From NCBI GenBank assembly GCA_041658955.1, contig JBAZZE010000002.1, forward strand, positions 12,505-76,504: a stretch of DNA of 64,000 nt. Direction: 5' to 3'. This DNA comes from Candidatus Shapirobacteria bacterium. GTDB taxonomy: Bacteria > Patescibacteriota > Microgenomatia > UBA12405. Of this stretch, positions 1-64,000 are shown in pieces. Below the pieces are notes generated by a model. That model saw nothing but the letters and a program-made list of their open reading frames with translations, was not told where the DNA came from and made no database searches. Positions within the stretch are counted from its first letter, which is position 1, and each line of letters starts with the position of its first letter. The position numbers were made by a program, and so were the translations under genes.

Positions 1-658
1 CACCGTACATAAAATATTTTTCATTCCACCAGCCGACTTCTTGACCGATGTTTCGTCGCAACATATAAAATGCGCCGACGCAGCAATCGATGGGCTGGAC
101 CTTAGAGTAATCTTGATGTCCGAGAAGGTAGCCATTAAATAGGGCAGCTTTGGGGAATAGTCGGGACATGAAGGGAAGGAAAAAATGACAGAAAGTATTC
201 CAGGGTGTAGGAAATCCCCGATGGCACTCTGGCTGAAGTTCCCCGGTGAGAGTCAGAGTTACGTGACAGGTGGCGGTGTCGATTTTGGGGTGTTTATCAA
301 GATAATCGACCATTCCTTGAAAAGTATTGGGTTCGACTGAGGTGTCTGGATTAAGAAATAAAACGTATTTGGAACTGGGATCAGAAATTTCTACGGCTCG
401 ATTGTTACCAGCGGCAAAACCAATATTGCCACCATTTTGAAGGTACTTAAAATTTATTTTAGGATGAGAGTAGCCGGTTTTTTTAATAATTTCCAACGAA
501 TTGTCGGCGCTAGCATTGTCGACAAGGATTACTTCAATTTGGGAAGTTAAAACCGAACGGCAAATTGATTCAAACAATTTTTGAAGATAAGTCAGAGCAT
601 TGTAATCAAGAATGATGACTGACAAAACCGGTGACTTACTTTTTGGTGATGGTTTCAT
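1..658 (-). CDS. GT2 family glycosyltransferase, 5'-partial in window (C-terminus runs off the left edge)
   Basis: Minus-strand translation from ATG at 658..656 gives MKPSPKSKSPVLSVIILDYNALTYL...VILVDNASADNS...GAFYMLRRNIGQEVGWWNEKYFMYG. The N-terminal motifs are GT2-A/rhamnosyltransferase-like and FMYGED is a classic GT2 motif. It is not in the ORF track because it is edge-truncated. It overlaps the 3' end of the next gene by 23 nt. Confidence 0.75.
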   Translation of the reverse strand, partial: MKPSPKSKSPVLSVIILDYNALTYLQKLFESICRSVLTSQIEVILVDNASADNSLEIIKKTGYSHPKINFKYLQNGGNIGFAAGNNRAVEISDPSSKYVLFLNPDTSVEPNTFQGMVDYLDKHPKIDTATCHVTLTLTGELQPECHRGFPTPWNTFCHFFLPFMSRLFPKAALFNGYLLGHQDYSKVQPIDCCVGAFYMLRRNIGQEVGWWNEKYFMYG

Positions 659-1850
659 AAATGTGATTAAGTTTTTCTACACTGGTCTCAAAAGAATAGT
701 CTGCCTTGATAAGTTTTCTGGCTGACTCCCCCATTTGTTGACGATACTTTTTATCCTCGAATAGTTTGTAAACATTTTTAAGAATTTCTTTCTTGTCACA
801 GACAATTGCGTCCTGATAATTGGTTATTTTGATATTGCCCATACCACCTTCAGGGTTGGTAATGACCGGAATTCTAAAGGTCATGCCTTCGAGAAATTTG
901 TTGCGAGTGCCACCCCCGCTACCCATCGGAGCGAGTAAAAGCCAACAGTGTTCATAATAATATTGAAGGTCATGTGGGCCGACAGAGTCAGCTTCGGTAA
1001 CAATAATATCTTCGGAGTTTAGATGTCCAAAAAAATCAACTGAATTTCGACCGACGATGTAAAATTTCGCGGTTGGATATTTTTTCTTTATTTTTGGCCA
1101 ATAATCACGAAGAATGATTTCAGCTGATTCTCGGTTTTGCATCCACTTCATATTGGATGCTCCAGAAAGAATTGAGGGGTACGTCGATCGAGGTGTCTTG
1201 AGAGGCAGTTCAAAATGTTCGGGGTCGACCCCATCTTCAAAGACATGAATATCTTGACGGCCAGTGGCCTTGATAACAAACTCGCGGTCTTCTTGGCTAA
1301 ACATCATCACGGTGTGAGTCTGTTTCCAAAACCGAGTCTCCCAGTATTTTAGTTTGAGAACGTCTATCCACAAAAGTGGGGCAACTAGCTTTTTCCAACC
1401 CGATAATGATCGGACAAAATGTTCGTAGATGGCGTACTCGATAGTGACATCGACAAGAATGGTGGGGATTTTGACTTCGGGGATATTTAGAATTGGGTAA
1501 AGGCAATCACAATGAACAACATCATATTTATGGGTATTAATCTCAGTCTCGATGGCTGATTTTAGATCAGCGTTGATGTAATTAACTAAAAGAAATGGGT
1601 ACCAGCTAAATCCGGCCATGAGGATATTTTTTAGACTCCAAGTGGGTCCCCTTTTGATCAATATTACTTTCTGACAATATTGCTTAAGATCGCTAAGGCC
1701 TTCGTCGTTGCGACTGTAACAGATCAGGGTAATGTTGTTAGTCTTGGACAAATATTTTAGGGTAAAGAAAGAGTGTCGCTGACCTCCTGACTGGTTTAGC
1801 CTGGGAATATAAGGCGTGATCATGAGGATGTTGCGTTTCTTTTGGGTCAT
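636..1850 (-). CDS. GT4 family (GT-B) glycosyltransferase
   Basis: 404 aa. It has a GT-B C-terminal domain with the E-x7-E-like region (NKFLEGMTFRIPVITNPEGG) and overall Glycos_transf_1 architecture. Confidence 0.75.
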   Translation of the reverse strand: MTQKKRNILMITPYIPRLNQSGGQRHSFFTLKYLSKTNNITLICYSRNDEGLSDLKQYCQKVILIKRGPTWSLKNILMAGFSWYPFLLVNYINADLKSAIETEINTHKYDVVHCDCLYPILNIPEVKIPTILVDVTIEYAIYEHFVRSLSGWKKLVAPLLWIDVLKLKYWETRFWKQTHTVMMFSQEDREFVIKATGRQDIHVFEDGVDPEHFELPLKTPRSTYPSILSGASNMKWMQNRESAEIILRDYWPKIKKKYPTAKFYIVGRNSVDFFGHLNSEDIIVTEADSVGPHDLQYYYEHCWLLLAPMGSGGGTRNKFLEGMTFRIPVITNPEGGMGNIKITNYQDAIVCDKKEILKNVYKLFEDKKYRQQMGESARKLIKADYSFETSVEKLNHIYETITKK

Positions 1851-3304
1851 GGAGAAAGTTTTAGAATAATATAACTATTATTTTTGACTACACTTGGATA
1901 TTTAGCAATCAAGTCATTGGTATGTTTATCATAATTCAAAGATAGAAGATAGACAGGCCTTGGGGAAAACTCTTTGACCTTGGCATCGATATCATATATT
2001 TCGGTGGGCCAGCCAAAAAAACCAGTGTGATAAAGAAGGGTAGTATCGCCATTATTTGGGGCAATAATTAGACTATCTTGGGGGAGAAATTTTTGTGCTT
2101 CAATTCCGGCGGTGATGATCATGGGGTTATTGATCCGGTAATAGTCCTTAATTTTAGTTAGAGAAAAATAAGATGAAAGTATAAATAGTGAACTGATGGC
2201 TAAGACTTTGAGTGGGAGAGAACTGAAAACAAATTGCGATATATAGAAATAACCAATCCCGCCCAACATGGCTAGAGAAGGAATTATTAGAGTTTGATAA
2301 TAATCGTGTTGGATATTGCCCTGAGCGATGATAATGAAATAAAGTAAAATCCCAGCGACTAGGCTAAGAGCCATTGGTTGAGAATACTTTTTTTGATAAG
2401 CCAGTCCTAGAAATATGGGAATTACCCCAAAATTACCAAGGATGAGGATGCTTAATCTTTCTTGAAATAACCATTGCCACCAATGAGGTCGGAAGGCAAT
2501 CAGTTTATTGAGAAAACTAAGATTGTAACCATGGTACCAAGCCGGAAAAGTAGTGGTGACGCCATTATTTAGCAACCAATTGCTACTGGGAATGCCTTCG
2601 GGGAACTGGGATATCCAAACACGCCATAGAGCAAATGGCGTTAGAGCGATAAGGGCAAAAATGATTAATGACAAAAAAGATTTCTTAGTAAAATATTTGG
2701 TTTGGTGAGTCAGGATAATGGTCAATAAAGTCGGAAAAAGAATAAGCCCGGTATAAGGTTTGACCAGAAGTGACAGGGCTAAGGCTATGCCAGAAAAAAG
2801 TAAATGATCTGAAAACAGATAAAGAGAAAGTAACATAAAGAAAACAGCAGCTGGTTCAGGAAGAGTTACTCGAGAATAAAAAACATTAAACGGTAAGAAC
2901 ATGAACAGAGCCAAACTAAAAAGGGAAGGCAAATATTGCGAGGTAAATCCTTTGACGATAAAAAATATAAGCAAGCCACTACCAAGAGATAGAAGGATAG
3001 AGACTAGGCGTGAGGCAAGAGTCACATTGCCACCGATTAGGTAGGAAACCCCTAGAGACATGGCATTGTAGATCGGGGCTTCGACCATACGATAGCCCTG
3101 AGGATTTTCTTTACCTGATTGGGTCGATGAAATATCGTAGTAACGAGGATGTAGAAAATCAAAACCCTGTTTTTGATAGACCTGAGTGACCGCTACAGTA
3201 TCGGTTTGACGAAAGGAATGCCAATCGGCGACAGGTTCATTTACTCGATAGAGTCGAGCCATGAGGCCAAAAAGTAATACCAAAATGACTAATATTTTTT
3301 TCAT
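1847..3304 (-). CDS. Polytopic membrane protein, GT-C-fold glycosyltransferase-like (PMT_2/ArnT-like superfamily)
   Basis: 485 aa with about 11 predicted TM helices. An N-terminal periplasmic-loop motif (WHSFRQTDT) is followed by many hydrophobic segments and a C-terminal soluble domain. There is a 4-nt overlap with the upstream gene. Confidence 0.45.
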   Translation of the reverse strand: MKKILVILVLLFGLMARLYRVNEPVADWHSFRQTDTVAVTQVYQKQGFDFLHPRYYDISSTQSGKENPQGYRMVEAPIYNAMSLGVSYLIGGNVTLASRLVSILLSLGSGLLIFFIVKGFTSQYLPSLFSLALFMFLPFNVFYSRVTLPEPAAVFFMLLSLYLFSDHLLFSGIALALSLLVKPYTGLILFPTLLTIILTHQTKYFTKKSFLSLIIFALIALTPFALWRVWISQFPEGIPSSNWLLNNGVTTTFPAWYHGYNLSFLNKLIAFRPHWWQWLFQERLSILILGNFGVIPIFLGLAYQKKYSQPMALSLVAGILLYFIIIAQGNIQHDYYQTLIIPSLAMLGGIGYFYISQFVFSSLPLKVLAISSLFILSSYFSLTKIKDYYRINNPMIITAGIEAQKFLPQDSLIIAPNNGDTTLLYHTGFFGWPTEIYDIDAKVKEFSPRPVYLLSLNYDKHTNDLIAKYPSVVKNNSYIILKLSP

Positions 3305-4683
3305 TTAGAGACTTTTTTCTGGTTGAGGATTTGATAATAAAATCCCATCATGATCCAAAATAAATAGGCTGTTTTTGAGGCTTCAAAGACATCAATTAAG
3401 GTGGCATTGATCAGAAATGTAATCATGGCGGCAAAAAATAAAAGTGAGGGGCGGGAACGCACTTGATAAGTCCGGATTGTAAAATATAAAAATATCAACA
3501 TAAAAGTCACAAATCCAACTACACCACTCTCCCCCAAAAGCCGGAGATAATCGTTGTCGGTAGCCAAAGTGATCGAACCAAGTCCGGTTCCAAAAAGAAT
3601 ATTTTTCTTTAGGGCAGTAATGGCTCGAGGCCATTCGGCATTAAAACGAATTTCTCCAGATCGGGCAACGCCAACATCAGCATCGATGGGAATTTGTTCT
3701 TCGATTGGTCCTTTGCGAATAATAGTTGGTTTGGGAGTAACTTTGTTGATGACTGGAGAAACTACTGCGATAGGTCCTTTGGTAGGGGTGATTACAGCGA
3801 TGGGGGTTGGGGTAACCATAGGAGTGGTGACAAAGAACTGGTTTTTTAGGGCAGGAATAGTGGCGAGTAAGCGCTGATTAAGATCTTTGGAATTGACTAG
3901 GCTAAAGGCAAAAACAATAGTCACTGGGACAATCCAAAAATATTTACGAAGTAAGAAAATTGCTAGACACATGCCTCCGTAGAATGCGAAAATGGAGACT
4001 CGGGATGCGGTAAGGGTAAGAATTTGAAAAGAAAGAAGCCAGAGAATAATATTGGTGAGCCTTAGCCAAATGTTTTTTTGAGTGACAATGACTCCCCCAA
4101 TTAATACCAAAACAATACTTAGGAATGCTGCCAAATCGTAGTGACCAGCAAAGGTGGAACTGATGCGGGTCCAATTATCCATTTGCAGTAGTTGGCCTTT
4201 GCTAAATTCAGAATTCATGGTCGAAATAACTGGCAGACTAAAATATTTTTGGCCAAAACCATAAGCAATTACTCCTGCAGTTGCTAGAGCTAAGAAAGTA
4301 TAAAATTCCTTAAGATGTGGGTAATCTTTAGTAGTAGAAATGGTTAAAAAGAAAAGAGAAATGTATTCAAAACGGCGAAGTAAGTGGAGAAGGAGGATGT
4401 TTACCGGTTCTGTTTGGTTAATAAAGTAGGCATTAATAAAACTTATGACAATAGCGATAAGATATGCGGCAAATAGTTTGGTGATGGGTTCTTTGAGAAC
4501 TGGAAACTTATGGCGAAGTTGGTATATAAGCCAAAACAATAAAGAGATAGTGACGATGATATCGTCAAGACGAATAGCCACATAGGTTCCAGTCACTGAG
4601 GCTAGAGGAAATTTGGGATACAGAGGGATAAAGATAATCAGAACAGCAAGGATGGGACGTAGGAGAGAAAATCTTTTAAGCAC
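3301..4683 (-). CDS. O-antigen ligase/polymerase-like (Wzy_C domain) membrane protein with a Pro/Thr/Val-rich low-complexity loop
   Basis: 460 aa and polytopic. The C-terminal motif FGTGLGSITLATDNDYLRLLGESGVVGF matches the WaaL/Wzy_C signature (G.G.G...HN.YL...E.G..G) with D in place of H. Residues 283-326 (nt ~3705..3837) form a P/T/V-rich low-complexity segment. Confidence 0.6.
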   Translation of the reverse strand: MLKRFSLLRPILAVLIIFIPLYPKFPLASVTGTYVAIRLDDIIVTISLLFWLIYQLRHKFPVLKEPITKLFAAYLIAIVISFINAYFINQTEPVNILLLHLLRRFEYISLFFLTISTTKDYPHLKEFYTFLALATAGVIAYGFGQKYFSLPVISTMNSEFSKGQLLQMDNWTRISSTFAGHYDLAAFLSIVLVLIGGVIVTQKNIWLRLTNIILWLLSFQILTLTASRVSIFAFYGGMCLAIFLLRKYFWIVPVTIVFAFSLVNSKDLNQRLLATIPALKNQFFVTTPMVTPTPIAVITPTKGPIAVVSPVINKVTPKPTIIRKGPIEEQIPIDADVGVARSGEIRFNAEWPRAITALKKNILFGTGLGSITLATDNDYLRLLGESGVVGFVTFMLIFLYFTIRTYQVRSRPSLLFFAAMITFLINATLIDVFEASKTAYLFWIMMGFYYQILNQKKVSK

Positions 4684-5566
4684 GGCGTAAATATTTATAA
4701 AGATGTAACTGAAGAAAACGGTTGATAGATATAAGGTATTTTAATAATTTTTGTTCAACACTTGATCGATGCATTCGGAAGAAAGCACTGATGCCATCGT
4801 ATTCACGGTCATAAATAATTTGTTTACTGGTGGAGGAAGCTCCACCCAGATGAATAATTTGGGGACCGACTAGATACCACAGTTGAAGTTTGGGGTAGAG
4901 CAAATGAATGCGATAACACATCTCCATTTCTTCACCATACATAAAGAAATCAGGATTAAAACCTTTGACCTTAACAATCATTTCCCGACGAATAAGCATA
5001 AAAGCTCCAGTTACCCAGTCTTGGGGATGGTCTTTTAAATAATATTTGTCGTGGGTGTAAAAGTCGGGTGAATGTGGATGGTAAGGTGGGATAAAAAAAT
5101 TAACAAATGGTAAGTCGTCGAGGTGAAGTAGAAGAGAGGCGATGTTTAAAAGCGTGGGGAAGTATCCCCCACTAGGCTGGATGGTTTTATCTTTATTGAG
5201 GAGTTGGGCAGTGCAACCATAGCTTTCTGGGTGGCTACTAAGCCAATCAAGGGATTGGCTAATGGCACTGTGAAGAATAATAGTGTCGGTGTTGAGGAGG
5301 AGTAAATAATTTCCTTGAGATACTTCTATTCCTTGGTTGTTGGCCCGACCAAAACCAACATTTTCTTGGTTAACAATTATCTTGATGGGCCCTTTAAGTT
5401 TTTTGACTTTGGCGACACTGTCATCAGTGCTGGCATTATCAACCATGATGATTTCGTAAGGAGTGTCTTTTAAGCCTTTGTCAGTAAAAATTGACTTAAT
5501 ACAATCAACGGTAATATCGGCGGTATTCCAGTTAACTATGATGATTGAAAGTATTGGTTTATTCAT
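4676..5566 (-). CDS. GT2 family glycosyltransferase
   Basis: 296 aa. N-terminal SIIIVNWNTADITVDCIKS...MVDNASTDDS is a GT-A DxD-type fold. Confidence 0.8.
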   Translation of the reverse strand: MNKPILSIIIVNWNTADITVDCIKSIFTDKGLKDTPYEIIMVDNASTDDSVAKVKKLKGPIKIIVNQENVGFGRANNQGIEVSQGNYLLLLNTDTIILHSAISQSLDWLSSHPESYGCTAQLLNKDKTIQPSGGYFPTLLNIASLLLHLDDLPFVNFFIPPYHPHSPDFYTHDKYYLKDHPQDWVTGAFMLIRREMIVKVKGFNPDFFMYGEEMEMCYRIHLLYPKLQLWYLVGPQIIHLGGASSTSKQIIYDREYDGISAFFRMHRSSVEQKLLKYLISINRFLQLHLYKYLRRA

Positions 5567-6098
5567 TTTTTTTGAGGAAGCTTCGATAACACCACCATAT
5601 AGCTATTAATAAGATTTCAGTTCCAAAAAATCCAATTAATCTTTGAGTGAAACTGGTGGGATATGATTTGACGGTAATTTTTGATTGGTACTCAGCGCCG
5701 TTGTAGATCAGTTTATTGGCGATTCTTTTTTCTGGTTTGGTGAAGACGTCATTTTGCCAGTCATAACCATTGATAAAGACAGAGCCTTTGAATGGAAAGA
5801 CAAATTCTTCGAGGTAATAACTTTGGATGGTGTCAGTAATAACTTCTTTGGCTTTTTCGGGTGGATGATTTAGTTGAATTCGCAGAGGACCATTTAAGTT
5901 GGCTTTATAGAAAGTAATGACTTCAGTCCGCGATAGATTGGTAAAATATCCGGAGACATTTTTAAGCTGGGTGGTATCACCAGGCAGAGTAGAGCGGACT
6001 GAGTTGGTAAGGTCAGGGATGTGAGGTAACGGGACTGATAAATAAGTTACCGCTAATATATTGAAAATTACCAAAAAAATTATCAGAACTTTATTCAT
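5559..6098 (-). CDS. Hypothetical membrane-anchored protein (N- and C-terminal TM helices)
   Basis: 179 aa with an N-terminal hydrophobic helix (LIIFLVIFNILAVTYL) and a C-terminal helix (ILLIAIWWCY). No recognisable catalytic motif. Confidence 0.4.
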   Translation of the reverse strand: MNKVLIIFLVIFNILAVTYLSVPLPHIPDLTNSVRSTLPGDTTQLKNVSGYFTNLSRTEVITFYKANLNGPLRIQLNHPPEKAKEVITDTIQSYYLEEFVFPFKGSVFINGYDWQNDVFTKPEKRIANKLIYNGAEYQSKITVKSYPTSFTQRLIGFFGTEILLIAIWWCYRSFLKKNE

Positions 6099-6099
6099 G

Positions 6100-6693
6100 T
6101 TATTGAAAGAGCATTACCCGTCCAAGATTGTAACTGGGTTTTTTAATACGTCGATCAGATATCTTTTTCGCAGGGACACCACCCCAGACTTCAAATGCAG
6201 GAACATCTTTGGTGACGACAGCTCCAGCGGCGATAACTGCCCCTTCGCCAATGGTGACGTTGGGAAGAATAATTGCCCGAGGTCCGACAAAAACATAATC
6301 TCCAATAGTTACTGGCCCAAAAGAATTGTCGTAAGTGTCGGAGTGGATGTCGTGTTCGTCATTGTAGATCATCACCTCAGAAGCGAGACTGCTGTGATTG
6401 CCGATGGTCAACGGAGCTCGACCATCAAGAAAACAACGACTACCGACGATAGAATCATGACCAATTTTGATACCACTGGGTTTAAAAAAATTGGCTCCAA
6501 GATGAATAGTCGAATCGAGTGGTAGATCCATGCCGGAAAGATTGTAGAAAAATTTTCGAATTAAGTGACTGGGGATATAACCAACTAGTCGGAGAATATA
6601 AAGCCAAAACTCTAAGCCAATAGTTATCAGCCGATTGATAGTTTTGGGGATAATGTTGCCCAAATTTACTTTTTGACCAACGTACTCATTCAT
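6100..6693 (-). CDS. Hexapeptide-repeat (LbH) sugar O-acetyltransferase, WcaF/NodL-like
   Basis: 197 aa. Tandem hexapeptide repeats (IGDYVFVGPRAIILPNVTIGEGAVIAAGAVVTKDVP) and the C-terminal WGGVPAKKI are typical of the WcaF/Lac/Mal acetyltransferase family. Confidence 0.8.
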   Translation of the reverse strand: MNEYVGQKVNLGNIIPKTINRLITIGLEFWLYILRLVGYIPSHLIRKFFYNLSGMDLPLDSTIHLGANFFKPSGIKIGHDSIVGSRCFLDGRAPLTIGNHSSLASEVMIYNDEHDIHSDTYDNSFGPVTIGDYVFVGPRAIILPNVTIGEGAVIAAGAVVTKDVPAFEVWGGVPAKKISDRRIKKPSYNLGRVMLFQ

Positions 6694-6700
6694 AGTGGAA

Positions 6701-7810
6701 TTATACCTTATTGAAGGTATTAATAAGCATTTTGGCTGAATTAGCCCAGGTGTAATGATTGGCTTTGGCGGAACCTAGTGCAATCAGTTTTTTACGAAGT
6801 ACTGGAGACTGAATATCAATCAGGGCTTGGGTAAGGGAAGAAGTATTAGCGGGGTCGATTATGATAGCTGAGTCCTCTAAAACTTCGCGATAGGCGGGAA
6901 TGTTAGAGGCAATGACCGGAACTTTTGATTTTTGACTTTCAATGGCCGGTATACCAAAGCCTTCGTAAGTACTAGGAAGTACCGAAGCTATGGCGTTTTT
7001 ATAAAGTGTCCATTTTTCTAGTTCGCTAATATAATCAGTGAAGATTACTGATTTTTCTAAGTGATTGGCAGTAACATGCGAAAAGATGGTGTCGTATTGC
7101 CAACCCTTTTTACCGGCGATAACAAGTTGAAACTGAGGGTCTTTTGATTTTTGGAGTTTGAGAAAGTCTGCAAAAGCATTGATCAAAAATGGAATGTTTT
7201 TATTTGGTTTGAGAGTCCCGAGATAGAGAAAATATGGTTTGGTAATCCCAAATTTTGTCTTTACCTTGGCAAAATCTTTGTCGGTATTAACAGGAATATC
7301 CCCCACTCCATTTGGGACGACAGTAATTTTGTCTGGAGAAATTTTGTAAATTCGATTGATTTCGTTTTTGGTAAATTCGGAAACAGCTACAATTTGGTGA
7401 GCGCCGAAAATTGATCGTTTGGTCCAATTGATTAGCTGATAAATGTCTTTGGAGTTAAATTGGTCTTGAGCCTCGAGATACCCCAGATCATGGATAGTGG
7501 GGATAGTGGAAACTGGAGAAAAACGAGGTGAATAGTGACTCGGTGACCAAAATAAATCGAGTTTGATTGATTGGGTAAAAAGTCTAAAGGGTAAAGCAAT
7601 AAATGTCCAAAGTTTTTGGGGACCAAAGACATGATATTGCCAGTTGTCACTTTGCGGTGGCATATCTGAAAGTGGTGGTTGTTTTAAATAGAGGTGGTAA
7701 GTATTTTTTTTGTCCTGTCGATAAAGTTCCCAAATAATATTGAAAGCATACTGACCAACTCCGACTCGAACATTATGATTGGCTTCGTTGGCATCTATTC
7801 CAATTTTCAT
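6701..7810 (-). CDS. GT4 family glycosyltransferase
   Basis: 369 aa with the GT-B C-terminal motif STYEGFGIPAIESQKSKVPVIASNIPAYREV. Confidence 0.8.
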   Translation of the reverse strand: MKIGIDANEANHNVRVGVGQYAFNIIWELYRQDKKNTYHLYLKQPPLSDMPPQSDNWQYHVFGPQKLWTFIALPFRLFTQSIKLDLFWSPSHYSPRFSPVSTIPTIHDLGYLEAQDQFNSKDIYQLINWTKRSIFGAHQIVAVSEFTKNEINRIYKISPDKITVVPNGVGDIPVNTDKDFAKVKTKFGITKPYFLYLGTLKPNKNIPFLINAFADFLKLQKSKDPQFQLVIAGKKGWQYDTIFSHVTANHLEKSVIFTDYISELEKWTLYKNAIASVLPSTYEGFGIPAIESQKSKVPVIASNIPAYREVLEDSAIIIDPANTSSLTQALIDIQSPVLRKKLIALGSAKANHYTWANSAKMLINTFNKV

Positions 7811-7812
7811 AT

Positions 7813-8955
7813 TTATGAATTAAATGTTTTGGTGTAGACCGACAAGGTTTCGGAGGCGGTCTTGGCCCAAGAAAATTTGGCTGCTTGACGATAACCTCGA
7901 TTAATAAGAGTTCTTCTAAGTGTGGGAGAATTGACAATATTGGTAATTGCTTCAGTTAATTCTTTGGTGCTAGTGGGATTGACTAACAGGGCCGCCTGTC
8001 CGGCAACTTCAGCCAGAGAAGATAGGTTGCTAGTAATAACGGGGGTACCGACTTTCATTGATTTGATAATTGGGAGGCCAAAACCTTCATAGGTACTGGG
8101 GTAAGCAAGGCACAAGGCACTAGCGTGTAAAGCCACCAAATCTTTTTCGGGAATATAACCCAGTACTTTGACTGAGTTGTCCCCTGGTGGCGAGACGTCA
8201 TCTCCCCAGCCGTATTTACCAGAGATAGCCAACTCTACTTTTGAGGTTGGATGAGCTCTTTTAAATTGAGTAAAGGCTTGGATAAGTCGGCTCAAATTTT
8301 TACGAGGTTCGCGAGTACCTTGAGTGAGGATGAAGTTAGAAAGACCGTATTGTTGGTGGATTTTAGCAATCTTTGATTGTCTTTCTTTGAGTGACAATTT
8401 GTGGAATAAGTCGAATTTTTTTTCGGCTGCTTCGTAAATAACGGAGATTTTATCGGCTTTAATTCCAGGAAAAATTCGAGTCAGATCATTTTTAGTACTC
8501 TGCGACACGCAGATAAAATGGAAACATTCGCGGACAGCATGGGAGAGTTTTTTCTTAAATGTAGCAATGGTTCGGGGGTGCTGATCTTCGGGAAACAAAA
8601 ATGGAACAAAGTCGTGAACCGTAGTTATGGTTTTGGCCCGAGTGGTGGGCGGATGAGTCCAGTCCCAAGTATGGAAAATATCACAACGACCAATAAACAT
8701 TTCGATGGGGAAGATATGAAGATCATTCCAGAGGTAGGATAAAAGTGTAGGCGGAAAATAGTGGCGGAAAATTTTAACGTTTTTGTACTTAGTGAGCTCT
8801 TGTATTTCGGCGGGCAGGGGTTGGCGAAGTGAGGAAAAGAAAAGCTTATATTGGTTTTTGTGATCGATCAAAACCAAATTACGGACCAGATTTGAAGTGT
8901 AATTACTGACTCCGGTGCCATAGGGAACTGCGGAAACATCAATACCGATAATCAT
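7813..8955 (-). CDS. GT4 family glycosyltransferase
   Basis: 380 aa with the motif PSTYEGFGLPIIKSMKVGTPVITSNLSSLAEV. Confidence 0.8.
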   Translation of the reverse strand: MIIGIDVSAVPYGTGVSNYTSNLVRNLVLIDHKNQYKLFFSSLRQPLPAEIQELTKYKNVKIFRHYFPPTLLSYLWNDLHIFPIEMFIGRCDIFHTWDWTHPPTTRAKTITTVHDFVPFLFPEDQHPRTIATFKKKLSHAVRECFHFICVSQSTKNDLTRIFPGIKADKISVIYEAAEKKFDLFHKLSLKERQSKIAKIHQQYGLSNFILTQGTREPRKNLSRLIQAFTQFKRAHPTSKVELAISGKYGWGDDVSPPGDNSVKVLGYIPEKDLVALHASALCLAYPSTYEGFGLPIIKSMKVGTPVITSNLSSLAEVAGQAALLVNPTSTKELTEAITNIVNSPTLRRTLINRGYRQAAKFSWAKTASETLSVYTKTFNS

Positions 8956-8958
8956 ATA

Positions 8959-9855
8959 TTATTTGTTAATTATAAGAGAAGAACGGATCAAATACGATAG
9001 ATTACGTAGCCTTTCGATCATGATTGATGGTAGGTTGGTGAGTATCTGCGATATTGAATAATTTTTTATAATTAATTTTATCCAGTTACGAAGAGTGTAG
9101 TACTGGCGAAGGGTACCCATGTTATTACTGGTACTTCCGCCCAAATGATAGGAAATGGCAGTAGGAATAAGCAAGCTTTGGTAATTATTTTTAGATAAGC
9201 GAAAAGCTAGGTCAACATCTTCAATATAGGCAAAAAAAGATTCATCAAACAAGCCGACTGTTTCTATGGCGGATTTTTGATAGACCACTACAGCGGCGGA
9301 GCTACCCCAAACAGGAATGTAGGGAGCTTTAAGATTGTCACCCCTCGACTTTGCTCGGGGTAAACTTTCTCGCAATGACGATTTGTAAGGTTGGCCGTTA
9401 TTTATATTTTCGCAACGTCCGGACATGAAGTATTTAAAACCTTGTGATTCTATTTTTGAGCCATCATAGGACAAGACTGTGCCACAAAATGTAGAATATT
9501 TAGGATTTTCAGTTATGGCTTTAGATATAAGCGAGAACCAATCGGGATTTAAGTTTAGGTCATTATTGAGTACACAGACGTAATCGTATTTAGACGTTCG
9601 TATCCCATCGTTGACTGCCTTGGCAAATCCAAAATTTGATCTTAAAGCTATCAGTTTAGAATTTTCCGGGAAAAATTTTTTAAATATTTCGGGACTGTTA
9701 TCGGTAGAACCATTATCAACTAAAATTATTTCAAATTTTGATTTTGGACAACTGAGAATAGCTTTGTGAAGTGTAACCAAACAGGGCTCAATAAACTTGG
9801 CGCCGTTAAAGTTGGGTATGACAATACTAAAATTGGGGGAGTTCGATTTTGTCAC
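8959..9855 (-). CDS. GT2 family glycosyltransferase
   Basis: 298 aa. FSIVIPNFNGAKFIEPCL...ILVDNGSTDNS. It is a paralog of the GT2 at 15396..16388. Confidence 0.8.
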   Translation of the reverse strand: MTKSNSPNFSIVIPNFNGAKFIEPCLVTLHKAILSCPKSKFEIILVDNGSTDNSPEIFKKFFPENSKLIALRSNFGFAKAVNDGIRTSKYDYVCVLNNDLNLNPDWFSLISKAITENPKYSTFCGTVLSYDGSKIESQGFKYFMSGRCENINNGQPYKSSLRESLPRAKSRGDNLKAPYIPVWGSSAAVVVYQKSAIETVGLFDESFFAYIEDVDLAFRLSKNNYQSLLIPTAISYHLGGSTSNNMGTLRQYYTLRNWIKLIIKNYSISQILTNLPSIMIERLRNLSYLIRSSLIINK

Positions 9856-10285
9856 CGGATTTTAGGTTTAATTTTTGACTATCTCCAGAATTTAGTTCGA
9901 TGACATATTGGGATGGTGCAGTACTGCGGTAAAGTTTTTGTTGAAGGTCAGGGACTGAAGGTTGAGGTACCGCATTTTCAATATTGATAATTTTGCCATC
10001 ACCATCAAGGAAAATCATATCGAGTGGTATTAGAGTATTTTTCATCCAAAAGATTTGTTCTGTAGGTGCTTCGGAGACAAAGATCATGCCACAGTTACTG
10101 CAAAGTGAAGTTCTTTTCATTAGGCCGTTTGATTTTTGAGTGACAGTAGAGGCAATTTCCAGAGTGTATTCTTGATCCTTTATCTTTAAAGCAGTCTTTT
10201 TAAATGGAGTCAAAGCAAAGAAATTTTGATAAATAATGAAAGAAAAAATGCCTAGTGCTATTAGGATGATGATATTTTTTGCCAT
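9827..10285 (-). CDS. DUF192 domain protein (N-terminal signal/TM anchor)
   Basis: 152 aa. The core GLMKRTSL...GMIFVSEAPTEQIFWMKNTLIPLDMIFLDGDGKIINI matches the DUF192 consensus (GLM.R..L...GMLF.f....fWMknT.iPLDiiF.d). Confidence 0.75.
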   Translation of the reverse strand: MAKNIIILIALGIFSFIIYQNFFALTPFKKTALKIKDQEYTLEIASTVTQKSNGLMKRTSLCSNCGMIFVSEAPTEQIFWMKNTLIPLDMIFLDGDGKIINIENAVPQPSVPDLQQKLYRSTAPSQYVIELNSGDSQKLNLKSGDKIELPQF

Positions 10286-11451
10286 AGTGACTCCCCTATT
10301 CTATCCCAAGTATGGGTAGTTGCGTAGGACAATCCTTGAGAACCATATAGCTTTAGATCCTGCGGATTATTTAGCGAATTTATTTTTTTGGAGAGATCAA
10401 GTGGATCACCTGTTCTAAATATTATTCCAGCGTTAGAACGATTAATTAATTCGGTGGAGGTTGGTATGTCAGCGCCGATAACGGGAATACCTCGGGCCAT
10501 GGCTTCGAGTAAGACAATACCAAAACTTTCTTGAGTTGATGCTGAAATAAGAATTGAGCACTTGTCGAGCAATTTTTTGAGGTCTACATCGGAAAATGAA
10601 TTAATCAGGGATATCCGATTCTGGTAGGACTTAGGAAGTTTTTTGATTTTTGATCTAATAACCGGAGAATAGAGTGTAGTTTGTCCTGCTAGAGTTAGGG
10701 TTGTGGTTGGTGGAAGATGCTTTAGTGAATCAATGATAACTTCGATACCCTTGTGGGCGGCGAATGAACCAATATAAAGGAGTTTTAGCACTTTAGAAAG
10801 TTTGAGCCTTGGAACTTTAATTAGAAGGGATCTATCGATGCCATTACCCACGTTTATCATTTTGGACAATGGTATTCCAAAATGTTGATGAAAATAATTT
10901 GTTTCAAAATCAGTTAAGGTCCAAATAAAATCTGAAGACTTTAGAGCATGAATTAAAAAAGGATTATGAAAATCTTTATCAGTAGGATGAAAAGAAGCGT
11001 TGACAAGAATTTTAGTCTGATGGCGAATAATAAAATTTGAGATAAGCCGCAAGAAATTAGCATAGAGAACAATAGTGGTTGGTAGTGGACCGGCAATAAT
11101 ATAGTCTGGTTTGAATTGGAGATAAAACTTTAAAAACTTTAGAAATGGAAATGGTTTAAAGATCGGTCCTTTGGTAAATACTGAAAATATGGGAAAAAGT
11201 CTTGATACAAGTTTTAGTGGTCGATGGAAGATTGTATAAACTGGAAGTTTAAACTTAGAATTGTTCGAGTTTGGTTTAGTAAAGATGGTTCTATATGAAT
11301 GTGTGAAGTCGTCAGTGGAAGAGGCATCGCTACAAAGAGAGGCTACAGTGTGACCTTGGGTTTTAAAATAATCCCCTACTTTGTGAATAACTCTAGAACC
11401 GCCATCGATTGCGGGTGGGCAAATGTGACTGATTAGTAAAACACGGGCCAT
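10261..11451 (-). CDS. GT4 family glycosyltransferase
   Basis: 396 aa with the motif STQESFGIVLLEAMARGIPVIGADIPTSTELI. Confidence 0.8.
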   Translation of the reverse strand: MARVLLISHICPPAIDGGSRVIHKVGDYFKTQGHTVASLCSDASSTDDFTHSYRTIFTKPNSNNSKFKLPVYTIFHRPLKLVSRLFPIFSVFTKGPIFKPFPFLKFLKFYLQFKPDYIIAGPLPTTIVLYANFLRLISNFIIRHQTKILVNASFHPTDKDFHNPFLIHALKSSDFIWTLTDFETNYFHQHFGIPLSKMINVGNGIDRSLLIKVPRLKLSKVLKLLYIGSFAAHKGIEVIIDSLKHLPPTTTLTLAGQTTLYSPVIRSKIKKLPKSYQNRISLINSFSDVDLKKLLDKCSILISASTQESFGIVLLEAMARGIPVIGADIPTSTELINRSNAGIIFRTGDPLDLSKKINSLNNPQDLKLYGSQGLSYATTHTWDRIGESLWQKISSS

Positions 11452-11474
11452 TTGTTATAGTATAGTTTACGAAT

Positions 11475-12410
11475 ATGCTCAAAAAAGTATTGTCTTCGGA
11501 GTGGCTTAGGGCTGTCTTGTCAGTTGGACTTATATACTTTGCTTTTAGAAAGGTAGATGTCCTTCACCTGTTTAAAGAATTTACGATGGTACCGCCGTGG
11601 TTTGTGGTGGTAATGATTCTCTATTTTATTATGACTACCGCGATGGGCGGTATTCGCTGGAGCTGGCTAGTATTAGAAAAGACAGGTCTAAAAGATTATT
11701 GGAATTTCACTCGGGCAGCATATCTAGGTGGTTTTTATGGACTGTTTTTCCCGACCGGACTGGCGGCTGACGCTATTAAGTGGGTACCCCTTTTGAGTCG
11801 GTATCCGGAATTATCTAAAACCAAAATTGCTGCTTCAGTGCTGATTGACCGGATTATTGGACTCGCGGCGTTTGTAATCGTCGGGTTTGGGGCGCTGCTT
11901 ATGGGTCAGTCTCTGGGATATGTGTTTCCCCCTATATTACTATTGGTGTTTGGAGGATTATTCTTCGGAACTGTCGGTTTTTTTATTGTAGTTTTCTTAT
12001 TTGATTACGAAAAATATTTTGATAATTATTTTGGTAGGTTTACATTGTATAAGAGACTAATTCAGGTGATGGATATATTGAAAAAAGGTAATCGTAGAAG
12101 AATCCTTAATTGTTTTTTACTTTCCCTGGCTGCAGAGCCAATTTGGATGATACCAACTTGGTTTTATAGTAATATTTTTGGAGCCGGAGTAAGTCTATTG
12201 CAGGTCTATATTTTTATACCGGTAATTTCCTTAATTTTGCTTCTCCCGATATCAGTGGCTGGTTTTGGCGCTAGAGAGAACTTATTTTTATTTTTCTTAG
12301 TACCGCTGGGGTATGCTCCAGAAAAAGTTCTTCTGATGTCTACCTTTGGTGGAGTTTTGGCTGTGCTAAATAGCTTAATTGGTGGATTATTAATTTTTAT
12401 TAAAAAATGA
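11475..12410 (+). CDS. Flippase-like membrane protein (LPG_synthase_TM / UPF0104 family)
   Basis: 311 aa with about 8 TM helices. The motif IRWSWLVLEKTGLKDYWNFTRAAYLGGFYGLFFPTGLAADAIKW resembles the lysyl-PG-synthase TM/flippase-like domain that commonly accompanies GT2 polyprenol-phosphate glycosyltransferases. Confidence 0.55.
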   Translation: MLKKVLSSEWLRAVLSVGLIYFAFRKVDVLHLFKEFTMVPPWFVVVMILYFIMTTAMGGIRWSWLVLEKTGLKDYWNFTRAAYLGGFYGLFFPTGLAADAIKWVPLLSRYPELSKTKIAASVLIDRIIGLAAFVIVGFGALLMGQSLGYVFPPILLLVFGGLFFGTVGFFIVVFLFDYEKYFDNYFGRFTLYKRLIQVMDILKKGNRRRILNCFLLSLAAEPIWMIPTWFYSNIFGAGVSLLQVYIFIPVISLILLLPISVAGFGARENLFLFFLVPLGYAPEKVLLMSTFGGVLAVLNSLIGGLLIFIKK

Positions 12411-13378
12411 TTTTAATTGTCGGAGGAGCTGGATATATAGGTTCTCAAGTAAATAAATATTTAACGAAAGAGGGTTATGAAACGGTAGTGTTTGACAACT
12501 TGAAGACCGGGCATGAAGAAGCCATTAAATGGGGTAAATTCTTTAAGGGAGACCTAGCCAATATCGCCGATATTGAAAAGGTGTTTACAGAATATAAGAT
12601 TGATTTGGTATTTAATTTTGCTGCCTATATTGAAATGGGTGAATCGGTAGCTGAGCCTGAAAAATATTATTACAACAATTTGGTAAACACTCTAAATCTG
12701 TTGTCGGTAATGCGCAAACATGGGGTGGATAAAATAATCTTTTCCTCGACGGCTGGAGTGTTTGGAGTGCCAGAAAGAGTACCGATTGCCGAGGATGATC
12801 GAAGAGAACCTATCAATCCCTATGGCCAGACAAAGTTCATGATCGAGAATGTCTTTAAAGACTACGGACTCGCGTATGGACTTAAGTATGTCGTTTTTAG
12901 ATATTTCAACGCTTGCGGAGCCGATCGTGATGGTGAGCTAGGCGAGAGTCATCAACCAGAATCACATCTTATCCCGCGGATTTTTATGTTTGCCAAAGGA
13001 GAGCTACCAGAATTTGTAATCAATGGTGATGATTTTGATACACCGGACGGGACTTGTATTCGAGATTATGTTCATGTGGAAGATCTGGCAAGAGCACACG
13101 TACTAGGCGTAAAACACCTTCTAAGTGGCGGCGAGAGTAAATTTTATAACCTGGGAAGTGGTAGTGGTTATTCCAACAAAGAAGTGGTTGAAGCCGTCAA
13201 AACAGTTACTGGAATTCCCTTTGAAGTAAAGTTCGGCGCCCGCCGCGCGGGTGATAGTCCTCGGCTACTAGCTAGTATCGACAAAGTCAAAGCTGAGCTA
13301 GGCTGGGAACCAGAATATAAAAAAATTGAAGATATTGTCAAAACTGCGTGGGCGTGGGAACAGAAGAAATCGTTGTGA
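12407..13378 (+). CDS. galE: UDP-glucose 4-epimerase (extended SDR)
   Basis: 323 aa. MILIVGGAGYIGSQV (Rossmann GxxGxxG), a catalytic YGQTK motif, DGTCIRDYVHVEDLA, and full-length similarity to GalE. Confidence 0.9.
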   Translation: MILIVGGAGYIGSQVNKYLTKEGYETVVFDNLKTGHEEAIKWGKFFKGDLANIADIEKVFTEYKIDLVFNFAAYIEMGESVAEPEKYYYNNLVNTLNLLSVMRKHGVDKIIFSSTAGVFGVPERVPIAEDDRREPINPYGQTKFMIENVFKDYGLAYGLKYVVFRYFNACGADRDGELGESHQPESHLIPRIFMFAKGELPEFVINGDDFDTPDGTCIRDYVHVEDLARAHVLGVKHLLSGGESKFYNLGSGSGYSNKEVVEAVKTVTGIPFEVKFGARRAGDSPRLLASIDKVKAELGWEPEYKKIEDIVKTAWAWEQKKSL

Positions 13379-13390
13379 TATAAGTAAACA

Positions 13391-14062
13391 GTGATAATAA
13401 ATATTATTGTTCCGGTATGTAATGAGGAAGGAAGAGCGGTAGATACCATTCGGGAAATACTCATAATTAGTAGGAATAACTTGATCGTAGTGGATGATGG
13501 CTCGACTGATAAGACGTTTTCGATATTGAAAAAGAATTTTCTTCTGAACAAACGGATTACGCTTTTGTCTCATGCGTTTAACTTAGGTAAGGGTGCGGCA
13601 GTCAAAACGGGGGTGGAAAAAGCGTGGGAGAATGGTGCAGAGGCAATAATTGTAATTGATGCTGATGGTCAGCATAATCCCAAGCATTTGCCAGAATTTG
13701 AGAAAGAATTGATTAGAAACAGAATTGTCTTTGGTTATCGAGACATGGGAGTTAAGGCACCACTAGTTCGTCGTTATGGAAATATAGTGGCATCAAAATT
13801 GATTGGACTTATATTCAACATTCATAAAAAAGATTTGTTATCGGGATACCTAGCTTTTAGAAAAGAGGTTTATCCCCTACTTCGATGGTATTCGACACGG
13901 TATGGACTAGAGACAGAAATGGCCGCAAAAATAGGTAGAAATAATTTGGCTTTTTCTGAAATTAAAATTGATACAATTTATAAGGATAAGTACAAAGGAG
14001 TATCGATACTGGATGCCATTAAAATCCTTTTGCAAATCCCAATTTGGTTTTTTGAAAAATGA
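13391..14062 (+). CDS. Polyprenol-phosphate glycosyltransferase, GT2 (GtrB/DPM1-like)
   Basis: 223 aa, with GTG start. IIVPVCNEE...VVDDGSTDKT...VIDADGQHNP is the classic GtrB/dolichol-P-sugar synthase signature. Confidence 0.8.
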   Translation: MIINIIVPVCNEEGRAVDTIREILIISRNNLIVVDDGSTDKTFSILKKNFLLNKRITLLSHAFNLGKGAAVKTGVEKAWENGAEAIIVIDADGQHNPKHLPEFEKELIRNRIVFGYRDMGVKAPLVRRYGNIVASKLIGLIFNIHKKDLLSGYLAFRKEVYPLLRWYSTRYGLETEMAAKIGRNNLAFSEIKIDTIYKDKYKGVSILDAIKILLQIPIWFFEK

Positions 14063-14388
14063 ACATCCAAGGAGTCCAGCTAGCATTACTAGGGTTTGCT
14101 TTATTCATGATCTATGTACTATATCTTCATTTTAAAAAAAGAGAAATAACTCCACTAATTTTTTTGGCGTGGATGATTATTTGGAGTATGTTTATCACTG
14201 TTGTTCTGTTTCCAAAAATTCTTCAACCTTATTTGAACAATATGTTCATGCTGACAGTAGTGGATCTAATTATGGTGATAGCGTTTATGGTACTGACTTT
14301 TGTGACGGTCGAAAATAATATTAAGATCAGAACACAAGAAGAAAAAATGGAAATACTAGTGAGAAAAATAAGTAATGTTAAAAAATAA
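14059..14388 (+). CDS. DUF2304 family small membrane protein
   Basis: 109 aa with 3 TM helices and a C-terminal charged helix (IRTQEEKMEILVRKIS). It is translationally coupled immediately downstream of a GtrB-like GT2, the usual DUF2304 context. Confidence 0.55.
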   Translation: MNIQGVQLALLGFALFMIYVLYLHFKKREITPLIFLAWMIIWSMFITVVLFPKILQPYLNNMFMLTVVDLIMVIAFMVLTFVTVENNIKIRTQEEKMEILVRKISNVKK

Positions 14389-14394
14389 AATAAT

Positions 14395-15399
14395 ATGTTT
14401 CAGGCTATGGATAGAAAAAAAATAAGAAACATACTAATTGTCGGAGGAGCTGGATATATTGGATCGCATGTGAACAAGGAACTCTCAAGAAATGGCTATA
14501 AAACAATTGTACTTGATAACCTTTCGACCGGAAGTGAAGACTCAGTAAAATGGGGAAAATTTATTAAAGGTGATTTAGGTGACACAGATGTTTTAGATAA
14601 CGTTTTTAAAAACCATCTAATTGATGCCGTAATGCACTTTGCGGCATATAAAGCTGTGGCTGAGTCGATGATTGACCCAAGAAAATACTATCAAAATAAT
14701 GTAATAAACACGATAAATTTATTGAATGTGATGATGCGCCACAAGATAGACAAATTTGTTTTTTCTTCTTCTGCAGCTACTTATGGCGATGCAAGATATA
14801 ACCCTGTTGATGAGCTACATCCACAATTACCGATGAACCCGTACGGTCGGACAAAGTTGATGATAGAACAAGTGTTAATGGATTATTACCATGCTTATGG
14901 TTTCAAATCAGTATCTTTTCGGTATTTTAACGCGGTCGGGGCAGATAGAGACTCTGAAATTGGTGAGCGAAGTGGTGCTGGTCTAAACCTGATACCACTT
15001 GTTTTTGATGCTGTTTTTGGTAGAAAAAATAGTATTAGTATATTTGGTACTAACTATTCAACTCCTGATGGTACTTGTGTCCGCGACTATATACATGTAT
15101 CCGATTTGGCAATGGCACATATTAAAGCACTAAGTTTTTTTGATAGTGGAGGTGAATATGATGTATTTAACCTTGGTAATGGAAAGGGCTTTTCTGTTCG
15201 TGAGGTTATCGATACCACCAAGAAAATCACTGGAGTTGATTTTAATGTAATTGAAACAGATCGACGAGCTGGTGACTCAGAAATAGTAGTGGCAGATAGT
15301 AGTAGAGCTCAAAAAGTATTGGGTTGGAGTCCTGAGTACACTGACTTGAGAAAAATTATTGAGACAGTATGGAAGTGGGAAAATAAGAAGAAAATCTAA
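14395..15399 (+). CDS. galE: UDP-hexose 4-epimerase, second GalE paralog (possibly UDP-GlcNAc/GalNAc specific)
   Basis: 334 aa. ILIVGGAGYIGSHV, YGRTKLMIE, DGTCVRDYIHVSDLA. By eye it is about 50-55% identical to the first copy. Confidence 0.85.
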   Translation: MFQAMDRKKIRNILIVGGAGYIGSHVNKELSRNGYKTIVLDNLSTGSEDSVKWGKFIKGDLGDTDVLDNVFKNHLIDAVMHFAAYKAVAESMIDPRKYYQNNVINTINLLNVMMRHKIDKFVFSSSAATYGDARYNPVDELHPQLPMNPYGRTKLMIEQVLMDYYHAYGFKSVSFRYFNAVGADRDSEIGERSGAGLNLIPLVFDAVFGRKNSISIFGTNYSTPDGTCVRDYIHVSDLAMAHIKALSFFDSGGEYDVFNLGNGKGFSVREVIDTTKKITGVDFNVIETDRRAGDSEIVVADSSRAQKVLGWSPEYTDLRKIIETVWKWENKKKI

Positions 15400-16388
15400 G
15401 TTTTATTTTTCATTAGGTCGAAAAAGATGCGACGTTTACTCATCGTTCTGGAGTGTTTAGCTAGAACTGGAAAGTATGCATGAAAAAGTGCCTGAGGGAC
15501 AGTGATTATTGATTTGAATCTATCTATTTTGACTGTTTGTTTGATGAGTCCTGACATATTGCGCAGTCTTTCTTCAATGATTTGGAAGATATTATCTATA
15601 AGTTCTTTCTTTGTATAAAGTTTTTGGATGATAAATATCCAGTTTTTGGAATCATGAATATGTCTAAAGTTCCCCATTTTTTTACTAGTACCGCCACCGA
15701 GGTGGTATGAAATGGCGGATGGGACCAGAAGTGTTTTGTAACCTAGTTTATGTAAGCGAAGGTTTACGTCAACATCTTCTTCGTACGCAAAGAAATCTTC
15801 ATCAAATAGTCCAATGTTAATTAAAGTTTGTCGATGATATACAATTACTGCTGCTGTACTTCCCCAAATAATTGAGTTGATCATTCTTTGATTTTCTTTT
15901 TTGTCATACACTTTTCCTGAATCTATGTTTTCACACTTACCTGAATATTTGAAGTTTAGGCCAGTAGATTCATAGTGTGTTCCTGCTTTGTTCAAGACAG
16001 ATCCACAAAAAGTTACCATTCTATTATTTTTAGACCTTTCTATCGCGTTGATTATTTTAGGAAACCAGTCTGGTTCAAGGGTCAGGTCGTTATTAAGTAA
16101 ACAAACGTATTCGTACTTAGCTTTGATAATTCCTTGGTTCACCGCAGGGGCGAATCCCCTGTTTATTTTGTTATATATTACTGTTTTATCCTGCTTGGCT
16201 AGGACTTTGTTAAATACTTCAACGCTATTATCGGAGGAACCGTTATCGACCAGAATAATTTCAAACTTAGAATTGCTGCATAATGAAATAGATTTGATGA
16301 GAGCTTTAAGGCAATCTTCTAGATATGTAACACCGTTATAACTAGGAATAATAATTGAAACGTTTGACATTTGTTTTACTAAGAACAT
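15396..16388 (-). CDS. GT2 family glycosyltransferase
   Basis: 330 aa. VSIIIPSYNGVTYLEDCL...ILVDNGSSDNS. Its stop overlaps the galE stop in CTAA. Confidence 0.8.
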   Translation of the reverse strand: MFLVKQMSNVSIIIPSYNGVTYLEDCLKALIKSISLCSNSKFEIILVDNGSSDNSVEVFNKVLAKQDKTVIYNKINRGFAPAVNQGIIKAKYEYVCLLNNDLTLEPDWFPKIINAIERSKNNRMVTFCGSVLNKAGTHYESTGLNFKYSGKCENIDSGKVYDKKENQRMINSIIWGSTAAVIVYHRQTLINIGLFDEDFFAYEEDVDVNLRLHKLGYKTLLVPSAISYHLGGGTSKKMGNFRHIHDSKNWIFIIQKLYTKKELIDNIFQIIEERLRNMSGLIKQTVKIDRFKSIITVPQALFHAYFPVLAKHSRTMSKRRIFFDLMKNKT

Positions 16389-16455
16389 TATACCAATACT
16401 TAGTTTAATCTTTTATAAAAATATAAATAAATAGTGTTTATATAATTTAATATAC

Positions 16456-16464
16456 TGTTATAAT
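16456..16464 (+). promoter_or_regulatory. Candidate extended -10 element (TGtTATAAT) 6 nt upstream of the acyltransferase ATG, possibly a leaderless transcript
   Basis: TGTTATAAT at 16456..16464 in an 82-bp AT-rich divergent intergenic region. There is no SD sequence before the ATG at 16471. The background is AT-rich, so a chance match is plausible. Confidence 0.2.
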
Positions 16465-16470
16465 GTAAAA

Positions 16471-17445
16471 ATGAGAGACAAAGTAATAGACGTAGCAAGA
16501 GGGATTGCTATTATTTTGGTAATTATAGGACACTCGATACAATATAGTGTACCAGCTTTTGATAGTAATTTAATTTTTAGATACATTTATTCTGTTCACA
16601 TGCCGTTGTTTATGTTTATAAGTGGTTATACATTATTTTTTAGTAGAAATAGAATAAATATTAATTTTTTGATTAAAAAATTCAATTTACTTGTAGTCCC
16701 CTTTTTCTCTTGGTTTATTATTAGTTTTTATTTAAAAAACACTTATTTAACTCAAAGTTTCATCACTAGGTTAATCCAACTTTTAAAGTCACCTGATTAC
16801 GGATTGTGGTTTTTATGGGTGCTTTTTTTAATAAATATTATTTTTATTTTATTATTTTTTATTATTGATAAATTAAAATTTTACGAACTAGAAGATATAT
16901 TTATAATATTTGGTATTTACTTAATCTCAATAATTCCAACAAATGTATTAGGATTGCATCTAGTAAAGTGGTATATTGTATTTTTTTGTATAGGTTATTT
17001 TGTATCAAAGTTTAAAACTATATTATTAAAATCATTGGTTAATTATCAATTTTTAGCGGTATTGCTTTTTGTACCATTTGCATATTTCTGGAATAGAACA
17101 ACCCCACCATCTTTTAATTTGTATTTAGGAAACCATTTTACAAGAGAAATTGTAACAGTAATTACTAGTTTGTATTTATATTTAACACCTTTAACAGGGA
17201 TTGCTACTATACTGTCTGTTTCTAACATTGTTTCAAAACTTAAATATTCAAATATATTTATCTTTATTGGTGGAATTACTTTAGAGATTTATAGTTTACA
17301 TACTTTTTTCTTACATACCCATGGTCAAAGTTTCCTTAATATAAGTTATACATTTTTTACAACTTTAGCTTCTACAATATTGGCCATAATTATATTGAAG
17401 AAAATTATGTTTCTTCGATATATTCTTTTTGGGAGGATAAGTTAG
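16471..17445 (+). CDS. Acyltransferase family 3 (OafA/NolL-like) integral membrane O-acyltransferase
   Basis: 324 aa with about 10 TM helices. The N-terminus RDKVIDVARGIAIILVIIGHSIQY fits the Acyl_transf_3 consensus (R...D..RG.Ai..Vv..H). Confidence 0.65.
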   Translation: MRDKVIDVARGIAIILVIIGHSIQYSVPAFDSNLIFRYIYSVHMPLFMFISGYTLFFSRNRININFLIKKFNLLVVPFFSWFIISFYLKNTYLTQSFITRLIQLLKSPDYGLWFLWVLFLINIIFILLFFIIDKLKFYELEDIFIIFGIYLISIIPTNVLGLHLVKWYIVFFCIGYFVSKFKTILLKSLVNYQFLAVLLFVPFAYFWNRTTPPSFNLYLGNHFTREIVTVITSLYLYLTPLTGIATILSVSNIVSKLKYSNIFIFIGGITLEIYSLHTFFLHTHGQSFLNISYTFFTTLASTILAIIILKKIMFLRYILFGRIS

Positions 17446-18803
17446 ATAAACTTAATTTTGTTAGTTGCAAATACGACCATTTTCATGAGTAACCATCCGT
17501 GTTTGAATCTAGATATGTTTGTTGATCCGTATTCCCTGGCTTTATATCGGATAGGTACTTCAGAGAATTTCAAATTCATCTTGGCACAACCAAAAATTAA
17601 ATCGTAATCTCCAAAAGGATCAAAATTTCCAAAATAATTTCGGTTTTTTTCAAGTTTTTTATAGTTTTCACTTGTAAGTACTTTGGTCCCGCATAAAGTG
17701 TCTTTAATTTGTTGATCTAGAAGCCATGAAAATGCAACTGAAAAAAATTTGTTACCAATTATATTCAAAAAACGCATAGCTTCATCTTCCATTGGATAAA
17801 CTAATCGACAACCGTTTATATATTCACCTTTCCCAGAGTTTATGGCATTGTAAAATTTCGGAAGATCTTCCGGTGGTACTGTAAGATCTGCATCTAAAAT
17901 CATTAAGATATCACCTGTTGCAATGGAAAAACCTTTTCTGACCGCATCCCCTTTTCCAATACCTGTTTGTTTTGTGTATAAAATATTTCTGTCTTTGTAC
18001 TTTTTAGCAATTCTAATGATTTCTTCGTAGGTTCCGTCTGTGGATCCGCCTTCTACAAAAATAATTTCAGTTTTTTTTCCCATAATTGGAGTTCTTAAGA
18101 CGGCGTTTTCAATATTACCCTTTTCATTTCTGGCGGCAATGACAACACTTACAGAGTGCTCCAATGGATTATTTTTTGTGTATCTAGCAATTATGTAATT
18201 AGTTAAATTAAATAATTTAAATACAGGGAACTTACCTACATATTTATTTAAAAGATTCGAAAATATAGGTATATAAATTGGAAAAAGAAACCTACTTCCG
18301 CTTTTTATAACTTGATAACCTTCTAAATCTAACAAATTACATATATCGTTGGTAGTAAGCCAATTAGTTCTTTTTTGTGGTGCCTTTAATCCTAGTTTTT
18401 CAGCTATATCAAGTAGAGGAAGCCATAAAAAGCTGTGGTAGTTTATTATTATCCGGGTATTTTCATTACAATTATTTTTTATTTGATTAAATAGGTACTG
18501 AATATCATTTATCTTTGATAATTGGTCAGAAATTATAATATAGTCAAAGGTACCTTTTATATTAATAGAATCTTCTTTTGCGTAAATGAACTTTATGTGA
18601 CGATATTTTTTTGTTGCGAATTCGACTAAATGTTTTTCAAACTCAATACCCACACCATTTTTCGGCTTTAAGCTATTAATTAAGTAGCCAGTTTTTGAGC
18701 CTATTTCAAGAACACTTGACCCTTCTGGAATATTAAATTTAAAGAAAGATTCTAAATCATGATGATAAAAAATATTTTTATTTATCCATTTTTCTTCATT
18801 CAT
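17442..18803 (-). CDS. Bifunctional class I SAM methyltransferase (N-terminus) and GT2 polyprenol-phosphate/DPM1-like glycosyltransferase (C-terminus) fusion
   Basis: 453 aa. N-terminal VLEIGSKTGYLINSL is SAM motif I. The C-terminal half has VSVVIAARNEKGNI...FVEGGSTDGT...ILDADLTVPPEDLPKF, a GT-A domain. Confidence 0.7.
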   Translation of the reverse strand: MNEEKWINKNIFYHHDLESFFKFNIPEGSSVLEIGSKTGYLINSLKPKNGVGIEFEKHLVEFATKKYRHIKFIYAKEDSINIKGTFDYIIISDQLSKINDIQYLFNQIKNNCNENTRIIINYHSFLWLPLLDIAEKLGLKAPQKRTNWLTTNDICNLLDLEGYQVIKSGSRFLFPIYIPIFSNLLNKYVGKFPVFKLFNLTNYIIARYTKNNPLEHSVSVVIAARNEKGNIENAVLRTPIMGKKTEIIFVEGGSTDGTYEEIIRIAKKYKDRNILYTKQTGIGKGDAVRKGFSIATGDILMILDADLTVPPEDLPKFYNAINSGKGEYINGCRLVYPMEDEAMRFLNIIGNKFFSVAFSWLLDQQIKDTLCGTKVLTSENYKKLEKNRNYFGNFDPFGDYDLIFGCAKMNLKFSEVPIRYKAREYGSTNISRFKHGWLLMKMVVFATNKIKFI

Positions 18804-18810
18804 AGTTTTT

Positions 18811-20754
18811 TTAGTTTAAAACGATATCGTTTCCAATTTTTAAATTTGTCACACTGTCAAACATTTGTAACTTTAATGTACAGTCATTGTCGACATTGCT
18901 GAACGTATTGTTGATTATAATGTAATTTTGATCATTTAAATGGTTTTCGTCAGTATTGAATAACCATGTTTCTGGAGAAAAAAATGTTTGCCCTTCTCGT
19001 ATTGGTATTTTTGCTAGAGTGCAACTAATTTTAAAAACGTATTCATCGTGAGGTGTGTAATCATTCTGACTGATTACAGCAGAAAACTGAACATATTTGC
19101 TGGTTTTGCTTAACGTATAGGATAAGACTGATATTTTATTATTAAAAGGTTTTGTGACATCAGATTGCGTCTTTTTAATAATTGGAAAAAATATTTTATA
19201 GATATTTATATTTTTACCTGTATTACTTATGAATGTTTTTTGAAGTGAATAAGGAATGGCGCTATTTTCAATTAGTTTGTTAAAACTAGTAAATATTTCT
19301 AAATCCCGACTGTTCGAAATTTCGTCAGATATTATTATGTAATCAGGATCGATTACTTTAATTCTTGACAGAATATCATCGGTCGAATTTCTATTTAATA
19401 CTGGTCCGGTAAAATAAATATTCTCATTGGGGTGAGTTTTGGCAAGCAGATAAGAATAATTGTTATGGTTTATCTGGCTTTTACTATCAAGTACAAGGCT
19501 ATATCTTGAGTATTTTGGTTGTCCAGAAATATAATCAATAATTTCCTGAGTTTTCCAGTTGTTTTGGCTTGGGGAATATAAATGACTTGATGAATCTGTT
19601 TTTATTTTGTTAAAAAAAGATAGGTTAAATAGTTGGTATATTGGAAAAATAAATAATAATATCCAAAAAATATTTTGATGTTTCTTTTTAAACTTATATT
19701 CATTTATTAACAATGATATCTGTATTGCTAACACAGGTAAAATTGGTTGAATGTATCTAATTTCCTTGTTCACTCCGAATGTTAAAAGTAATGCCGGAAA
19801 TAAAAACCATGAAAATAAAAATAAAAAGATGTTCAGTTTTTCCCTGTTTAAGTTTTTAAAACTGAATAAGCTTGCGATTAGTAGAATAGAGTAATATACC
19901 GAGATCCCATTTCTTGAGATACTTTTGAAATAATTTAGAACCGTTGATAATGAATATACATTTGTTGATCCATAATCTTTGGCAATTTCACCATAAGATG
20001 TTGAAATTGCAAACTTTGAGATAGTATTAAAATTTGGATAATACCAAGTAGACGATACAACAATAAAAATAAATATTGCGACTGAAATATTTATTATTAT
20101 TTTTTCTAATGGGACATTTTTTTTGGTAATTTCTTTTATGAAAATATAAACACTTGGAACTAATACATACATTGGAAAGTTCACTTTGGTAAGTAGTCCT
20201 AATGCAGCAACTATACCTAGAGAGATGCAATTACGGATTGAGTGAAACACATTGTCTTTGAGCAATATCTGCAAAAAGATAACGACAAGTAATGTAAGTA
20301 AGTACTCAACATAGAATTGTCTATTCAATGCATAAAATAGAGGCATAGTTTGAGTAATAAATACCGAAATTAATGCTACTTTTATATTTACTAATTTTCT
20401 AACTAATAAAAATAAATAATAGTTAAGTAACAATAATGAGACCCAATTTACTATCATAGCAGCGTTCTCTTTTGGTCCTAATATAAGGTAAAAAGGTAGT
20501 GGTAGTAAGCTTAATAATGGTGCTTTTTGACCACTAAAAGCATTAACGTAGCTTTTTGAGAGTCCACTCAACCCTTCAGATTTATAGCTGTTGTATATAT
20601 GTATTGAGTTTTCTAGATACCAAGATTGATCATACGATGGAAGCGCGGTATCTCTTTTTGTCCAATAAATGTTAATCGCAACTAATAAAATAGAAAAAAG
20701 GGCTAGAAATATATACTCTATCCTCACTTTTTTCAGTAAAGTTAAGGAAATCAT
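18811..20754 (-). CDS. Large polytopic membrane protein, GT-C-fold glycosyltransferase-like with a C-terminal extracytoplasmic domain
   Basis: 647 aa. The N-terminal ~400 aa has at least 10 TM helices with a first-loop acidic motif (SYDQSWYLEN). The C-terminal ~200 aa is soluble. The gene is very AT-rich. Confidence 0.45.
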   Translation of the reverse strand: MISLTLLKKVRIEYIFLALFSILLVAINIYWTKRDTALPSYDQSWYLENSIHIYNSYKSEGLSGLSKSYVNAFSGQKAPLLSLLPLPFYLILGPKENAAMIVNWVSLLLLNYYLFLLVRKLVNIKVALISVFITQTMPLFYALNRQFYVEYLLTLLVVIFLQILLKDNVFHSIRNCISLGIVAALGLLTKVNFPMYVLVPSVYIFIKEITKKNVPLEKIIINISVAIFIFIVVSSTWYYPNFNTISKFAISTSYGEIAKDYGSTNVYSLSTVLNYFKSISRNGISVYYSILLIASLFSFKNLNREKLNIFLFLFSWFLFPALLLTFGVNKEIRYIQPILPVLAIQISLLINEYKFKKKHQNIFWILLFIFPIYQLFNLSFFNKIKTDSSSHLYSPSQNNWKTQEIIDYISGQPKYSRYSLVLDSKSQINHNNYSYLLAKTHPNENIYFTGPVLNRNSTDDILSRIKVIDPDYIIISDEISNSRDLEIFTSFNKLIENSAIPYSLQKTFISNTGKNINIYKIFFPIIKKTQSDVTKPFNNKISVLSYTLSKTSKYVQFSAVISQNDYTPHDEYVFKISCTLAKIPIREGQTFFSPETWLFNTDENHLNDQNYIIINNTFSNVDNDCTLKLQMFDSVTNLKIGNDIVLN

Positions 20755-23732
20755 TTGAACAAGGTTAAATATTTATCAAGATTTTTGGAATCATCGAGAT
20801 ATTTGTGAGAATATTTTAAGCAATTATCGGCTATTTTTTTATAGAGTTTCTTTGAATTAGACAAAAGACTAATTTTGCCTGCAAATTCATCAATGTTTTC
20901 GGACTCACACAAGTAACCATTACTTCCGTTTGTGATTATTGTAGGTAATCCACCGACTGATGAAGAAATTACCGGCTTCCCCATGGAGAGTGCTTCTAAA
21001 ACAGTATTGGGTCTTCCGTCTACTCTGGATGTTAGGACAAGGACATCGCTTGCATTCAAGAAAGCTCCCGGATGCACCATTCCTGTAAGTAATATTTTGT
21101 TATTGAGCTTTAACTTGTCAATTAAGTCTTGGCATTTTGCAAATTCTGGTCCTGGTCCTGCTAGTACAAAAAAAAGTTTTTTGTTTGATCTAAGTTTATC
21201 TGCTATTTTAATAAATATATCTGGACCTTTTTCTTCTGAAAGTCTTCCTATAAATGAAACAATAAACTTATTATGTGGCAGACCAATAGGCCATTCAGAC
21301 ATTGTTTTCCATCTTTCAATTTCGGTTAAGTCTACACCGTTTTGAATAAGAGTTACATTGCTAGAGGTTTCATTATAGACTTGGACTAATTCGTTATAAA
21401 CGTTTTCATTTTCAGCGATAGTATGATCAATGTATTTGGAATATTTGCGATTGCTGGTAAAGTGAACATCGGTGTTGAATTGTTGGTCAAAGATTTTTAT
21501 GTGAGGAAAATCGACTTTTAATTTCGGGAGAATTTCATAAAAGTATTTACTACCACCCAAAAAAATGGTTCCTATACCCCGTGTTTTTATGAGATATAAA
21601 ACAAACTCATAGTACTCCTTCTCATTTGTGTAGATATTGGGAAGATTGAACAAGTCTTTAGATATGTTGGAATATTCCTTTGACGTGTCTATAAGTAGTT
21701 CGTCAGCCTTAAGGGATGTGACAAATGATATATGAAAATTATTTTTGACAAGTTTTTTTGAAATTGCCCTGAATCTTTTATCAGCACCGCCAACTATGGT
21801 GTAAGGTAGTGCAAAAAGTATGTTTCTTTTGTTAAATTGTGTTTTTTTTGAACCGGCCATATTCTCAAGTGGATTGGTTGCAATGTATCTATCATTACGT
21901 TTGTAAAATTTAATTGAAGCTGTTTCGTTGGTATACAAATCTTTGTGAATTTCTTTTATAGTTTTGTAGAGTAAGTCGTTATTTTTTCTTGCATTATCAA
22001 TCATTGAAACACCATGTTTTCTATATAAGAATAATGGCTCTTCGACAACAGAACCCATTCCACCATTTTTGGCTATGTTTATCCAGAATTCCCAGTCTTC
22101 ATATCCCATTTTTTCCATTTTTGTCGAATAACCTCCGACTTTTTCCCATATTGATTTTGTAAATACTGAAGAAACTATTTGGCTATTGGATTTCATTATT
22201 ACTGCCAAGTCTAGTGGCTGTGTTTTCCAAATAAAGGAACCTCCTTCAAATTCTTGTAACCATGAACCGCAAACGTCAAGCTTATTTGTTTCAAGGAGTA
22301 ATAAAGTTTTTTCTAGGTAAGTAGGAGCGATCATGTCGTCTGCGTCTAAGCAACAAATATATTTACCTTTAGCTACCTTTGTGCCATTATTTCTAGCCGT
22401 GGGTAATCGGCTATTGACTTGGTGAATTACTTTTATTTTTGGATTATTTATTTCTGAAAGAACTTTTTTTGTAAATTCATCAGTCGATCCATCATTTACT
22501 ACAATAATTTCAAAGTTTTGAAAAGTTTGTGACAATACTGAATCAATTGCATTGTTCAAATATTTTCCGTAGTTGAAACACGGGATAATTATACTAACTA
22601 ATGGTTTATCGTCTGGCCATTTTTCAAGTGTAAATTTAACTGGATGATATTTTATTTCGGTAACTAAATTCTTGATCTTTTTTTTGATATTCTTTAGTTT
22701 ATTTTTTATTCTTGAAACTATATTAGTCCTATTCGGGATAATTTTATCCAGAACACTTAACCTAATAAACATTATTATTTTCCATGAAAGGGAATTTTTT
22801 ATTTTTAAAATCTCATTATTTAAAATAAAGACATTTTTTTCATGTTGGTCAATTATTTTACTTTTCTCTTCCAAGATATTTGTGTATTTTATTTCTAATT
22901 CAGAAAGTGATCTGTTTTTGTGTAAACTATTTTTTTGTGTTGCTTTTAATTTTTCACCAAGTTCTTTAATTAGGCTCCTGGAATATATTAAATCAACCTC
23001 TTTACTAAGTATTATGTCTAAATATTTTTGACCTAAAAGTTTTTTATGTTTATTTAAAATATCTGACATGATGGATATTCTATTTGAGTCAGAGTTTTTC
23101 AACATAGAGCCTTTTCGATCTCGATAAAAGAATAGGACTTCCGGTATAACAATAGAGGTGTAACCTTTAGAAATTATTGAAATCCAAAAGTCCCAATCTT
23201 GGTAGCCAGATAATTTTGTATTGTACCCATCTACATCCTCCCAACATTTTTTTCTGAACAAAGAACTTACTGTAAGTGTATTTTTTACAAGACAATTTTC
23301 AAGTGTCATTTCCTCAGTTTCCCATATATAGTTGCTAGATTCGAAGACTTTTGCCCAACAAGAAACTATACCTATTTTGTTGCTAGTTTTGATTTTATTT
23401 ACTAGTTTCTTTATATAATTTTTATCTACGTAATCATCAGCATCGATACATGCGATATATTTCCCATTTGCTAACTTTATAGCATTATTTCTGGTGGCGG
23501 CCAGTCCTTGGTTTGTTTGGTCAATAAATATAATTTTGTCCTTATAATTTGCTTTTAGTTTTGTTAATTCTTTCAGAGAATAAGTATCGTCAGATCCGTC
23601 GTTAACAAGAATAATTTCAATGTTTTTGTAGCTTTGGTTAAGACAACTTGTAATACATGTCTCAACATATTTACCTAAATTAAAGTAAGGAATTACAATT
23701 GTTACTAAAGAGTTCGATTTGTTTTGGATCAC
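20751..23732 (-). CDS. Tri-domain glycosyltransferase: GT2, coiled-coil, GT2, GT4 (candidate glycan polymerase with a coiled-coil spacer)
   Basis: 993 aa. The first GT2 domain has VTIVIPYFNLGKYV...ILVNDGSDD...CIDADD. A ~100-aa heptad-rich charged linker follows (LKATQKNSLHKNRSLSELEIKYTNILEEKSKIIDQHEKN...KNKLKNIKKKIKNLVTEIK). The second GT2 domain has VSIIIPCFNYGKYL...IVVNDGSTD...CLDADD. The C-terminal GT-B domain has GRLSEEKGPD...LEALSMGKPVISSSVGGLPTII. Confidence 0.75.
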   Translation of the reverse strand: MIQNKSNSLVTIVIPYFNLGKYVETCITSCLNQSYKNIEIILVNDGSDDTYSLKELTKLKANYKDKIIFIDQTNQGLAATRNNAIKLANGKYIACIDADDYVDKNYIKKLVNKIKTSNKIGIVSCWAKVFESSNYIWETEEMTLENCLVKNTLTVSSLFRKKCWEDVDGYNTKLSGYQDWDFWISIISKGYTSIVIPEVLFFYRDRKGSMLKNSDSNRISIMSDILNKHKKLLGQKYLDIILSKEVDLIYSRSLIKELGEKLKATQKNSLHKNRSLSELEIKYTNILEEKSKIIDQHEKNVFILNNEILKIKNSLSWKIIMFIRLSVLDKIIPNRTNIVSRIKNKLKNIKKKIKNLVTEIKYHPVKFTLEKWPDDKPLVSIIIPCFNYGKYLNNAIDSVLSQTFQNFEIIVVNDGSTDEFTKKVLSEINNPKIKVIHQVNSRLPTARNNGTKVAKGKYICCLDADDMIAPTYLEKTLLLLETNKLDVCGSWLQEFEGGSFIWKTQPLDLAVIMKSNSQIVSSVFTKSIWEKVGGYSTKMEKMGYEDWEFWINIAKNGGMGSVVEEPLFLYRKHGVSMIDNARKNNDLLYKTIKEIHKDLYTNETASIKFYKRNDRYIATNPLENMAGSKKTQFNKRNILFALPYTIVGGADKRFRAISKKLVKNNFHISFVTSLKADELLIDTSKEYSNISKDLFNLPNIYTNEKEYYEFVLYLIKTRGIGTIFLGGSKYFYEILPKLKVDFPHIKIFDQQFNTDVHFTSNRKYSKYIDHTIAENENVYNELVQVYNETSSNVTLIQNGVDLTEIERWKTMSEWPIGLPHNKFIVSFIGRLSEEKGPDIFIKIADKLRSNKKLFFVLAGPGPEFAKCQDLIDKLKLNNKILLTGMVHPGAFLNASDVLVLTSRVDGRPNTVLEALSMGKPVISSSVGGLPTIITNGSNGYLCESENIDEFAGKISLLSNSKKLYKKIADNCLKYSHKYLDDSKNLDKYLTLFK

Positions 23733-24355
23733 TTGCGTTTGAATATTTGAATGTTATCTATGTACCAGTATTGAATGCCGTTTATTTGTTTCATTTTGTC
23801 TTTTAAATTTAGTGTTAGTTTTTTGTCATAATGAAAGCCTTTGTTTTTGAACTTTTGCTCCCACCACTTTTTTGATTTTAAATTGACATGATCATGTCCA
23901 GTTTGACCTGGTGTAGCAGCTGTAAATATAATTGTGTCACTAGATTCCGTAAGACTTTGGATTAAGTTTGTAGAAAACTTTTCTTCAACATGCTCTGCAA
24001 CTTCTAAGCATAAACATAAATCAAATTTTGATGTACTATGGTAAACATTTCTTAAGTCAAAAATTTTAAAATTCTTGGAGTTTATTTTTCTGTACTTGAA
24101 ATTTGATTTACTACCATCAATACCTAAAATTTTTATATTGTGTTTTTCAAAAGGCTTGATTATATCCCCAGTCCCGCATCCAAAATCAATTACCGAATTT
24201 GGATCTATTTGTTTAATGATAAGTAGCGCGAATTTATCTACCCAGTTTTTATCTCTTAATTCTGATGTGGCAAATTTATCATCATAAATTATGTTTAGAT
24301 CTAGTTTTAAATATTTTAAAATTCGTATGATAAACGTGTTTATTTTGTTGTACAT
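23729..24355 (-). CDS. Class I SAM-dependent methyltransferase
   Basis: Motif I is VIDFGCGTGDIIKPF and motif II-like is DLCLCLEVAEHV. The track ORF extends to 24439, but the start at Met29 (24355) avoids a 77-nt same-strand overlap with the upstream GT4, so I prefer the shorter start. Confidence 0.65.
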   Translation of the reverse strand: MYNKINTFIIRILKYLKLDLNIIYDDKFATSELRDKNWVDKFALLIIKQIDPNSVIDFGCGTGDIIKPFEKHNIKILGIDGSKSNFKYRKINSKNFKIFDLRNVYHSTSKFDLCLCLEVAEHVEEKFSTNLIQSLTESSDTIIFTAATPGQTGHDHVNLKSKKWWEQKFKNKGFHYDKKLTLNLKDKMKQINGIQYWYIDNIQIFKRK

Positions 24356-24362
24356 ATATGAT

Positions 24363-25508
24363 CTATGGGATTTGTAGTATTTTATCAAGAAAAGTAATAG
24401 ATTTATCCCAAGAATAATTTTTAGTGGTCTTCGCTCCATTTTTCACCAATCTTGAAAAAAGTGAATTGTCTCTTATCAATTTTTGTATTTTTTTAATTGT
24501 GTTTTCTATTTCTCCAGCATTAGTTACAAGTGCATTTTTTCCGTCGACAATATATTCATCATAGCCTGTTACTTTGGCAACTATTGGTACACCTCCACAA
24601 GCCATCATCTCAAGTGGAGGGCCAAAAAATCCTTCTACTGTAGAGAGCTTTAATAGTATGTCGCACGAAGAATAGATGTGACGCATCTGATCCATTGGAA
24701 CTCTTTCGAAAAAACGATCACAATGCCACTCTGGTTTTGGTTGTCCATCATAGGAGACACACCAGACTTCACAGTCAATATCTTTAATTACTTTGAATGC
24801 TTCTTCCATACCTTTGAATGGCAAATTTATGGCACCTTCAAGTAAAATACGTTTTTTATTTTTTGGTTTTGTTTCTAGTGGGGTATCTGGATAAAAAATA
24901 TCAGTATTTATCCCGTTTGGGACATAGTAAGATTCTTTGCCAAAATTGTCTTTGAGAAATATTTGGAGCCACTTGGCTATGGCAATAAATTCGAACGGGA
25001 AAGTGTAGGTGCGACGCACACGTTCTTTCAGATAACTTCCTGTAGGATAAAAACGGGTTTCGTCTGATTGAACTAAATATATTTTTCTTTTAACGTTAAG
25101 GAGTAAGACTTCATAGGCCGTGATCCAGCCGGTGGCGACTACCGTCTGGTAAGTTTCGATGAGTGTTTTGTTGCCCTGAAGTGGAACTACTTTAACCTCT
25201 TGCCCTGGAAACCAGGATAAATCAGACTTGTTGTCATGGCTGGCAATAAGAGTATTGTAACCAAGTTTTTGTAATCTATTAAGATGTTCACAAACTACAG
25301 CAACTCCACCGGTGATATTAGTTGTGGGAATAATGTAGCAGATGGATTTTGGAATAGTTTTTGTTTCTTTCTTTTTGGAAAATTTTGAAGATAGATATCG
25401 TAATAAAAATATAATGTCTTCTAAAACATATTGAGGATTTCTTATCTGAGTGCGAATTATTTCTGGAACTAGTTTTCTATATAGATTCATTTGTCTTATA
25501 CCACTCAA
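24363..25508 (-). CDS. GT4 family glycosyltransferase
   Basis: 381 aa with a GT-B C-terminal domain (LSTVEGFFGPPLEMMACGGVPIVAKVTGYDEYI). Confidence 0.75.
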   Translation of the reverse strand: MSGIRQMNLYRKLVPEIIRTQIRNPQYVLEDIIFLLRYLSSKFSKKKETKTIPKSICYIIPTTNITGGVAVVCEHLNRLQKLGYNTLIASHDNKSDLSWFPGQEVKVVPLQGNKTLIETYQTVVATGWITAYEVLLLNVKRKIYLVQSDETRFYPTGSYLKERVRRTYTFPFEFIAIAKWLQIFLKDNFGKESYYVPNGINTDIFYPDTPLETKPKNKKRILLEGAINLPFKGMEEAFKVIKDIDCEVWCVSYDGQPKPEWHCDRFFERVPMDQMRHIYSSCDILLKLSTVEGFFGPPLEMMACGGVPIVAKVTGYDEYIVDGKNALVTNAGEIENTIKKIQKLIRDNSLFSRLVKNGAKTTKNYSWDKSITFLDKILQIP

Positions 25509-26427
25509 TAGTATTTTTTAGTCCAGTTTTAAAATCAGTACTGGCTTTAAAACTGAATTCTTTTTCTGCTTTTGAGGTATCAAGACACCTGCGGGGCTGA
25601 CCATCTGGCTTTGTGCTGTCCCAGACAACCTTACCTTCGTAACCAACTATTTCATTGATTGTTTCGACTAATTCTTTGATAGTGATCTCCATTCCTGAAC
25701 CAAGATTGACAGGGTCAGAACCATTGTACTTATCTGTCGCCATGACAATAGCCTTGGCGGCATCTTCGACATATAAAAATTCACGACTGGCACTGCCGGT
25801 TCCCCAGACTTCCATGGTGGGACTACCGGAATCCTTGGCTTCTATGGACTTTTTGATGAGAGCTGGAATGACGTGTGAGGAACTGGGGTCAAAATTATCA
25901 CCCGGCCCATAGAGATTGACAGGGAGAAGATAAATAGCGTTAAAACCATATTGTTGGCGGTAGGCTTGGGCCTGGACCAGAAGCATTTTTTTGGCAAGAC
26001 CATAAGGGGCATTGGTTTCCTCGGGATATCCGATCCATAGGTCAGATTCTTTAAAGGGTACTTGGGTGAACTTGGGATAGGCGCAAACAGTGCCGATGGC
26101 CACAAATTTTTTGATGCCGGCTTTGCGTGATTCCTCCATGAGCTGAGTGCCCATGATGATGTTGTCATAATAAAGTTCACCTGGTTTTTCGCGGTTGAAA
26201 CCTATTCCGCCTACCTTGGCGGCCAGATGGATGACAGTATCGATCTCTTGTAACGATTTTTTAATTTGGGGAACGTCTGTAAAATCTACCTCAGCGTGAG
26301 TTGGGTAATAAATATTTTGAGGGCTTACTCCTGCATCAATTAATTGTTTTTTAACATTTTGGCCCAAGAAACCACTGCCTCCGGTCAGGAGAATTTTTTG
26401 ATCAAACATTATTAGTAGTCCGCCCAA
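25477..26427 (-). CDS. fcl: GDP-L-fucose synthase (GDP-4-keto-6-deoxy-D-mannose 3,5-epimerase/4-reductase)
   Basis: 316 aa. [15 protein letters not shown] and a catalytic YGLAKKM (YxxxK) motif, with full-length similarity to Fcl/WcaG. It lies immediately downstream of gmd. Confidence 0.9.
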
Positions 26428-27488
26428 CTATTAACCTTGGCTTCGTTTTCGAGGTCGAATTGAACCATGATGGACACTAATTCTTTAAAATTAATTTTAG
26501 GTTCCCATTTCAATAACTTTTTAGCTTTTGATGGGTTACCTAATAAAAGGTCGACTTCTGCAGGGCGAAAATATTTGGGATCAACTTCGACTAATATTTT
26601 TTTAGTTTTTTTATCATAACCTTTTTCATCGACACCTTTGCCTTTCCAGATAATATCGATACCAACTTCTTTGAACGCCAACTCGGTAAACTCACGAACA
26701 CTGTGAGTCTCACCTGTGGCGATGACAAAATCATCAGGTTTGGGTTGTTGAAGAATTAACCACATGGCTTCGACATAATCTTTGGCGTGTCCCCAGTCAC
26801 GCTTGGCATCGAGGTTGCCTAAATATAATTTATCTTGCAGACCTAGCTTGATATTGGCAACTGCTCTGGATATTTTCCTAGTTACAAATGTCTTACCCCT
26901 TCGAGGTGATTCATGGTTGAAGAGGGTACCATTGCTGGCATGAAGCCCATAACTTTCACGATAATTTTTGGTGATCCAGTAAGCAAAAACTTTGGCGCAA
27001 CCATAGGGGGAACGTGGGTAAAATGGAGTGGTTTCATTTTGGGGTATTTCGACTACCTTGCCATACATTTCACTCGATGAGGCTTGGTAATAACGAGAAT
27101 TAGGTGCGTAATTACGGATAGCTTCAAGAATGCGAAGTGCACCATTAGCGACAATATTGGCCGTATATTCGGGAATTTCAAAACTAACTTGGACATGGCT
27201 TTGGGCTCCAAGATTATAAATTTCGTCTGGCTGGATTTCACGAATTAGCTTATCGATAACGGTAGGTTCACTTAAATCACCATAATGCAAAAAGATATGT
27301 ACATCTTTATTGTGTGGATCGCGATAGATGTGGTCGATACGACTGGTGTTGAAATTACTAGATCTTCTGATAATTCCATGAACTTCATATCCTTTTCCTA
27401 ATAGCAATTCAGCAAGGTAGCTACCGTCTTGACCGGTAATTCCAGTGATAAGGGCTTTTTTGGTTTTATTGTTTTTGATCGTTTTCAT
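26412..27488 (-). CDS. gmd: GDP-mannose 4,6-dehydratase
   Basis: [45 protein letters not shown] is near-canonical Gmd. The track ORF starts at 27533, but Met16 (27488) gives a typical Gmd N-terminus and a smaller overlap with wzt. Confidence 0.9.
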
Positions 27489-28206
27489 ATGTTTGGCAGA
27501 CTGTAGCGGTGTCTCCGATTTGTTGAAGTGCATGATGATTTATATAAATAGCACTGGTGCAAAAGGCTCTGACCTGCGGGAGTGAGTGAGAGACAAATAT
27601 AATGGTAACACCAGAATTTTTGAATTCTTCCATTTTGGAAAAACATTTGGCTTGAAAAGCGGTGTCGCCGACTGCTAGAATCTCGTCGACAATAAGAATT
27701 TCGGGATTGACATGAATGGCGATACTAAAGGCAAGGCGCATGTACATTCCAGAGCTGTAATGTTTGATGGGCTGGTCTATAAACTCGGTAAGTTCGGAAA
27801 AATCAAGAATACTTTGGAAATTATCATCGATTTGGCGACGGCTAAGTCCGAGTATGGCGCCATTAAGATAGACATTTTCTCGGCCGGTCAGTTCGGGATG
27901 CATGCCAGCGCCTAGTTCGATAAGGGGTGAGACTTTACCATGGACATGAATTTTACCCTTACTAGGACTCATGACACCGGCAATGAGTTTTAAAATAGTG
28001 GACTTACCGCTTCCATTGGGTCCGATAACGCCGACACACTCCCCTTTTTTGATTTCAAAACTGACATTACTAAAGACGGTAAATTTGTCGACTGTTTTTT
28101 CTCCGTAGATCAGAGCGGGAAGGAATTCTTTAAAAGTTTTCTGATTGTTGCGCGAGAAATCTTTGGTTACTTCATCGAATTTGATGGCTATATTATTTAT
28201 TTCCAT
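27466..28206 (-). CDS. wzt: ABC transporter ATP-binding protein, polysaccharide/teichoic acid export type (Wzt/TagH-like), short form without a C-terminal carbohydrate-binding domain
   Basis: 246 aa. Walker A is GPNGSGKST, the signature is [10 protein letters not shown], and Walker B is ILIVDE. It is paired with the ABC-2 permease just downstream. Confidence 0.85.
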
Positions 28207-28208
28207 AG

Positions 28209-29009
28209 TTAGACGTTGTCGGCGAATATCTTTTCGCGGGACTTGAAATAAGCTAGTCCTGTTAAAAGTGTAAAAATTGAAAGTATAAGCGCTATCGTCA
28301 GAGACAAATAGTTTGGCTCCCCTCCACCAAGGATTGTTTGGCGATAAGCATTAATTATCACTGCCATTGGGTTGAGTTGAAAAAGAAACTTATATCTCTC
28401 AGGTACGATATCCGCAGGGTAAATTATTGGGGTTAAGTACATCCAAAGCATTAAGACAAGGTTTAGTAAAAACTGAATATCACGATATAGGAGGTTGGCG
28501 GCAGCAAAAAATAAAGACAGACCCAATGTGAAGATTTGTTGAATTATAAAAATAGGAATTACCCAAAGAATATTGACATTAATAGGAATCTGGTAGGCAA
28601 TCATGTAGAACACGAGGATAGATAGGGCAAAGAGAAAATCAATTATCTTGGCTATGGTTGTGGCTAGAACTAATATAGTTCTAGGAAAATAGATTTTGGT
28701 GATTAAAGAGGCTGAGCTTACTAACGAACTGCATGAAAAAGAAAGAGAGTTGGAAAAAAGTGTCCAAGGTAGTAGCCCGACGAAGAGAAACACTGAATAA
28801 GGAATGTGTGAAGAAGCATTGGTGGGAATGCGCATGATGACAGAGAAGGCAAAAGACATAACCAACATCTGGGCTAAAGGATTGAGAATAACCCAAAAGT
28901 AGCCAAGAACTGACTGCTTGTAACGGGCCTTGACCTCACGACCAACCATCTGCCACAGAAGCTCCCGCCATTTTACGACCGCATGGAGTTCTTTTAGTAG
29001 AGACATCAC
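28209..29009 (-). CDS. wzm: ABC-2 type polysaccharide export permease (Wzm/TagG-like)
   Basis: 266 aa with 6 TM helices. N-terminal RELLWQMVGREVKARYKQSVLGYFWVILNPL is the ABC-2/Wzm signature. Confidence 0.85.
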   Translation of the reverse strand: MMSLLKELHAVVKWRELLWQMVGREVKARYKQSVLGYFWVILNPLAQMLVMSFAFSVIMRIPTNASSHIPYSVFLFVGLLPWTLFSNSLSFSCSSLVSSASLITKIYFPRTILVLATTIAKIIDFLFALSILVFYMIAYQIPINVNILWVIPIFIIQQIFTLGLSLFFAAANLLYRDIQFLLNLVLMLWMYLTPIIYPADIVPERYKFLFQLNPMAVIINAYRQTILGGGEPNYLSLTIALILSIFTLLTGLAYFKSREKIFADNV

Positions 29010-29149
29010 GAATCTATTATATACGTTAGAACGGTGATTGGGGGTGAATAGGCAGAGGTTTGAAGATTGCGCGTCACTGTCCGGTGCTTTGATCGGACCA
29101 TGTCGCTCCTCGCTATGACGTGGTGGTGATTGTAAGTTAAAATAGTGAC
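29010..29149. promoter_or_regulatory. Divergent intergenic control region (wzm to the left, SDR/CofD-like/TMTC/rSAM operon to the right) containing a GC-rich ~80-nt element
   Basis: This is the largest non-coding gap in the window at 140 bp. It is GC-rich relative to its surroundings, with TAAAAT 15 nt before the ATG at 29150. It contains the repeat described separately. Confidence 0.35.
29051..29123. repeat. Repeat copy A: GC-rich element GGCAGAGGTTTGAAGATTGC...CCATGTCGCTCCTCGCTATGACGTGG (homologous to 45912..45961)
   Basis: Direct by-eye alignment to copy B gives 19/20 identity over the first block and ~24/26 over the last block. Copy A carries a 27-nt insert containing a GTCCG...CGGAC hairpin. 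Confidence 0.7.
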
Positions 29150-30049
29150 ATGAATAAGAAAGTGGTGGTGGTTACTGGAGCAACTGGGAATATCGGCAAG
29201 GTGATGGTAAAAAAACTAATCGATAAGGGTTATCTGGTTCGAGCATTACTTCGTAAAGAATCGGAAAAACGTTGGAAAAATGAAAAAAATATCGAGATAT
29301 TACGAGGCGATATTAATGATGTAAAAGTTCTTAAAAAATTATTTGAGGGTGCTTATGGAATTATTCACTTGGCGGTAGAAATGGACTCGGCTTTGCCATG
29401 GAAAACTTTTAAGGACGTTAATATAGATAGTGTAAAAACTATTCTAGAAATTGCGCCAAAAACTAGTCGCCTACTATTGGCTTCGAGCGTGGTGGTTTAT
29501 AAAGATACTGGTAAAGAAGCTCGGGACGAAACGTGGGATCTGAAAACTACTGGTGGAGTGGATAAATATATTCGATCAAAACTTTTGGCCCTGAAAATGA
29601 CTCGTAAATCGAAAAGAAAAGTAATTACGGTCATGCCTAGTACAGTCATTGACCATGAAATTTTTGGGAGAGAACAACTGGTGAGTAACAATCCTCTAAT
29701 AAAATGGTTGTGGAACAATGTGGGTGGTGGGATCCCGGGTGGCCTGATGGCGGCTGTGGGTGATCGGAGCCGGATAATGAATTTTGTGGAAGTAAAGGAT
29801 GTATCTGAAGGAATAATCCTCGCTTTAGAAAAAGGAAAAATGGGTGAAGAATACATTCTTTCCGGGGAAAGTCTTACCACTGGAGAATACCTTAAAGAAA
29901 TGTCTAAACGTTGTGGAAAAAGTTATCTAAAGATTCAAATACCCAAATTCTTTTTAAGATTATTTGGAATAGGACAAGTGGTGAATATGAATTTTTCGTA
30001 TAAAAAAGCCCAAAAAGAGTTAGGTTATACTCCTAAATGGAAACTATGA
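29150..30049 (+). CDS. NAD(P)-dependent epimerase/dehydratase family protein (extended SDR, NmrA-like)
   Basis: 299 aa with an N-terminal VVVTGATGNIGKVMVKKLIDKGYLVRALLR Rossmann motif. Confidence 0.65.
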   Translation: MNKKVVVVTGATGNIGKVMVKKLIDKGYLVRALLRKESEKRWKNEKNIEILRGDINDVKVLKKLFEGAYGIIHLAVEMDSALPWKTFKDVNIDSVKTILEIAPKTSRLLLASSVVVYKDTGKEARDETWDLKTTGGVDKYIRSKLLALKMTRKSKRKVITVMPSTVIDHEIFGREQLVSNNPLIKWLWNNVGGGIPGGLMAAVGDRSRIMNFVEVKDVSEGIILALEKGKMGEEYILSGESLTTGEYLKEMSKRCGKSYLKIQIPKFFLRLFGIGQVVNMNFSYKKAQKELGYTPKWKL

Positions 30050-31020
30050 CCCGAGGTAAGAAAATATGTACGATAGGTGGTGGTTCAGGAATGCCGATAG
30101 TAAATAATGCTTTATTAAATGCTGGGTATAACCAAATCTGCTCTATCGTAACTACATTTGATAGTGGTGGCGATACTGGAAGAATGCGGACAGATGAGAG
30201 AGGAAAGATATTGGCTTTTTCTGATTATTGGCGCTCACTAATCTCATTGTGGGATGATTCAAAACAAAAAGAAGTGTGGCAAGAGATGCTCAGATTTCGC
30301 GATGGTAGAGAAAGAAATTTTGGAAATATATTTTTTCAATTTTTAGCTGAACGATCGGGAGGACTAAATTCAGTTGATGAATTGTTTTGTTCGCTAACTG
30401 GAGCTAAAATTTGTGGTCAAGTAATCCCAGTATCAAACGAGCCGGCGCATGTTTGTTTTGAAACACAATCGGGTAAACAATATGAAGGCGAACATTTTTT
30501 GGATCAACTGCGGATGTCGAGAGATCGGGTAAAAAATATATGGCTAAGTCCAGAGGTGGAAGCAAGTAAAGACGCTTGTAGAGCGATAGAAGAATCAGAA
30601 GCGATTATATTTTGTCCGGGGAGTATGTATGGTTCGTTACTGGTCAATTTGCTTATGCCGGGAATTAGAAAAAGCATTATTGCCTCGAGAGGTAAAAAAA
30701 TATTGATGACCAATATTATGTCGACAGCAAATGAGAATCATGGATTTGACACAACTAAGTACCAAGAACTTTTTGAAAAGTATTTGGGAAAGAAAAATAT
30801 TATTGATGTGATTCTGATGGCGGATATAAATGCTTTAAAAAAGGTTGATCTTAAGAAGGTGCTGGAATACTACGCAATGGAAAGCTCTTTTCCGATCACT
30901 AAAGGTAGTGGTACAGTCAGAGTGGTAGAAGATGATATTGCGACTATCGAGAAAAAGAATATGCGTCTACGACATAGCGAGATCAAACTGTCCACAAGTT
31001 TAAAAAATCTAATAGAATAA
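30037..31020 (+). CDS. CofD/YvcK-like family protein (2-phospho-L-lactate transferase / UPF0052 superfamily)
   Basis: 327 aa. N-terminal KICTIGGGSGMP and SIVTTFDSGGDTGRMR match the CofD/YvcK consensus (GGG.G...V..dDGGS.G.lR). There is a 13-nt overlap (translational coupling) with the SDR gene. Confidence 0.55.
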   Translation: METMTRGKKICTIGGGSGMPIVNNALLNAGYNQICSIVTTFDSGGDTGRMRTDERGKILAFSDYWRSLISLWDDSKQKEVWQEMLRFRDGRERNFGNIFFQFLAERSGGLNSVDELFCSLTGAKICGQVIPVSNEPAHVCFETQSGKQYEGEHFLDQLRMSRDRVKNIWLSPEVEASKDACRAIEESEAIIFCPGSMYGSLLVNLLMPGIRKSIIASRGKKILMTNIMSTANENHGFDTTKYQELFEKYLGKKNIIDVILMADINALKKVDLKKVLEYYAMESSFPITKGSGTVRVVEDDIATIEKKNMRLRHSEIKLSTSLKNLIE

Positions 31021-31028
31021 TAGAATAT

Positions 31029-32747
31029 ATGTCTCAGAAAAGACTCAAAAAGATTCGAAAAATCCAACAAGAAGTAGAAAGTGTAAAGGTCGTGTCAATA
31101 CCTGAAGGTGAAAAGCTGAACATTATTAGAACTATAAAAGATAATTGGATATTTTTGGTGTTGATAACGGTGGCGATTATAGCGGTATTTGCCAATGGAA
31201 TGAATGCAGCTTTTGTGTCGGATGACTATGCGACGATTCTAAATAACCCTGATATAACAAAGTGGTCATATGCTTTTCAGGGTGGGGCGTCGACTTATTT
31301 TATAAATAGTATGGTCGCCAAGATGTTTGGGGTAGTGCCACTCCCCTTTCATTTGAATAGTTTGTTTTTGTACCTGATTACCTGTTATCTGGCTTTTGTG
31401 TTTGTACATCATTTATTTGGGCGAGGAGTGGCTTCAATTACTCTGTTTTTATTTGCAGTTCATCCAATCCATGTGGAAGCGGTGACCTGGATATCGGGTA
31501 AGCCATATCTACTGATTGCGATGTACGTATTGCTGTCGATGATTTGGTTTATAAAATTTATTGAAACTGAAAATATTTGGTATTTAGTCGGGACATTTCT
31601 ATCGTTTGTAATGGGGTTTTTGACCGACAATCCCCGTCCATTTTCTTTGTTCTTAATAATGCCTTTATACATGTGGCTCAAAGGAGTCGACATCCGAAAA
31701 AATAAATGGTGGAAGTATTGGCCACTGACACTGATTCCGATAGCCATAATCACGGTGATTGTGTGGCCACATATTATGATGCGGGTTGGGGTAGTTAATT
31801 CAGGTGTAAATACCTCAGATAGTTTGTTTTATAACCCATTTTTTCAATACCCCACCGGAATGGCCAAGTATTTACAATTGTTGTGGGCTCCAATTGATCT
31901 TACCTTGTACCACACGATGTATGTTTTCCCGGTATGGCTAAACTGGGCAATCCTACTGATGTACTTAACTTTGATTGGTTACTTTTCCTGGAAAGATAAG
32001 AGATATGCATTTGCTTTAATCTTTATTTTTGCGGCAATACTTCCTTCGATGATGCCAGTAAAGGTTAGCTGGTTGGTAGCAGAACGATATGCTTATCTTG
32101 GTTCACTAGGATTTTGTCTGTTTTTGGGATTAATTCTTCATGAAATGTCAACCAAAATTAAATGGGTGGCTGGCGGGCTAATGGTGGTGATACTAGTCTT
32201 ATCAAGTGTTAGATTAATGTTGCGAAATATTGACTGGACTACAAATCATAAGTTGTGGGTAAATACTTGCCAAGTTTCACCAAATTCTCATAATGCTTGG
32301 AACAATATCGGCGATGATTACGATAAACTGAAACAATACGATAATGCGGTAAAAGGTTTTTCTCAATCAACAGTAATCAAACCGAATTATGCCGATGCTT
32401 TTCATAATCGGGCCAATATCTTTTTTAAGATGGGTAGAAATGATCTGGCGCGACAAAGTTATAACACTGCTCTGTACTACAACCCAGGGTTATACCAGAC
32501 TTACCTAAGCCTGATTAATATTGATTTAATCGAAAGAGATTTGGATAGTGCCCTTAATCATGCTAAGACAGCCCTGCAAGTAAATCCAAACGATCCAACA
32601 ACTCACTACATTTTGGCAGTAGTCTTGTCGCAGAGAAATGAAAATCAACAAGCGATTGATGTACTCGAGAGATTGGTTAAAGCTTATCCCGGTTATCGAC
32701 AAGCACAAGAGGCTTTAGTTCAGCTAAAAGGAATGATTAAAAAATAA
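31029..32747 (+). CDS. TMTC-like protein: N-terminal GT-C membrane domain (DUF1736/PMT-related) fused to C-terminal TPR repeats
   Basis: 572 aa. FVSDDY and AVHPIHVEAVTWISG match the TMTC/DUF1736 hallmarks (F.DD and HP.H.E.V.WIS). There are about 10 TM helices. The C-terminus (aa ~440-570) has at least 4 TPR-like repeats (AWNNIGDDY..., ADAFHNRANIFFKMGRNDLA..., TTHYILAVVL...). Confidence 0.65.
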   Translation: MSQKRLKKIRKIQQEVESVKVVSIPEGEKLNIIRTIKDNWIFLVLITVAIIAVFANGMNAAFVSDDYATILNNPDITKWSYAFQGGASTYFINSMVAKMFGVVPLPFHLNSLFLYLITCYLAFVFVHHLFGRGVASITLFLFAVHPIHVEAVTWISGKPYLLIAMYVLLSMIWFIKFIETENIWYLVGTFLSFVMGFLTDNPRPFSLFLIMPLYMWLKGVDIRKNKWWKYWPLTLIPIAIITVIVWPHIMMRVGVVNSGVNTSDSLFYNPFFQYPTGMAKYLQLLWAPIDLTLYHTMYVFPVWLNWAILLMYLTLIGYFSWKDKRYAFALIFIFAAILPSMMPVKVSWLVAERYAYLGSLGFCLFLGLILHEMSTKIKWVAGGLMVVILVLSSVRLMLRNIDWTTNHKLWVNTCQVSPNSHNAWNNIGDDYDKLKQYDNAVKGFSQSTVIKPNYADAFHNRANIFFKMGRNDLARQSYNTALYYNPGLYQTYLSLINIDLIERDLDSALNHAKTALQVNPNDPTTHYILAVVLSQRNENQQAIDVLERLVKAYPGYRQAQEALVQLKGMIKK

Positions 32748-34141
32748 TGAAAAGAATATTAGTCCTAAACCCACCTTCAAGTGATAAGACAATCAACCGT
32801 GATATGGCCGGAGGCCTCGGGTATAGCGCTGGAGCGGGAGTAGTTCTGCCGCCTATTGACCTACTGAATGTGGTGACTACCCTGAAGAAGAAAAACAAAG
32901 TCTATTTTGTGGATGCTATCGCTGAGAAGATTGATGAACTGTCGTATTTTGTGGATCTGATAAAAAGCAAAAAAATTGACATCGTTATTTCGGGATTGGC
33001 GCTACCAACTGTATCTGAGGATACTGAATTTGCTAAAAAATTAATGGATAATGTACCTGGATTACGGGTAATATTTAAGACTGGGATTAATTATAAACAA
33101 ATCCTCGAACGGGTACTCAAAGATTCGGGAGCAGAACTAATAATTTTTGGAGAGTGTGACCTAACTATAGAAGAATTTTTAAGCGGTAAGAGAAGAACCG
33201 GATGTGTTTACTGGAAAAACAATAAGGTCGAGTTGGCACCAATGACAATTGAGGATCGGATAAAAAACTTAGACGAACTTCCCCTGTCGGCTCGTGAGGA
33301 AACAAAAATTGATCGATATCGCTATGTACTGCTTCCGGGTGTGGTGACAACCATGCAAACAAGTCGGGGTTGTCCATATCCATGTGGATTTTATTGTCCC
33401 TATCCCCTAGTTCAGGGTAAGACTTGGCGAGCCATGAGTAATGAACGTGTCATTAAAGAATTGAAGGTTATCAGTAAGCTAGGAATCAAAAGTGTACTGT
33501 TTCGAGATGCTACGTTTACGCTGGATAACAAAAGAACTGAAGAGCTATGTAACCTGATAATTAAAAATAAGTTAAAGATTCGCTGGTGGTGTGAGACTCG
33601 GATAAATGTACTAACTCCGGATTTGTTGAAGATTATGAAAAAGGCGGGGTGCCTCGGTATTAACGTGGGCATTGAAACATTGGACCAGGAACTGATTATT
33701 TATCAGGGAAAGCCAGGAGTAACACTAGAGTCGATACAAAAAATAAGAGCGGTAGCTAAGGAAGTGGGAGTTAGACTGCATTTTCTAATGATCATCGGAC
33801 TGCCAGACGATAATTTGAAAACAATGTCCAATACCTTTGACTATCTAGTTCGACTTAATCCTGAGTCAGTTGGGTTTAGTACGATAACTCCGTACCCTGG
33901 GACAGAAATGTTTGCTGATGCGATGAAAGAAGGACTAATCCAAGACTTTGATTGGAATAAGTTCAATGGAAATATTAGCAATATGAGAACGAAGTATTTG
34001 TCATCTTTTGACATGATAATTCTTCGCAAGATGCTACTAGGAACAGCTTTCATTATGAAGCAACCTCCAATAATTTCGGTTCCGGCAGTAATAGTGATAA
34101 AAATAATTCTCAAGATATGGAAAACAGCCAGAAGAGAATAA
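32747..34141 (+). CDS. Cobalamin-binding radical SAM protein (B12-binding domain plus radical SAM core), paralog 1, with a noncanonical CX3CX3C motif
   Basis: 464 aa. The N-terminal Rossmann-like B12-binding region (ILVLNPPS...VDAIAEKI...DIVISG) is followed by a TIM-barrel radical SAM core. The Cys cluster is SRGCPYPCGFYCPY at 33371..33397, verified in the nucleotide sequence. Confidence 0.75.
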   Translation: MKRILVLNPPSSDKTINRDMAGGLGYSAGAGVVLPPIDLLNVVTTLKKKNKVYFVDAIAEKIDELSYFVDLIKSKKIDIVISGLALPTVSEDTEFAKKLMDNVPGLRVIFKTGINYKQILERVLKDSGAELIIFGECDLTIEEFLSGKRRTGCVYWKNNKVELAPMTIEDRIKNLDELPLSAREETKIDRYRYVLLPGVVTTMQTSRGCPYPCGFYCPYPLVQGKTWRAMSNERVIKELKVISKLGIKSVLFRDATFTLDNKRTEELCNLIIKNKLKIRWWCETRINVLTPDLLKIMKKAGCLGINVGIETLDQELIIYQGKPGVTLESIQKIRAVAKEVGVRLHFLMIIGLPDDNLKTMSNTFDYLVRLNPESVGFSTITPYPGTEMFADAMKEGLIQDFDWNKFNGNISNMRTKYLSSFDMIILRKMLLGTAFIMKQPPIISVPAVIVIKIILKIWKTARRE

Positions 34142-34998
34142 GGTTTAGTATCATAATTCCGACTCTAAAAAGGCAAGAGATCTTAAAAGAGGCATTGGCA
34201 CTACTAAATAAGGAAATCGATAAAACCCGTGACGAAATCATAATTGTGGAAGGAAAAAATGGCCCATCAAAAGCCAGAAACGAGGCCATAAAAAAAGCTA
34301 AGGGGAAGTACCTACTGTTTTTAAATGATGATAGTTTTGTGGAGAAGGGGTTTATAAAATCACATATTGATTTTCATAATTTGCATAAGTCTGAATCGGC
34401 TGGAGTAGTGGGGCTGACCGAAAATCATCCGGAAACTGTAAAGATTCGGGCAATGAAATGGTTGGTGGGTCAAAGTGGGCTACACTTTAATTATCGATTT
34501 AAATATACTGATAAAATCCGTCAAATCCCCTGGTATTATTTGTGGACCTGTAATTTTTCGATGAAGAGAAGTTTTCTTATTAAAAATGAATTGTGGTTTT
34601 GTGAAGATTTTCCAACTGCGGCTTGGGAAGATATTGAGTTTGCTTTTCGGGCTAAACAAAGTGGATTAAAATTGTATTTTGATAGTCAAGCCAAGGTCTG
34701 GCATTTTCATCAACTAAAGTTTATTGATATAAAAAATCGATTCATAAGTCATGGTCGTGGTTTGTATTATTTGAAGTCAAAACTTCCAGTAAACTTTTTA
34801 CCATTTTTAGTAAAAAACAATATCGGAGGAATAATTATGTCAGTAATGGAATGGCGGATTATGAATCGAATTAGAAACATATTGGAATGGATTGTAAAAA
34901 CCACCGATAATTATCCAAATGTAATCATGCAATGGTTAGTAGTTAAATGGAAATCAGATGGCTATACCTTTGAATCTAAAAAAATGTCCGGTCTGTGA
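34117..34998 (+). CDS. GT2 family glycosyltransferase
   Basis: 293 aa. FSIIIPTLKRQEIL...GPSKARNEAI...LFLNDDSF. Confidence 0.75.
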   Translation: MENSQKRIRFSIIIPTLKRQEILKEALALLNKEIDKTRDEIIIVEGKNGPSKARNEAIKKAKGKYLLFLNDDSFVEKGFIKSHIDFHNLHKSESAGVVGLTENHPETVKIRAMKWLVGQSGLHFNYRFKYTDKIRQIPWYYLWTCNFSMKRSFLIKNELWFCEDFPTAAWEDIEFAFRAKQSGLKLYFDSQAKVWHFHQLKFIDIKNRFISHGRGLYYLKSKLPVNFLPFLVKNNIGGIIMSVMEWRIMNRIRNILEWIVKTTDNYPNVIMQWLVVKWKSDGYTFESKKMSGL

Positions 34999-35812
34999 GT
35001 CAGCAAATAATCTGGAATGGAGTGTAAATACTAATTATCTAGAGTGTTCGAAGTGCAAGTGTGTCTGGTTGGAAAAGAAGTCCAAAAGTACCTATGATAA
35101 GGATTATTATGATCGGGGAAGTAAGGGCTGGTTGATGAAAGTAGTCGACATCTTTTCTTTTTGGGACAGGTACCATACTTTGAATTTGTCCAAAAGTGAC
35201 AGAATTTTGGAGATAGGCTTTGGTGAGGGTAAATTCTTAAAAGAGCTAATGTCTAAGAAATATAATGTTGCCGGGGTAGAACAATCAGAATATGCCAGAG
35301 ATAAAATGAAAAAGATTCTTGGCTCTGAAAATGTTTTTGATGATATTGAAAAGGTTTCGGGAAAATTCGCGGTGGTAGTGATGTACCATGTGTTGGAACA
35401 TATTCAGGAACCAAAAGAATATCTTAAAAAGATAATGAGGATATTAATTCCGGGAGGGAGATTGATTGTGAGAGTCCCAAACGTAGATTCATTGGAGGCC
35501 AGACTGGCTGGGCCTAATTGGTATCACTTAGATTATCCGAATCATCAGATATTGTTTAGTGAAGCCGGACTTATCAAAATGTTTGAGGATGTGGGTTTTA
35601 AAGATATCAAGAGTCGTAACTATTTTGGAGAATACCGGCAAGTTTTGGGTTACTCGATACTGTCCAAGCTGGGACTTAGACTCAACAAATGGCAGTTGAT
35701 TATTTTTCAAATAATGACTATCCCAATACTTTGGATCTTTTCGGTCCTAGTGGTTCAACATGGAGTAATTGAGGTTGAGGGAAAAGTTGGTAATTCCAGT
35801 AATAATACATAA
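34958..35812 (+). CDS. Class I SAM methyltransferase (type 11/12) with an N-terminal CxxC...CxxC zinc-ribbon and a C-terminal TM helix
   Basis: 284 aa. CPVCES...CSKCKC is a Zn ribbon, ILEIGFGEGKFL is motif I, and the hydrophobic tail is LIIFQIMTIPILWIFSVLVV. Confidence 0.65.
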   Translation: MAIPLNLKKCPVCESANNLEWSVNTNYLECSKCKCVWLEKKSKSTYDKDYYDRGSKGWLMKVVDIFSFWDRYHTLNLSKSDRILEIGFGEGKFLKELMSKKYNVAGVEQSEYARDKMKKILGSENVFDDIEKVSGKFAVVVMYHVLEHIQEPKEYLKKIMRILIPGGRLIVRVPNVDSLEARLAGPNWYHLDYPNHQILFSEAGLIKMFEDVGFKDIKSRNYFGEYRQVLGYSILSKLGLRLNKWQLIIFQIMTIPILWIFSVLVVQHGVIEVEGKVGNSSNNT

Positions 35813-37286
35813 GCCAGTAGGTGTGACGAGCGATTTCGATAAGAGGTCCACCAATAAATTCACTAAAGATACGCGAATAGTTACCTGAACTGATGTGACT
35901 GTTGATGCGATTAAGACAATTTTTGAGATAATATTTTTTGGTGATAAGGGAAGGATTAAAACGGGTGGAATGCCACTTAGATTGGTAACGGATAATATAT
36001 TTGATGTCGATAGTGTCATTAATTTTGGCTTTACCGGTTTGGGCGCGGATTAATTCACTCCAGTTGTTGTGAGCTGAGGTGCGCTGAAATTCATCGCTAC
36101 GCATGAAAGCGTCACCAAGGTAGGTTCCGGGGAGTGGAGAAAGCACTGAGGCCCAGACGATGTCTGGTTTGGAGCGAGCGATGAGGTTGTCGGTCATCAT
36201 AACGTCTTCAATGGTTTCGGTGGGCATGCCAATCATTAAATTGGCATTAGCTAAAATTCCGTACTGGTGACAAAGGTTGATAGCATATTCGTTTTGTTTG
36301 GCATCGGTCCCCTTGTTGATGACTTTGAGCATCCGGTCGGAACCAGATTCGATACCGAAACAAATCATTTTGCAACCACATTTTTTGACCATCTCCATTA
36401 CTTCGGGATTGATGTAATTGACACGGGAGTAACACCACCAATCGAAGTGGAGTTTTTCCTTGACAATAAGGCTACTAAATTCTTCCATCCATTTGCGATT
36501 GGCAGTCAGAGTATCGTCCCAGAAAATAATACTTTTAACGTGATATTTGTTGATAAGTTGTTTGATTTCCTTAATGACATTGGGAGCGGAGCGGAAACGG
36601 AAAGGTCGTCCAAAAAGTTTGTCGATGGTAGGTTGACACATGGTACACATAGCCGGACAGCCACGACTAACGAAGAGGTTGGCGTATGGGTAAGACATGG
36701 GAAAAAATAGATCATAGGCATGTTCAATGTAATGACCACTTTGGAGAATTTCCCGATCTGGAAATGGTAGAACATCAAGGTTTTTAATGAATTCCTGGGG
36801 AGGATTCATGATGATCTCTCCTTTCTTGTTTTTATAAGCAATTCCTTTGACTTTTGATAATGGTATTTTTTTATCAAAAGCATTGATTAGCTCAACGGCA
36901 GTTTTTTCGCCTTCGCCGTAGACTGCGGCTTCAATGTCGGGAATGGCGGCGGCTTCACGAGGTAAAACTGAAGGGTGGGGTCCGCCGATGATTAAGTGAG
37001 CTTTGGGGAGAATTTTTTTGACATCTTGAACTAGATTTTCGATCAGGTCAGCTTCGGTGGTAAGTTGAGAAAAGCCAATGTATTTGGGATTTAGTTTACG
37101 TAAAATTTTGGCGAGAGCTGACAGATCAGGGAGAAGTCGAAGATCTATCTGTTTGGTAGGAATGTGGTGGGAATTGAGGTAGGCAGAAATATTGGCGATG
37201 CCAAGTGGAGAAACATAATGGTGGTAGCGATCTTTGTGAGGAGGTGTATATTGACCAACAAAGATGAGGACCACTTTTGTTTTCAT
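35718..37286 (-). CDS. Cobalamin-binding radical SAM protein, paralog 2
   Basis: 522 aa. An N-terminal B12-binding-like domain is followed by a canonical SRGCPAMCTMC (CX3CX2C) motif and a radical SAM core. Its 3' end overlaps the convergent methyltransferase gene by 95 nt. Confidence 0.75.
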   Translation of the reverse strand: MKTKVVLIFVGQYTPPHKDRYHHYVSPLGIANISAYLNSHHIPTKQIDLRLLPDLSALAKILRKLNPKYIGFSQLTTEADLIENLVQDVKKILPKAHLIIGGPHPSVLPREAAAIPDIEAAVYGEGEKTAVELINAFDKKIPLSKVKGIAYKNKKGEIIMNPPQEFIKNLDVLPFPDREILQSGHYIEHAYDLFFPMSYPYANLFVSRGCPAMCTMCQPTIDKLFGRPFRFRSAPNVIKEIKQLINKYHVKSIIFWDDTLTANRKWMEEFSSLIVKEKLHFDWWCYSRVNYINPEVMEMVKKCGCKMICFGIESGSDRMLKVINKGTDAKQNEYAINLCHQYGILANANLMIGMPTETIEDVMMTDNLIARSKPDIVWASVLSPLPGTYLGDAFMRSDEFQRTSAHNNWSELIRAQTGKAKINDTIDIKYIIRYQSKWHSTRFNPSLITKKYYLKNCLNRINSHISSGNYSRIFSEFIGGPLIEIARHTYWLMYYYWNYQLFPQPQLLHVEPLGPKRSKVLG

Positions 37287-37330
37287 TTTAACTATTATGA
37301 CAGCTGTAGGAGTTTGTGAAAAGATGGTAA

Positions 37331-37336
37331 TATAAT
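37331..37336 (+). promoter_or_regulatory. Candidate -10 hexamer (TATAAT) 3 nt upstream of the rSAM paralog 3 ATG (leaderless-type arrangement)
   Basis: TATAAT at 37331..37336 with the ATG at 37340, in a 53-bp divergent intergenic region between two rSAM genes. The 3-nt spacing is even closer than the 6-nt spacing at 16456..16464. This is weak evidence in AT-rich DNA. Confidence 0.15.
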
Positions 37337-37339
37337 TCT

Positions 37340-38788
37340 ATGAAGTTGAAAAAACGAGTTCTGGTAGCCAATTCTGTAGGTAAAGATGATGATGGAAATC
37401 ATTACATCTTATTTCCTTCACGGTGGTCAACTTGTGTTGGCAAGACAAAGTCATTTAATTTTTATCCGTATGAACTAGGATATTTGTCTTCAATGCTAAA
37501 ACAGAATAAGGGTTTGGAAGTTAAAATGGTTGATGGAAATTACGAGGAACTGGATGCCGAGCAATATTTTGAAAAATATAAAAATTTTAAGCCAGATTTT
37601 TTGGTGGTTGAGACATCATCTGTCGTTTACAAATATGATCTTAGATTTGCCCTAAAGTTTAAGAGAAAATATGGAACTAAGATAATATTTTGTGGACAGC
37701 ATCCGACAGCCTTTCCAAAAGAAGTACTAGCTGATGGTGTTGATTTTGTGGCAACTGGAGAATATGAACCAGCGGTAGTCAAACTAGTAAGCGGTGGTAA
37801 GGCAGAATCAATTGATGGCATCTATCCAAACCCAGTCAAAGAGCTACTAGATGTACATACACTCCCCTTTCCTGAGGATGATGATATTAGTCGGATGAAC
37901 TACACCCGAATTGGTGGATGTGATTATAAAGAAATTGAGTTTTTCGCTACTCGTGGTTGTCCAATGAACTGTAACTTTTGTGTAGCCAGACAGACTTACT
38001 ATGGTAAGCCGAACTTTCGAGTCAGAGAAGTACAAAACGTGATTGATGAGATTAAATATCTCCGAAATAAATATCCGGAAATGGAGGGTATTTTTTTTGA
38101 TGAAGAAAATCATAATTCCAATAAAAAGTTTGTGATGGAGTTATGTCAGGCCATAATTGATAATGGACTGCAGGATCTGAAATACGATGCTATGTGTGGG
38201 TATTGGACTTTTGATGAAGAAATGCTGGCTATGATGCGAAAAGCTGGTTATTATAAAATCCGAATTGGTATAGAGACTGCATCTGTAAAAACAGCCCAAG
38301 GAATGGTTAAAAATGTGAATGTTGATAGGATCATTGAAGTACTAAAAATGGCTAAGAAAGTGGGGATGAGGATGTATGCTACCTTTACTTTTGGTTCGCC
38401 TGATTCGAATGTGGTGGAAGACGGTAAGACTTTGGACTTGATTGAAAAGTTAACTAAAGAAGGCTTACTGTGGGATTTCCAAGCTTCGGTGTGTACTCCC
38501 CAACCTGGGACACCTTTTTATAATCTGCTTAAAAGCCGGGGAAATCTGCTGACCGATGACTGGCGAAAATATAATGGCAATACGGCAGTCTACGAATACC
38601 CGGATTATAAAAAAAGAGAAATCGAGAGTAACTTACCAAAGGCCGCATGGCTCTACCTAAAGACTAGGGTGAGAAGAAGTGGTGTGGCGGGGACAGTAAT
38701 GGAGATTGTTAAGCGCGATGGCTGGAACTCGTTTGGAGTCAAGCTAGTAGCTTTTGGCAAAGCCTACTATCGAGCGATAACTGCCTGA
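37340..38788 (+). CDS. Cobalamin-binding radical SAM protein, paralog 3
   Basis: 482 aa. An N-terminal B12-binding-like region is followed by a canonical TRGCPMNCNFC motif and a radical SAM core. Confidence 0.75.
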   Translation: MKLKKRVLVANSVGKDDDGNHYILFPSRWSTCVGKTKSFNFYPYELGYLSSMLKQNKGLEVKMVDGNYEELDAEQYFEKYKNFKPDFLVVETSSVVYKYDLRFALKFKRKYGTKIIFCGQHPTAFPKEVLADGVDFVATGEYEPAVVKLVSGGKAESIDGIYPNPVKELLDVHTLPFPEDDDISRMNYTRIGGCDYKEIEFFATRGCPMNCNFCVARQTYYGKPNFRVREVQNVIDEIKYLRNKYPEMEGIFFDEENHNSNKKFVMELCQAIIDNGLQDLKYDAMCGYWTFDEEMLAMMRKAGYYKIRIGIETASVKTAQGMVKNVNVDRIIEVLKMAKKVGMRMYATFTFGSPDSNVVEDGKTLDLIEKLTKEGLLWDFQASVCTPQPGTPFYNLLKSRGNLLTDDWRKYNGNTAVYEYPDYKKREIESNLPKAAWLYLKTRVRRSGVAGTVMEIVKRDGWNSFGVKLVAFGKAYYRAITA

Positions 38789-39963
38789 TAGATATTTTCA
38801 AATCGAGTTTTCCAATTCCAGTTCTCAATTGTTAGGGCGCGGGCGTCAATCGAGTGTATTTTATAAAACTCCTTGTCAGTTAAAAGTTTGACGACTGCAT
38901 CGGCAAATTTATCAACATTTGGAAGCGGTACTTTTACCATCCCTTTTGGATAATAAGTTTTGAGTGCCGGAAGGTCAAATGATACTCCGGGAAGTCCCCA
39001 AGCCATAGCTTCGGCGGCGGCCATCCCCCCACTATCATAGGTAGCTGGATGAAGAACTATTTTACTATTTTTAATGAGAGCAAATTTTTTTGGGCCTACT
39101 AAAAAGCCAATTACTTTTATATTTTTAGTTAGATTTAATTCTTTGATCCGAGAAGTCATTCGACTCATCAGTTCACCATCACCAACTATAACCAGTTGTG
39201 CTTTGGGAAGTTTTTTAGTTACTCGTGACCAGATTTCGATCATTTCCATAACTCCTTTTTGATTGTGGAGGCGGCCTAGAAAAAAGGCATCGTAATGACG
39301 TTTTGCTATTGGTTTTAATGAAGAAATGATTTTCGAAGAAGGTATGGTGACTCCGCCTTGAACGATTATAATTTTGTTTTTTGGTAAACGATTGTTTTCG
39401 AAAATTTGGATATCAGGAAAGGACGTAACAAACACAAAATCTGCCAAAAGACGGGCAAGTAATACAGTCGGTCTTTGGGCTAAATAATAGATAAGACCAC
39501 GAATCGGGTGGTGGTTAGTTAGATAGGGTGATGTCGGGTCTGTGGGAAAAGGGGCCAGAAGATAGTAACCACATAGCCATTTTATTTGGGGATTAAATAT
39601 TTTGGCAAAAACACCAAATGTCAAATCACCATAAAAGTCGGAAGAAGTGTAAATATACTGGTATTGTTTAAAAAGTTGCCAATGAGTAAGGCTAAAGATT
39701 TTGGCGGTAATAAACCGGAGAGTATGGTGAATGGTTAGATGAAAAGTAGAAAGGTGGGTGACAGTAGGTAGTGAAGTAGTGGTAATAATTTTGAGATTGA
39801 GTTGGTTGCGAAGAATAAGTCGTTTGGCTTCGGGGGATGCGAGAGCGGTGATGTCAAAGTGTGGTTGCCAATATTTGATGAGGTTTAGAAAAATTCGGTC
39901 TCCCCCGCTGAGGCTAGTACCAAGGTTGGCGTGGCAAACAACGAGTAGTTTTGGCTTGAGCAT
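38767..39963 (-). CDS. GT4 family glycosyltransferase
   Basis: 398 aa with a GT-B C-terminal domain (GGMAAAEAMAWGLPGVSFDLPAL). Confidence 0.7.
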   Translation of the reverse strand: MLKPKLLVVCHANLGTSLSGGDRIFLNLIKYWQPHFDITALASPEAKRLILRNQLNLKIITTTSLPTVTHLSTFHLTIHHTLRFITAKIFSLTHWQLFKQYQYIYTSSDFYGDLTFGVFAKIFNPQIKWLCGYYLLAPFPTDPTSPYLTNHHPIRGLIYYLAQRPTVLLARLLADFVFVTSFPDIQIFENNRLPKNKIIIVQGGVTIPSSKIISSLKPIAKRHYDAFFLGRLHNQKGVMEMIEIWSRVTKKLPKAQLVIVGDGELMSRMTSRIKELNLTKNIKVIGFLVGPKKFALIKNSKIVLHPATYDSGGMAAAEAMAWGLPGVSFDLPALKTYYPKGMVKVPLPNVDKFADAVVKLLTDKEFYKIHSIDARALTIENWNWKTRFENIYQAVIAR

Positions 39964-39979
39964 ACTCTGATATTATATA

Positions 39980-40606
39980 GTGATGAAAGAGGAAGTGAGA
40001 ATTAACTTAGGTTCGGGTCCGGATGGGATAAAAGGCTGGATTAATTACGACTGGGGATTGTTGCCACTTTTTGGGAAGTTTCCATTATTTAGAAAGGTAT
40101 TAGTAACTTTAGGGATATTGGATAAGAGTTACGAAAGAAAGTGGGAGGGAGTGATTCTACATGATTTACGCAAGGGAATACCGATGGCCGATAATAGTGT
40201 GGACTGGGTTTATAGTTCTAATTTTTTAGAGCATTTGGAAAAATATGAAACTGAAAAGTTATTATCTGAGTGCCTTCGGGTACTAAAAGTAAATGGAAAA
40301 ATTAGAATAGTCGTGCCTGATATTGGCAAGGTAATGGAGAAATATAAAAATACTGGGGATGCTGATGTATTTTGTCGGGAATTTTATGGATATGATAAAG
40401 ACAAAATGTTTGGAGTAAGTAAATCAGCTGTCAGAGGTCACCAATGGATGTACGACTATCAGAGTTTAAGTAATCTTTTAAATAAGGTTGGTTTTGTAAA
40501 GATAACTAAATCGACTTTTCGCAAGAGTACGATGAGAGATATTGAATTACTCGATCTTTCGATTCATCAAGAGCTGGGACTGTATATTGAAGCGGAAAAG
40601 AATTAG
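39980..40606 (+). CDS. Class I SAM methyltransferase (Methyltransf_11-like)
   Basis: 208 aa. VDWVYSSNFLEHLEKYETEKLLSECLRVLKVNGKIRIVVPD is the motif II/III region of type 11 methyltransferases. Confidence 0.6.
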   Translation: MMKEEVRINLGSGPDGIKGWINYDWGLLPLFGKFPLFRKVLVTLGILDKSYERKWEGVILHDLRKGIPMADNSVDWVYSSNFLEHLEKYETEKLLSECLRVLKVNGKIRIVVPDIGKVMEKYKNTGDADVFCREFYGYDKDKMFGVSKSAVRGHQWMYDYQSLSNLLNKVGFVKITKSTFRKSTMRDIELLDLSIHQELGLYIEAEKN

Positions 40607-41721
40607 TAGTGCTTAGCAATAAAAAGAATATTGTCAGAAGAATAATGTTTTTTGGCGTAAGATAGACAATTGCTTTTTAGTTTTTTCAAAATGGATGGAT
40701 TTTTATAAAGCTTTTTAATGGCGTTCTCTAGGTTTTCAGATGTAGGGGGTACGATTAGAGCGATAGTTTTGTCGACTGCTTCGGTGGTACCACCGAGGTT
40801 TGAACAGATAACTGGAGTACCACAAGCGACTGATTCGGCCAAGACTCTTCCCCAGCCTTCTTGATAGATAGAGGGTAGGCAGAAAATAGTCGATTGTTGA
40901 TAATATTGAGGTAATGACCGATATGGGACATCACCAATTAATTTGATGTTGGAGTGTTTCAGAGATAGTTGACGAAGGCTGTTATATTGAGGTCCGGTAC
41001 CAATAAAATTAAAAGTAATTTTAGGAAATTTTGGTGCTAATAATGCAAGAGTTAGAGCATTTTTAGGTGGTATTAATCTACCAATAAATAAAACTGAAAA
41101 ATTGGATGAAGTTTTTTTAGTTGGTTTAAAGCGATACAGATCAATCCAATGGTAATAACGAAAAATATTTTTTTTGAAAACACCAAGAGATGTTAGTTGT
41201 TTTACTGATTGGTTTGATTGGGTTAGGACACAATCAGTACTATTTAAAATATTTACCAAAAGATTAGTGGAAAAAGAGTTAAGTGGGACGTTATCGTAAG
41301 TCGAATAAATAGATGTGATGTGCCGTTTTATATTGAATACTTTTTTAAGTATGTTGCCAATCAGGGCAGAATTTAGTCCATGAGAATGGATAGTGTCGAT
41401 GTGGGGTCGATTGACTAATAGCCAGACGAAAGAACGTAATAACAAATATGGGGTAATATAAAGAAAGTTGACTAGAGGGTATTTTTCTAAAATATGAAAG
41501 AGGTTGTGACCTGGTAAATAAAAACGACGAATATATAGATGATCGGTAACTTCAATTTTGTTATAGCTGGTCTTGGTAGAAAGTGGAGAATAGGTAAGAA
41601 CAACTTGGTTATAATTACGTTTCTCGAGTTCGGAAGTTAGGTCTTCAAGATGGGTTTCGGCCCCACCAATGTTTGGTCTGAAGAAGGGAGTGATGTGAAG
41701 GATTGTTTTTATTGGTGCCAT
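40603..41721 (-). CDS. GT4 family glycosyltransferase
   Basis: 372 aa. QEGWGRVLAESVACGTPVICSNLGGTTEAV. Confidence 0.75.
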   Translation of the reverse strand: MAPIKTILHITPFFRPNIGGAETHLEDLTSELEKRNYNQVVLTYSPLSTKTSYNKIEVTDHLYIRRFYLPGHNLFHILEKYPLVNFLYITPYLLLRSFVWLLVNRPHIDTIHSHGLNSALIGNILKKVFNIKRHITSIYSTYDNVPLNSFSTNLLVNILNSTDCVLTQSNQSVKQLTSLGVFKKNIFRYYHWIDLYRFKPTKKTSSNFSVLFIGRLIPPKNALTLALLAPKFPKITFNFIGTGPQYNSLRQLSLKHSNIKLIGDVPYRSLPQYYQQSTIFCLPSIYQEGWGRVLAESVACGTPVICSNLGGTTEAVDKTIALIVPPTSENLENAIKKLYKNPSILKKLKSNCLSYAKKHYSSDNILFIAKHY

Positions 41722-42740
41722 TGTTTTCGGTCTAGTGGTTTTAATAGGCCTAGTTTAAATTTGATGGTTTGGGTGCCGTAATTATAAAGGGTTATTAGAC
41801 AAGCTAAGGGATGAAAAAACCATGCTGGATCAGGTTTTTTGATAAAACCTCGGAAGGTGTCATAAATCATCGGAAAAATAGTAACTACATAAAGACAGAA
41901 ACGGATGGTCGGCATTAAGTTGTTTTGAGTTAGAGGGTAAGTCCGGTCGTGTCTATAAGTATAGAGGTCGACAGCCCGACGTAATTGTTTACGATTGAAT
42001 TTGGAAATGGAAGATTCACAATAGGTGTGGATAATACCAACTTTGACTTTGGCGAATTTTAGAGTTTTCTTCTTAGTAAGAATGGTTGATAAAAAGTCGA
42101 TGTCAAAAAAGTAGTCTCCAGACAAATATTTCTTGGCGATAGACGAGCGATAGATGGTGCCGTTGGCGCCGATAGTTGGAAGTGGAGATGTACTGTTAAA
42201 ACGAATAAGTTGGTAATATTGGTGGTCAACAATATTTAGATTTAACCCGGTCCAAGTGTTACTGAGTAGACTTTGCCGATCATAATTTTTGGCAATCAGA
42301 GTGTAAGGATCATTGACTCCAGTTAAGGCGCTATAGCGTTCGATAAACCCACCTTTGGGTCTGTAAGTGTAACTCCATGGTTCAGCGCCAATTGTGTTTG
42401 GTGATGAGATAAGCGGGATAAGCATTTTAGATAACCAATCGGTATCTGGGAGGATGTTGTCTGAATCGACTAGGGCAACAAAATCAGTAGTAGCTTTTTT
42501 GATACCAAAGGCTTTGGCTGACTCTCCTGTTTTAAGTGGATTGTGAATCACTTGAGTACGATAAATATTGGTTATTTTAAGGGTTGAATCAGTCGAGCCC
42601 CCATCGACAATGAGAATGGTTATTTTATTTTGGGGATATTTTTGATCAACAATTGACTGCAGACAATCTATTAGAACAGACCCAGAATTTAAGGTGGGAA
42701 TAATAAAAGTTACTGATGGAAATTTAGAGGATACCGCCAT
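41709..42740 (-). CDS. GT2 family glycosyltransferase
   Basis: 343 aa. VTFIIPTLNSGSVLIDCL...LIVDGGSTDST...LVDSDN. Confidence 0.75.
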   Translation of the reverse strand: MAVSSKFPSVTFIIPTLNSGSVLIDCLQSIVDQKYPQNKITILIVDGGSTDSTLKITNIYRTQVIHNPLKTGESAKAFGIKKATTDFVALVDSDNILPDTDWLSKMLIPLISSPNTIGAEPWSYTYRPKGGFIERYSALTGVNDPYTLIAKNYDRQSLLSNTWTGLNLNIVDHQYYQLIRFNSTSPLPTIGANGTIYRSSIAKKYLSGDYFFDIDFLSTILTKKKTLKFAKVKVGIIHTYCESSISKFNRKQLRRAVDLYTYRHDRTYPLTQNNLMPTIRFCLYVVTIFPMIYDTFRGFIKKPDPAWFFHPLACLITLYNYGTQTIKFKLGLLKPLDRKQWHQ

Positions 42741-44259
42741 AACGATGGATGAGTGAAAAAATCCAATAATCTAGTGGATAGTCAAAGAACTTTAGTCGCC
42801 AACGAATGGTAACTAAAAGTAGAGCAATATAATAACCAGTGGTAAAGGCAACTTTTGCCAGTGGATTTTTTAGGCGAGGATACAACATGGTATAGGTATC
42901 TCGGTCCATAATTCCAAAAATATATTGAGTTAACATGGCAGTTAATCGAGCATCATGCGAACTAATCCACTGTTGGCGAATCGTCTCCTTGAAAGCGTTT
43001 TCGGGTGACATAAGATAATTGGTCCACTGCTCAAAACTAGTAGGTGCTTTTAGTCCTAGACTCACTGCACGGTTGTATAATGATGCCCCAGGGTATGGTA
43101 AAAATACGTAGTAAGTATAACGGTTACGATTGCTAATTTTTAATAATCTATCGATAAGACTTAGTGTAGACCGGTATTCGGTAGCTACAAATTCGTCATT
43201 TTCTTGGGGATTTTTGGACCATGGTAGGCCGACTAAAAATGAATAGAGAATTTTAATATTATGTTGGTGACAGAGCTGAGTGAATTTGACTATTTCGTCG
43301 ACATTCATGTCTTTACTGATAAAGTCGAGTGATTTTTGATCACCTGATTCGGCTCCGGTGAGGATCATAGTGCAACCAGCTTTTTCCATGAGATCCCAGG
43401 TTTCTGGTTTATAGCGACTAAGCTGCCCAGCTCGACCGTTGGCATTGCCAAATTTGATGGGAAGTTTTCTCTCGATTAATCCCTGACAGATTTTTTGGAC
43501 TCGGTTTTCATCAACAAAAAAATTGCTATCATAAACAGCAATTGAGTCGGCACCATAAGTTCTATATAAGTTTTCCCATTCGTCCAAGACTTTTTCAGCG
43601 GGAACGGCTTTCCAGCTGCGTTTGTTGACAATCTCTTCAACACAAAAGGCACAACGATGAGGACAGCCGTAACTACTAATATAAGGTGCCGTTCGAAGTC
43701 CATATTCAGTGGGGATGGTACAGTTGCTGACATCGATGAGGTGATAGGGAAGGGGTGGAACAGCTGCCAGGTCGACAGGTCCCCTGTCTGGTGTTTCAAT
43801 AATCTTCTTTCTTTTTTTATAGACCAAACCTTTGACACTCTGAAGATCAGTTTTGTTTTCCAGAGCGTGGACTAACTCGGTAAAGGTGATGTCACCTTGA
43901 CCTTTGACTACAATATCGACATGGGGATCTTTGACAGTTTCGTGAGGAAGAATTGAAGGGTGCCAACCACCCCAGACTATGGGAACTTTGGGATATTTTT
44001 TCTTAAATTTTTTGGCTAATTTTAAACCATCATATATTTGGTGGCCAGTCATGGCACTAATACCAAGACAAATAGCATCTTTACCAGAGGACAATAATTC
44101 TCGTTCGTAATTTTTTTGAAGGTAACGAGTGTATATTTTGATGTCGTAATTTTCTTGATCAAGATAGCGGGAGATGGCTAGTAGGGCTAAAGGCACTCCA
44201 TGCCAGTTTCTTTCATAAGGTAGTGGGGAGGGAAAGAAGAGAAGAATTTTTTTGGACAT
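42724..44259 (-). CDS. Cobalamin-binding radical SAM protein, paralog 4
   Basis: 511 aa. An N-terminal B12-binding-like domain is followed by a canonical SYGCPHRCAFC motif and a radical SAM core. Confidence 0.75.
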   Translation of the reverse strand: MSKKILLFFPSPLPYERNWHGVPLALLAISRYLDQENYDIKIYTRYLQKNYERELLSSGKDAICLGISAMTGHQIYDGLKLAKKFKKKYPKVPIVWGGWHPSILPHETVKDPHVDIVVKGQGDITFTELVHALENKTDLQSVKGLVYKKRKKIIETPDRGPVDLAAVPPLPYHLIDVSNCTIPTEYGLRTAPYISSYGCPHRCAFCVEEIVNKRSWKAVPAEKVLDEWENLYRTYGADSIAVYDSNFFVDENRVQKICQGLIERKLPIKFGNANGRAGQLSRYKPETWDLMEKAGCTMILTGAESGDQKSLDFISKDMNVDEIVKFTQLCHQHNIKILYSFLVGLPWSKNPQENDEFVATEYRSTLSLIDRLLKISNRNRYTYYVFLPYPGASLYNRAVSLGLKAPTSFEQWTNYLMSPENAFKETIRQQWISSHDARLTAMLTQYIFGIMDRDTYTMLYPRLKNPLAKVAFTTGYYIALLLVTIRWRLKFFDYPLDYWIFSLIHRYGGIL

Positions 44260-44983
44260 AAAGGCTATTGATTGGTGTCTTTTGAACCAACTTATAGCCT
44301 AATTTTAACAGATATTGATGGAGTGAGAGACTGGACTGCGTTTCGACACAAATTACCTTGGGATGATACTTATTCCAATTGTTACTTTTGAGAACTGTTA
44401 GGTCATGACCTTCGGTATCTATACTAAGTAGGTCAAAATTATCGCTATTTGATAAATGTTTATCAAGGACAGCCGATAAAGACGAAACTTTTATATTGGG
44501 GGTACTAACTAAAATAGAATTATTTTTTAAGTTATGTTGATATTGTTTTTCCGAAAAGGTGGAATTAACATCAGGAAACATTTGATAAAATTTTAGAAGT
44601 CCGGAACTGTCAGATATGCCAATGTTAAGGTTGATATCACGATCTCTTTTTTGTTTATAAAGCGAGAGGAGTTGGGGGTTTGGTTCGATATTTATACCCT
44701 GACTCCCGTGTAGATAGAAAAAGTAGGTGTTGTTAAATTTTTGAGGATGATTGGCACCGATATCAACGTAGAATATTTTTTTAGAATTTAAAAGTTTTTT
44801 GATAATCAGATCCTCATTGTATTGAGAGTAGGATTTTTGGAGAAATTCATAAAATATTTTGCGATAAAGGAACTGGAGTGTAAGTTTGATTGTCCAATAA
44901 AATCCGTAGATACGGAATTTAGTTAGTAGCTGCCTTACTAACGAGAGGGAAGTCTCGGAGTTTTTTGAGGTATTTAATGGCAT
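44213..44983 (-). CDS. FkbM family methyltransferase
   Basis: 256 aa. QYNEDLIIKKL...FYVDIGANHPQKFNNTYFF matches the FkbM consensus (GED..l...vvDvGAn.G). Confidence 0.65.
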   Translation of the reverse strand: MPLNTSKNSETSLSLVRQLLTKFRIYGFYWTIKLTLQFLYRKIFYEFLQKSYSQYNEDLIIKKLLNSKKIFYVDIGANHPQKFNNTYFFYLHGSQGINIEPNPQLLSLYKQKRDRDINLNIGISDSSGLLKFYQMFPDVNSTFSEKQYQHNLKNNSILVSTPNIKVSSLSAVLDKHLSNSDNFDLLSIDTEGHDLTVLKSNNWNKYHPKVICVETQSSLSLHQYLLKLGYKLVQKTPINSLYVQKNSSLLSLPTTL

Positions 44984-46484
44984 AGGTAAATAGATGCTTG
45001 ATATCGTCTAAAGAGCGGATAGACAAGACTTTACGAATTAGAAAACGAGGAGTGAGAATGCCATGGAAGAGACTCTGGACGAGTTCTAACTGTTCATTGT
45101 CGGATAGAGGTGACTTCATTATGGGATGGCGCATGTCGTATTCATTCCAGTCCTCAGTTTTTAACCAATTGTTGTCTTGGCATTGCTTGAATAATGGGGT
45201 ACCAGGATAAGGGACTACAATAGTTGCTTGCATACTGTCGGCTAGACCATCACGGAAAAGACTACGAGCCTCTTCAAGGGTATTAAGGGCATCTTGGCGA
45301 GTTTCCCAAGGGTAGCCGATCATAATGGTCAAATGTGGTTCTAAACCGGCTTTTTTGGCCATGATCAGTGTTTTGCGTGAGTCTTCTACTTTGGTGTTTT
45401 TGACAATCATGTCGAGGGTTTTTTGGTTACTTGATTCAAGTCCATAAAGAATAAACCTAAAACCAGCTTTGCCCATGAGGTCATATTGTTCTTGGTTGAG
45501 GGCCCCAAAGCGCATATTACAGCCCATGACAACTTTTTTGTGAAGTCCCCTCTTGATCATCTCGTTACAAAAGTCGCGCAGCCAAGGCCCGATAGGTAAC
45601 GTCCCGGCATCGTCAAAAATTTCTCGAATACCAAGTGAGGCCATATATTCGATTTCATCAACCGTGTGTTTGACTGAAAAATTACGAAAATTATTGCCTG
45701 GGAAAATACTAATCCAAGAACAAAAAGTACATTTACCCCACCAACAATCTCGTCCAGTCATCAAATAAGCGCCGGGGTGGTATTTGAAATTGGTATTGTC
45801 ATTGCCGTAGAGTTTCCAATTGGTGAGCTCTCGGTTGATGGGAGGAAGAGTGTCTAGATTGTGATGTTTTAGGGCAAATTTGCCAGTATTAACTATTACC
45901 CGTTTGGATTTGGCAGAGGTTTTAAGATTGCCACGTCGCTTCGCTCCTCGCAATGACGTGGGTTCTTCCTTTGACCAAAAAAAGAATCCTGGCTCGAGTT
46001 TTGTACCATTTACTAAATGTTCGACTAAATTCATCGTCATAAAATCGTAGTCGCCACCGGTAATGACATAATCTACTGGCGAATTTTTGAGTGATTCTTC
46101 GGGCATTGCGGTGACATGGTCACCGAATAGAACAACTTTTAGATTCCACTTATTGTCCTTAGAAGCGGCTGATTTTAAGTCTTTGATAATAGCCCAGTGT
46201 CGTTTGATGGTGGGAGTCTTGGATTCGATGGCCACAAGTGATGGCCGCCATTTTTTAATTCGAGCCAACCACTTTTGATAAGATATTTTTTCAGCAATAG
46301 CGTCATCCCAATAGACTTTGTATCCCAGATTGTGAAGTGCAGAGGCACCATAAGCCGGAATAACTGGCAAAATTACATTGCCGGTGTTGGTCCACTGAAA
46401 TTGGCGGTTTTGAGCTAGAAAGGGAATACCTTTGTCGGTTTCCAATGGTGGGTAAGAAATGGCAATTGAAAAGCTCTTTTTCAT
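44919..46484 (-). CDS. Cobalamin-binding radical SAM protein, paralog 5, with a CX4CX2C motif and an internal basic insert homologous to the intergenic element at 29.05 kb
   Basis: 521 aa. The Cys cluster GRDCWWGKCTFC is at 45720..45746. Residues ~173-193 (EEPTSLRGAKRRGNLKTSAKS) are encoded by repeat copy B. Confidence 0.7.
   Translation of the reverse strand: MKKSFSIAISYPPLETDKGIPFLAQNRQFQWTNTGNVILPVIPAYGASALHNLGYKVYWDDAIAEKISYQKWLARIKKWRPSLVAIESKTPTIKRHWAIIKDLKSAASKDNKWNLKVVLFGDHVTAMPEESLKNSPVDYVITGGDYDFMTMNLVEHLVNGTKLEPGFFFWSKEEPTSLRGAKRRGNLKTSAKSKRVIVNTGKFALKHHNLDTLPPINRELTNWKLYGNDNTNFKYHPGAYLMTGRDCWWGKCTFCSWISIFPGNNFRNFSVKHTVDEIEYMASLGIREIFDDAGTLPIGPWLRDFCNEMIKRGLHKKVVMGCNMRFGALNQEQYDLMGKAGFRFILYGLESSNQKTLDMIVKNTKVEDSRKTLIMAKKAGLEPHLTIMIGYPWETRQDALNTLEEARSLFRDGLADSMQATIVVPYPGTPLFKQCQDNNWLKTEDWNEYDMRHPIMKSPLSDNEQLELVQSLFHGILTPRFLIRKVLSIRSLDDIKHLFTYAIKYLKKLRDFPLVSKAATN
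45912..45961. repeat. Repeat copy B (inside the rSAM paralog 5 CDS): GGCAGAGGTTTTAAGATTGCCACGTCGCTTCGCTCCTCGCAATGACGTGG
   Basis: It is homologous to 29051..29123 in the same + strand orientation. It contains the inverted pairs CCACGTC/GACGTGG and ATTGC/GCAAT. Confidence 0.7.
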
Positions 46485-46515
46485 AAACTAATACTATATT
46501 GGTAGGAGTATATTA

Positions 46516-47487
46516 TCAACCTCCAAGATAGCGATCTTTACTTAACCGGTGAGGTTTAAATGATAATTCTGAGGTAAAGAATCCCCAGATAAATAATAAA
46601 CCATAATAGATATGAGTGAGCGGGATAGTAACTGAGGCTAGAAGTGATGTTAATAATTTATTTTTATTAAAAATAAATATAAGAAAGGTTAAAATTAACA
46701 ATCCTAAATAAACAAAAAGTGGAATAATGTAGAAAGGAACTTTAGAGAAAAGTAAGGGAATTGTGAGGCAATAGATGACAAAAAGACTGGGAATTAGGTA
46801 ACCGATTCGAAAACTAGTTTCAGGGTAAATACGAGCGAAGTTGCCACGATGAAGGGCATATCGCGTGATTTGTTGAAGATGAGGAATGATGACTGATCTT
46901 CGATGGTGAAATACCTTAATAGAAGGGTGATAAAAAATTATTTTATTAAGTTTTTTAGTTAGGTCAAGGCAAAGGATAGTGTCTTCTCCTGGCCAATGAT
47001 GAGTGTTAAAACCCTTTACTAAGTTAAAGTCGGTTTTCTTGACTATTAAATTGACTGAAGGGAAGTCATCGACAATTCTTGAGTTTGAAATAGTGTTACG
47101 ATAAACGCCAGCTCCTCCACTGCCCATGAGTGATGACCAGACTAATCCAGAAGCTTGTTGATATAGGTTGTCTGATGGTGGAGTTAGACAAGGACCACAA
47201 AAAGCAGCAAAAGTTGGGTGTTTAATAATTTGACGATAAATATTTTTTAACCAATTTTTATCAGGATAGGAGTCATCGTCAATGAAAGCCAAGTAATCCC
47301 CTTTTGATTTTTTGGCACCCAGATTTCGCTTGACTGCTGGAGAGAAAACGCCAGACATCTTATCGTCAACTATTATTAGTTCAAAGTTCTTAAAAGTCTG
47401 GTGTTTGAGCGCGGCTATTGTTTCCCGAAGGTAAGGGGTAATAGTCCGAACCGGGATTATGATTGAAAAGTAGGGAGTCTTATTCAT
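46516..47487 (-). CDS. GT2 family glycosyltransferase with C-terminal TM helices
   Basis: 323 aa. FSIIIPVRTITPYL...LIIVDDK...AFIDDDSYP, with C-terminal hydrophobic segments. Confidence 0.75.
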   Translation of the reverse strand: MNKTPYFSIIIPVRTITPYLRETIAALKHQTFKNFELIIVDDKMSGVFSPAVKRNLGAKKSKGDYLAFIDDDSYPDKNWLKNIYRQIIKHPTFAAFCGPCLTPPSDNLYQQASGLVWSSLMGSGGAGVYRNTISNSRIVDDFPSVNLIVKKTDFNLVKGFNTHHWPGEDTILCLDLTKKLNKIIFYHPSIKVFHHRRSVIIPHLQQITRYALHRGNFARIYPETSFRIGYLIPSLFVIYCLTIPLLFSKVPFYIIPLFVYLGLLILTFLIFIFNKNKLLTSLLASVTIPLTHIYYGLLFIWGFFTSELSFKPHRLSKDRYLGG

Positions 47488-48292
47488 ATTCTCCGGTGTT
47501 AATTCTCATTTCCAAATCTTTGTCGTAAACCCATTTGCGGCGATTTTTATCATCGTAATAATGAATAATATAAAGCCGGTAAAATACCGCTAAAGAATCT
47601 TTTAGACATAACAAAACAACTTTCATAAATGAGCTATCAAGATGGGTTCCGGAAAAATCATAGTTAAGTTTGATGGGAGCTTCATAAATTCTGGTGAAAC
47701 CAAGATGTTTGGAAACAGCCAAGACTTCGAGATCAAAGGCAAATGTTTTGATAAGTAAACGAGGGAGGATTTTATTGAGAACTTGTTGCTTAAATATTTT
47801 GATACCAGCTTGGGTGTCATGAAGATTTATCCGGAGTAAAAAAAGTGAAATTAGGTGAGCACCAAAACTAATAATGCGACGATGAAGAGGGTAGGATATT
47901 TGCGAGGCAGGATGAAATTTGCTTCCCACCACAATATCGGCTTCATACCATTCCATGTGTTCCAGAAGCATGGAAATACCGTTGGGGTCGATTTCCATTC
48001 CTGAATCTATAAAAGCCACATAGTCGCCTTGGGTGTGGGCGGCCCCATAACGGATGGCATAACCTTTACCATGATTTTGATTGTAGCCAATTACTTTTAA
48101 GTTGGGGTGATGAATGGTACTGGCAATCTTAAAAGAGTTGTCGACACTTTTTCCATCAATTACAGCAATAAGTTCGAATGGATAACGAATTTGTTCGAGT
48201 GTCTTGAGGATGGTGTTCAGGTCTTTTTTGATAGTAGATTCCTGACGATAAACCGGGACAATTACTGACAAAAAATGTAATTGACTTTTCAT
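47480..48292 (-). CDS. GT2 glycosyltransferase (DPM1/GtrB-like polyprenol-phosphate sugar synthase-like)
   Basis: 270 aa. LSVIVPVYRQESTI...AVIDGKSVDNS...AFIDSGMEIDP. Confidence 0.7.
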   Translation of the reverse strand: MKSQLHFLSVIVPVYRQESTIKKDLNTILKTLEQIRYPFELIAVIDGKSVDNSFKIASTIHHPNLKVIGYNQNHGKGYAIRYGAAHTQGDYVAFIDSGMEIDPNGISMLLEHMEWYEADIVVGSKFHPASQISYPLHRRIISFGAHLISLFLLRINLHDTQAGIKIFKQQVLNKILPRLLIKTFAFDLEVLAVSKHLGFTRIYEAPIKLNYDFSGTHLDSSFMKVVLLCLKDSLAVFYRLYIIHYYDDKNRRKWVYDKDLEMRINTGEYE

Positions 48293-49443
48293 CGATTTTT
48301 TATCAATTCATAGACCGCTAAAGTTTGTTTGGCTGTTTGTTGCCAAGAAAAAAACTTGGCACGTAATATTCCCAACTTAGATTGTTTAACTAATTCAGCT
48401 TTATTTTCCCAAAGTTTCTTCAAAGAATTCTGGAGGTGATGTTGTTTATATGGATCAAAAGTAATACCAACTTCTCCCATAATTTCGGGAAGGCTTGTCT
48501 CTGAACTATAAACTACCGGAGTTCCTGATTGCATGGCTTCTAGAGGACAAAGTCCAAAACCCTCCGCATATGATGGTTGGCAATAAATTGTAGCTAGGTT
48601 ATATAAATACGGTAAATCTCCACTGTCAATGAAACCCAACCGGTGAACAAGAGGATTACTAAATAATTTTTTTAGGATAGATAAATGTTTCAATTGAGGG
48701 CTAGGGATATTCAATAGATGCCGAATTAAATCCATGGGTCGACTGATACTTGGTTTTTCGAGTTTTAATTCGTTAATATCGATAGCTTGTTTGCCAGCAA
48801 TAACCAGAGGATAGTTTAGATTTACACAGGCTTTGACTAAGGAAGGAATATTTTTATTCCAATTTATATCACCTGTATAAAAAACAAATTTATCAGGTAA
48901 ATTGTTTTTCTTTTTTATTTGGGCTAATTTTTTTTGATCGGTAATTGGTTTGAAATCAGGGGTTGCTCCTTCGTAAGTAACGTAAATTTTATCTGCAGGA
49001 TATCTTAAATTTTCAGATATTATATTTTTAGAATAATGGGAAACAGTAATAATATAATCTGACTGGCGGGCTTTTAATCGCTGAATTTGCCACTTCATAA
49101 AACCTCTTATTCCTGAGGGAAAATGTTTTTTAAATTGGATCGGGATGAGGTCATGAATGGTGATTATTTGAGGAACTTTGGTTTTGGGTGGTAATGTCAA
49201 ATAAAACGGATCGAAGTAGGGATAATGAACCAAATCATAATCTTCAATTTTCAATTGGGAATCTTCAATCAGAAATATTTCGAAGTTTTGATATTGGGGA
49301 TTTGACTTAACTTCGTGCTGAAGTGCAGTAACCAGGTTGCGGGTATAAAAACCAACTCCCCTTTTGGAATTGCCGTCGTTAAGTGGAGATACGTCGATGG
49401 CTATTTTGAATTTATTACCCATATTAGTCCCAGTCCTTACCAA
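48289..49443 (-). CDS. GT4 family glycosyltransferase
   Basis: 384 aa. SYAEGFGLCPLEAMQSGTPVVYSSETSLPEI. Confidence 0.75.
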   Translation of the reverse strand: MVRTGTNMGNKFKIAIDVSPLNDGNSKRGVGFYTRNLVTALQHEVKSNPQYQNFEIFLIEDSQLKIEDYDLVHYPYFDPFYLTLPPKTKVPQIITIHDLIPIQFKKHFPSGIRGFMKWQIQRLKARQSDYIITVSHYSKNIISENLRYPADKIYVTYEGATPDFKPITDQKKLAQIKKKNNLPDKFVFYTGDINWNKNIPSLVKACVNLNYPLVIAGKQAIDINELKLEKPSISRPMDLIRHLLNIPSPQLKHLSILKKLFSNPLVHRLGFIDSGDLPYLYNLATIYCQPSYAEGFGLCPLEAMQSGTPVVYSSETSLPEIMGEVGITFDPYKQHHLQNSLKKLWENKAELVKQSKLGILRAKFFSWQQTAKQTLAVYELIKNR

Positions 49444-50356
49444 TAGTTATTTTTTGATTGGTAGAGGTGAGTTCAAAATATTTTACATAAGCTAAGGGGA
49501 AGCGAAGTGAAGAATACCAAGAAAAGACAAAACCGGAAAAACCGTCAAGTATTCCTTTGTGACGAATGTAAGTAAGCAAAAACCACCAAATTGGTTTGAC
49601 TAAAAAGTAATTCAAAAATGAAAGAAAAGATAGGGGAATTTTCTTTTCCTGAAGTTCGGTGGCAATGTTTGAGGTATAACGGTTGTTTCTCAGAAGATAT
49701 CTAGAAAAAGTAGGATCGGCAAAATGTAAAAGATCGGAACTAAGCCAACCTACCCGCCCATCGGTTTGAATTTGTTCATGAACATCTTTAGCTGGTTGTC
49801 GGCTCAAACTTTTTCTAAAAAGACGAATTTGACCATCAGGATAGACCCCACCATAGCGGATGAATTTACCGAGAAAATAATTGAGACGAGGTACAAAAAA
49901 GGCAGTGTATTCGTTCGAAAGTGAGCCGTATTGGCCATCTCGAGCCTGAAGAATTTGTTGATGCCGTAAAAATAAAGGATGAGAGTTTAATACTGAGTTT
50001 GATTGTTCGGTCATTTTTTCCGAACTAAGAGAAAGTAATTTTTGAATTTCTTTTGATAACTCTTGACTGACTGCTTCATCAGCATCAAGCAATAACACCC
50101 AATCATGCTTACATTCATCTATCGCCATTTGCTTGTTGATATGAAAGTTTGGTTTGTTGGTGGTCGATATGATCCTAACAAAGGGATATTTTTTGGCTAG
50201 GGTAACGGTGTTGTCTGCTGACTGGCCATCAACAATGATGATTTCACTGGCTAAACCTTCTATGCTTTTTAGACAACGATCGATATTGGCCGACTCGTTG
50301 TAAGTGGCAATGGCAACTGAAAGTGGAGTATTATTTTTCATAGATTCTAAACCCAA
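49424..50356 (-). CDS. GT2 family glycosyltransferase (WaaE/KdtX-like)
   Basis: 310 aa. LSVAIATYNESANIDRCLKSI...IIVDGQSADNT...LLLDADE. Confidence 0.75.
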   Translation of the reverse strand: MGLESMKNNTPLSVAIATYNESANIDRCLKSIEGLASEIIIVDGQSADNTVTLAKKYPFVRIISTTNKPNFHINKQMAIDECKHDWVLLLDADEAVSQELSKEIQKLLSLSSEKMTEQSNSVLNSHPLFLRHQQILQARDGQYGSLSNEYTAFFVPRLNYFLGKFIRYGGVYPDGQIRLFRKSLSRQPAKDVHEQIQTDGRVGWLSSDLLHFADPTFSRYLLRNNRYTSNIATELQEKKIPLSFLSFLNYFLVKPIWWFLLTYIRHKGILDGFSGFVFSWYSSLRFPLAYVKYFELTSTNQKITIGKDWD

Positions 50357-51935
50357 TAGTACCTCCGGGAAGAACTAATGAAGCGATAGGTACTGCCTTG
50401 ATCTCTTCATCCCCAGCGATAACTAAACTTTTGGCCGGGATGGAATCCCAGTTGATTTTACCAAAATTGAGGTTATCAATCTTCTCTACGGTAGAAAAAC
50501 CGTATTTATCAGGTGGGGTGAGTTGAATTTGAGGTTGTATTTTTTGGGGAGGATATTTAGTAAAAAATAAATACAAAATGTAGGGTTGGTCGTAGGTTGA
50601 AGTAAAGTAGATCTGATCATATTTTGATTTTTGACTATCAATAAAGGGCATTAGTGAAGAAAAACCAGTGTTCCAAGCATATGGGTATCGTTGAGGAGCA
50701 TGGACAAAATAAGCATCGACAAAATAAAAAATCGAGAATATATAGAGAACAGTAATAATAAAGAAATTGTGTGGTCGATATGACTTGGTCAAATCGATAA
50801 TTCCAAATAATCCTGCACCTATGAATATTGATAAAGGAATAACCATGGGTAAGGCTCGGAGGGCTGATGGTGCTTGAAAAGTTAGCGAAGAAGCCAACGG
50901 AGATATGAAGAGTAGGGACAGAGAGAGAAGGGCTAGTTTTTTAGTGTTTTGATTTTTGAGTAAATAGATTATTCCAATAATTAATAGAGGTAGCTCGATA
51001 AGATGTAGCTGTCCCATATCTGGAGACTTGGATCGAGGTACTTCATCACCTTTTAGAAATAAGAAATTTAAATCAAAATGGGAGACGTATTTTTGAGCCC
51101 AAGAGATAGTATAGAGGACCCGTTTATTATGCATAATTCGGTTGGAAAGTAGTGTATTGCCATGTTGATTAAGTAGTTCTTCAGAACGAGCAATTGGACC
51201 ATAGTCAGCGGTGAGGCCGACACCGCCAAATCGTGCAGCTCCACCACTACTCAAAAAAGAAACTAGGACTGGGACAGCAATAACTGCGGCAAAAAGAAAT
51301 GGAAAAATAATTGACTTAAAGTGGGAAATTAGGAATTTAAAATTAGTGGTAAATAGGAATAAGCAAATTAAAGGGGCGACAATTCTAGCTGAGTGATAGA
51401 CATAAAGAGAAGCGACAAAAGATATTAGCGAAAACAGAAAATATTTTGTCTTGGCCGAATAAATGTATTTATAAAACAGATAAATCCCATAAGTCATAAA
51501 GAACAGAGCAACTGATGATTCCCAGGCGCCACGACTAAAGTGAATATGCCATGGAGAGACACTTAAAATAAATGCACTGGACAAAGCAAGCGGATGCGAC
51601 GTAGATAATAAAAGTACGAGTTGATAAAAGATGTATATAGTTGCTAAAGATAGGATTACATTGGGAAGACGAACTGCCAATGGAGTTAGTCCGATGGCTT
51701 TTATAAATGGCATAGCCAGATAAACATAACCACCTGGTTTATAGTCCCCAAAGGAACGAAAGTGTAGAGGCCAACTGATGCCATGTTCATCCTTGCCAGT
51801 CTGTAATAAGGAATAAGCATTGTAACCAAGGGCAGCTTCATCAGGGTTTAGAGCGGGAAGAGTATCTATGCGGTAGATTCTCAATACAAGCGCTAATAGT
51901 AATACCAATATTAAAAATATTTTAGTTAGTTTCAT
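50331..51935 (-). CDS. PMT_2/ArnT-like GT-C membrane glycosyltransferase (polyprenol-phosphate-sugar dependent), tandem paralog
   Basis: 534 aa. The first-loop motif LPALNPDEAALGYNAYSLLQTGKDEHG...FRSFGDYKPGGYVY carries the DE...Y hallmark of GT39/GT83/PMT_2. There are about 11 TM helices and a C-terminal soluble domain. Confidence 0.75.
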   Translation of the reverse strand: MKLTKIFLILVLLLALVLRIYRIDTLPALNPDEAALGYNAYSLLQTGKDEHGISWPLHFRSFGDYKPGGYVYLAMPFIKAIGLTPLAVRLPNVILSLATIYIFYQLVLLLSTSHPLALSSAFILSVSPWHIHFSRGAWESSVALFFMTYGIYLFYKYIYSAKTKYFLFSLISFVASLYVYHSARIVAPLICLFLFTTNFKFLISHFKSIIFPFLFAAVIAVPVLVSFLSSGGAARFGGVGLTADYGPIARSEELLNQHGNTLLSNRIMHNKRVLYTISWAQKYVSHFDLNFLFLKGDEVPRSKSPDMGQLHLIELPLLIIGIIYLLKNQNTKKLALLSLSLLFISPLASSLTFQAPSALRALPMVIPLSIFIGAGLFGIIDLTKSYRPHNFFIITVLYIFSIFYFVDAYFVHAPQRYPYAWNTGFSSLMPFIDSQKSKYDQIYFTSTYDQPYILYLFFTKYPPQKIQPQIQLTPPDKYGFSTVEKIDNLNFGKINWDSIPAKSLVIAGDEEIKAVPIASLVLPGGTIGFRIYEK

Positions 51936-53532
51936 AAGCGTAAAAAGTAGAAGTATTATTGATAGGGCTGAGTGGAGTTAGGGTTTTTAGGTCAATCCCC
52001 TGTCTGATGGCATCATCATAGGAAAGGATTAAGACTTGTTTTGGTTGAGTCTTTTGAAAGCTAAAACTGGGTACTTCAAACTTAATATTGTCAATTTTTG
52101 AAATTTTTCCAGTATCTTTGCCATCAACTGTAAGAGATGCTTGTGCTTGATAATCCCTGGGTGGATATTTTGAGTAAAAAAGATAATAGATATATGGTTG
52201 ACCGTAGAAATCGGTAAAAGTGACTTGTTTGTCTTTACCATGATCGATGACATATTTGGCAGCTTCTTGATAACCGTAGAGTAAATGAGCCGGAGAAACT
52301 TTGGTCATGTGATGGTAATAAAGGTCTTGATAGTAAATAAAAGAGACTAGGTAAGCAGAAAAAATGGTGATGGGTATAAGAATGCTTTTAATTTTGTTGA
52401 AAGTAAAAATAATTCCTTTGGCAGCAAAATACATTAGAGGAATAGAAAGTGACAAGGTTCTAACGGGTTGAATGCTATCTTTTGTAAGTGCCCCGGGAAG
52501 TGGCCCAATAATTAGCCAGAGTAGAAAAATAAAATCTGGCTTTTTGAGGGAAGAGACAAGAGTAGAAAAAATTCCCAAGATAACAAATATAATTGAAGGA
52601 TAGAGAATAACTCCAATATATGGAGCTGAGTGTCGTTGAATTTGCCAGTCACCTTCAAATATTAAAAACTTTGGAGAAAAATGATTAAAGTAACGAGTAA
52701 GGAAATTTTGAACAAAAAAGATGGCTTCGTTATGGAAAATGTTGTAGTTTAGTTGATTACTCTCACCTATAATTTGCCGGGTGTCATTGGTAGGTCGATG
52801 ATAATTCCAAAGGGCGTAGACACTCAGCCGGTTGGCATCATTTTGGGTAACTAGTCCGTAAATAATTGGGAGTGAAAGCAAAATAAGGGGAAGGGCAAGA
52901 CGAAGAATGTTTTTGAATGATTTGAATACAGAAAGATGGGTAAAAAAAAGTATTGATAATAAAAGCGGGGTCATTATTTTGCCACCTTGGTAGGTATAAA
53001 ACGTTAAACCGAAAATGAGCGAAGACCAGATTAGTTTTTGATTTACAAAAAGTAAGGTAGCCAGCGCTAATTCGAATAAAAGGACATTGGTTTCCCAGGC
53101 ACCACGGCTAAAGTGAATATTCCACGGGTTAAATGAAATGAGAAGAGCAGTAATTAAAGCTAGTTGCTTAGATTTTGGACTAAGTTTTAGAATTAAAAGA
53201 TAAATAAGAAGTGGTAGAAGAGAGCCGAGAATAATCGAAGGGAGTCTAACTGAAAGTGGATTTAGACCAAAAATAGCGACAAAAGGAATGGTAAGGTAGA
53301 CGTATAAACCAGGTTTGTAGTCTCCAAAGGATTTGAAAACTAATGGTAGAGTAGCGCCATATTCATCTTTACCTGTTTCCAAAATGGAATAGGCATTGTA
53401 ACCGAGTGAGGCTTCATCCCAAAGTAGTGGAGGATAGCTTGAATTGAAGAGCCTTACTCCTAGAGCTAAAACAGTGATGAGAATAATGGCAAATCTATTC
53501 ATAGCTGATGATATCAAACGCGGGTGAGCCAT
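51922..53532 (-). CDS. PMT_2/ArnT-like GT-C membrane glycosyltransferase, tandem paralog
   Basis: 536 aa. PPLLWDEASLGYNAYSILETGKDEYG...FKSFGDYKPGLYVY. Confidence 0.75.
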   Translation of the reverse strand: MAHPRLISSAMNRFAIILITVLALGVRLFNSSYPPLLWDEASLGYNAYSILETGKDEYGATLPLVFKSFGDYKPGLYVYLTIPFVAIFGLNPLSVRLPSIILGSLLPLLIYLLILKLSPKSKQLALITALLISFNPWNIHFSRGAWETNVLLFELALATLLFVNQKLIWSSLIFGLTFYTYQGGKIMTPLLLSILFFTHLSVFKSFKNILRLALPLILLSLPIIYGLVTQNDANRLSVYALWNYHRPTNDTRQIIGESNQLNYNIFHNEAIFFVQNFLTRYFNHFSPKFLIFEGDWQIQRHSAPYIGVILYPSIIFVILGIFSTLVSSLKKPDFIFLLWLIIGPLPGALTKDSIQPVRTLSLSIPLMYFAAKGIIFTFNKIKSILIPITIFSAYLVSFIYYQDLYYHHMTKVSPAHLLYGYQEAAKYVIDHGKDKQVTFTDFYGQPYIYYLFYSKYPPRDYQAQASLTVDGKDTGKISKIDNIKFEVPSFSFQKTQPKQVLILSYDDAIRQGIDLKTLTPLSPINNTSTFYAYETN

Positions 53533-55072
53533 CGAGAAAGTTAATGGTTTTAATTACTTTTGAACTTTCTGTTGGGTAATTTTGGGGACTGGATATTAGA
53601 AGAGTGTTTTTGGGAAATTTCATGTCTTTGATTTCCCAATCATTTTTAAATTCAAATTTGTCAAAAGCGTCAACCCAATACCAATCAGAATGAAAGTTGG
53701 TGGATAACTTGGGATCGTTTTGATAAGTGGATGGACTGATTGGCCAATAAAATAGAAAAAACTCATGTGGTTCACCATACTTTTTGGTAACAATAATTCG
53801 ATCATATATAGAATAATTTTCCTTTGCAATATCGATTGCTTGTTGGTAGCCAAATTGCCAGGCAGAAGAATATTTTTGATTGTAACTAAGATATTTTGAC
53901 CAATAAAAAAGGAAAAATATAAAGATGGTAACTATGATCAGCCGATAATCAATTTTTATTTTTGAGATACCGATAGTTATAAAAAGAATATAAAAAATTA
54001 GACCGGTACTGGAACGAAGAACAGGAAAATCACCAACGGTTAGAGCTGCTGGTAATAAAGTAACGAGAAGGATAGGAATTAGATAAAAATACCGACCATC
54101 ATTTAATGAAAATAAAAGACCGATATACAAAAATGGCATCAGGATTAAAAAGATAATCCCAGTTTGGGGTACAGAAAGTTGCTGATTTTGAGTGCCATTT
54201 ATAAACAAGGGAAAGGGGTTAAATTGGTTTAAATAATTTATAGACAAAGTTTGAAAAAAGTAGACAGGGCGATTGTTTATTAGTCGATTGATGAATTGTG
54301 GACCAGTAAATGAATTTCGCTTGAGGTTAATAAGATTCACAGCATTGGGATTTATAATGCCCACCCAACGATTGCGAGCAAATGATGTTGGCGAGAAAAG
54401 ATTGATCAAGTTGGGAATTACTAATATTGATAAAACTATCAGAGCGGGGGCTATTTTTTTGGTGATTTTAAAGGGATGAAAATAATATAAAACCGGAAGA
54501 AGTAAGGGAACGATAATCCGAGTATTGTGATAGGCATACATGGATAGTCCCAGAAAAACACTAGAGTATAGAAGGTTAAGGGAACGGTTTTTATCGAGAA
54601 TAAAGTGATAAACACCCATTAACAAAAGAGTTTGGGAAAAGGTGGATTGAAACACCCCGCGAGAAGGAAAAAATGCCCAAGGTAAAAAAGCCGCTAATGT
54701 CATAGCGATTAGGGCAAGGTGTTCCTTTTTAAATAAAAGTTTGGCGAAAAGGTATGTATAAACTACAAAAATTAATGAAAAAATGACAGTTGGTAGACGA
54801 ATACTTAAGGCATTGAGGCCCAAAAGTTTGATAAAAGGGATGGTGAGATAAAGGTTGAAAGTAGTCGGATAGTCACCGTATGCTCGGAAGTTAAAAATAG
54901 GGAAAGCAGTCCCCCACTGATCACGGCCTGTTTCTAAAATAGAATAAGCGTTGTAGCCATGGGAGATTTCGTCCCAATTTAATCCCGTGGGAAGAGAATC
55001 TATTTTCCATAAACGGAAAAAGGTTGCTAGAAATAGAATTATCCAGAAAAATGTTTTATGATTTAGCTTCAC
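53495..55072 (-). CDS. PMT_2/ArnT-like GT-C membrane glycosyltransferase, tandem paralog
   Basis: 525 aa. LPTGLNWDEISHGYNAYSILETGRDQWG. Confidence 0.7.
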   Translation of the reverse strand: MKLNHKTFFWIILFLATFFRLWKIDSLPTGLNWDEISHGYNAYSILETGRDQWGTAFPIFNFRAYGDYPTTFNLYLTIPFIKLLGLNALSIRLPTVIFSLIFVVYTYLFAKLLFKKEHLALIAMTLAAFLPWAFFPSRGVFQSTFSQTLLLMGVYHFILDKNRSLNLLYSSVFLGLSMYAYHNTRIIVPLLLPVLYYFHPFKITKKIAPALIVLSILVIPNLINLFSPTSFARNRWVGIINPNAVNLINLKRNSFTGPQFINRLINNRPVYFFQTLSINYLNQFNPFPLFINGTQNQQLSVPQTGIIFLILMPFLYIGLLFSLNDGRYFYLIPILLVTLLPAALTVGDFPVLRSSTGLIFYILFITIGISKIKIDYRLIIVTIFIFFLFYWSKYLSYNQKYSSAWQFGYQQAIDIAKENYSIYDRIIVTKKYGEPHEFFLFYWPISPSTYQNDPKLSTNFHSDWYWVDAFDKFEFKNDWEIKDMKFPKNTLLISSPQNYPTESSKVIKTINFLDGSPAFDIISYE

Positions 55073-56639
55073 GATATAGTTTGATTATATATAAAAACAC
55101 TCCAATTAGGCTGAGAATGTTGGCAAAGGAGCGGATAGGAGTGTTTTTGAATTGTAATAAATATTGGTAGTGACCTGCTGGTAATTCAAAGCTAATTTGA
55201 CCGTATTTTGGGTCAATTTGGTAATTTGTTTTTTGATTATTAACAGACAATTCCCAGTTTGGAAAATAAGTCACTGGAAGGATGATGTTGGCACTAGGAG
55301 TATCAACAGTAAGCTCACCACTGATTTGATGGCTGTTTTTGGTAAATAAAATGTTGGTTATTTGGCCAGTGATAGTGTTTGCCTGGGTGGGAGCCATTAT
55401 TTCTGGGAATGAAGTGGTGGAACGAGGCCAATAATCTTTTAAACCGGCTCCACTTTGGCGATAAATTTCCTGGGTAGTTAGTTTTTGACCATCGGTAAGG
55501 GTGGGGTACCAAATATCTTCTTTGAAGTAATTAATATTTAACCCAATGGTTAGGAAAATGATTATTAATAATAAAAATTTGTTTTTGGTAACGATTCCAG
55601 AAATAAAAGAAAAACAAAATACGACAAGTCCCAAAAAGCGCCAAGGAAATTGATAGTAAGGCATAAAAGAAAGAATCTGCCAGATAAAAGTAGATCGGTT
55701 ATGAGTTAAAAAAGTCGCAAAAAGTCCGATGCCAAAAAAAGTAAATATAGTTTTTTTGAAAGATGAACGGATGGCAATTAAAAGGGCAATAAGGGGAAGT
55801 ACCCAATGAACAATACCTATCTGAAGAGAAAGATCATCAACAGGTCCCCAAAGCGAGGCGCCGTAACCCCAAAAACGAGAAATAAATAATTGGTTGATAG
55901 TGGCAAAGTGAATAATGTAGTTGAAGTAGCCTTGAGTCATGCTACTGACAGTAGTAAGATTTTTTTCAAAAAAAGCCGGAATAATGAAAAAAGCAGATAA
56001 CAAGATTGAATAAATCGAGTTTTGAATAAGGTAACGAGTATTTTTATGAATAATAGAAAATATTAAAAGTACTGGAAGAAAATAGACTAGAGTGAGGTTG
56101 TGACTTAAGAGAAGGGCGGTGAGAGAAATAATAAAAAGATTGGTTCGTTTTTTATATAAGGAATACATGATAAGTGGTAAGAGGTTGATGGCCCAGTGTT
56201 CGGCTAGAGCACCTCTGACAAAGCTATCTAAGGAATGATATGGAGCAAAAGTATAAAGAACACTACTGACAAGTCCGCCAACTGGGCCAAAGAATGAGGA
56301 AGAAAGTAAATACATGCCAAGTGAGCCGATAAAAAAGGGAATAATGAATGAAATCTTCAGGCTATCAATCAGGGATAATCCGGCGAGATGAAAACTCTCA
56401 GCAAATGCGTAAGGTAGAGGGGAATAAAAGTTAAAAAGTGGGTAGGTGTATCCGAAACCTCCGTCGGGAATCAAACGACAGGGAATTTGACGGTCAAGAA
56501 CACACTGGTGAAATTGAGCCAGTCGGAAAACATGCATATCATCTTGCATACTAAAGTAGCCAGGGCGCCATAAACGATGTGAGGCAAGTAGAGCAAAAAG
56601 AAGAGGAATAATGATGATTAGTTTAAATTTTTTGATCAT
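55056..56639 (-). CDS. YfhO-like polytopic membrane protein (GT-C fold candidate)
   Basis: 527 aa. The N-terminus HRLWRPGYFSMQDDMHVFRLAQFHQ resembles the YfhO N-terminal DD..FH..R motif. There are at least 12 TM helices and a C-terminal soluble domain. Confidence 0.4.
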   Translation of the reverse strand: MIKKFKLIIIIPLLFALLASHRLWRPGYFSMQDDMHVFRLAQFHQCVLDRQIPCRLIPDGGFGYTYPLFNFYSPLPYAFAESFHLAGLSLIDSLKISFIIPFFIGSLGMYLLSSSFFGPVGGLVSSVLYTFAPYHSLDSFVRGALAEHWAINLLPLIMYSLYKKRTNLFIISLTALLLSHNLTLVYFLPVLLIFSIIHKNTRYLIQNSIYSILLSAFFIIPAFFEKNLTTVSSMTQGYFNYIIHFATINQLFISRFWGYGASLWGPVDDLSLQIGIVHWVLPLIALLIAIRSSFKKTIFTFFGIGLFATFLTHNRSTFIWQILSFMPYYQFPWRFLGLVVFCFSFISGIVTKNKFLLLIIIFLTIGLNINYFKEDIWYPTLTDGQKLTTQEIYRQSGAGLKDYWPRSTTSFPEIMAPTQANTITGQITNILFTKNSHQISGELTVDTPSANIILPVTYFPNWELSVNNQKTNYQIDPKYGQISFELPAGHYQYLLQFKNTPIRSFANILSLIGVFLYIIKLYREAKS

Positions 56640-58231
56640 AAATTAGAAAAGATCTGAAAAGCTTCACCTTCTTGGAATTTTTTAGGAAGAATCTCTTTAA
56701 GTGTAAACCTATTTGGAATAGTAACTGATTGTGTTGTAGGGATGACAAAAAGAGTTGGAGTGGTAGTAGAAGGAAATGCATTTAAGTTTATTTGGCCAAA
56801 GCAATAACGATTGTCAAGACATTTGCCTGAAAAATAATTTGTATTTAGTTCGGTCAAATGAGCAGTTAGAGGTTCGTGGGGAAGAAATGGATAATAATAA
56901 AGAAAAAACGGAAGAAACGGTTCGGCTGTGTCTGAAAAATAAATCTGATGGTCAGGATATTTGGTGGTAGCTAGTACGGCTTCTTTAAGGTTAGTGTGCC
57001 AAGTTCGGGCAGATAGCTGAGGGTAGTGATTTTGATAATAATGCCCAAAATTTATGAGAAGTAACAGATAAAATGGGGTTATTAGAGGAATTTTTGAAAG
57101 TGCTAGCGAGGAAAAATAAATTAATGAAGGAAGAATAATTATTAGTCTGGTGGCATGTGGACCAAGTGAATCGCGAGTCAGGGCAAATGGAATCGGACCT
57201 AAAATAAGTACCCAAAAAAATAAAAGGCCTAGTTTGGTTGGCTTTTTGAGATATAAATAAAGTCCGTAAAGTATCATGAAAAAATCAATGATGTAAAACA
57301 TACCATGCTGACCAAAACCTTGACGGAGGTTTTTATCACCTTCGAGAAATAAAAATTCTGGAGAGAAAGAATATAAATAGTTTTTGACAAAACGTTCTAC
57401 GATGAGCTGATACTTGTTATGAAAAAGATAGGATAGAGGTGGGGTGGGAACACCCACTTCGTCAGGATGTTCTAAAAGAATATCTTGGTACCTTAAGGTA
57501 TCAGTGATTTGTTCCCGATGAGGTTCGGTAAAGATACTAATATAAGAAAAGCGATAACCAGCTCGACCTTTAAGGGTGTCGACTGCTAGTGGAGTTAGGA
57601 CAAGTAATCCAATAAAAAACGAAATAATTAAAGCTTTGGGTTTTGGTTTCCAGATTAGATAACAAAGAGGAACTAGGAAGACTATAAATAACTTGGCAGT
57701 GCTGTAAAAGTACGCAGAAAGCGATAAAGAAATTACGGAGGCTACTAGATAGATAGTTTGGTGTTTTTGGTGGTGTTTTTGCCAAAAGTAAATACCGGTT
57801 AGTAGACAAAAAATCATGCCGGAAACTTCAAATCCGGTGCGACTGTAGTGAATGGCCCATGGGGAAATGGCTAAAAGAAATGCAGCAAATACAGAATTGG
57901 TTAGCAAATAAAATACCGCAACAGACAAAATACCGAAAATTGCTGATGGTAGTCTGACACTCAGTTCGGGAGATGAAGTAAAATTTTGGACAGCTGCAAC
58001 AGAATATATATAGAGTGAAGTTCGCCAATCGGAAAATGATTGAAAATGGACGGGAAATTTGTTGCCAAAATAGTCGGCATGGTTTTGGTTAAAGGTTTTG
58101 GCTTGGTAGCCGGCATCAACTTCATCAGAAAAAAGTGATGGGGGTAGCGTGGTAATCCGACTTATCCGAGGAAAGACTGCCAGAAAGGCAATAGTGATAA
58201 AAATAACGATGGATAATAAACGCCGGTTCAT
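56636..58231 (-). CDS. PMT_2/ArnT-like GT-C membrane glycosyltransferase, paralog
   Basis: 531 aa. PPSLFSDEVDAGYQAKTF...FQSFSDWRTSLYIY. The same DEVDAGYQ motif appears in the partial gene at 62983. Confidence 0.7.
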   Translation of the reverse strand: MNRRLLSIVIFITIAFLAVFPRISRITTLPPSLFSDEVDAGYQAKTFNQNHADYFGNKFPVHFQSFSDWRTSLYIYSVAAVQNFTSSPELSVRLPSAIFGILSVAVFYLLTNSVFAAFLLAISPWAIHYSRTGFEVSGMIFCLLTGIYFWQKHHQKHQTIYLVASVISLSLSAYFYSTAKLFIVFLVPLCYLIWKPKPKALIISFFIGLLVLTPLAVDTLKGRAGYRFSYISIFTEPHREQITDTLRYQDILLEHPDEVGVPTPPLSYLFHNKYQLIVERFVKNYLYSFSPEFLFLEGDKNLRQGFGQHGMFYIIDFFMILYGLYLYLKKPTKLGLLFFWVLILGPIPFALTRDSLGPHATRLIIILPSLIYFSSLALSKIPLITPFYLLLLINFGHYYQNHYPQLSARTWHTNLKEAVLATTKYPDHQIYFSDTAEPFLPFFLYYYPFLPHEPLTAHLTELNTNYFSGKCLDNRYCFGQINLNAFPSTTTPTLFVIPTTQSVTIPNRFTLKEILPKKFQEGEAFQIFSNL

Positions 58232-58263
58232 GTGATAATAGTTTATTTTATACTATCCACAAT

Positions 58264-59544
58264 ATGATTAGTTTGTTTAATTATCCACCAACTGAGGAAC
58301 AAATTTGGATTCTGATGAAAGTGGGAATCGGCGGTGAAGCTGGGCTATTAGCTTTGCGGATATTGACAATTTTATTAACGGGAATAGTTTTGTGGTTGTG
58401 GTTTAGTAAACTCAAAAATATATTATCGATAAAAAGTTCGATATTAGCAGTTGGCTTGCTTTTAATATCCCCCACAATGTGGGTGTTATGTTGGTCATAT
58501 CCGTTAATGATAGTAAAAATAGCTGTAGTGCTTTTGATACTGTCATATTTAAAAACCAAATGGTGGGTGGTGGTACTTATATTACTAGGAATTGGATTTT
58601 ATAATGTGAAATTCCTTAAACAAAATCCGGCAATATTATCGAAGATAACTATGGCTGATGCCAAAAATGAAGTAAATATGAGATTTATGTCGGAGGATAG
58701 CTTGCGAATAAAAATGGAATTACCTTTGTGGTGGCGACGAATAGGTTATAACAAAATTTTTATTACTTATCGTGAGGTTTTGGCTGAAGCTTTACCTTTT
58801 CTTGATTTGGAAACTCTTTATTTTCAGGAAGTACATCCGATGGAGCAAAAGTCAGTGGTTTTGTTTTATTGGCCGGAAGTTTTTATATTAGTAATCGGAA
58901 TTTATTTTTGGGTCACTTCAAAGATAAATAAAAACGCTATGAACATGCTGGTAATTTTGATACTAATTGCTTTTACTGATTATTTATTTTCAAATACGGT
59001 GGTATACCAACGATTTATTTTGATGTTAATTCCACTGTCTTTAATTATGGCGACTGGTGCTGAAAAAATATTGACTAATAATAAATATATCGGTGGATTG
59101 GTGACTATGGTGGTGCTGTATGCAGTCTATGTTAATGGTTATGACATTACTCACCGAGCTGACTTTTGGCTAGACAATCGTCCGTTAGTCTATAAATCTT
59201 GGTATGCCGGAATCAGAACTCTTGGTGTTGAAAATTATCCAAAAATTTATATTTCAACCCTGATCGGTAACAGTGATAATTACTGTTGGTTTTATCTTGG
59301 AGAACAATGTAAGTCTGAAAGGTTCGTATTCAATAGTTTTGATCTTTCTAAGGGTAATATTGATAATGGTCTATATGCTGGGTTTACAGGTGAATTTGTT
59401 GGCCCAAGATTTAAAAATGATTTTAATACTGATTGGGAAACCCAACTCCCATCATTGGGACTGACTTTAATTTCAAAAGAAAATATTCGAGATACTGTGG
59501 CGTACAAGTATGGTAACGATATTGGTTTAGTGGTCAAAAAATGA
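58264..59544 (+). CDS. Hypothetical polytopic membrane protein (possibly a degenerate PMT_2-like paralog lacking the DE motif)
   Basis: 426 aa with about 8 TM helices and a C-terminal soluble region with weak resemblance to the C-terminal domains of neighbouring PMT_2 paralogs. Confidence 0.35.
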   Translation: MISLFNYPPTEEQIWILMKVGIGGEAGLLALRILTILLTGIVLWLWFSKLKNILSIKSSILAVGLLLISPTMWVLCWSYPLMIVKIAVVLLILSYLKTKWWVVVLILLGIGFYNVKFLKQNPAILSKITMADAKNEVNMRFMSEDSLRIKMELPLWWRRIGYNKIFITYREVLAEALPFLDLETLYFQEVHPMEQKSVVLFYWPEVFILVIGIYFWVTSKINKNAMNMLVILILIAFTDYLFSNTVVYQRFILMLIPLSLIMATGAEKILTNNKYIGGLVTMVVLYAVYVNGYDITHRADFWLDNRPLVYKSWYAGIRTLGVENYPKIYISTLIGNSDNYCWFYLGEQCKSERFVFNSFDLSKGNIDNGLYAGFTGEFVGPRFKNDFNTDWETQLPSLGLTLISKENIRDTVAYKYGNDIGLVVKK

Positions 59545-61193
59545 AATCAAAGATAGCTATTATAATCGTGGTGGTAACGATGGTGTTGGGAATAATCTTA
59601 CGGTTTACTGGACTTGATAAGTCCCCTCCCTCACTAGGATTTGATGAAGCAGCTCTTGGTTACAATGCTTATTCACTTTTACTTACCGGAAAAGATGAAT
59701 ATGGAAATTTTTTACCAATATCTTTACGCTCCTTTAATGATTTTAAACCGGCTTTATATGGGTATTTGACTATTCCTTTTATTAAAGTGTTTGGTCTAAA
59801 TGAATCGTCAGTACGAATGGTGTCGGCTGTGGCAGGGATTGTGTCATTGTGGTTTTTATATAAATTTTTGTCAGTTTTTATAAAGGACAAACTAGTTTGT
59901 AGCTTAGTATTTTTATGGCTGTCTTTTGAACCGTGGAGACTGCATTTTTCCAGAAACGCTTTTGAGACACATCTCTCATCAGCATTCTTTTTAATGGGTG
60001 CTTATTTTTTAATAAAAAATAAAAAGATACTTTGGAGTTTATTGTTCTTTGGTCTGTCTGCCTATAGCTATCATTCGGCTCGATTGAGTGTGCCAATGTT
60101 GATAGTACTTTGGGGAATAGACCCTTTAAAATGGTTTTGGATGGATAGTGTCAAGGAAATGGTTACCTCAGTTTGGAATGGAGTAACTAAAATGTGGTGG
60201 ATACTGGCACTATTTATTATTATAGTCATTCCAGTATTTATGGCCAATAGTAGTTTGGTGTTGACTCGATTTAATCAAGAAAACGTATTCAAAAGATTTT
60301 ATCCATACGCACCAAAAGAATTTGTACAAGGTATAAACCCCTTTTTGTCGTTTAACTCAAATGCTTTGTATTACTTTGGAGGAATCATAAGTGGTCATGT
60401 GATGTCTTACTTCTCTCCGATTAATTTGAATTCGAGAATATACGCTTGGGTAAAAATGTCACCACAATTTATACCGGGAATGGGGATGTTGGGATGGATT
60501 GAAGGAGTAGTGTTTTTATTTGGGTTGGTAGTGGTCTTTAAAAACCTAAGAAAATCTTTTGAACACCGCTATCTTATTTATTGGATGATTTCTGGAATTG
60601 CTCCGGCGGCGGTTACTTGGACTTGGTATCACCCATTACGTTCTTTAAATATATTTCCGGCGATTGAAATAATAGTGGCCCTGGGAGCGGTGGAGATATT
60701 AAGGATGATTAAAAACAAGCTGTGGTATGTCTTAATCGCTGTTATTTTAATAATAAGTGTGGTTTACACTATTAATAACGAATTGCTTTATAGTGCCTAT
60801 GAAAACCATGGTGAATATCAACCGGGAGGTTTTAGAGAAGGAATGATGACTCTAAAAGAATTATCAAAAGATTATGATCAAGTAATAATTGATTCTCCTC
60901 ATGCCCAGAGCTTTATATTTGTACTTTTTTATCAAAAAATTGATCCAAATATTGTCCATAAATATGCAGATATTCGACCCAAGCCGGGGGTGGAGGGAAA
61001 TTTAAACTTTAACTTTGAGAAATTTGTTTTTAGACCAATTGATTGGCCCAAGGATAGGAATCTGAAGAAAACGATTATTTGGACTGATGACACGATGAGT
61101 AAAGAAGAGATTGAGGCCATTCCAGGTGCTAAACTACGTATGGTAGTGCCGAACGCTTTATATGACACTGCTAGAATAATAACCATCGAATAA
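59541..61193 (+). CDS. PMT_2/ArnT-like GT-C membrane glycosyltransferase, paralog
   Basis: 550 aa. PPSLGFDEAALGYNAYSLLLTGKDEYGNFLPISLRSFNDFKPALYGY. Confidence 0.75.
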   Translation: MKSKIAIIIVVVTMVLGIILRFTGLDKSPPSLGFDEAALGYNAYSLLLTGKDEYGNFLPISLRSFNDFKPALYGYLTIPFIKVFGLNESSVRMVSAVAGIVSLWFLYKFLSVFIKDKLVCSLVFLWLSFEPWRLHFSRNAFETHLSSAFFLMGAYFLIKNKKILWSLLFFGLSAYSYHSARLSVPMLIVLWGIDPLKWFWMDSVKEMVTSVWNGVTKMWWILALFIIIVIPVFMANSSLVLTRFNQENVFKRFYPYAPKEFVQGINPFLSFNSNALYYFGGIISGHVMSYFSPINLNSRIYAWVKMSPQFIPGMGMLGWIEGVVFLFGLVVVFKNLRKSFEHRYLIYWMISGIAPAAVTWTWYHPLRSLNIFPAIEIIVALGAVEILRMIKNKLWYVLIAVILIISVVYTINNELLYSAYENHGEYQPGGFREGMMTLKELSKDYDQVIIDSPHAQSFIFVLFYQKIDPNIVHKYADIRPKPGVEGNLNFNFEKFVFRPIDWPKDRNLKKTIIWTDDTMSKEEIEAIPGAKLRMVVPNALYDTARIITIE

Positions 61194-61194
61194 G

Positions 61195-62415
61195 ATGAGA
61201 AAAATATTGTTATTGGCGGCGACATTATATTTACTGGTAGCACCTTTCACTTATCATCCTGATAATAAACTGGTACTGTACTACGCAACTCTAGGTAACG
61301 GAAAAGTTTGGGATATCTATAGCTACCTCAATACAAATTATGATGCTGCTCCGAAGTTCCACTATCCACCAATGCATTATTGGGTGGTGAAAGCAGAATA
61401 CCCGCTAGTTAGACTGGTTGGTGGAAAGGGAATTGAAAATTGGTTAAGACGAGGGGCAAACGAGGCTTTTGATGACCCTAATATATTTATATATAATTTG
61501 GCAACAAAACTGCCTATCTTAGGATTGGTGCTGCTAACCGGTTGGTTAATATTCAAAATCTGTTTGCAACAGGGATTTAATAATTACAAATCGAGGTGGG
61601 CGGCTGCTATATGGTTGTTTAATCCAATTATTTTTTATAGTGCTATTGTCATGGGACAAAACGACATGTTGGCGATTGCTCCGTTTATGGTGGGTTGGTA
61701 CTTGATGAGTTCATATCCTTGGGTAGCGTTTGCAATATTCGGAATAGCTAGTGGAATAAAAACATACCCGTTAATATGGGCAATATATTTGGCATTTACT
61801 TATGTAAAGTTCCCCATTTGGAAACGACTTGGACTAGTTATGGTCAGTATAGGTATCTATTATCTGACAATGGCACCATTTTTGAGATATGAATACTTTA
61901 GGACTGATGTTTTGTATTCTGGTTTGGCGACACGGATGTTTGAAGCTGGAATTGATATTGGACTGGGTGATAGAGTACTGATTGTGCCACTACTATTGGG
62001 AATACTTTTGTTGGTGGCTATAAGTAAAAAAATAGGTAAATCATTTGTGAATACTGCTAAATTATTGGTCGCAGTTAATTTAATCATTTTAGGTTTTATC
62101 CATTTTCATCCCCAGTGGTTTATTTGGATAGTACCTTTCTTATCGATATATCTTGCATCACATAAAAAAGATTTTTTGAGTTTATGGCTTTTATTGGGAG
62201 TTATGGTTGGAGTGGTGTTGCTTTTTGATGATAAGTTTTTATACTGGGGACTATTGAGTCCTTTAAACAATGGACTGTTAAACTTGCCTTTAATTCGTGA
62301 TGTATTGGTTGCTAAAGGCATGGATGTGATGTTGCTGTCGAATTTACTACATACTTTGGCAGCGGCTGTTGGTGGTTATTGGTTTTGGAAAGTATTAAGT
62401 GAAAAGAACAAATAG
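61195..62415 (+). CDS. Polytopic membrane protein, DUF2029/GT87-like (GT-C-type mannosyltransferase-like)
   Basis: 406 aa with about 10 TM helices. An HYPPMHYW (YPP) motif sits in the first loop. Confidence 0.35.
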   Translation: MRKILLLAATLYLLVAPFTYHPDNKLVLYYATLGNGKVWDIYSYLNTNYDAAPKFHYPPMHYWVVKAEYPLVRLVGGKGIENWLRRGANEAFDDPNIFIYNLATKLPILGLVLLTGWLIFKICLQQGFNNYKSRWAAAIWLFNPIIFYSAIVMGQNDMLAIAPFMVGWYLMSSYPWVAFAIFGIASGIKTYPLIWAIYLAFTYVKFPIWKRLGLVMVSIGIYYLTMAPFLRYEYFRTDVLYSGLATRMFEAGIDIGLGDRVLIVPLLLGILLLVAISKKIGKSFVNTAKLLVAVNLIILGFIHFHPQWFIWIVPFLSIYLASHKKDFLSLWLLLGVMVGVVLLFDDKFLYWGLLSPLNNGLLNLPLIRDVLVAKGMDVMLLSNLLHTLAAAVGGYWFWKVLSEKNK

Positions 62416-62986
62416 ACCTCTTCGAATATTTGTTGTTCTATTGGGAATAATGTTGTTTTTGGCTGGGTTATTTTTGGTGGTGTCAGTGATACCCTCAAAA
62501 GTTACGGTTGAAAACTTTAGGCTATATTCCACTTTATTCCCTAATTTATCGGAAAAGCAAAAATTTGAAGCCAATTTTGTATCTATTTATCCTGGTTTGG
62601 AGCGGATTGATGTATTGTTCAAAAACCCAAATTTAGAAAGTCGGGATGAGTTGAAAATAAAAATATTGAGAAATAGCGGTGAGATAGTTTATCAACAGGA
62701 CTTTTCGGGATTTAATTTTGGTGATACTTCACATGCTAGACTCGATTTTCCAAAAGGAACCGTAAGAAAAGGAGAAAACTTGTCGGTGTTAGTTGAATTG
62801 ACCAAGGTAATCGATGGGAAATTAATGGTGGGAACAAAAAATGGTGAATTGAATTTTATTCAATACTACAATTCGAATACTGCTGGCGCTGTAGTGGGTA
62901 GAATGGTGAATACTTTGAACAAGGTTGTTGGTCAGCCTATTGTGGTTTTGTTACCAATAGCTTTTGGAGTGATGACAATATGGTAG
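62399..62986 (+). CDS. Hypothetical protein with an N-terminal TM anchor and an extracytoplasmic domain
   Basis: 195 aa. An N-terminal hydrophobic helix (IFVVLLGIMLFLAGLFLVV) is followed by a beta-rich soluble domain. No motif recognised. Confidence 0.35.
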   Translation: MKRTNRPLRIFVVLLGIMLFLAGLFLVVSVIPSKVTVENFRLYSTLFPNLSEKQKFEANFVSIYPGLERIDVLFKNPNLESRDELKIKILRNSGEIVYQQDFSGFNFGDTSHARLDFPKGTVRKGENLSVLVELTKVIDGKLMVGTKNGELNFIQYYNSNTAGAVVGRMVNTLNKVVGQPIVVLLPIAFGVMTIW

Positions 62987-64000
62987 CTATTATCAAAAAG
63001 AATATTTGGCTAATTTTAATCTTATTTTTGGCGATTGGGTTGCGGATGTATCGGTTGGATTATCTTGAATTATTTGGCGACGAAGTTGATGCTGGATATC
63101 AAAGTTATTCGATATTATTACACGCTAAAGATTATCGAGGAAATTGGCTGCCACCATATATGGAAAGTTTTTCAGAATGGAGAGCGCCAGGATTGATGTA
63201 TACAATGGTGCCGTTTATTAAACTATTGGGATTGAATGAATGGGGAGTGCGGATGCCGTCGGTCTTTTTTGGAGTGGTGTCTATAGTCGGGTTTTATTGG
63301 CTGTTACTAAGATTAAAAGCGTCCAAAAAAGTAGCTTTATGGTCAGTATTGTTTTTAGCCATTTCTCCGTGGCATATCCAATATAGCCGATCGGCTTTTG
63401 AACTGACACTACTATCGGCAATGTTGGTATGGGGTATGGGTTATTTACATAAGGGAATTATTGAAAAGAAAAATATTTATGTTGTATGGTCAGCTCTGGT
63501 ATTTTCTATCTCTATTTATACCTACAATACGGCTAATATTTATGTTCCATTATTTTGTATAGTGATGCTAATTCTGTTTAGAGCTAACTTAAAACAAGCT
63601 TTTGTTTTGATAGTTTCCGGGGCGATTATTTGTCTACCACTTATATACCAAATAGTCTTTGGTCATGCCGCAGAGAGGTTTTCAAAAGTATCAATTACCA
63701 ATAATAAAGAAGTAGTGGCAATGATAAATGATTATCGAAATGCTGATAACTCGTCACTGATGTCAAAAGTATTTTTTAATAAGTACACGGTATCGATAAG
63801 ACGAGTCTTGTTTAACTATACAAATGCATTTTCAGGAGACTTTTTGTTTAGAACTGGAGATGTAACTTTTAGACATTCACTCCATCAAGTAGGATATTTG
63901 TATTGGGTGATGTTGCCACTAATAATCATTGGATTATTAAGTGCCAATAAATATATGGTGATGTGGCTATTGATTGCTCCCATACCTTCTAGCCTGACTT
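62983..64000 (+). CDS. PMT_2/ArnT-like GT-C membrane glycosyltransferase, 3'-partial in window
   Basis: The ATG at 62983 overlaps the upstream stop. Translation MVAIIKKNIWLILILFLAIGLRMYRLDYLELFGDEVDAGYQSYSILL...FSEWRAPGLMY continues to the window edge without a stop. It is not in the ORF track because it is edge-truncated. Confidence 0.7.

What the first reader, a model, noticed from the sequence alone, without database searches (positions are those of the whole stretch)
20751..29009. ABC-transporter-dependent glycan pathway with a 993-aa GT2, coiled-coil, GT2, GT4 candidate polymerase
A wzm/wzt pair lies at 27466..29009. The Wzt is a short form without a carbohydrate-binding C-terminal domain. 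It is directly upstream of gmd and fcl, a GT4, a methyltransferase, and a 993-aa protein with three glycosyltransferase domains. The first two domains are separated by a ~100-residue heptad-rich charged linker. In characterised ABC-dependent O-antigen systems such as E. coli O9a WbdA/WbdD and Klebsiella O12 WbbB, multidomain polymerases and coiled-coil segments set the chain length as molecular rulers. Here the coiled coil is built into the polymerase itself. Several methyltransferases in the locus could supply a chain-terminating methyl cap. This architecture is plausible but unverified for this lineage.
Basis: inference. Interest (0 to 1): 0.55.

Follow-up and report, generated by a model that had tools for sequence, protein, structure and literature searches.

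The report
Coiled-coil glycan polymerase in CPR bacterium
A tiny-genome "candidate phyla radiation" bacterium carries an ordinary ABC-transporter sugar-polymer pathway. Its central 993-residue enzyme holds an extra glycosyltransferase on a rigid coiled-coil stalk above a two-enzyme polymerase, a layout already known from Klebsiella O-antigen enzymes that measure chain length, so this is a new member of a known design, not a new one.

Summary
On the minus strand, wzm, a short wzt, gmd, fcl, a GT4, a methyltransferase and a 993-aa GT2-linker-GT2-GT4 gene form one tight operon. It continues into a GT-C and a methyltransferase-GT2 fusion.

The 993-aa protein is identical to a Candidatus Shapirobacteria (CPR) MAG protein, so "O-antigen" is the wrong label.

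The linker has three parts: an 83-residue helix (230-312), a conserved hydrophobic helix (313-330) and a strongly cationic amphipathic helix (336-361).

Evidence from homologues:
- **Heptad-quantised stalk.** Across 51 homologues the stalk length is quantised in sevens (27/51 in one mod-7 class, P~7e-10).
- **Constant core, variable tip.** The GT2-GT4 pair is invariant (118/120 hits), while the module at the tip of the stalk varies between GT2, methyltransferase, GT4 and unrecognised.

This is the WbbB / Klebsiella O7 ORF6 format (terminator, coiled-coil ruler, polymerase), which is already published. The stalk-tip GT2, not a free-standing methyltransferase, is the likelier terminator.

Against a canonical ruler system, this Wzt has no carbohydrate-binding domain. 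Nine of the 11 related loci with a nearby Wzt do have a C-terminal extension.

The ruler function is inferred, not shown. Verdict: new member of a known kind, moderate interest.

The parts
28209..29006 (-). Wzm, ABC-2 type permease (265-266 aa)
   Evidence: Pfam ABC2_membrane, E 5e-16. NCBIfam galactan Wzm / KpsM. Gene call.
27466..28206 (-). Wzt, nucleotide-binding subunit, short form (246 aa) with no C-terminal carbohydrate-binding module
   Evidence: ABC_tran covers residues 46-176. NCBIfam matches only the nucleotide-binding domain of TagH and the galactan Wzt. There is no Wzt_C hit even at E<=1. It is 41-49% identical to the nucleotide-binding domains of long Wzts in related loci and 76% identical to the short Wzt of L001.
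26412..27488 (-). gmd, GDP-mannose 4,6-dehydratase
   Evidence: TIGR01472, 588 bits (cut-off 415). Start taken.
25477..26409 (-). fcl-like GDP-L-fucose synthase family enzyme (3,5-epimerase/4-reductase)
   Evidence: NCBIfam GDPFucSynFcl aligns full length at 283 bits, below the cut-off of 500. All top PDB hits are GDP-L-fucose synthases, E 4e-61.
24363..25490 (-). Stand-alone GT4 glycosyltransferase (375 aa), candidate adaptor GT
   Evidence: Glycos_transf_1, E 1.7e-15. A GT4 occupies the equivalent position in L001. The adaptor role is inferred.
23729..24355 (-). Class I SAM methyltransferase (208 aa); its stop overlaps the start of the 993-aa gene
   Evidence: Methyltransf_23/11/12/25. A stand-alone methyltransferase is present in all six examined loci of this type.
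20751..23732 (-). 993-aa GT2 / coiled coil / membrane segment / GT2 / GT4 protein (the whole gene)
23049..23711 (-). Distal GT2 module (residues 8-228), DxD intact (D99, D100); candidate terminator
   Evidence: Pfam GT2. Invariant residues Q33, E39, S47, D99, D100, D179. It is an ancient paralogue of the central GT2, 41% identical. The terminator role is inferred.
22797..23045 (-). Coiled-coil-type stalk, a single helix over residues 230-312
   Evidence: AF2 gives one uninterrupted helix with pLDDT 70-80. The heptad score exceeds the 99.9% shuffle level at 287-316. In homologues this segment's length is quantised mod 7.
22743..22796 (-). Conserved hydrophobic helix (residues 313-330) carrying the N-S-x-S-W-K/R motif
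   Evidence: S314 is conserved in 44/51 homologues, with an aromatic residue at 317 and R/K at 324. The same 'SSKFWKLR' motif occurs in homologues with a methyltransferase or an unrecognised N-terminal module. AF2 helix 315-328.
22650..22727 (-). Cationic amphipathic helix (residues 336-361), candidate in-plane membrane anchor
   Evidence: Hydrophobic moment 0.58, net charge +8. It is the strongest amphipathic window in the protein, and only 0.25% of shuffles reach it. AF2 helix 336-361. The membrane-binding role is inferred.
21897..22616 (-). Central GT2 module (residues 373-612), polymerase half 1 (inverting family)
   Evidence: Pfam GT2. It is the most conserved module, at 42.5% mean pairwise identity. 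It occurs paired with the GT4 in 118/120 homologues.
20754..21836 (-). C-terminal GT4 (GT-B) module (residues 633-993), polymerase half 2 (retaining family)
   Evidence: Glycos_transf_1, E 1.5e-36. Foldseek TM 0.75-0.80 to BshA, PglA and WbnH.
18811..20754 (-). GT-C fold membrane glycosyltransferase (647 aa); its start overlaps the stop of the 993-aa gene
   Evidence: PMT_2, E 1e-11; Glyco_transf_22, E 4e-6. A PMT_2 GT-C is also present in the CPR loci L002 and L007.
17442..18803 (-). Methyltransferase-GT2 fusion (453 aa); the GT2 half resembles polyprenyl-phosphate hexose synthases (AglJ/GtrB/DPM1-like)
   Evidence: Methyltransf_23 at residues 20-167 and Glycos_transf_2 at 219-346. NCBIfam AglJ, E 1e-29; dolichyl-phosphate hexose transferase, E 2e-14.
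16471..17445 (+). Acyltransferase_3 family membrane O-acyltransferase (324 aa), convergent with the operon end
   Evidence: Acyl_transf_3, E 4e-30. Acyl_transf_3 genes also occur in L001 and L003.

Best explanation
The minus-strand operon (about 29006 down to 17442) makes a polyprenol-linked cell-surface glycan in the cytoplasm of a CPR bacterium (Candidatus Shapirobacteria) and exports it through a Wzm/Wzt ABC transporter.

Proposed working of the 993-aa protein:
1. It oligomerises through the 230-312 helix to form a coiled-coil stalk.
2. Residues 313-361 (a hydrophobic helix plus a +8 amphipathic helix) hold the C-terminal GT2+GT4 pair on the membrane.
3. That pair acts as a bifunctional polymerase, alternating an inverting (GT2) and a retaining (GT4) transfer to build a disaccharide repeat. 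One of the sugars is probably a 6-deoxyhexose supplied by gmd and fcl.
4. The N-terminal GT2 sits at the far end of the stalk. At 83 residues, the stalk would be roughly 12 nm if fully extended.
5. By analogy with WbbB and Klebsiella O7 ORF6, this distal GT2 adds a non-extendable capping residue only to chains long enough to reach it, so the stalk acts as a chain-length ruler.
6. The translationally coupled 208-aa methyltransferase probably modifies the cap or the repeat unit.

After export, the GT-C enzyme decorates the chain, using a lipid-linked sugar made by the methyltransferase-GT2 fusion, and the acyltransferase also modifies it. The final acceptor (protein, peptidoglycan or lipid) is unknown.

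Shown: gene content and order, domain architecture, the helical tripartite linker, heptad-phased length variation in the family, a constant GT2-GT4 core with a variable distal module, and linkage to wzm/wzt.

Inferred: oligomeric state, membrane anchoring, polymerase and terminator roles, ruler function, sugars and acceptor.
For: - **Architecture and pathway.**
- **Host.**: 100% identity to an NCBI Candidatus Shapirobacteria MAG protein.
- **Linker structure.** AF2 with a 51-sequence alignment (pLDDT 88.6) gives one 83-residue helix at 230-312, then helices at 315-328 and 336-361, with no globular fold.
- **Heptad character.** The windows above the 99.9% shuffle level all lie in the linker, at 287-316 and 323-368. 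In 36/51 homologues the stalk segment exceeds its own 99.9% threshold, and in 41/51 it is the protein-wide maximum.
- **Heptad-quantised length.** The residue count between the GT2-N end and the conserved S/W motif ranges from 37 to 129. It falls in one mod-7 class in 27/51 and in the +3 class in 11/51 (corrected P~7e-10). No other period from 3 to 11 is significant. Among representatives below 50% identity, 12/23 fall in the same class, P~1.5e-4. This is what a register-preserving rigid coiled coil predicts.
- **Membrane segment.** Helix 336-361 has a hydrophobic moment of 0.58 and charge +8, the highest in the protein. The CC-then-amphipathic-helix order matches WbdD (PMC11231755).
- **Constant core, variable tip.** GT2C-GT4 is paired in 118/120 homologues. 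The N-terminal module is GT2 (69), unrecognised (27), SAM-methyltransferase (9), another GT2 (6) or GT4 (1). The coiled coil and the 'SSKFWKLR' motif are retained in seven of the eight homologues inspected by eye; the exception is the GT4-type P0010. Both known kinds of terminator, a glycosyltransferase and a methyltransferase, occupy this position in WbbB and KpO7 ORF6.
- **Transporter linkage.** wzm/wzt lie within 10 kb in 11 of 14 GT2-type loci. Nine of those 11 Wzts carry a 149-201-aa C-terminal extension, recognised as Wzt_C in L003 and L007. Five of the nine are CPR genomes (three Saccharimonadia/Saccharibacteria, two Moraniibacteria).
- **Both GT2 modules look active.** Both keep the DxD motif and the other invariant residues.
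Against: - This locus's Wzt is the short form (246 aa) without any CBM. In all characterised terminator/ruler systems a CBM gates export (PMC11231755, PMC10629545). CBM-less systems such as Klebsiella O2a set chain length by coupling extension to export.
- The heptad signal in this protein itself is weak: 9.2 against a threshold of 8.7, in 3 windows.
- Its stalk count (88) lies in a minor class (4 mod 7).
- The distal GT2 is a paralogue of the polymerase GT2 (41% identical). The two classes share the same residue at 26 of the 27 columns conserved in both, so it could equally be a third polymerising or branching activity.
- No multimer model could be made, so parallel versus antiparallel packing is unknown.
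- No initiating phosphoglycosyltransferase and no ligase for the final acceptor could be assigned in the window.
- There are no chemical data.
Confidence: 0.45

Rival explanations
1. Scaffold-only reading. The coiled coil merely oligomerises the enzyme and tethers it to the membrane. The N-terminal GT2 is a third polymerising, branching or adaptor glycosyltransferase. Chain length is set, as in Klebsiella O2a, by obligatory coupling of extension to export through a CBM-less transporter. There is no terminator and no ruler.
For: - The Wzt has no CBM.
- CBM-less systems lack terminator-based length control (PMC11231755; PMC10629545).
- The distal GT2 is a close paralogue of the polymerase GT2 with the same catalytic signature.
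- The best PDB match for the two GT2 modules is the two-GT2 chondroitin polymerase K4CP.
- A stalk with a distal module next to a short Wzt recurs in 7 of 17 such loci with a Wzt nearby, for example Pseudanabaena L009-L011.
- An antiparallel coiled coil would also show heptad-quantised lengths.
Against: - The GT2-GT4 pair alone is the conserved unit (118/120), and the N-terminal position is exchanged for methyltransferases or other modules. That fits an accessory activity better than a core polymerase activity.
- Nine of 11 loci of exactly this architecture that have a Wzt nearby carry a CBM-sized extension.
- In all characterised coiled-coil proteins of this pathway the distal module is a terminator.
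- A site about 12 nm from the other two is awkward for an activity needed in every repeat.
Confidence: 0.35
2. The coiled coil inside the polymerase is the ruler, and the chain-terminating cap is a methyl group added by one of the free-standing methyltransferases of the locus.
For: - A 208-aa SAM-methyltransferase is translationally coupled to the 993-aa gene.
- Stand-alone methyltransferases sit next to wzt in L002, L003, L006 and L007.
- Methyl caps terminate E. coli O8 / Klebsiella O5 O-antigens and the Geobacillus S-layer glycan.
- In nine homologues a methyltransferase is fused at the distal position.
Against: - The 208-aa methyltransferase has no coiled coil or recognisable docking region, so the ruler cannot position it.
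- In characterised systems the terminating activity is physically on the distal end of the stalk. Here that position is taken by a GT2 with an intact active site.
- There is no CBM to read a methyl cap.
Confidence: 0.1
3. The locus makes a lipopolysaccharide O-antigen that is ligated to lipid A-core in a diderm envelope.
For: - The gene set resembles rfb loci.
- Some sources name homologues 'O-antigen biosynthesis protein'.
- A weak Wzy_C-like ORF lies at 3301-4683.
Against: - The protein is identical to one from a Candidatus Shapirobacteria MAG.
- CPR bacteria are, by general knowledge, monoderm-like and lack LPS genes.
- The best NCBIfam match of the Wzt is the teichoic-acid exporter TagH.
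- Wzy_C domains also occur in the O-oligosaccharyltransferases of Gram-positive S-layer glycosylation.
Confidence: 0.03
4. The inter-domain region is a flexible low-complexity linker or a degenerate catalytic domain, and its heptad-like appearance is only the K/N/I-rich composition of an AT-rich genome.
For: - Local GC is 28-31%.
- The heptad score of this protein is marginal.
- pLDDT is below 50 at residues 328-341.
Against: - AF2 predicts long helices with pLDDT 70-80 and no beta/alpha fold.
- No Pfam or NCBIfam domain is found there.
- The shuffle controls keep composition.
- Mod-7 quantisation across homologues from many phyla and compositions cannot be a composition artefact.
Confidence: 0.03

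Closest known systems
WbbB of Klebsiella pneumoniae O12 / Raoultella terrigena (single-polypeptide terminator, coiled coil and polymerase)
   Same: It has the same order of parts: an N-terminal glycosyltransferase at the distal end, a coiled coil, then two C-terminal GT modules that polymerise a disaccharide repeat. It also works with Wzm/Wzt (PMC11231755).
   Different: - There is no sequence relationship. The WbbB terminator is a GT99 beta-Kdo transferase, whereas the distal module here is a GT2 paralogous to the polymerase GT2.
- The O12 Wzt has a CBM that reads the Kdo cap; here there is none.
- The host is a CPR bacterium, not an enterobacterium.
- The membrane-binding segment lies between the stalk and the polymerase.
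ORF6 of Klebsiella pneumoniae O7 (methyltransferase-kinase, CBM, coiled coil, GT2, GT2)
   Same: A coiled coil separates a distal terminating module from GT2-containing polymerase modules in one polypeptide. Orthologues are reported in cyanobacteria and proteobacteria. The methyltransferase-type homologues of the present family (e.g. P0034, P0061) have the same general layout.
   Different: The distal module here is a GT2, not a methyltransferase-kinase. The polymerase pair is GT2+GT4, not GT2+GT2.
WbdD/WbdA of E. coli O9a (Klebsiella O3)
   Same: A coiled-coil ruler is followed by a membrane-associated amphipathic helix. The terminator is distal and the polymerase is membrane-proximal.
   Different: In that system the terminator and the polymerase are separate proteins and the polymerase is recruited. 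The terminator is a kinase-methyltransferase, WbdD is a trimer, and export needs the Wzt CBM.
WsaE / WsaB S-layer glycan pathway of Geobacillus stearothermophilus NRS 2004/3a
   Same: - It is a monoderm host with an adjacent wzm-wzt pair.
- One multi-module enzyme combines a capping activity with two polymerising GT modules.
- The cluster has low GC.
- A Wzy_C-type transferase and a TPR protein lie nearby (PMC2943079). The window has a Wzy_C-like ORF at 3301-4683 and a TPR-bearing GT-C at 31029-32747.
   Different: WsaE caps with an N-terminal methyltransferase, and no coiled-coil ruler has been described for it; its in vitro methylation was independent of chain length. Homology to the present protein was not tested.
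Klebsiella O2a (WbbM with a CBM-less Wzm/Wzt)
   Same: The Wzt is short and has no CBM.
   Different: The O2a system has no terminator and no coiled-coil ruler protein. Chain length is set by the stoichiometry and coupling of polymerase and exporter.
K4CP chondroitin polymerase (PDB 2z86/2z87)
   Same: It is the best solved-structure match for the two GT2 modules (E 9e-54 by profile; Foldseek E 5e-23).
   Different: K4CP has two adjacent GT2 domains, with no coiled coil and no GT4. The global TM-score is only 0.2-0.34.

Membership tests
ABC-transporter-dependent (Wzm/Wzt) glycan assembly pathway | Adjacent ABC-2 permease and nucleotide-binding subunit genes inside the glycan locus | tested here: met
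   ABC2_membrane (28209-29009) and ABC_tran (27466-28206). NCBIfam gives galactan Wzm/Wzt and TagH. The pairing is conserved in 11 of 14 related loci.
ABC-transporter-dependent (Wzm/Wzt) glycan assembly pathway | Cytoplasmic multi-module glycosyltransferase(s) able to build the whole polymer, with no Wzx flippase or Wzy polymerase in the operon | tested here: met
   The operon 29006-17442 contains a GT4 and the three-module GT but no Polysacc_synt or Wzy hit. A weak Wzy_C-like ORF lies 17 kb away in a different cluster.
ABC-transporter-dependent (Wzm/Wzt) glycan assembly pathway | An initiating polyprenyl-phosphate glycosyl-1-phosphate transferase (WecA/WbaP type) | tested here: not met
   No Glycos_transf_4 or Bac_transf hit was found in any ORF of at least 100 aa in the 64-kb window. 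As in many rfb loci, it may be encoded elsewhere.
WbbB-type terminator / coiled-coil ruler / polymerase proteins | One polypeptide with a distal catalytic module, an extended coiled coil and two or more polymerising GT modules | tested here: met
   GT2 (8-228), helix 230-312, GT2 (373-612), GT4 (633-993). The GT2-GT4 core is constant and the distal module is variable.
WbbB-type terminator / coiled-coil ruler / polymerase proteins | The spacer is a true, oligomeric coiled coil | tested here: inconclusive
   In favour: a single 83-residue AF2 helix, heptad scores and mod-7 length quantisation. The oligomeric state and strand orientation could not be modelled, and the signal in this protein alone is marginal.
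WbbB-type terminator / coiled-coil ruler / polymerase proteins | The distal module adds a chain-terminating residue, and stalk length sets chain length | not testable with these tools
   This needs the glycan structure and stalk-length mutants.
WbbB-type terminator / coiled-coil ruler / polymerase proteins | The partner Wzt carries a C-terminal carbohydrate-binding module that recognises the cap | tested here: not met
   The window Wzt is 246 aa and ends with the nucleotide-binding domain. There is no Wzt_C hit at E<=1. The feature is met in 9 of 11 related loci with a nearby Wzt (extensions of 149-201 aa; Wzt_C recognised in L003 and L007).
WbbB-type terminator / coiled-coil ruler / polymerase proteins | Sequence homology to WbbB (a GT99 terminator domain) | tested here: not met
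   The distal module is a Pfam GT2. No WbbB chain appears among the 60 best of the 126 PDB matches.
Lipopolysaccharide O-antigen | Host with lipid A-core, a WaaL ligase and an outer membrane | tested here: inconclusive
   The host is identified as Candidatus Shapirobacteria. The absence of LPS in CPR bacteria is general knowledge and was not tested on this genome. Only a weak Wzy_C-like ORF is present (23 bits, below the cut-off of 31.7).
CAZy GT2 (both modules) and GT4 | GT-A fold with a DxD motif (GT2); GT-B fold with the conserved C-terminal acidic motif (GT4) | tested here: met
   D99/D100 and D465/D466 are conserved, and E913 is invariant. Pfam scores are 224.6 and 126 bits. Fold matches are K4CP, BshA and PglA.

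The most novel reading that the evidence does not exclude
A CPR (monoderm, ultra-small) bacterium controls the length of a surface glycan with a WbbB-like molecular ruler. The terminator would be a GT2 paralogue of the polymerase's own GT2, and export would not be gated by a cap-reading CBM. If so, ruler-based termination and CBM-gated export are separable. It would also define a large, phylum-spanning and uncharacterised family (a heptad-phased stalk, an amphipathic anchor and a GT2-GT4 core, with exchangeable distal modules) as a general plug-in design for glycan capping.
Probability: 0.3. Interest if true: 0.55.

Novelty: new member of a known kind. Interest (0 to 1): 0.35.

Why it matters
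Almost nothing is known experimentally about the cell-surface glycans of CPR bacteria, which live attached to other cells. This locus sits in a 64-kb window that is almost entirely glycan genes.

If the ruler reading is right, these organisms make surface polymers of defined length using a design so far shown only in enterobacterial O-antigens.

The family-level observations give glycobiologists a compact set of testable predictions. These are the heptad-quantised stalk, the conserved anchor motif and the swappable distal module. They also supply many natural stalk-length variants. The CBM-less cases would test whether termination and export gating must go together.

The locus itself does not overturn anything. 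The architecture principle is already published.

Tried and rejected
- **Promoter and terminator scan** of 15300-29300. Promoter-like sites numbered 73 against 61.7±8.1 in shuffles, and terminator-like sites 4 against 6.9. The scan was uninformative.
- **Solved structures.** PDB sequence-profile and Foldseek searches gave only single-domain relatives (K4CP, BshA, PglA, TarS/TarM). No solved protein has this architecture.
- **Multimer and geometry checks.** No AF2 coordinate file was available to scripts, so stalk geometry could not be measured. No multimer prediction is offered, so parallel versus antiparallel packing remains open. The second structure job was not used because a monomer model of a fragment would not resolve this.
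- **Standard coiled-coil predictors** (COILS, Marcoil, DeepCoil) were not available. I used my own heptad-register score with composition-preserving shuffles, which is crude.
- **Papers not held.** Key papers could not be read: WbbB (PNAS 2017), the WbdD ruler (NSMB 2015), the Mann et al. 2019 survey and the 2020 JBC review. What is said about them comes from PMC11231755, PMC10629545 and PMC3482155.
- **CPR envelope literature.** A search on CPR envelopes returned nothing directly useful.
- **Degenerate-domain idea rejected.** There is no Pfam hit in the linker and the AF2 model there is entirely helical.
- **Recent-duplication idea rejected.** I considered that GT2-N is a recent duplicate or the product of gene conversion. 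In one search, 50 of 51 N-terminal domains have another N-terminal domain as nearest neighbour, and all 51 central domains have another central domain, so the duplication is ancient.
- **Unused resources.** The large representative-protein search and the metagenome scan were not used. The GTDB genome scan gave enough loci.

Full report
**1. What is there**

The region is a tight minus-strand operon. In order it encodes:
- Wzm (28209-29009; ABC2_membrane).
- Wzt (27466-28206; 246 aa).
- gmd (TIGR01472, 588 bits).
- An fcl-family enzyme. Every top PDB relative is a GDP-L-fucose synthase.
- A GT4.
- A class I SAM methyltransferase.
- The 993-aa ORF at 20751-23732.

A GT-C membrane glycosyltransferase (18811-20754) overlaps the stop of the 993-aa gene. 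It is followed by a methyltransferase-GT2 fusion (17442-18803) whose GT2 half resembles polyprenyl-phosphate hexose synthases (AglJ, E 1e-29). An Acyl_transf_3 gene is convergent with the operon end.

The same arrangement occurs on two independently assembled contigs. Their gene calls trim several ORF starts: gmd starts at 27488, fcl at 26409, GT4 at 25490 and the methyltransferase at 24355.

**2. Host**

The 993-aa protein is 100% identical to an NCBI entry from a Candidatus Shapirobacteria MAG, on a 100-kb contig. That places it in a member of the Candidate Phyla Radiation.

By general knowledge (not tested here), CPR bacteria lack LPS and an outer membrane. The O-antigen vocabulary is therefore inappropriate. 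Three further points fit this:
- The best NCBIfam match of the Wzt is the teichoic-acid exporter TagH.
- The closest functional analogy is the ABC-transporter-dependent S-layer glycan pathway of Gram-positive bacteria. That pathway has wzm/wzt, the trifunctional WsaE, a Wzy_C-type O-oligosaccharyltransferase and a TPR partner (PMC2943079).
- The window does contain a weak Wzy_C-like ORF (3301-4683) and a TPR-bearing GT-C next to wzm (31029-32747).

**3. The 993-aa protein**

Pfam finds two GT2 domains and one GT4 domain and nothing between residues ~240 and 375.

I aligned 51 full-length homologues (29-42% identity). Both GT2 modules keep their DxD motifs: D99/D100 are invariant, and D465/D466 are at least 90% conserved. 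The GT4 keeps E913.

AlphaFold2 on this alignment (pLDDT 88.6, pTM 0.64) gives:
- A GT-A fold at 10-228.
- One uninterrupted helix at 230-312 (pLDDT 70-80).
- A helix at 315-328.
- A low-confidence loop.
- A helix at 336-361.
- A second GT-A fold at about 379-610.
- A GT-B fold at 636-993.

The middle region is helical.

The linker is tripartite, not a uniform charged coiled coil:
- **Stalk helix, 230-312.**
- **Hydrophobic helix, 313-330.** It carries a family-wide motif: S314 in 44/51 homologues, an aromatic residue at 317 and R/K at 324. The motif appears as "SSKFWKLR" in more distant homologues.
- **Amphipathic helix, 336-361.** Its hydrophobic moment is 0.58 and its net charge is +8. It is the strongest amphipathic segment in the protein, and only 0.25% of shuffles reach it. 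I read the last two elements as a membrane-interface anchor. This is an inference.

**4. Is the stalk a coiled coil?**

In this protein alone the evidence is modest. A simple heptad-register score exceeds the 99.9% level of composition-preserving shuffles only for 287-316, and for 323-368, which overlaps the amphipathic helix.

The family evidence is stronger:
- In 36/51 homologues the segment between GT2-N and the S/W motif exceeds the protein's own 99.9% threshold. In 41/51 it is the best heptad region of the whole protein.
- Several homologues have tandem heptad repeats in this segment.
- The number of residues between two alignment anchors (the end of GT2-N and the S/W motif) ranges from 37 to 129 but is quantised in sevens. 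27/51 fall in one mod-7 class and 11/51 in the class offset by three. The Bonferroni-corrected binomial P is ~7e-10.
- No other period from 3 to 11 is significant.
- The quantisation persists with other anchors (20/51, P~8e-5) and among 23 representatives below 50% identity (12/23, P~1.5e-4).

Insertions and deletions that preserve heptad phase are what a rigid, register-dependent coiled coil predicts. A flexible linker does not predict them.

The window protein's own count (88) lies in a minor class. That would correspond to a four-residue stutter or to an anchor misplacement.

**5. What is constant and what is swapped**

I used local HMMs on the 120 best database hits. The central GT2 and the GT4 occur as a pair in 118/120, and four proteins contain the pair twice.

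The module ahead of the stalk is:

| Distal module | Proteins |
|---|---|
| The paralogous GT2 | 69 |
| Nothing recognisable | 27 |
| A SAM methyltransferase | 9 |
| Another GT2 | 6 |
| A GT2-GT4 pair | 2 |
| A GT4 | 1 |

The stalk and the anchor motif are retained across the methyltransferase-type, unrecognised and tandem types that I inspected by eye. The GT4-type P0010 has no stalk.

The distal GT2 is 41% identical to the central GT2 of the same protein. The duplication is ancient: 50 of 51 N-terminal modules have another N-terminal module as nearest neighbour, and all 51 central modules have another central module.

The distal GT2 is somewhat more divergent than the central one, at 36% against 44% mean pairwise identity in the joint N/C-domain alignment.

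**6. Comparison with known systems**

The Whitfield laboratory's work was read here through PMC11231755, PMC10629545 and PMC3482155. It establishes the following:
- Terminating enzymes in ABC-transporter-dependent pathways carry a hallmark coiled coil that acts as a molecular ruler.
- In WbdD the coiled coil is followed by a membrane-associated amphipathic helix.
- In WbbB (O12) and in ORF6 of Klebsiella O7 the terminator, the coiled coil and the polymerase GT modules are in one polypeptide.
- A CBM on Wzt reads the cap and gates export.
- CBM-less systems (O1/O2a) set chain length by coupling extension to export.

The present protein reproduces the WbbB order of parts with different catalytic families. 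"Coiled coil built into the polymerase" is thus the known format, not a new one.

By the same logic the candidate terminator is the distal GT2. The free 208-aa methyltransferase has no stalk and cannot be positioned by the ruler. It may methylate the cap or the repeat unit.

**7. The transporter problem**

The window Wzt has no CBM. No Wzt_C hit appears even at E<=1.

I examined related loci through exact-protein look-ups and a scan of GTDB species genomes. Results for loci whose enzyme has exactly this architecture:
- Of 14 such loci, 11 have a Wzt-type nucleotide-binding protein within 10 kb.
- Nine of those 11 carry a 149-201-aa C-terminal extension. Pfam recognises it as Wzt_C in a Nitrospirota locus (L003) and in a CPR Saccharimonadia-like locus (L007).
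- CPR genomes (Saccharibacteria, Moraniibacteria) account for five of the nine extended Wzts.
- Only the window and its close relative L001 have the short form. Their Wzts are 76% identical.

The family as a whole therefore mostly shows the full triad of distal module, coiled coil and CBM. This locus does not.

Short Wzts also accompany stalk-bearing enzymes in Pseudanabaena (L009-L011) and Acidimicrobiia (L038, L041). The combination of a stalk with no CBM thus recurs in 7 of 17 loci with a distal module and a Wzt nearby.

Two readings remain. Termination may proceed without gated export in these lineages, or the stalk may serve only as a scaffold there. This is the main reason my confidence in the ruler mechanism for this locus is below one half.

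**8. Most likely mechanism**

I put confidence in the full mechanism at 0.45.
1. The protein oligomerises through residues 230-312.
2. Residues 313-361 seat the GT2-GT4 polymerase on the membrane.
3. The polymerase alternates inverting and retaining transfers to build a disaccharide repeat on a polyprenol-linked primer. The stand-alone GT4 possibly extends that primer as an adaptor. gmd and fcl supply a GDP-6-deoxyhexose.
4. When the chain can span the stalk, the distal GT2 caps it. At 83 residues the stalk is roughly 12 nm if fully extended (my estimate).
5. Wzm/Wzt export the chain.
6. Outside the membrane, the GT-C enzyme uses a lipid-linked sugar made by the methyltransferase-GT2 fusion. 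The acyltransferase adds further decoration, in the manner of three-component systems (PMC11127046).

The acceptor of the finished glycan is unknown. No initiating transferase or LCP ligase was found in the window.

The main rival (0.35) keeps everything except the terminator and ruler roles. In that reading the stalk is a scaffold and the distal GT2 is a third polymerising or branching activity.

**9. Verdict**

- The object is a new, uncharacterised member of a known kind: WbbB-type terminator, ruler and polymerase fusions.
- It is found in an unusual host and paired with an atypical CBM-less transporter.
- Interest is moderate (0.35).
- The most useful products of this analysis are the family-level regularities: the heptad-quantised stalk, the conserved anchor and the exchangeable distal module. 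They make the ruler hypothesis directly testable.

Noticed in passing
window 50331-58231 (-) and 59541-61193 (+): There is a tandem array of ORFs of about 525-550 aa. Five of them (50331, 51922, 53495, 56636, 59541) are mutually 26-45% identical and hit PMT/PMT_2 (GT-C fold) weakly. With the GT-C genes at 1847-3304, 18811-20754 and 31029-32747, the window holds at least eight GT-C-like genes.
   Followed up: partly
window 55056-56639 (-): This 527-aa ORF sits inside the GT-C array. It has no Pfam hit and no BLAST similarity (E<=1e-5) to its neighbours.
   Followed up: no
window 32747-34141 (+), 35718-37286 (-), 37340-38788 (+), 42724-44259 (-), 44919-46484 (-): Five paralogous radical SAM proteins (23-29% identical) are interleaved with GT2, GT4 and methyltransferase genes. 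Four have a B12-binding domain. This suggests cobalamin-dependent modification, possibly methylation, of sugars or another substrate.
   Followed up: partly
window 636-11451 (-): A second glycan cluster lies here. It has four GT4 genes, two GT2 genes, a hexapeptide acyltransferase, a PMT-like GT-C (1847-3304) and a 460-aa ORF with a sub-threshold Wzy_C match (3301-4683). That ORF could be a polymerase, a ligase or an O-oligosaccharyltransferase. A Wzy_C gene also lies beside the related CPR locus L007.
   Followed up: partly
window 29150-32747 (+); L001 325-3032: An SDR epimerase, a CofD-like protein (2-phospho-L-lactate transferase family) and a 572-aa GT-C/TPR fusion are transcribed divergently from wzm. 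The CofD and GT-C/TPR pair is conserved next to wzm in L001. A CofD homologue in a glycan locus is unexplained.
   Followed up: no
window 17442-20754; L002 15811-18838; L007 15799-18828: A trio of a small GT2 (polyprenyl-phosphate sugar synthase-like), a SAM methyltransferase and a PMT_2 GT-C is conserved in CPR loci carrying this enzyme. In the window the methyltransferase and the GT2 are fused into one 453-aa protein.
   Followed up: partly
window 16000-24000: GC content drops to 28-31% over the polymerase, GT-C and acyltransferase genes, against 38-41% in the flanks. This resembles the low-GC cores of rfb and slg clusters and may indicate horizontal acquisition.
   Followed up: no
whole window: GC skew is positive in every 2-kb bin except two (16001-18000 and 22001-24000), although most genes in the 1-11 kb and 40-58 kb blocks are on the minus strand and others are on the plus strand.
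   Followed up: no
L001 3912-4917: In the closest related locus, a 23S_rRNA_IVP gene and an NYN-domain gene are inserted between wzm and wzt.
   Followed up: no
window 13391-14388 (+): A 223-aa GT2 is followed by a 109-aa DUF2304 membrane protein. The pair recurs on the independent contig L005 and may be another lipid-linked sugar synthase with a partner.
   Followed up: no
P0002, P0006-P0008; L061, L066, L070: Relatives include proteins with the GT2-GT4 pair duplicated in tandem (1275-1710 aa). There are also giant multi-GT open reading frames: 3949 aa in a Verrucomicrobiota MAG, plus ORFs of 2675 and 2135 aa.
   Followed up: no

Follow-up and report, generated by a model that had tools for sequence, protein, structure and literature searches.

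The stretch of DNA considered here, termed the window, comprises 64,000 nucleotides from Candidatus Shapirobacteria, a candidate-phyla-radiation lineage known only from metagenomes. Two similar segments lie 16.8 kb apart within one gene cluster of the window. Copy A is located in the 140-bp spacer between divergently oriented ABC-2 permease and SDR/epimerase genes, and copy B is embedded in the gene of a B12-binding-domain radical SAM protein (radical SAM paralog 5). A third segment, copy C, resides in a family-2 glycosyltransferase (GT2) gene and was missed in the initial annotation. The features discussed below are the following.

8959-9855, minus strand: host gene of copy C, family-2 glycosyltransferase, 298 aa
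9328-9380, minus-strand reading: copy C, unit in the GT2 gene (nhmmer E=4.5e-7)
28209-29009, minus strand: ABC-2 permease gene, one border of the 140-bp divergent spacer holding copy A
29051-29123, minus-strand reading: copy A, singleton intergenic unit (nhmmer E=4e-9)
29079-29098, minus strand: apical stem-loop of copy A (GTCCG / 10-nt loop / CGGAC)
29115-29143, plus strand: promoter-like site of the SDR operon, consensus match only
29150-30049, plus strand: SDR/epimerase gene, other border of the spacer
44919-46484, minus strand: host gene of copy B, B12-binding-domain radical SAM protein, 521 aa
45912-45961, minus-strand reading: copy B, in-frame unit in the radical SAM gene (nhmmer E=6e-15)

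The duplication of the first two segments, which had been noticed before, is real, as both copies were confirmed by direct reading and by local alignment on the plus strand. A first arm common to copies A and B, GGCAGAGGTTT(G/T)AAGATTGC, is identical at 19 of 20 positions, and a second arm, (G/T)TCGCTCCTCGC(T/A)ATGACGTGG, at 20 of 22. Even with up to 3 mismatches allowed, the 64-kb window contains exactly two copies of each arm, while dinucleotide-preserving shuffles predict 0.01 and 0.00 matches, respectively, so that the match is indeed beyond chance, as had been claimed. The element has a G+C content of 57.5% versus 36.8% for the window. Copies A and B differ by G/T, T/C, and T/A exchanges and by length changes; a template/variable repeat pair of a diversity-generating retroelement was rejected since these exchanges do not follow a template-adenine pattern, and a Pfam search found no reverse transcriptase family in the window.

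Read on the minus strand, copy A has the form CCA-CGTC-ATAGCGAG...GCAATCTTCAAACCTCTGCC, with the CGTC tag at 29117-29120 (GACG on the plus strand), a basal arm ATAGC that deviates by one mismatch from the ATTGC of the family, and a subfamily tail at 29051-29070. Copy B reads CCA-CGTC-ATTGCGAG-GAGCGAAGCGAC-GTGGCAAT-CTTAAAACCTCTGCC, with its tag at 45955-45958 (GACG on the plus strand) and GCGAAGC in its centre. Copy C reads CGTCATTGCGAG-AAAGTTTACCCCGAGCAAAGTCGAGGGGTG-ACAATCTTAAA; its tag appears as GACG on the plus strand at 9377-9380, and the 3′ side of its basal stem is ACAAT. All three conform to one family pattern, CGTC-ATTGCGAG-[variable GC hairpin]-GCAATC(T) on the minus strand, and an nhmmer profile detects exactly these three units in the window, all of them singletons. 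A, B, and C are very probably members of a dispersed repeat of the REP (repetitive extragenic palindrome) type, a short, non-autonomous element that folds into a hairpin.

The dispersal of the family is extensive. At least 120 genome stretches match it, with about 20 bacterial phyla among the matches listed, and a further 113 matching stretches belong to viral contigs; a search for a dispersed repeat family, as had been proposed for copies A and B, thus had a positive outcome. Units are also present in Rickettsia and Tisiphia endosymbiont genomes (L045, L060). About 14 units, or approximately one per 10 kb, were counted in 159 kb of Shapirobacteria DNA, from which the copy number in this lineage is extrapolated. 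In 88 of 138 units in genome loci (64%), an inverted partner lies within about 60 nt, with the tags pointing outward. Every Shapirobacteria unit opens with CGTC, one head in L133 reading TGTC; the CGTC tag and the CT of the tail were part of the query used for the collection scan and do not constitute independent evidence there. The tail starts with C(T/C) and is extended in Shapirobacteria to CTTNAAACCTCTGCC, and the copies of this lineage carry a specific tail ending in ...GCAATCTTNAAACCTCTGCC. It is because of this lineage-specific extension that copies A and B look so alike. In a tandem cluster of a related genome (L138), every unit repeats GGCAGAGGTT(T/A)AAAGATTGC, demonstrating that the arm belongs to the element. 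An empty allele (L002) contains TTAGAG at the equivalent place, which had first hinted that the left arm might be host sequence. A host origin of the left arm, GGCAGAGGTTTNAAG, was rejected, as the arm is found in all units of the L138 cluster and in units at three unrelated sites.

Read on the minus strand, a unit has the CGTC tag at its 5′ end. A basal stem of 5 bp (ATTGC...GCAAT) follows, then a small internal loop, an apical stem, and finally the tail. The apical stem is G+C-rich and variable, measures 4-9 bp, and is mostly closed by a 3-nt G-N-A loop; interiors span 10 to 40 nt and whole units 30-75 nt. Folded singly, the copies in the window yield z values of only -0.6 to -1.7, too weak to establish a structure, and an analysis at the level of the family was therefore needed. 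The basal stem is formed in 84 of 130 minimum-free-energy folds, with a mean z of -1.5 relative to shuffled interiors. As for covariation in the apical stem, 86% of cells are paired versus 74% when shuffled and 24-48% when slid, and double-sided changes number 29 versus 11 +/- 2.4. Where a unit has a GC-rich apical stem, the majority fold leaves the tag unpaired. For the short subtype of which copy B is a member, the minimum-free-energy fold joins CGTC to a GACG inside the unit, creating in copy B a 7-bp stem, CCACGTC/GACGTGG. The 27 nt of copy A that had been taken for a hairpin-containing insert are not an indel. They constitute the apical stem-loop of another subfamily, and a related genome (L130) has this module in its GT2-site unit. 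A known RNA family was rejected as the source: Rfam gave no match in the window at gathering thresholds and none on the elements of eight element-rich loci at E<=1. A tRNA or tmRNA origin was likewise discarded, ARAGORN returning nothing across the window.

Copy B encodes residues 173-189 of the radical SAM protein (EEPTSLRGAKRRGNLKT), which the structure prediction places in a coil of low confidence, flanked by predicted strands 167-172 and 195-199. Gene and insert are identical in an independent ENA assembly (L001), and copy B is therefore not an assembly chimera. Orthologs with 92-97% amino acid identity lack the 17 residues, and the DNA of the nearest ortholog (L002, 91.7% nucleotide identity) lacks exactly 51 nt, such that copy B represents a 51-nt in-frame, stop-free gain. 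That orthologs without the basic insert might exist had been suggested, and they are in fact the rule: 98 of 104 radical SAM orthologs contain no insert at this position, so the segment is not a conserved motif of this subfamily. The other six (P0001, P0008, P0022, P0041, P0048, P0051) carry inserts whose interiors all differ. The same loop holds other units of the family in at least five further orthologs, and the DNA of two occupied orthologs reveals CGTCATTGCGAG...GCAATC units, including a variant with a TGTC tag. This recurrent occupancy could also stem from one old insertion and many later losses instead of repeated gains. The 34-nt core of copy B together with 4 flanking nucleotides is identical to sequence in a Bacteroidales genome (L087). 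The suggestion that a miniature mobile or recombinogenic element has inserted in frame into the radical SAM gene is borne out by the absence of the segment from the closest orthologs, by the dispersed nature of the family, and by the other units found in the same loop.

The insertion in the GT2 gene is similar in kind. Copy C encodes ...SSLRESLPRAKSRGDNLKA..., corresponding to residues 159-177 of the protein (19 residues), and takes the place of an ancestral segment resembling LTKVLK. About 18 nt of host sequence have been replaced, with a net in-frame and stop-free gain of 33 nt. Copy C is missing from a GT2 ortholog of 92% identity, and a second genome contains a unit with another interior at this site. 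The copy C junction and the empty site share CT(T)AAAGCTC. All six intragenic Shapirobacteria units are translated in a single reading frame, T-S-L-R...(R)(S/G)-N-L, which fits selection, although a directional mechanism might also be behind it. The SLR frame is not preferred universally, as pan-bacterial units in long open frames use all frames; the bias toward it is specific to Shapirobacteria. Peptides derived from units of the family include SLRGAKRSNL, VIASEAKQS, and ...LLAMT, and those encoded by intragenic Shapirobacteria units are hydrophilic and basic.

The position of copy A upstream of the SDR operon bears on its possible function. A putative host -10 box, TAAAAT, is located at 29138-29143, 7 nt upstream of the start codon (ATG at 29150), and a -35-like ATGACG is contributed by the CGTC end of copy A, with a 17-nt spacer between the two. 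Copy A had been placed in the likely 5′ UTR or promoter of the SDR operon; given that the only promoter-like site has its -10 box downstream of copy A, the copy would lie upstream of the transcription start rather than in a 5′ UTR. That the host has co-opted the elements, with the SDR-operon promoter drawing its -35 box from copy A and the basic copy B peptide acting as a functional linker in the enzyme, is improbable. The exact 17-nt distance between ATGACG and TAAAAT recurs in the relatives L135 and L138, as would suit such a role, but constant spacing is equally explained by inheritance from one ancestral junction. A unit is kept at the site in four of five relatives, with unrelated interiors in the window, L128, L135, and L138; L128, however, retains a unit whose right arm is degenerate and which offers no ATGACG at 17 nt, and L136 is free of the element yet preserves the -10 box. 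As for copy B, the uniform frame and the basic, hydrophilic peptides of the intragenic units would be compatible with a linker function, but the insert region is predicted to be disordered and most radical SAM orthologs do without it.

It had also been proposed that a plus-strand RNA covering copy A pairs in trans, through both shared arms, with the mRNA of paralog 5 and so ties one half of the gene cluster to the other. The unconstrained duplex between this hypothetical RNA and the paralog 5 mRNA does reach -81 kcal/mol, compared with -47 +/- 5 for shuffles. However, the mRNA of the unrelated GT2 gene, which carries copy C, attains -64 kcal/mol, any other pair of units of the family would behave likewise, and the complementarity is a generic by-product of two units lying on the same DNA strand. 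Moreover, a plus-strand transcript over copy A is not expected, since the sole promoter-like site on this strand has its -10 box downstream of the copy and the upstream neighbour gene is encoded on the other strand. Nor are the pairing partners co-conserved: the closest relatives lack copy B, and the copy A site holds other interiors or none. An antisense link between the halves of the radical SAM system is accordingly very hard to uphold. Even more remote is the notion that the radical SAM gene and the promoter region of the SDR operon were once linked, with the copies as a fossil of an ancestral rearrangement or segmental duplication. The presence of two similar segments in one gene cluster, at a distance of 16.8 kb, might evoke such an event, but the homology ends at the ends of the element, the insert is missing from orthologs with 92-97% identity, presence varies among close relatives, and units that are identical or nearly so turn up in unrelated phyla and at unrelated loci, as exemplified by the core shared with Bacteroidales. 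Copies A and B resemble each other because repeat units share a common descent, and not because the SDR operon and radical SAM paralog 5 are functionally linked.

Several systems of short repeats provide points of comparison for this REP-type family. RPE-1, a Rickettsia palindromic element, measures approximately 100-150 bp and is restricted to Rickettsia. RPE-1 and related palindromic elements were reportedly found by Ogata et al. in 2000 in frame within protein-coding genes of Rickettsia. Like these elements, the Shapirobacteria units are palindromic, stop-free in-frame repeats within conserved genes of a small genome, absent from orthologs, which add a short hydrophilic stretch where the protein fold tolerates it, and intergenic copies exist as well. 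Unlike RPE-1, they reside in Patescibacteria (CPR) and are shorter, and the peptides of CGTC-1 (RPE-6) and CGTC-4 (RPE-4) differ from theirs. In REPIN-RAYT systems, GTAG-tagged REPs are mobilised by a domesticated Y1/HUH transposase and are lineage-specific and vertically inherited. The present family shares with them the combination of tag and hairpin, the inverted doublets, the non-autonomous nature, and a presumed single-stranded DNA substrate, whereas its tag is CGTC instead of GTAG and its units are near-identical across phyla. No RAYT or Y1/HUH transposase was found in the window, and none recurs beside the 120 loci sampled. Bacterial MITEs such as Correia and Nezha are another class of repeats. 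As with MITEs, the units are small, non-autonomous, dispersed, and sometimes in frame within genes; in contrast to MITEs, they lack long terminal inverted repeats and target-site duplications, and they measure only 30-75 nt. A MITE with target-site duplication was discarded after inspection of the two sites for which an empty allele is available (L002, L131), where no such duplication is seen at either junction.

The closest resemblance is to the CGTC-tagged REPs described by Di Nocera, De Gregorio & Rocco 2013 (BMC Genomics 14:522; PMC3733652), which include Neisseria dRS3 and Rickettsia RPE-6 (CGTC-1) and RPE-4 (CGTC-4), the RPEs being intragenic. According to the available text of that survey, these repeats feature a terminal, unpaired CGTC tag (with TGTC and CCTC variants), a single stem of 8-9 bp whose first two positions are A-T pairs, a 4-5 nt loop, and a tail with the consensus CCA (PMC3733652). 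They occur in five phyla, mostly as inverted dimers, no dedicated transposase flanked by units is reported there, and intragenic repeats add 8-30 residues (PMC3733652). Copies A, B, and C share with them the terminal CGTC tag, for which the family has a TGTC variant too, and probably also the short tail, which starts with C(T/C). The stem, ATTGC...GCAAT directly after the tag, opens with A-T and T-A pairs. Inverted dimers with outward tags correspond to those in Additional file 3 of the survey, and the distribution over multiple phyla, the intragenic units, and the lack of a unit-flanked transposase gene are further common traits (PMC3733652). Differences from the survey's description include the following: the hairpin is bipartite, with an invariant 5-bp basal stem, a variable apical stem, and a 3-nt loop; the tail is CT, extended in Shapirobacteria, rather than CCA; and about 20 phyla, Patescibacteria included, are among the matches listed for the family, as opposed to five (PMC3733652). 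The architecture matches that of the CGTC-tagged REP superfamily as set out in the available text, except for the single-stem feature and less clearly so for the unpaired tag and the tail. The peptides tabulated for CGTC-1 to CGTC-4 are VIPAKAGI/SFPRKRES, VILDGRNIEF, VIAGLDPAIH/DARVKPGHD, and VIPWLDHGI, respectively, and this table contains none of SLRG, SLRA, HCE, VIAS, and LAMT (PMC3733652). Judged by the encoded peptides, the family is none of CGTC-1 to CGTC-4, whose peptides derive from other stems, as gathered from the text and the supplementary peptide lists of the survey. Literature searches with nucleotide strings and encoded peptides retrieved only unrelated primer matches, and the RepRanger paper does not mention the family.

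How such units spread can be outlined in terms of a model. They may travel as single-stranded DNA hairpins moved by an enzyme acting in trans, possibly an HUH/Y1 transposase of the sort suggested for GTAG REPs, or alternatively by copy-choice or microhomology recombination between units. Selection would then purge intragenic insertions that are not a multiple of three, not stop-free, or outside a tolerant surface loop, and in a small, gene-dense genome this filter would leave a high share of surviving units inside genes and in one frame. An all-against-all comparison of 1,867 ORFs within 1.5 kb of the units revealed no recurrent neighbouring gene, the best cluster covering 5 of 120 loci. No transposase Pfam family was seen among the 55 ORFs of the window, 30 of which were scanned singly, while the whole-set scan gives the 25 commonest families and four ORFs are without a Pfam match. 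Both host loops are hypervariable, and insertion boundaries and target motif are consequently not exact.

A rival view of the mode of spread, without consequence for the identity of the element, holds that recombination (gene conversion, copy-choice or template switching, or microhomology-mediated repair) rather than a transposase creates and replaces units, and that occupied sites are recombination hot spots. It would account for the unrelated interiors found at one site in different genomes (upstream of the SDR gene, in the GT2 gene, and in the radical SAM loop), for the tandem cluster in L138, and for the copy C junction, where shared sequence borders a stretch of host DNA that is replaced and not just interrupted; yet this microhomology is a short stretch of low-complexity sequence. 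The lack of both a target-site duplication and a linked transposase also speaks in its favour, as does the report, in the available text of the survey, that CGTC REPs have no dedicated transposase (PMC3733652). On the other hand, recombination alone explains neither the first arrival of units at new sites in conserved genes nor their near-identity across phyla. It is thus a tenable, though not the likelier, account.

A bolder and rather unlikely reading is that the CGTCATTGCGAG...GCAATC units constitute one still-active, pan-bacterial family of single-stranded DNA hairpins without a transposase of its own. This idea derives from the identity of the 34-nt core in Shapirobacteria and Bacteroidales and from the units in viral contigs. 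The mover would be common enough to operate even in CPR genomes of about 1 Mb, either an HUH protein carried by phages or a core enzyme of replication or repair, and a genuine preference for certain targets would explain why the same protein loops are occupied repeatedly. If true, the polymorphism between strains with 92-97% identity and fewer than 1,000 genes would make these organisms the place where the mobilising activity could first be identified.

With A, B, and C regarded as units of a REP-type repeat, a tempting regulatory story is removed: the similarity between the SDR spacer and radical SAM paralog 5 reflects shared repeat ancestry, and the insertion of REP-like units in frame into genes is a known kind of event, not a regulatory link. 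For annotation, the 17-residue segment of the radical SAM protein and the 19-residue segment of the GT2 protein are to be treated as repeat-encoded and not as family motifs, and they are unsuited to alignments, models, and phylogenies. REP-like units of the CGTC type are present and recently variable in Patescibacteria, outside the five phyla given in the available text of the 2013 survey (PMC3733652). As in Rickettsia, a high share of the surviving Patescibacteria units is intragenic. Finally, in small CPR genomes that are polymorphic for the presence of units, the candidates that could explain the spread of CGTC REPs lacking their own transposase make up a short list.

Reading of both regions and a local alignment on the + strand bore out the duplication claimed in the initial annotation, that of a G+C-rich element in the spacer ahead of an SDR/epimerase gene (copy A) and within a radical SAM gene (copy B). 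The copies share a left arm, GGCAGAGGTTT(G/T)AAGATTGC, with 19 of 20 positions identical, and a right arm, (G/T)TCGCTCCTCGC(T/A)ATGACGTGG, identical at 20 of 22 positions; the distance between them, measured from the 20-nt arm to CCTCGC, is 37 nt in copy A and 14 nt in copy B. With up to three mismatches permitted, each arm is found exactly twice within the 64-kb window, where shuffled sequence yields 0.01 and 0.00 matches, and the G+C content of the element is 57.5% versus 36.8% for the window. A relaxed search with the conserved core detected a third unit missed by the initial annotation, copy C (TTTAAGATTGTCACCCCTCGACTTTGCTCGGGGTAAACTTTCTCGCAATGACG); it lies in frame within a family-2 glycosyltransferase (GT2) gene and encodes ...SSLRESLPRAKSRGDNLKA.... 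A profile derived from the full set of Shapirobacteria units matched the window at copies A, B and C alone.

Repeat units and neighbouring genes in the window
8959-9855, - strand: GT2 gene, host of copy C
9328-9380: copy C
28209-29009, - strand: ABC-2 permease gene, on one side of copy A
29051-29123, read on the + strand: copy A, in the 140-bp divergent spacer between the ABC-2 permease and SDR/epimerase genes
29150-30049, + strand: SDR/epimerase gene, on the other side of copy A
44919-46484, - strand: B12-binding-domain radical SAM gene, host of copy B
45912-45961, read on the + strand: copy B, within the radical SAM gene

Nearly all of 636-58231 is a single glycan-synthesis island with ~20 GT2/GT4 glycosyltransferases, five NDP-sugar epimerase/dehydratases, five B12-radical SAM paralogs, a CofD-like gene, a TPR/PMT_2 protein and a run of five PMT-like paralogs (50331-58231), followed at 58264-62986 by four ORFs without Pfam match. 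The SDR protein has a best protein-search match of 91%, and the radical SAM and GT2 proteins are matched at 100%.

Sequence comparison identifies copy B as, in all probability, a recent in-frame insertion. The segment EEPTSLRGAKRRGNLKT of the radical SAM protein, whose source is Candidatus Shapirobacteria (Microgenomates/Patescibacteria), is missing from three orthologs (P0002-P0004) at 92-97% amino-acid identity, and the nearest ortholog DNA (91.7% nucleotide identity) is shorter by exactly 51 nt, or 17 codons. Orthologs without the insert thus exist, as the initial annotation had asked: 98 of the 104 whose loop could be located have none. Since the identical gene including the insert is present in an independent ENA assembly, an assembly artefact is ruled out. 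In an AlphaFold model (mean pLDDT 73, pTM 0.78) the insert occupies residues 173-189, where the B12-binding-like domain meets the radical SAM core, in a predicted coil (174-192, pLDDT <50) between strands 167-172 and 195-199. Five further orthologs carry an insert at the same place, with a different interior in each.

Radical SAM loop inserts in orthologous proteins
P0008: TSLRVHRGGRSNP
P0022: SLREKTMSLREKPTSLRAQRSNL
P0041: TSLRGVRHGGRRGNL
P0048: TSLRANSTSLRAKRSNL
P0051: SLRAPCLPAGRKRSNQ

At the DNA level, the P0008 and P0022 inserts are genuine units that start with CGTCATTGCGAG and end with GCAATC, one head being TGTC. In the P0022 genome (L133, 6742-6827) the loop holds a tandem run of three CGTCATTGCGAG heads, of which one is TGTC-tagged, followed by a single tail; the same genome has a further in-frame unit (…DTSLRAKRSNLLN…) at 4089-4124 within a GT4 gene (3376-4488).

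The GT2 site has a comparable history. A 92%-identical ortholog (P0122/L131) retains the ancestral ...FLTKVLKLKSS... where copy C sits, and a second genome (L130, contig Ga0172379_10001902) has a unit with the same ends as copy C and another interior, TGGTCCGGTCAAAGCACCGGACA. Since this interior corresponds to the 27-nt hairpin module that the initial annotation had described as an insertion in copy A, the latter is better described as a subfamily-specific apical stem-loop. A different insert (…LSQPEADQPLAEKEGAGGG…) between the NINN and WGSS motifs of another GT2 ortholog, P0151, looks like the product of another GC-rich repeat family.

Close relatives also differ by gain and loss of units upstream of the SDR gene, where one locus (L128) has one unit with another interior and identical flanks, L135 has one unit, two to three are clustered in tandem in L138, and L136 (GCA_016188545.1) has none. 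The L138 cluster (200-375) is arranged head to tail with a partial additional head, its units starting GGCAGAGGTT(T/A)AAAGATTGC. The element-free L136 spacer (2880-3000) contains ~6 copies of a short (A/T)TAGA(A/G)C motif (GTTAGAACGATAGAACGTTAGAGCTATAGAAC...), one GTTAGAACG being retained in the window immediately left of copy A. GGCAGAGGTT(T/A)NAAGATTGC starts every unit of the L138 cluster and also copy A, copy B and the L129 unit, which occupy unrelated sites; the left arm is therefore part of the element, its tail being extended in this lineage, and not host sequence. The L136 unit behind the ABC-2 gene ends in ...CAATCTTTGGACCTCTGCC. A metagenome scan with the 20-mer gave six matches, of which two are real and come from a single related Shapirobacteria sample, and four are chance matches in high-G+C coding DNA.

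The initial annotation had placed copy A in the likely 5′ UTR or promoter of the SDR operon and had considered a trans-antisense link to the radical SAM gene. The sole + strand promoter-like site (window 29115-29150) pairs a -35-like ATGACG, formed by the CGTC end of copy A, with a -10 box TAAAAT at 29138-29143, which would leave copy A upstream of the transcription start rather than in the 5′ UTR. TAAAAT ends 7 nt ahead of the SDR ATG (29150), a position that suggests a leaderless or nearly leaderless SDR mRNA. The element could supply the -35 box of this promoter, the ATGACG-TAAAAT spacing being 17 nt in the window, L135 and L138, although this constancy could equally descend from one ancestral junction; the -10 box is retained in element-free L136. 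If a + strand RNA covered copy A, it could form a duplex of -81 kcal/mol with the mRNA of radical SAM paralog 5, against -47 ± 5 for shuffles, and it could also pair with the GT2 mRNA (-64 kcal/mol), a capacity shared by any pair of units on one DNA strand. Moreover, the gene on the other side of copy A is divergent and the pairing partners are not co-conserved among relatives, so that an antisense link is very improbable.

Read from the CGTC end, a typical unit opens with CGTC as four bases outside any pair; a basal stem of 5 bp (ATTGC/GCAAT) follows, separated by a small internal loop from a variable, G+C-rich apical stem, and the tail is CT. The basal stem, which is fixed by the search pattern, forms in 84 of 130 minimum-free-energy folds, and units fold better than interior-shuffled controls (mean z -1.5). 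The apical stem covaries: among 21 distinct 36-nt units, 86% of its cells are paired (74% when shuffled, 24-48% with partners slid) and 29 double-sided changes are observed against 11 ± 2.4 in controls, the structure being derived from the same sequences. Apical loops are mostly G-N-A triloops, and copy B belongs to a short subtype with GCGNAGC at its centre, in which each of the four bases occurs at N. The oligonucleotide d(GCGAAGC) forms a DNA mini-hairpin of unusual stability, and a GCGNAGC centre would fit a role at the single-stranded DNA level. An inverted partner lies within ~60 nt, tags outward, in 64% of units; those of the window are all singletons.

Copies A and B do belong to a dispersed repeat family, a question raised in the initial annotation. 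Shapirobacteria DNA (159 kb) holds ~14 full units, ~1 per 10 kb, with six of ~12 occupied sites intragenic. The pattern AGATTGC-N10-40-CTCGCAATGACG, applied to one genome per species, matched at least 120 stretches; among the matches listed are Pseudomonadota of all classes (including Rickettsia, Tisiphia, Coxiellaceae and Neisseriaceae), Bacteroidota, Chloroflexota, several Patescibacteria classes, Bacillota, Planctomycetota, Actinomycetota, Omnitrophota, Zixibacteria, Armatimonadota, Atribacterota, Fibrobacterota, Margulisiibacteriota, Melainabacteria and others. A unit in a Bacteroidales MAG from buffalo gut (L087, 4019-4052 in reverse-complement numbering) is identical to copy B over the 34-nt core and four flanking bases, a 38-nt stretch (AGATTGCCACGTCGCTTCGCTCCTCGCAATGACGTGGG) shared by hosts in different phyla. 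Viral contigs contain 113 stretches with the family pattern, some in tandem clusters. One contig classed as viral (L156, IMGVR_UViG_3300010330_000057) has nine units at 6430-6600 and 8598-8760, among them tandem arrays with a 46-nt period adjoining an inverted dimer.

The element matched no Rfam family and no tRNA. REPs have been split into GTAG-tagged and CGTC-tagged superfamilies, the latter described as having an unpaired CGTC tag (or TGTC/CCTC), a stem opening with A-T pairs and a short tail, and as occurring in five phyla chiefly as inverted dimers without a dedicated transposase; Neisseria dRS3 and the intragenic Rickettsia RPE-6 and RPE-4 are members (Di Nocera et al. 2013, PMC3733652). 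The present family shares the tag, the A-T start, the dimers and the lack of a transposase, but not the published stem length (8-9 bp) and loop size (4-5 nt), and its sequence differs from CGTC-1 to CGTC-4, to judge by the peptides encoded by those families (PMC3733652). Given this partial agreement, and since a literature search with its nucleotide strings and encoded peptides matched unrelated primers only, we assign the repeat to the CGTC-tagged REPs as a putative additional family, encountered here in a CPR bacterium. Copies B and C, as in-frame insertions, behave like Rickettsia-type coding palindromes.

Among the three readings of the initial annotation, dispersed copies, gain/loss polymorphism and in-frame insertion single out the mobile element, and the fossil of an ancestral rearrangement is set aside. 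Occupied sites are re-used and interiors exchanged. Neither of the two sites that have an empty allele for comparison shows a target-site duplication, no recurrent gene was found next to units, and no transposase was seen among the window's 55 ORFs. Units may propagate as single-stranded hairpins. Their movement would depend either on an HUH/Y1-type enzyme acting in trans, the mechanism proposed for GTAG REPs, or on recombination by copy choice or microhomology. A recombinational component appears favoured because the copy C junction and the empty site have CT(T)AAAGCTC in common and the unit replaced ~18 nt of the host. Insertions are in frame and stop-free, and copy B lies in a low-confidence loop; purifying selection would remove all but surface-loop insertions that have a length divisible by three and no stop codon. 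The T-S-L-R frame is used by all six intragenic units of Shapirobacteria; only three of six frames are open with the CTTAAA tail. Since units inside long open frames of the pan-bacterial sample use all frames, this bias seems to reflect either selection within the lineage on the encoded peptide or a mechanism that is directional. The more interesting question is how the family spreads across phyla without a transposase of its own, and insertion polymorphisms in very small genomes make it more approachable.

What the first reader, a model, noticed from the sequence alone, without database searches (positions are those of the whole stretch)
32747..46484. Five cobalamin-binding radical SAM paralogs embedded in a glycan locus: candidate radical glycan-tailoring system
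Five genes, each with an N-terminal B12-binding-like domain and a Cys-cluster radical SAM core, sit within 14 kb. They are interleaved with GT2 and GT4 glycosyltransferases, three class I SAM methyltransferases and one FkbM methyltransferase, a CofD-like protein and a TMTC-like GT-C protein. By established knowledge, the B12-rSAM class is dominated by methyltransferases acting on unactivated carbon or phosphorus, for example GenK, Fom3 and TsrM. Several of these act on sugars, but none is described as a core component of a polysaccharide or glycoprotein assembly line. Five diverged paralogs point to several distinct radical modifications (C-methylations, or ring contraction, epimerisation or C-C coupling) on sugar residues of one surface polymer. 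If the host is a reduced-genome symbiont, the cobalamin requirement is itself notable. I rank this first among candidates for an undescribed system in the window.
Basis: partly seen in the sequence, partly recalled or inferred. Interest (0 to 1): 0.85.

Follow-up and report, generated by a model that had tools for sequence, protein, structure and literature searches.

The report
Radical SAM sugar-tailoring modules in CPR glycan locus
Five very different radical SAM enzymes really do sit among the glycosyltransferases of a cell-surface sugar-polymer locus in an uncultivated Shapirobacteria (CPR) bacterium. They form separable enzyme-plus-glycosyltransferase modules that recur in hundreds of genomes, and one of them belongs to the cobalamin-free sugar dehydratase family (AprD4) rather than being a B12 methylase.

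Summary
Five radical SAM (rSAM) ORFs lie at 32747-46484, interleaved with GT2 and GT4 glycosyltransferases and methyltransferases. The whole 64 kb window is a glycan locus of a Candidatus Shapirobacteria bacterium.

- R1 is an AprD4-type enzyme: E=1e-54 over its full length to PDB 6fd2, with the same unusual CX3CX3C cluster motif. AprD4 is a cobalamin-free sugar 1,2-diol dehydratase.
- The Pfam B12-binding domain passes its threshold in R2, R3 and R4 only.
- R5 carries an invariant CX4CX2C motif. Its predicted fold is class B but does not show whether it binds cobalamin.
- No paralog reaches the cut-off of any curated family. The nearest families are the non-methylases HpnJ and BchE.

The five are not one system.
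- Module A (SDR + R1 + GT2a + R3) recurs in polysaccharide loci of other phyla.
- Module B (PpgS-like GT2d + membrane GT2c + R5, with or without R4, + GT2b, next to five GT-C genes) is a conserved core across Patescibacteria. The R5 family was found in 289 species genomes, and GT2c sits directly upstream in 67 of 72 loci.
- R2 is a narrow accessory.

There is no room for RiPP precursor genes. I found no description in the searchable literature. Verdict: a new variant of a known kind, radical sugar tailoring moved into envelope glycan assembly. The chemistry is inferred, not shown.

The parts
27466..29009 (-). ABC-2 type exporter: ATPase 27466-28206 and permease 28209-29009 (Wzt/Wzm-like)
   Evidence: Pfam ABC_tran and ABC2_membrane. 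Syntenic with CofD and GT-C/TPR in related Microgenomates loci.
29150..30049 (+). SDR oxidoreductase, the candidate reductase partner of R1 (analogous to AprD3)
   Evidence: Pfam Epimerase/NmrA. Best NCBIfam hit is HpnA at 124 bits, below the 368 cut-off. An SDR gene accompanies R1-family genes in every context inspected.
30037..31020 (+). CofD/YvcK-like protein
   Evidence: Pfam CofD 140.8 bits. NCBIfam CofD_related 152 bits, below the 196 cut-off. Orthologues at 47-61% identity sit next to GT-C/TPR in related loci.
31029..32747 (+). GT-C (PMT_2-like, 8 predicted TM) with C-terminal TPR repeats (TMTC-like architecture). Its TAA stop overlaps the R1 ATG.
   Evidence: Pfam TPR families, plus PMT_2 at 22.7 bits, below the 26.1 gathering score. 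TM prediction. TAATG overlap at 32745-32749.
32747..34141 (+). R1: AprD4-family radical SAM enzyme, a predicted cobalamin-independent sugar 1,2-diol dehydratase
   Evidence: NCBIfam NF033070 AprD4, 253 bits over the full length, below the 500 cut-off. PDB 6fd2 E=1.2e-54, residues 4-423 against 9-421, with shared GCPYPCxFYCPYPL. CX3CX3C in 120 of 120 homologues.
34117..34998 (+). GT2a: soluble GT2, a conserved neighbour of R1 and R3
   Evidence: Pfam Glycos_transf_2 and Glyco_tranf_2_5. Relatives at 30-59% identity lie beside R1-like genes in L002, L004, L007, L008, L094, L095 and in metagenome loci.
34958..35812 (+). Class I SAM methyltransferase with a C-terminal TM helix
   Evidence: Pfam Methyltransf_23 84.8 bits. 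TM at 245-268.
35718..37286 (-). R2: class B (B12-binding domain) radical SAM enzyme, a narrowly distributed accessory paralog
   Evidence: Pfam B12-binding 61.2 and Radical_SAM 79.4. CX3CX2C. Best PDB hit is the MCR glutamine C-methyltransferase 9ccb at 70 bits. The closest 50%-cluster representative is only 41% identical. Orthologues at 78% in L002/L014 and 47% in L043/L100.
37340..38788 (+). R3: B12-domain radical SAM enzyme, the partner of R1 and GT2a in the cross-phylum cassette
   Evidence: Pfam B12-binding 36.2 and Radical_SAM 60.4. Best NCBIfam hit is HpnJ at 146 bits, below the 578 cut-off. Orthologues at 52-54% in L094 and L095, adjacent to R1-like, SDR and GT2 genes. R1-GT2a-R3 linkage holds in 9 of 11 metagenome loci with enough upstream DNA.
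38767..41721 (.). GT4a (38767-39963, -), class I methyltransferase (39980-40606, +), GT4b (40603-41721, -)
   Evidence: Pfam. The order and strand pattern are conserved in Microgenomates loci.
41709..42740 (-). GT2b: GT2 that follows R5 or R4 in most related loci
   Evidence: Pfam Glycos_transf_2 70.3 bits. It is the first downstream gene after R5 in 41 loci, or follows R4.
42724..44259 (-). R4: class B (B12-binding domain) radical SAM enzyme
   Evidence: Pfam B12-binding 48.7 and Radical_SAM 47.9. CX3CX2C. Best PDB hit is TokK 7kdx at 58 bits. The R5-R4-GT2b arrangement is conserved in L013 at 50/53/46% identity.
44213..44983 (-). FkbM-family methyltransferase
   Evidence: Pfam Methyltransf_21 74.8 bits. 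NCBIfam fkbM_fam 51.1 bits, above the 37.7 cut-off.
44919..46484 (-). R5: Patescibacteria-wide core radical SAM enzyme with an invariant CWWG[KR]CTFC (CX4CX2C) motif
   Evidence: Pfam Radical_SAM 51.3 and B12-binding 25.7, below the gathering score. The motif is present in 120 of 120 homologues. 100% identical protein in a Candidatus Shapirobacteria MAG. Relatives in 289 species genomes. AF2 model pLDDT 82; Foldseek top hits are AprD4, TsrM, MgmA and OxsB.
46516..47487 (-). GT2c: membrane GT2 (2-3 C-terminal TM helices), the near-invariant upstream partner of R5
   Evidence: Pfam Glycos_transf_2 and Glyco_trans_2_3. TM at 227-300. Immediately upstream of R5 in 67 of 72 loci.
47480..50356 (-). 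GT2d (47480-48292, polyprenyl-phosphate-sugar-synthase-like), GT4c (48289-49443), GT2e (49424-50356)
   Evidence: Pfam. Best NCBIfam hits for GT2d are PpgS, AglJ and ArnC types, all sub-threshold. A PpgS-like GT2 is the second gene upstream of R5 in 59 of 68 loci.
50331..58231 (-). Five tandem GT-C (PMT/PMT_2-like) polytopic membrane glycosyltransferase paralogs heading the R5 operon
   Evidence: Pfam PMT/PMT_2 for four of the five. 7-8 predicted TM each. Four to five such genes precede GT2e-GT4c-GT2d-GT2c-R5 in Microgenomates loci.

Best explanation
The window is part of the cell-envelope glycan super-locus of a Candidatus Shapirobacteria (Microgenomates, CPR) bacterium. The five radical SAM genes are cytoplasmic sugar-tailoring enzymes. 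Each is genetically paired with a glycosyltransferase, and they belong to separable modules rather than to one five-enzyme system.

Module A consists of SDR 29150-30049, R1, GT2a and R3. R1 is an AprD4-type, cobalamin-independent radical 1,2-diol dehydratase. I propose that it abstracts a sugar C-H and eliminates the neighbouring hydroxyl to give a keto-deoxy sugar. The SDR then reduces this product, as AprD3 does for AprD4, so the net reaction is a deoxygenation. R3 performs a second radical step on the same residue or glycan (C-methylation or rearrangement), and GT2a installs or extends that residue.

Module B consists of GT2d, GT2c, R5, FkbM, R4 and GT2b, behind five GT-C genes. It is the conserved Patescibacteria core. 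A polyprenyl-phosphate-linked sugar or short glycan is made by the PpgS-like GT2d and the membrane GT2c. It is radically modified by R5, and where present by R4 and the FkbM methyltransferase. It is then extended by GT2b and used outside the membrane by the GT-C enzymes. The Wzm/Wzt-like ABC-2 exporter exports the polymer.

R2 is a lineage-restricted extra tailoring enzyme.

Shown: the domain and family assignments, the motifs, the orthology and the conserved gene linkage. Inferred: the substrates, the chemistry of R2-R5, any cobalamin use, and the order of steps.
For: - The locus is almost entirely glycan genes.
- R1 is AprD4-type: NF033070 253 bits over the full length; PDB 6fd2 E=1e-54 with a shared CX3CX3C box that is conserved in 120 of 120 homologues.
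- AprD4 is a cobalamin-free diol dehydratase that acts on glycosides together with the reductase AprD3 (PMC5461906, PMC12931638).
- R1-like, SDR and GT2a-like genes plus a B12-domain rSAM recur in Wzx/Wzy-type or other glycan loci of an Omnitrophica MAG, a 'Proteobacteria' MAG and two other lineages. In L094 and L095 the B12-domain rSAM is an R3 orthologue at 52-54% identity.
- R1-GT2a-R3 linkage holds in 9 of 11 informative metagenome loci.
- The R5 family was found in 289 species genomes. GT2c is directly upstream in 67 of 72 loci, and a PpgS-like GT2 is second upstream in 59 of 68.
- R5-R4-GT2b is conserved in L013.
- R1, R3, R4 and R5 have 1:1 orthologues at 52-69% identity in a Woesebacteria locus with the same gene order.
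- The genes are tightly packed or overlapping. The intergenic gaps are 54, 17 and 32 nt, and the GT-C/TPR stop overlaps the R1 start in a TAATG.
- One methyltransferase and GT2c are membrane-anchored.
Against: - No biochemical or glycan-structure data exist for any member.
- R1 scores only half the NCBIfam AprD4 equivalog cut-off, so its substrate, and perhaps its reaction, may differ.
- The SDRs next to R1-like genes are only 25-34% identical between CPR and non-CPR loci. They may not be orthologous, and homology to AprD3 was not tested.
- GT2c itself is not clearly a polyprenyl-phosphate sugar synthase; its best hit is MftF at 71 bits.
- An R4 homologue at 56% identity in a Verrucomicrobia MAG lies outside any glycan-assembly context.
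- R3-like genes at 45-50% identity occur as tandem pairs in contexts I could not annotate.
- Related loci were annotated only by BLAST against the window's own proteins.
Confidence: 0.55

Rival explanations
1. One reading: all five are cobalamin-dependent radical SAM enzymes, mainly C-methyltransferases, that jointly decorate the sugars of one surface polymer as a single system.
For: R2, R3 and R4 pass the Pfam B12-binding threshold. R4's best solved relative is the methylase TokK, and R2's is the MCR glutamine C-methyltransferase 9ccb. All five genes are contiguous and syntenic in L002/L014 and L004.
Against: R1 is AprD4-type, meaning no cobalamin and a dehydratase function (PMC12931638). R5 fails PF02310 and has a variant cluster motif. 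The best curated-family scores are to the non-methylases HpnJ and BchE (PMC9204698). The modules occur separately: 50 of 80 R5 loci have no second rSAM within 10 kb, and L094 and L095 have Module A without R5.
Confidence: 0.15
2. The rSAM enzymes do not act on sugars. They act on another component handled by the locus, such as the polyprenyl or lipid anchor or the acceptor protein of the GT-C/TPR enzyme. Class B rSAMs that modify hopanoids, tetraether lipids or proteins are the precedent.
For: The nearest curated families include lipid-pathway enzymes (HpnJ, HpnR, the ladderane rSAM) and a protein methylase (MCR Gln methyltransferase). R1 and R4 have weakly hydrophobic C-termini. The R4 homologue in L012 sits next to ceramidase and aminotransferase genes.
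Against: HpnJ itself acts on the glucosamine ring of its substrate (PMC9204698), and AprD4 acts on a sugar. Each rSAM gene is specifically paired with a glycosyltransferase gene across phyla. No lipid-synthesis genes were found in the window.
Confidence: 0.12
3. The cluster makes a secreted small glycoside natural product (aminoglycoside- or moenomycin-like) rather than an envelope polymer.
For: AprD4 and the characterised sugar-acting class B rSAMs (GenK, GenD1, Fms7, MoeK5) all come from antibiotic pathways (PMC9204698, PMC5461906).
Against: The locus contains at least eight GT-C enzymes, a Wzy_C-like protein, an ABC-2 exporter, GDP-mannose dehydratase and about 25 glycosyltransferases. Module B is conserved as a core operon in hundreds of reduced CPR genomes. 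No 2-deoxystreptamine or aminocyclitol genes were seen.
Confidence: 0.08
4. The rSAMs are RiPP or peptide maturases that merely neighbour glycan genes.
For: Sub-threshold NCBIfam hits to ApyD and to RiPP C-methyltransferase families.
Against: There is no space for precursor genes; the gaps are 54, 17 and 32 nt. No peptidase, leader-binding or transporter genes typical of RiPP clusters were found. The conserved neighbours are always glycosyltransferases.
Confidence: 0.02

Closest known systems
AprD4/AprD3 (apramycin C3'-deoxygenation; PDB 6fd2)
   Same: R1 aligns over its full length with AprD4 (E=1e-54). It shares the GCPYPCxFYCPYPL CX3CX3C cluster box and is always accompanied by an SDR-type oxidoreductase gene. 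AprD4 also acts on an already glycosylated sugar.
   Different: R1 scores 253 bits against the 500-bit equivalog cut-off. It sits in polysaccharide and envelope-glycan loci of CPR and other uncultivated phyla, not in an aminoglycoside cluster. It is translationally coupled to a GT-C/TPR gene and linked to GT2a and R3. The partner SDR is HpnA-like and was not shown to be an AprD3 orthologue.
HpnI/HpnJ/HpnK hopanoid side-chain pathway (a GT2 adds GlcNAc, then a class B rSAM contracts the sugar ring)
   Same: The logic is a GT2 followed by a class B rSAM acting on a lipid-linked sugar. HpnJ is the top or second NCBIfam hit for R1-R5, and the SDR's top hit is HpnA.
   Different: All scores are 20-30% of the cut-offs. 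GT2c shows no HpnI hit. There are no hopanoid genes. So this is not the Hpn pathway.
Sugar-acting cobalamin-dependent rSAM methylases of antibiotic pathways (GenK, GenD1/GntE, Fms7, MoeK5)
   Same: Class B architecture (Rossmann domain plus rSAM barrel) and a sugar-biosynthetic context.
   Different: Those enzymes belong to secondary-metabolite clusters. Relatedness to them could not be tested, because no models or sequences were available in the tools. Methyl transfer is unproven here.
Lipid-linked donor tailoring before GT-C transfer (ArnC/ArnD/ArnT; DprE1/E2 with Emb/Aft; PpgS with Rv3779)
   Same: A PpgS/ArnC-like GT2 (GT2d) and multiple GT-C enzymes lie in one operon with a tailoring enzyme between them in the pathway logic.
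   Different: Here the tailoring enzyme would be a radical SAM protein (R5, with or without R4), which has no described precedent. This is an inference from gene order only.

Membership tests
AprD4 family radical SAM diol dehydratase (for R1) | Full-length sequence homology to AprD4, including the N-terminal Rossmann-like domain | tested here: met
   PDB 6fd2 E=1.2e-54, query 4-423 against chain 9-421. NF033070 aligned 3-423 against 7-420 of 456.
AprD4 family radical SAM diol dehydratase (for R1) | Non-canonical CX3CX3C [4Fe-4S] motif in place of CX3CX2C | tested here: met
   C209/C213/C217 form CPYPCGFYC, aligned to AprD4 CPYPCRFYC. 120 of 120 homologues have CX3CX3C and none has CX3CX2C.
AprD4 family radical SAM diol dehydratase (for R1) | NCBIfam equivalog score at or above the curated cut-off (500 bits) | tested here: not met
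   253.2 bits. R1 is a family relative, not an equivalog, so the same substrate should not be assumed.
AprD4 family radical SAM diol dehydratase (for R1) | Works with a dedicated NAD(P)H reductase partner (AprD3) | tested here: inconclusive
   An SDR gene is co-located in every context. Homology to AprD3 was not tested, and the SDRs are only 25-34% identical between CPR and non-CPR loci.
AprD4 family radical SAM diol dehydratase (for R1) | No cobalamin bound; 1,2-diol dehydratase activity | not testable with these tools
   Needs protein biochemistry. The property of AprD4 is taken from PMC12931638 and PMC5461906.
Class B (cobalamin-dependent) radical SAM enzymes (for R2-R5) | N-terminal B12-binding (PF02310) domain at or above the gathering score of 32.1 | tested here: inconclusive
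   R2 61.2, R4 48.7 and R3 36.2 meet it. R5 at 25.7 does not.
Class B (cobalamin-dependent) radical SAM enzymes (for R2-R5) | Rossmann domain plus partial TIM-barrel fold like TsrM, OxsB or TokK | tested here: met
   Tested for R5 only. AF2 pLDDT 82, pTM 0.85. Foldseek hits: AprD4 4e-18, TsrM 4e-17, MgmA 1e-16, OxsB 4e-16, TokK 9e-12. Because the best hit is the cobalamin-free AprD4, the fold does not prove cobalamin use.
Class B (cobalamin-dependent) radical SAM enzymes (for R2-R5) | Canonical CX3CX2C radical SAM motif | tested here: inconclusive
   R2 (C210/214/217), R3 (C207/211/214) and R4 (C199/203/206) meet it. R5 has CX4CX2C, which is invariant in 120 homologues.
Class B (cobalamin-dependent) radical SAM enzymes (for R2-R5) | Actual cobalamin binding and dependence | not testable with these tools
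   No sequence motif is diagnostic. No cobalamin uptake or synthesis gene was found among the window's ORFs.
Characterised class B equivalog families (HpnJ, BchE, PhpK, HpnR, MCR Gln-MT, TsrM, BzaD, KedN5, RiPP C-MTs) | Score at or above the curated NCBIfam cut-off | tested here: not met
   Best scores: R2 BchE 162 against 481; R3 HpnJ 146 against 578; R4 BchE 123 against 481; R5 HpnJ 126 against 578.
RiPP maturase cluster | Adjacent precursor peptide gene and peptide-processing genes | tested here: not met
   Intergenic gaps within 32.7-46.5 kb are 54, 17 and 32 nt. All neighbours are glycosyltransferases or methyltransferases.

The most novel reading that the evidence does not exclude
A radical SAM enzyme (the R5 family, with its invariant CX4CX2C motif) paired with a membrane GT2 is a previously unrecognised core step of cell-envelope glycopolymer synthesis across Patescibacteria. 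It would create an unusual (C-branched, deoxy or carbocyclic) sugar on a polyprenyl-linked donor that is then used by arrays of GT-C transferases. A second portable cassette (AprD4-like dehydratase + SDR + GT2 + R3) would be a radical, non-PMP route to deoxysugars in the surface polysaccharides of many anaerobic phyla. If R2-R5 truly need cobalamin, envelope biogenesis in these reduced-genome symbionts would depend on scavenged B12.
Probability: 0.3. Interest if true: 0.8.

Novelty: new variant of a known kind. Interest (0 to 1): 0.6.

Why it matters
Radical SAM tailoring of sugars is known almost only from antibiotic pathways (AprD4, GenK, DesII, BlsE) and from hopanoid head groups (HpnJ). 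Here the same enzyme classes are built into primary envelope-glycan operons. One of them is conserved in hundreds of CPR genomes, and another cassette is shared across phyla.

This gives concrete and testable candidates for three things:
- unknown sugar chemistries in the envelopes of uncultivated bacteria;
- a possible cobalamin or anaerobiosis dependency of CPR surface biogenesis.

It also warns that Pfam B12-binding hits over-call cobalamin dependence in this superfamily.

Tried and rejected
- Literature: ten full-text searches found no description of these loci. They covered AprD4; CPR, Patescibacteria or Microgenomates with radical SAM; B12 rSAM with polysaccharide; deoxysugar with diol dehydratase; HpnJ; CPR with cobalamin; and 3WJ7. 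The broad search and the 3WJ7 search returned only irrelevant papers. The original AprD4 paper (PMC4943880) is not held.
- RiPP reading: rejected, because there is no intergenic space and there are no peptide-processing genes.
- Phosphonate or P-methylation reading (sub-threshold PhpK and Sden_1168 hits): rejected for the window, because no PEP mutase was found among its ORFs. L094 does carry PEP mutase.
- Hopanoid HpnI/J/K analogy as family membership: rejected, because all scores are far below the cut-offs and GT2c shows no HpnI hit.
- GT2c as a GtrB/ArnC-type synthase: not supported by NCBIfam or PDB hits. GT2d fits that role better.
- Promoter and terminator scan: the counts are only modestly above the shuffled controls (promoter-like 71 against 55.4 ± 7.8; terminator-like 21 against 14.1 ± 3.6), and I drew nothing from the scan.
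It was re-run without that row.
- Representative search for R2: it showed only that R2 has no close (>41% identity) cluster representative, within a superfamily of 8,586 proteins at E<=1e-30. It gives no functional information.
- Fold search: it cannot separate cobalamin-binding from cobalamin-free members, since the best hit of R5 is AprD4.

Full report
OBSERVATION. ORF listing and Pfam scans of essentially every ORF of at least 120 aa show that the whole 64 kb window is a glycan-biosynthesis super-locus. It holds about 25 GT2 and GT4 genes and at least eight GT-C (PMT/PMT_2-like) membrane proteins. It also holds a Wzy_C-like protein, an ABC-2 exporter pair (27466-29009), GDP-mannose 4,6-dehydratase with epimerase/reductases, acetyltransferases and methyltransferases.

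Exactly at the stated coordinates lie five radical SAM ORFs:
- R1, 32747-34141 +
- R2, 35718-37286 -
- R3, 37340-38788 +
- R4, 42724-44259 -
- R5, 44919-46484 -

Pfam Radical_SAM E-values run from 2e-12 to 5e-22. The paralogs are only 23-29% identical to one another.

The B12-binding domain (PF02310, gathering score 32.1) scores 61.2 in R2, 48.7 in R4, 36.2 in R3 and 25.7 in R5. It is absent in R1.

Inside the interval there are two class I methyltransferases, not three, plus one FkbM. The CofD-like gene and the GT-C+TPR ('TMTC-like') gene lie immediately upstream, at 30037-32747.

SOURCE. R5 is 100% identical to a protein of a Candidatus Shapirobacteria MAG (P0121). The nearest R1, R4 and R5 homologues come from Shapirobacteria, Woesebacteria and 'Microgenomates group' MAGs. 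An identical 6-kb contig comes from JGI sample 3300014208. The host is therefore a CPR/Patescibacteria bacterium.

R1 IS AprD4-TYPE. R1's best NCBIfam hit is NF033070, 'AprD4 family radical SAM diol-dehydratase', at 253 bits. The alignment covers residues 3-423 against model positions 7-420 of 456, but the score is below the 500-bit equivalog cut-off. Against the PDB, R1 matches AprD4 (6fd2) at E=1.2e-54 over the full length. The alignment shows the shared box S-x-GCPYPCxFYCPYPL, which is a CX3CX3C cluster motif. All 120 best database homologues carry CX3CX3C and none carries CX3CX2C.

AprD4 is a radical 1,2-diol dehydratase. Together with the NADPH reductase AprD3 it deoxygenates C3' of paromamine (PMC5461906). 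It does not bind cobalamin, although it has a Rossmann-like domain (PMC12931638). Many R1-family proteins nonetheless carry a precomputed PF02310 hit. A Pfam B12 hit in this superfamily is therefore not evidence of cobalamin use.

R2-R5. R2, R3 and R4 have the canonical CX3CX2C motif. R5 has CWWG[KR]CTFC (CX4CX2C), which is invariant in 120 of 120 homologues. No paralog approaches the cut-off of any curated family. The best hits are HpnJ and BchE at 101-162 bits against cut-offs of 481-578. Both are non-methylases, and HpnJ is proposed to contract a glucosamine ring (PMC9204698).

The best solved relatives by sequence are:
- R2: the MCR glutamine C-methyltransferase 9ccb, 70 bits
- R4: TokK, 58 bits
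- R3 and R5: only the rSAM core of AprD4, 42-45 bits

An AF2 model of R5 (43-sequence alignment, pLDDT 82, pTM 0.85) gives Foldseek hits to AprD4 (4e-18), TsrM, MgmA, OxsB, TokK and CysS at TM 0.6-0.7. This confirms the Rossmann plus partial-barrel fold. It cannot decide cobalamin binding.

R2 has no 50%-cluster representative closer than 41% identity. It is the most narrowly distributed paralog.

CONSERVED CONTEXT: MICROGENOMATES. A Microgenomates MAG (L002/L014) and a Woesebacteria contig (L004/L103) show the same gene order as the window. They carry 1:1 orthologues of R1, R3, R4 and R5 at 52-87% identity, and an R2 orthologue at 78% in L002/L014. L004 carries a different fifth rSAM. The five lineages therefore diverged long ago and are individually maintained.

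MODULE B (R5 CORE). A scan of one genome per species found R5 relatives in 289 genomes. These include Shapirobacteria, Woesebacteria, other Microgenomates, Parcubacteria (Moranbacteria, Falkowbacteria, Gribaldobacteria) and a few non-CPR labels, such as Candidatus Acididesulfobacter. I annotated the 80 fetched loci by BLAST against the window's proteins:
- The GT2c orthologue (46516-47487) is the gene immediately upstream of R5 in 67 of 72 loci.
- The next gene upstream is a PpgS/ArnC/AglJ-like GT2 (the GT2d or GT2_w14 type) in 59 of 68 loci.
- GT2b or R4 follows downstream in 49 loci.

In Microgenomates the operon is GT-C x4-5, GT2e, GT4c, GT2d, GT2c, R5, [FkbM, R4], GT2b. This is exactly the window's minus strand from 58231 to 41709. 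Fifty of the 80 loci have R5 as the only rSAM within 10 kb. Nineteen have two rSAMs, eight have three and three have four. The 10-kb flank limit undercounts, since R1 lies 10.8 kb from R5 in the window. L013 keeps R5, R4 and GT2b at 50/53/46% identity, together with GT-C_AftD and PMT_2 genes. GT2c has 2-3 C-terminal TM helices.

MODULE A (R1/R3 CASSETTE). R1-family genes at about 42% identity lie in Wzx/Wzy/Wzz-type polysaccharide loci of an Omnitrophica MAG (L006/L007) and a 'Proteobacteria' MAG (L008/L009). They also lie in two further glycan loci, L094 and L095. Each time they are flanked by an extended SDR, a GT2a-like GT2 (30-36% identity to GT2a) and a B12-domain rSAM. In L094 and L095 that rSAM is an R3 orthologue at 52-54% identity and about 500 bits.

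A metagenome scan with an R3 alignment returned 40 loci. Of the 11 loci with R3 at 54% identity or more and enough upstream DNA, nine show R1-(SDR)-GT2a-(MT)-R3. In the window the GT-C/TPR stop overlaps the R1 start (TAATG). R1 overlaps GT2a, and GT2a overlaps a membrane-anchored methyltransferase.

MECHANISM PROPOSED. The assignments, motifs, orthology and linkage described above are shown. The rest is inferred.

R1 plus the SDR would carry out AprD4/AprD3-like radical dehydration and then keto-reduction of a sugar residue, giving a deoxysugar. R3 would add a second radical modification, and GT2a would install or extend that residue.

In Module B, the PpgS-like GT2d and the membrane GT2c would build a polyprenyl-phosphate-linked sugar or short glycan. 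R5 would modify it radically, with R4 and FkbM where present. The five GT-C enzymes would then use it on the outer face, by analogy with the ArnC/ArnD/ArnT, DprE/Emb and PpgS/Rv3779 systems (established knowledge). The ABC-2 pair would export the polymer.

Whether R2-R5 methylate, epimerise or rearrange their substrates, and whether they use cobalamin, is open.

RIVALS. The RiPP reading is excluded by the lack of space (gaps of 54, 17 and 32 nt) and by the neighbours. A phosphonate reading lacks PEP mutase in the window. A small-molecule glycoside product is unlikely, given the GT-C arrays, the exporter and the conservation of the core operon across CPR. Action on lipid or protein rather than sugar cannot be excluded. 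An R4 homologue in Verrucomicrobia sits in a non-glycan context, but the systematic rSAM-glycosyltransferase pairing makes this less likely.

NOVELTY. Ten full-text searches found no paper describing rSAM enzymes as components of CPR or polysaccharide assembly loci. Two recent class B reviews do not mention polysaccharides. The library is limited to open-access text, so this absence is not proof.

The enzymes are new, uncharacterised subfamilies of known superfamilies, placed in a new pathway context. I rate this a new variant of a known kind, with interest 0.6.

LIMITS. Related loci were annotated only by similarity to the window's proteins. Some MAG labels ('uncultured Gammaproteobacteria', 'Methanoperedens') are probably placeholders or binning errors. 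Cobalamin supply could not be examined beyond the window.

Noticed in passing
window 1-64000: GC skew is positive in every 2-kb bin although the genes lie on both strands. The cumulative skew rises monotonically, so the window seems to lie within one replichore with a strand compositional bias independent of transcription direction.
   Followed up: no
window 16000-24000: A low-GC island (0.28-0.31 against about 0.38). It holds an Acyl_transf_3 gene, a methyltransferase-GT2 fusion (17442-18803), a GT-C gene (18811-20754) and a 993-aa GT2+GT2+GT4 triple-domain protein (20751-23732). It is probably a variable or horizontally acquired part of the glycan locus.
   Followed up: no
window 58264-62415 (+): Three consecutive ORFs (426, 550 and 406 aa) have no Pfam hit but 6-7 predicted TM helices each, directly beside the GT-C array. 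They may be unrecognised polytopic glycan polymerases or transferases. GTC4 (55056-56639) also has no Pfam hit, although it appears to be a paralog of its GT-C neighbours.
   Followed up: partly
window 32745-32749: A TAATG stop/start overlap between the GT-C/TPR gene and R1 suggests translational coupling. The GT-C/TPR protein has the eukaryotic TMTC-like architecture, which hints at protein O-glycosylation.
   Followed up: partly
L094:1758-6836: The non-CPR locus that carries the R1/SDR/GT2/R3 cassette also encodes PEP mutase fused to a cytidylyltransferase, a TPP decarboxylase, an Fe-ADH and a CDP-alcohol phosphatidyltransferase. These are genes for a phosphonate head group in the same glycan locus.
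   Followed up: no
L012:1-11763: A Verrucomicrobia homologue of R4 (56% identity) lies beside an aminotransferase, another rSAM, a GH116 glucosylceramidase-like gene and an alkaline ceramidase. This may be a glycosphingolipid context rather than glycan assembly.
   Followed up: no
L118, L120-L123, L125, L127, L131: R3-like genes at 45-50% identity occur as tandem pairs (a triple in L118) in metagenome contigs, with no recognisable window-type glycosyltransferases nearby. This looks like a separate, unexplored context for the family.
   Followed up: no
P0362, P0371, P0378, P0379, P0460: Giant proteins of 2,000-2,300 aa contain three or four tandem class B radical SAM modules related to R2.
   Followed up: no
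L105:1-2521: A close relative (R3 91%, GT-C/TPR 90%) has GT-C/TPR, a methyltransferase and R3 in order, without R1 and GT2a. This suggests presence/absence polymorphism of the R1-GT2a pair among near-identical strains.
   Followed up: no
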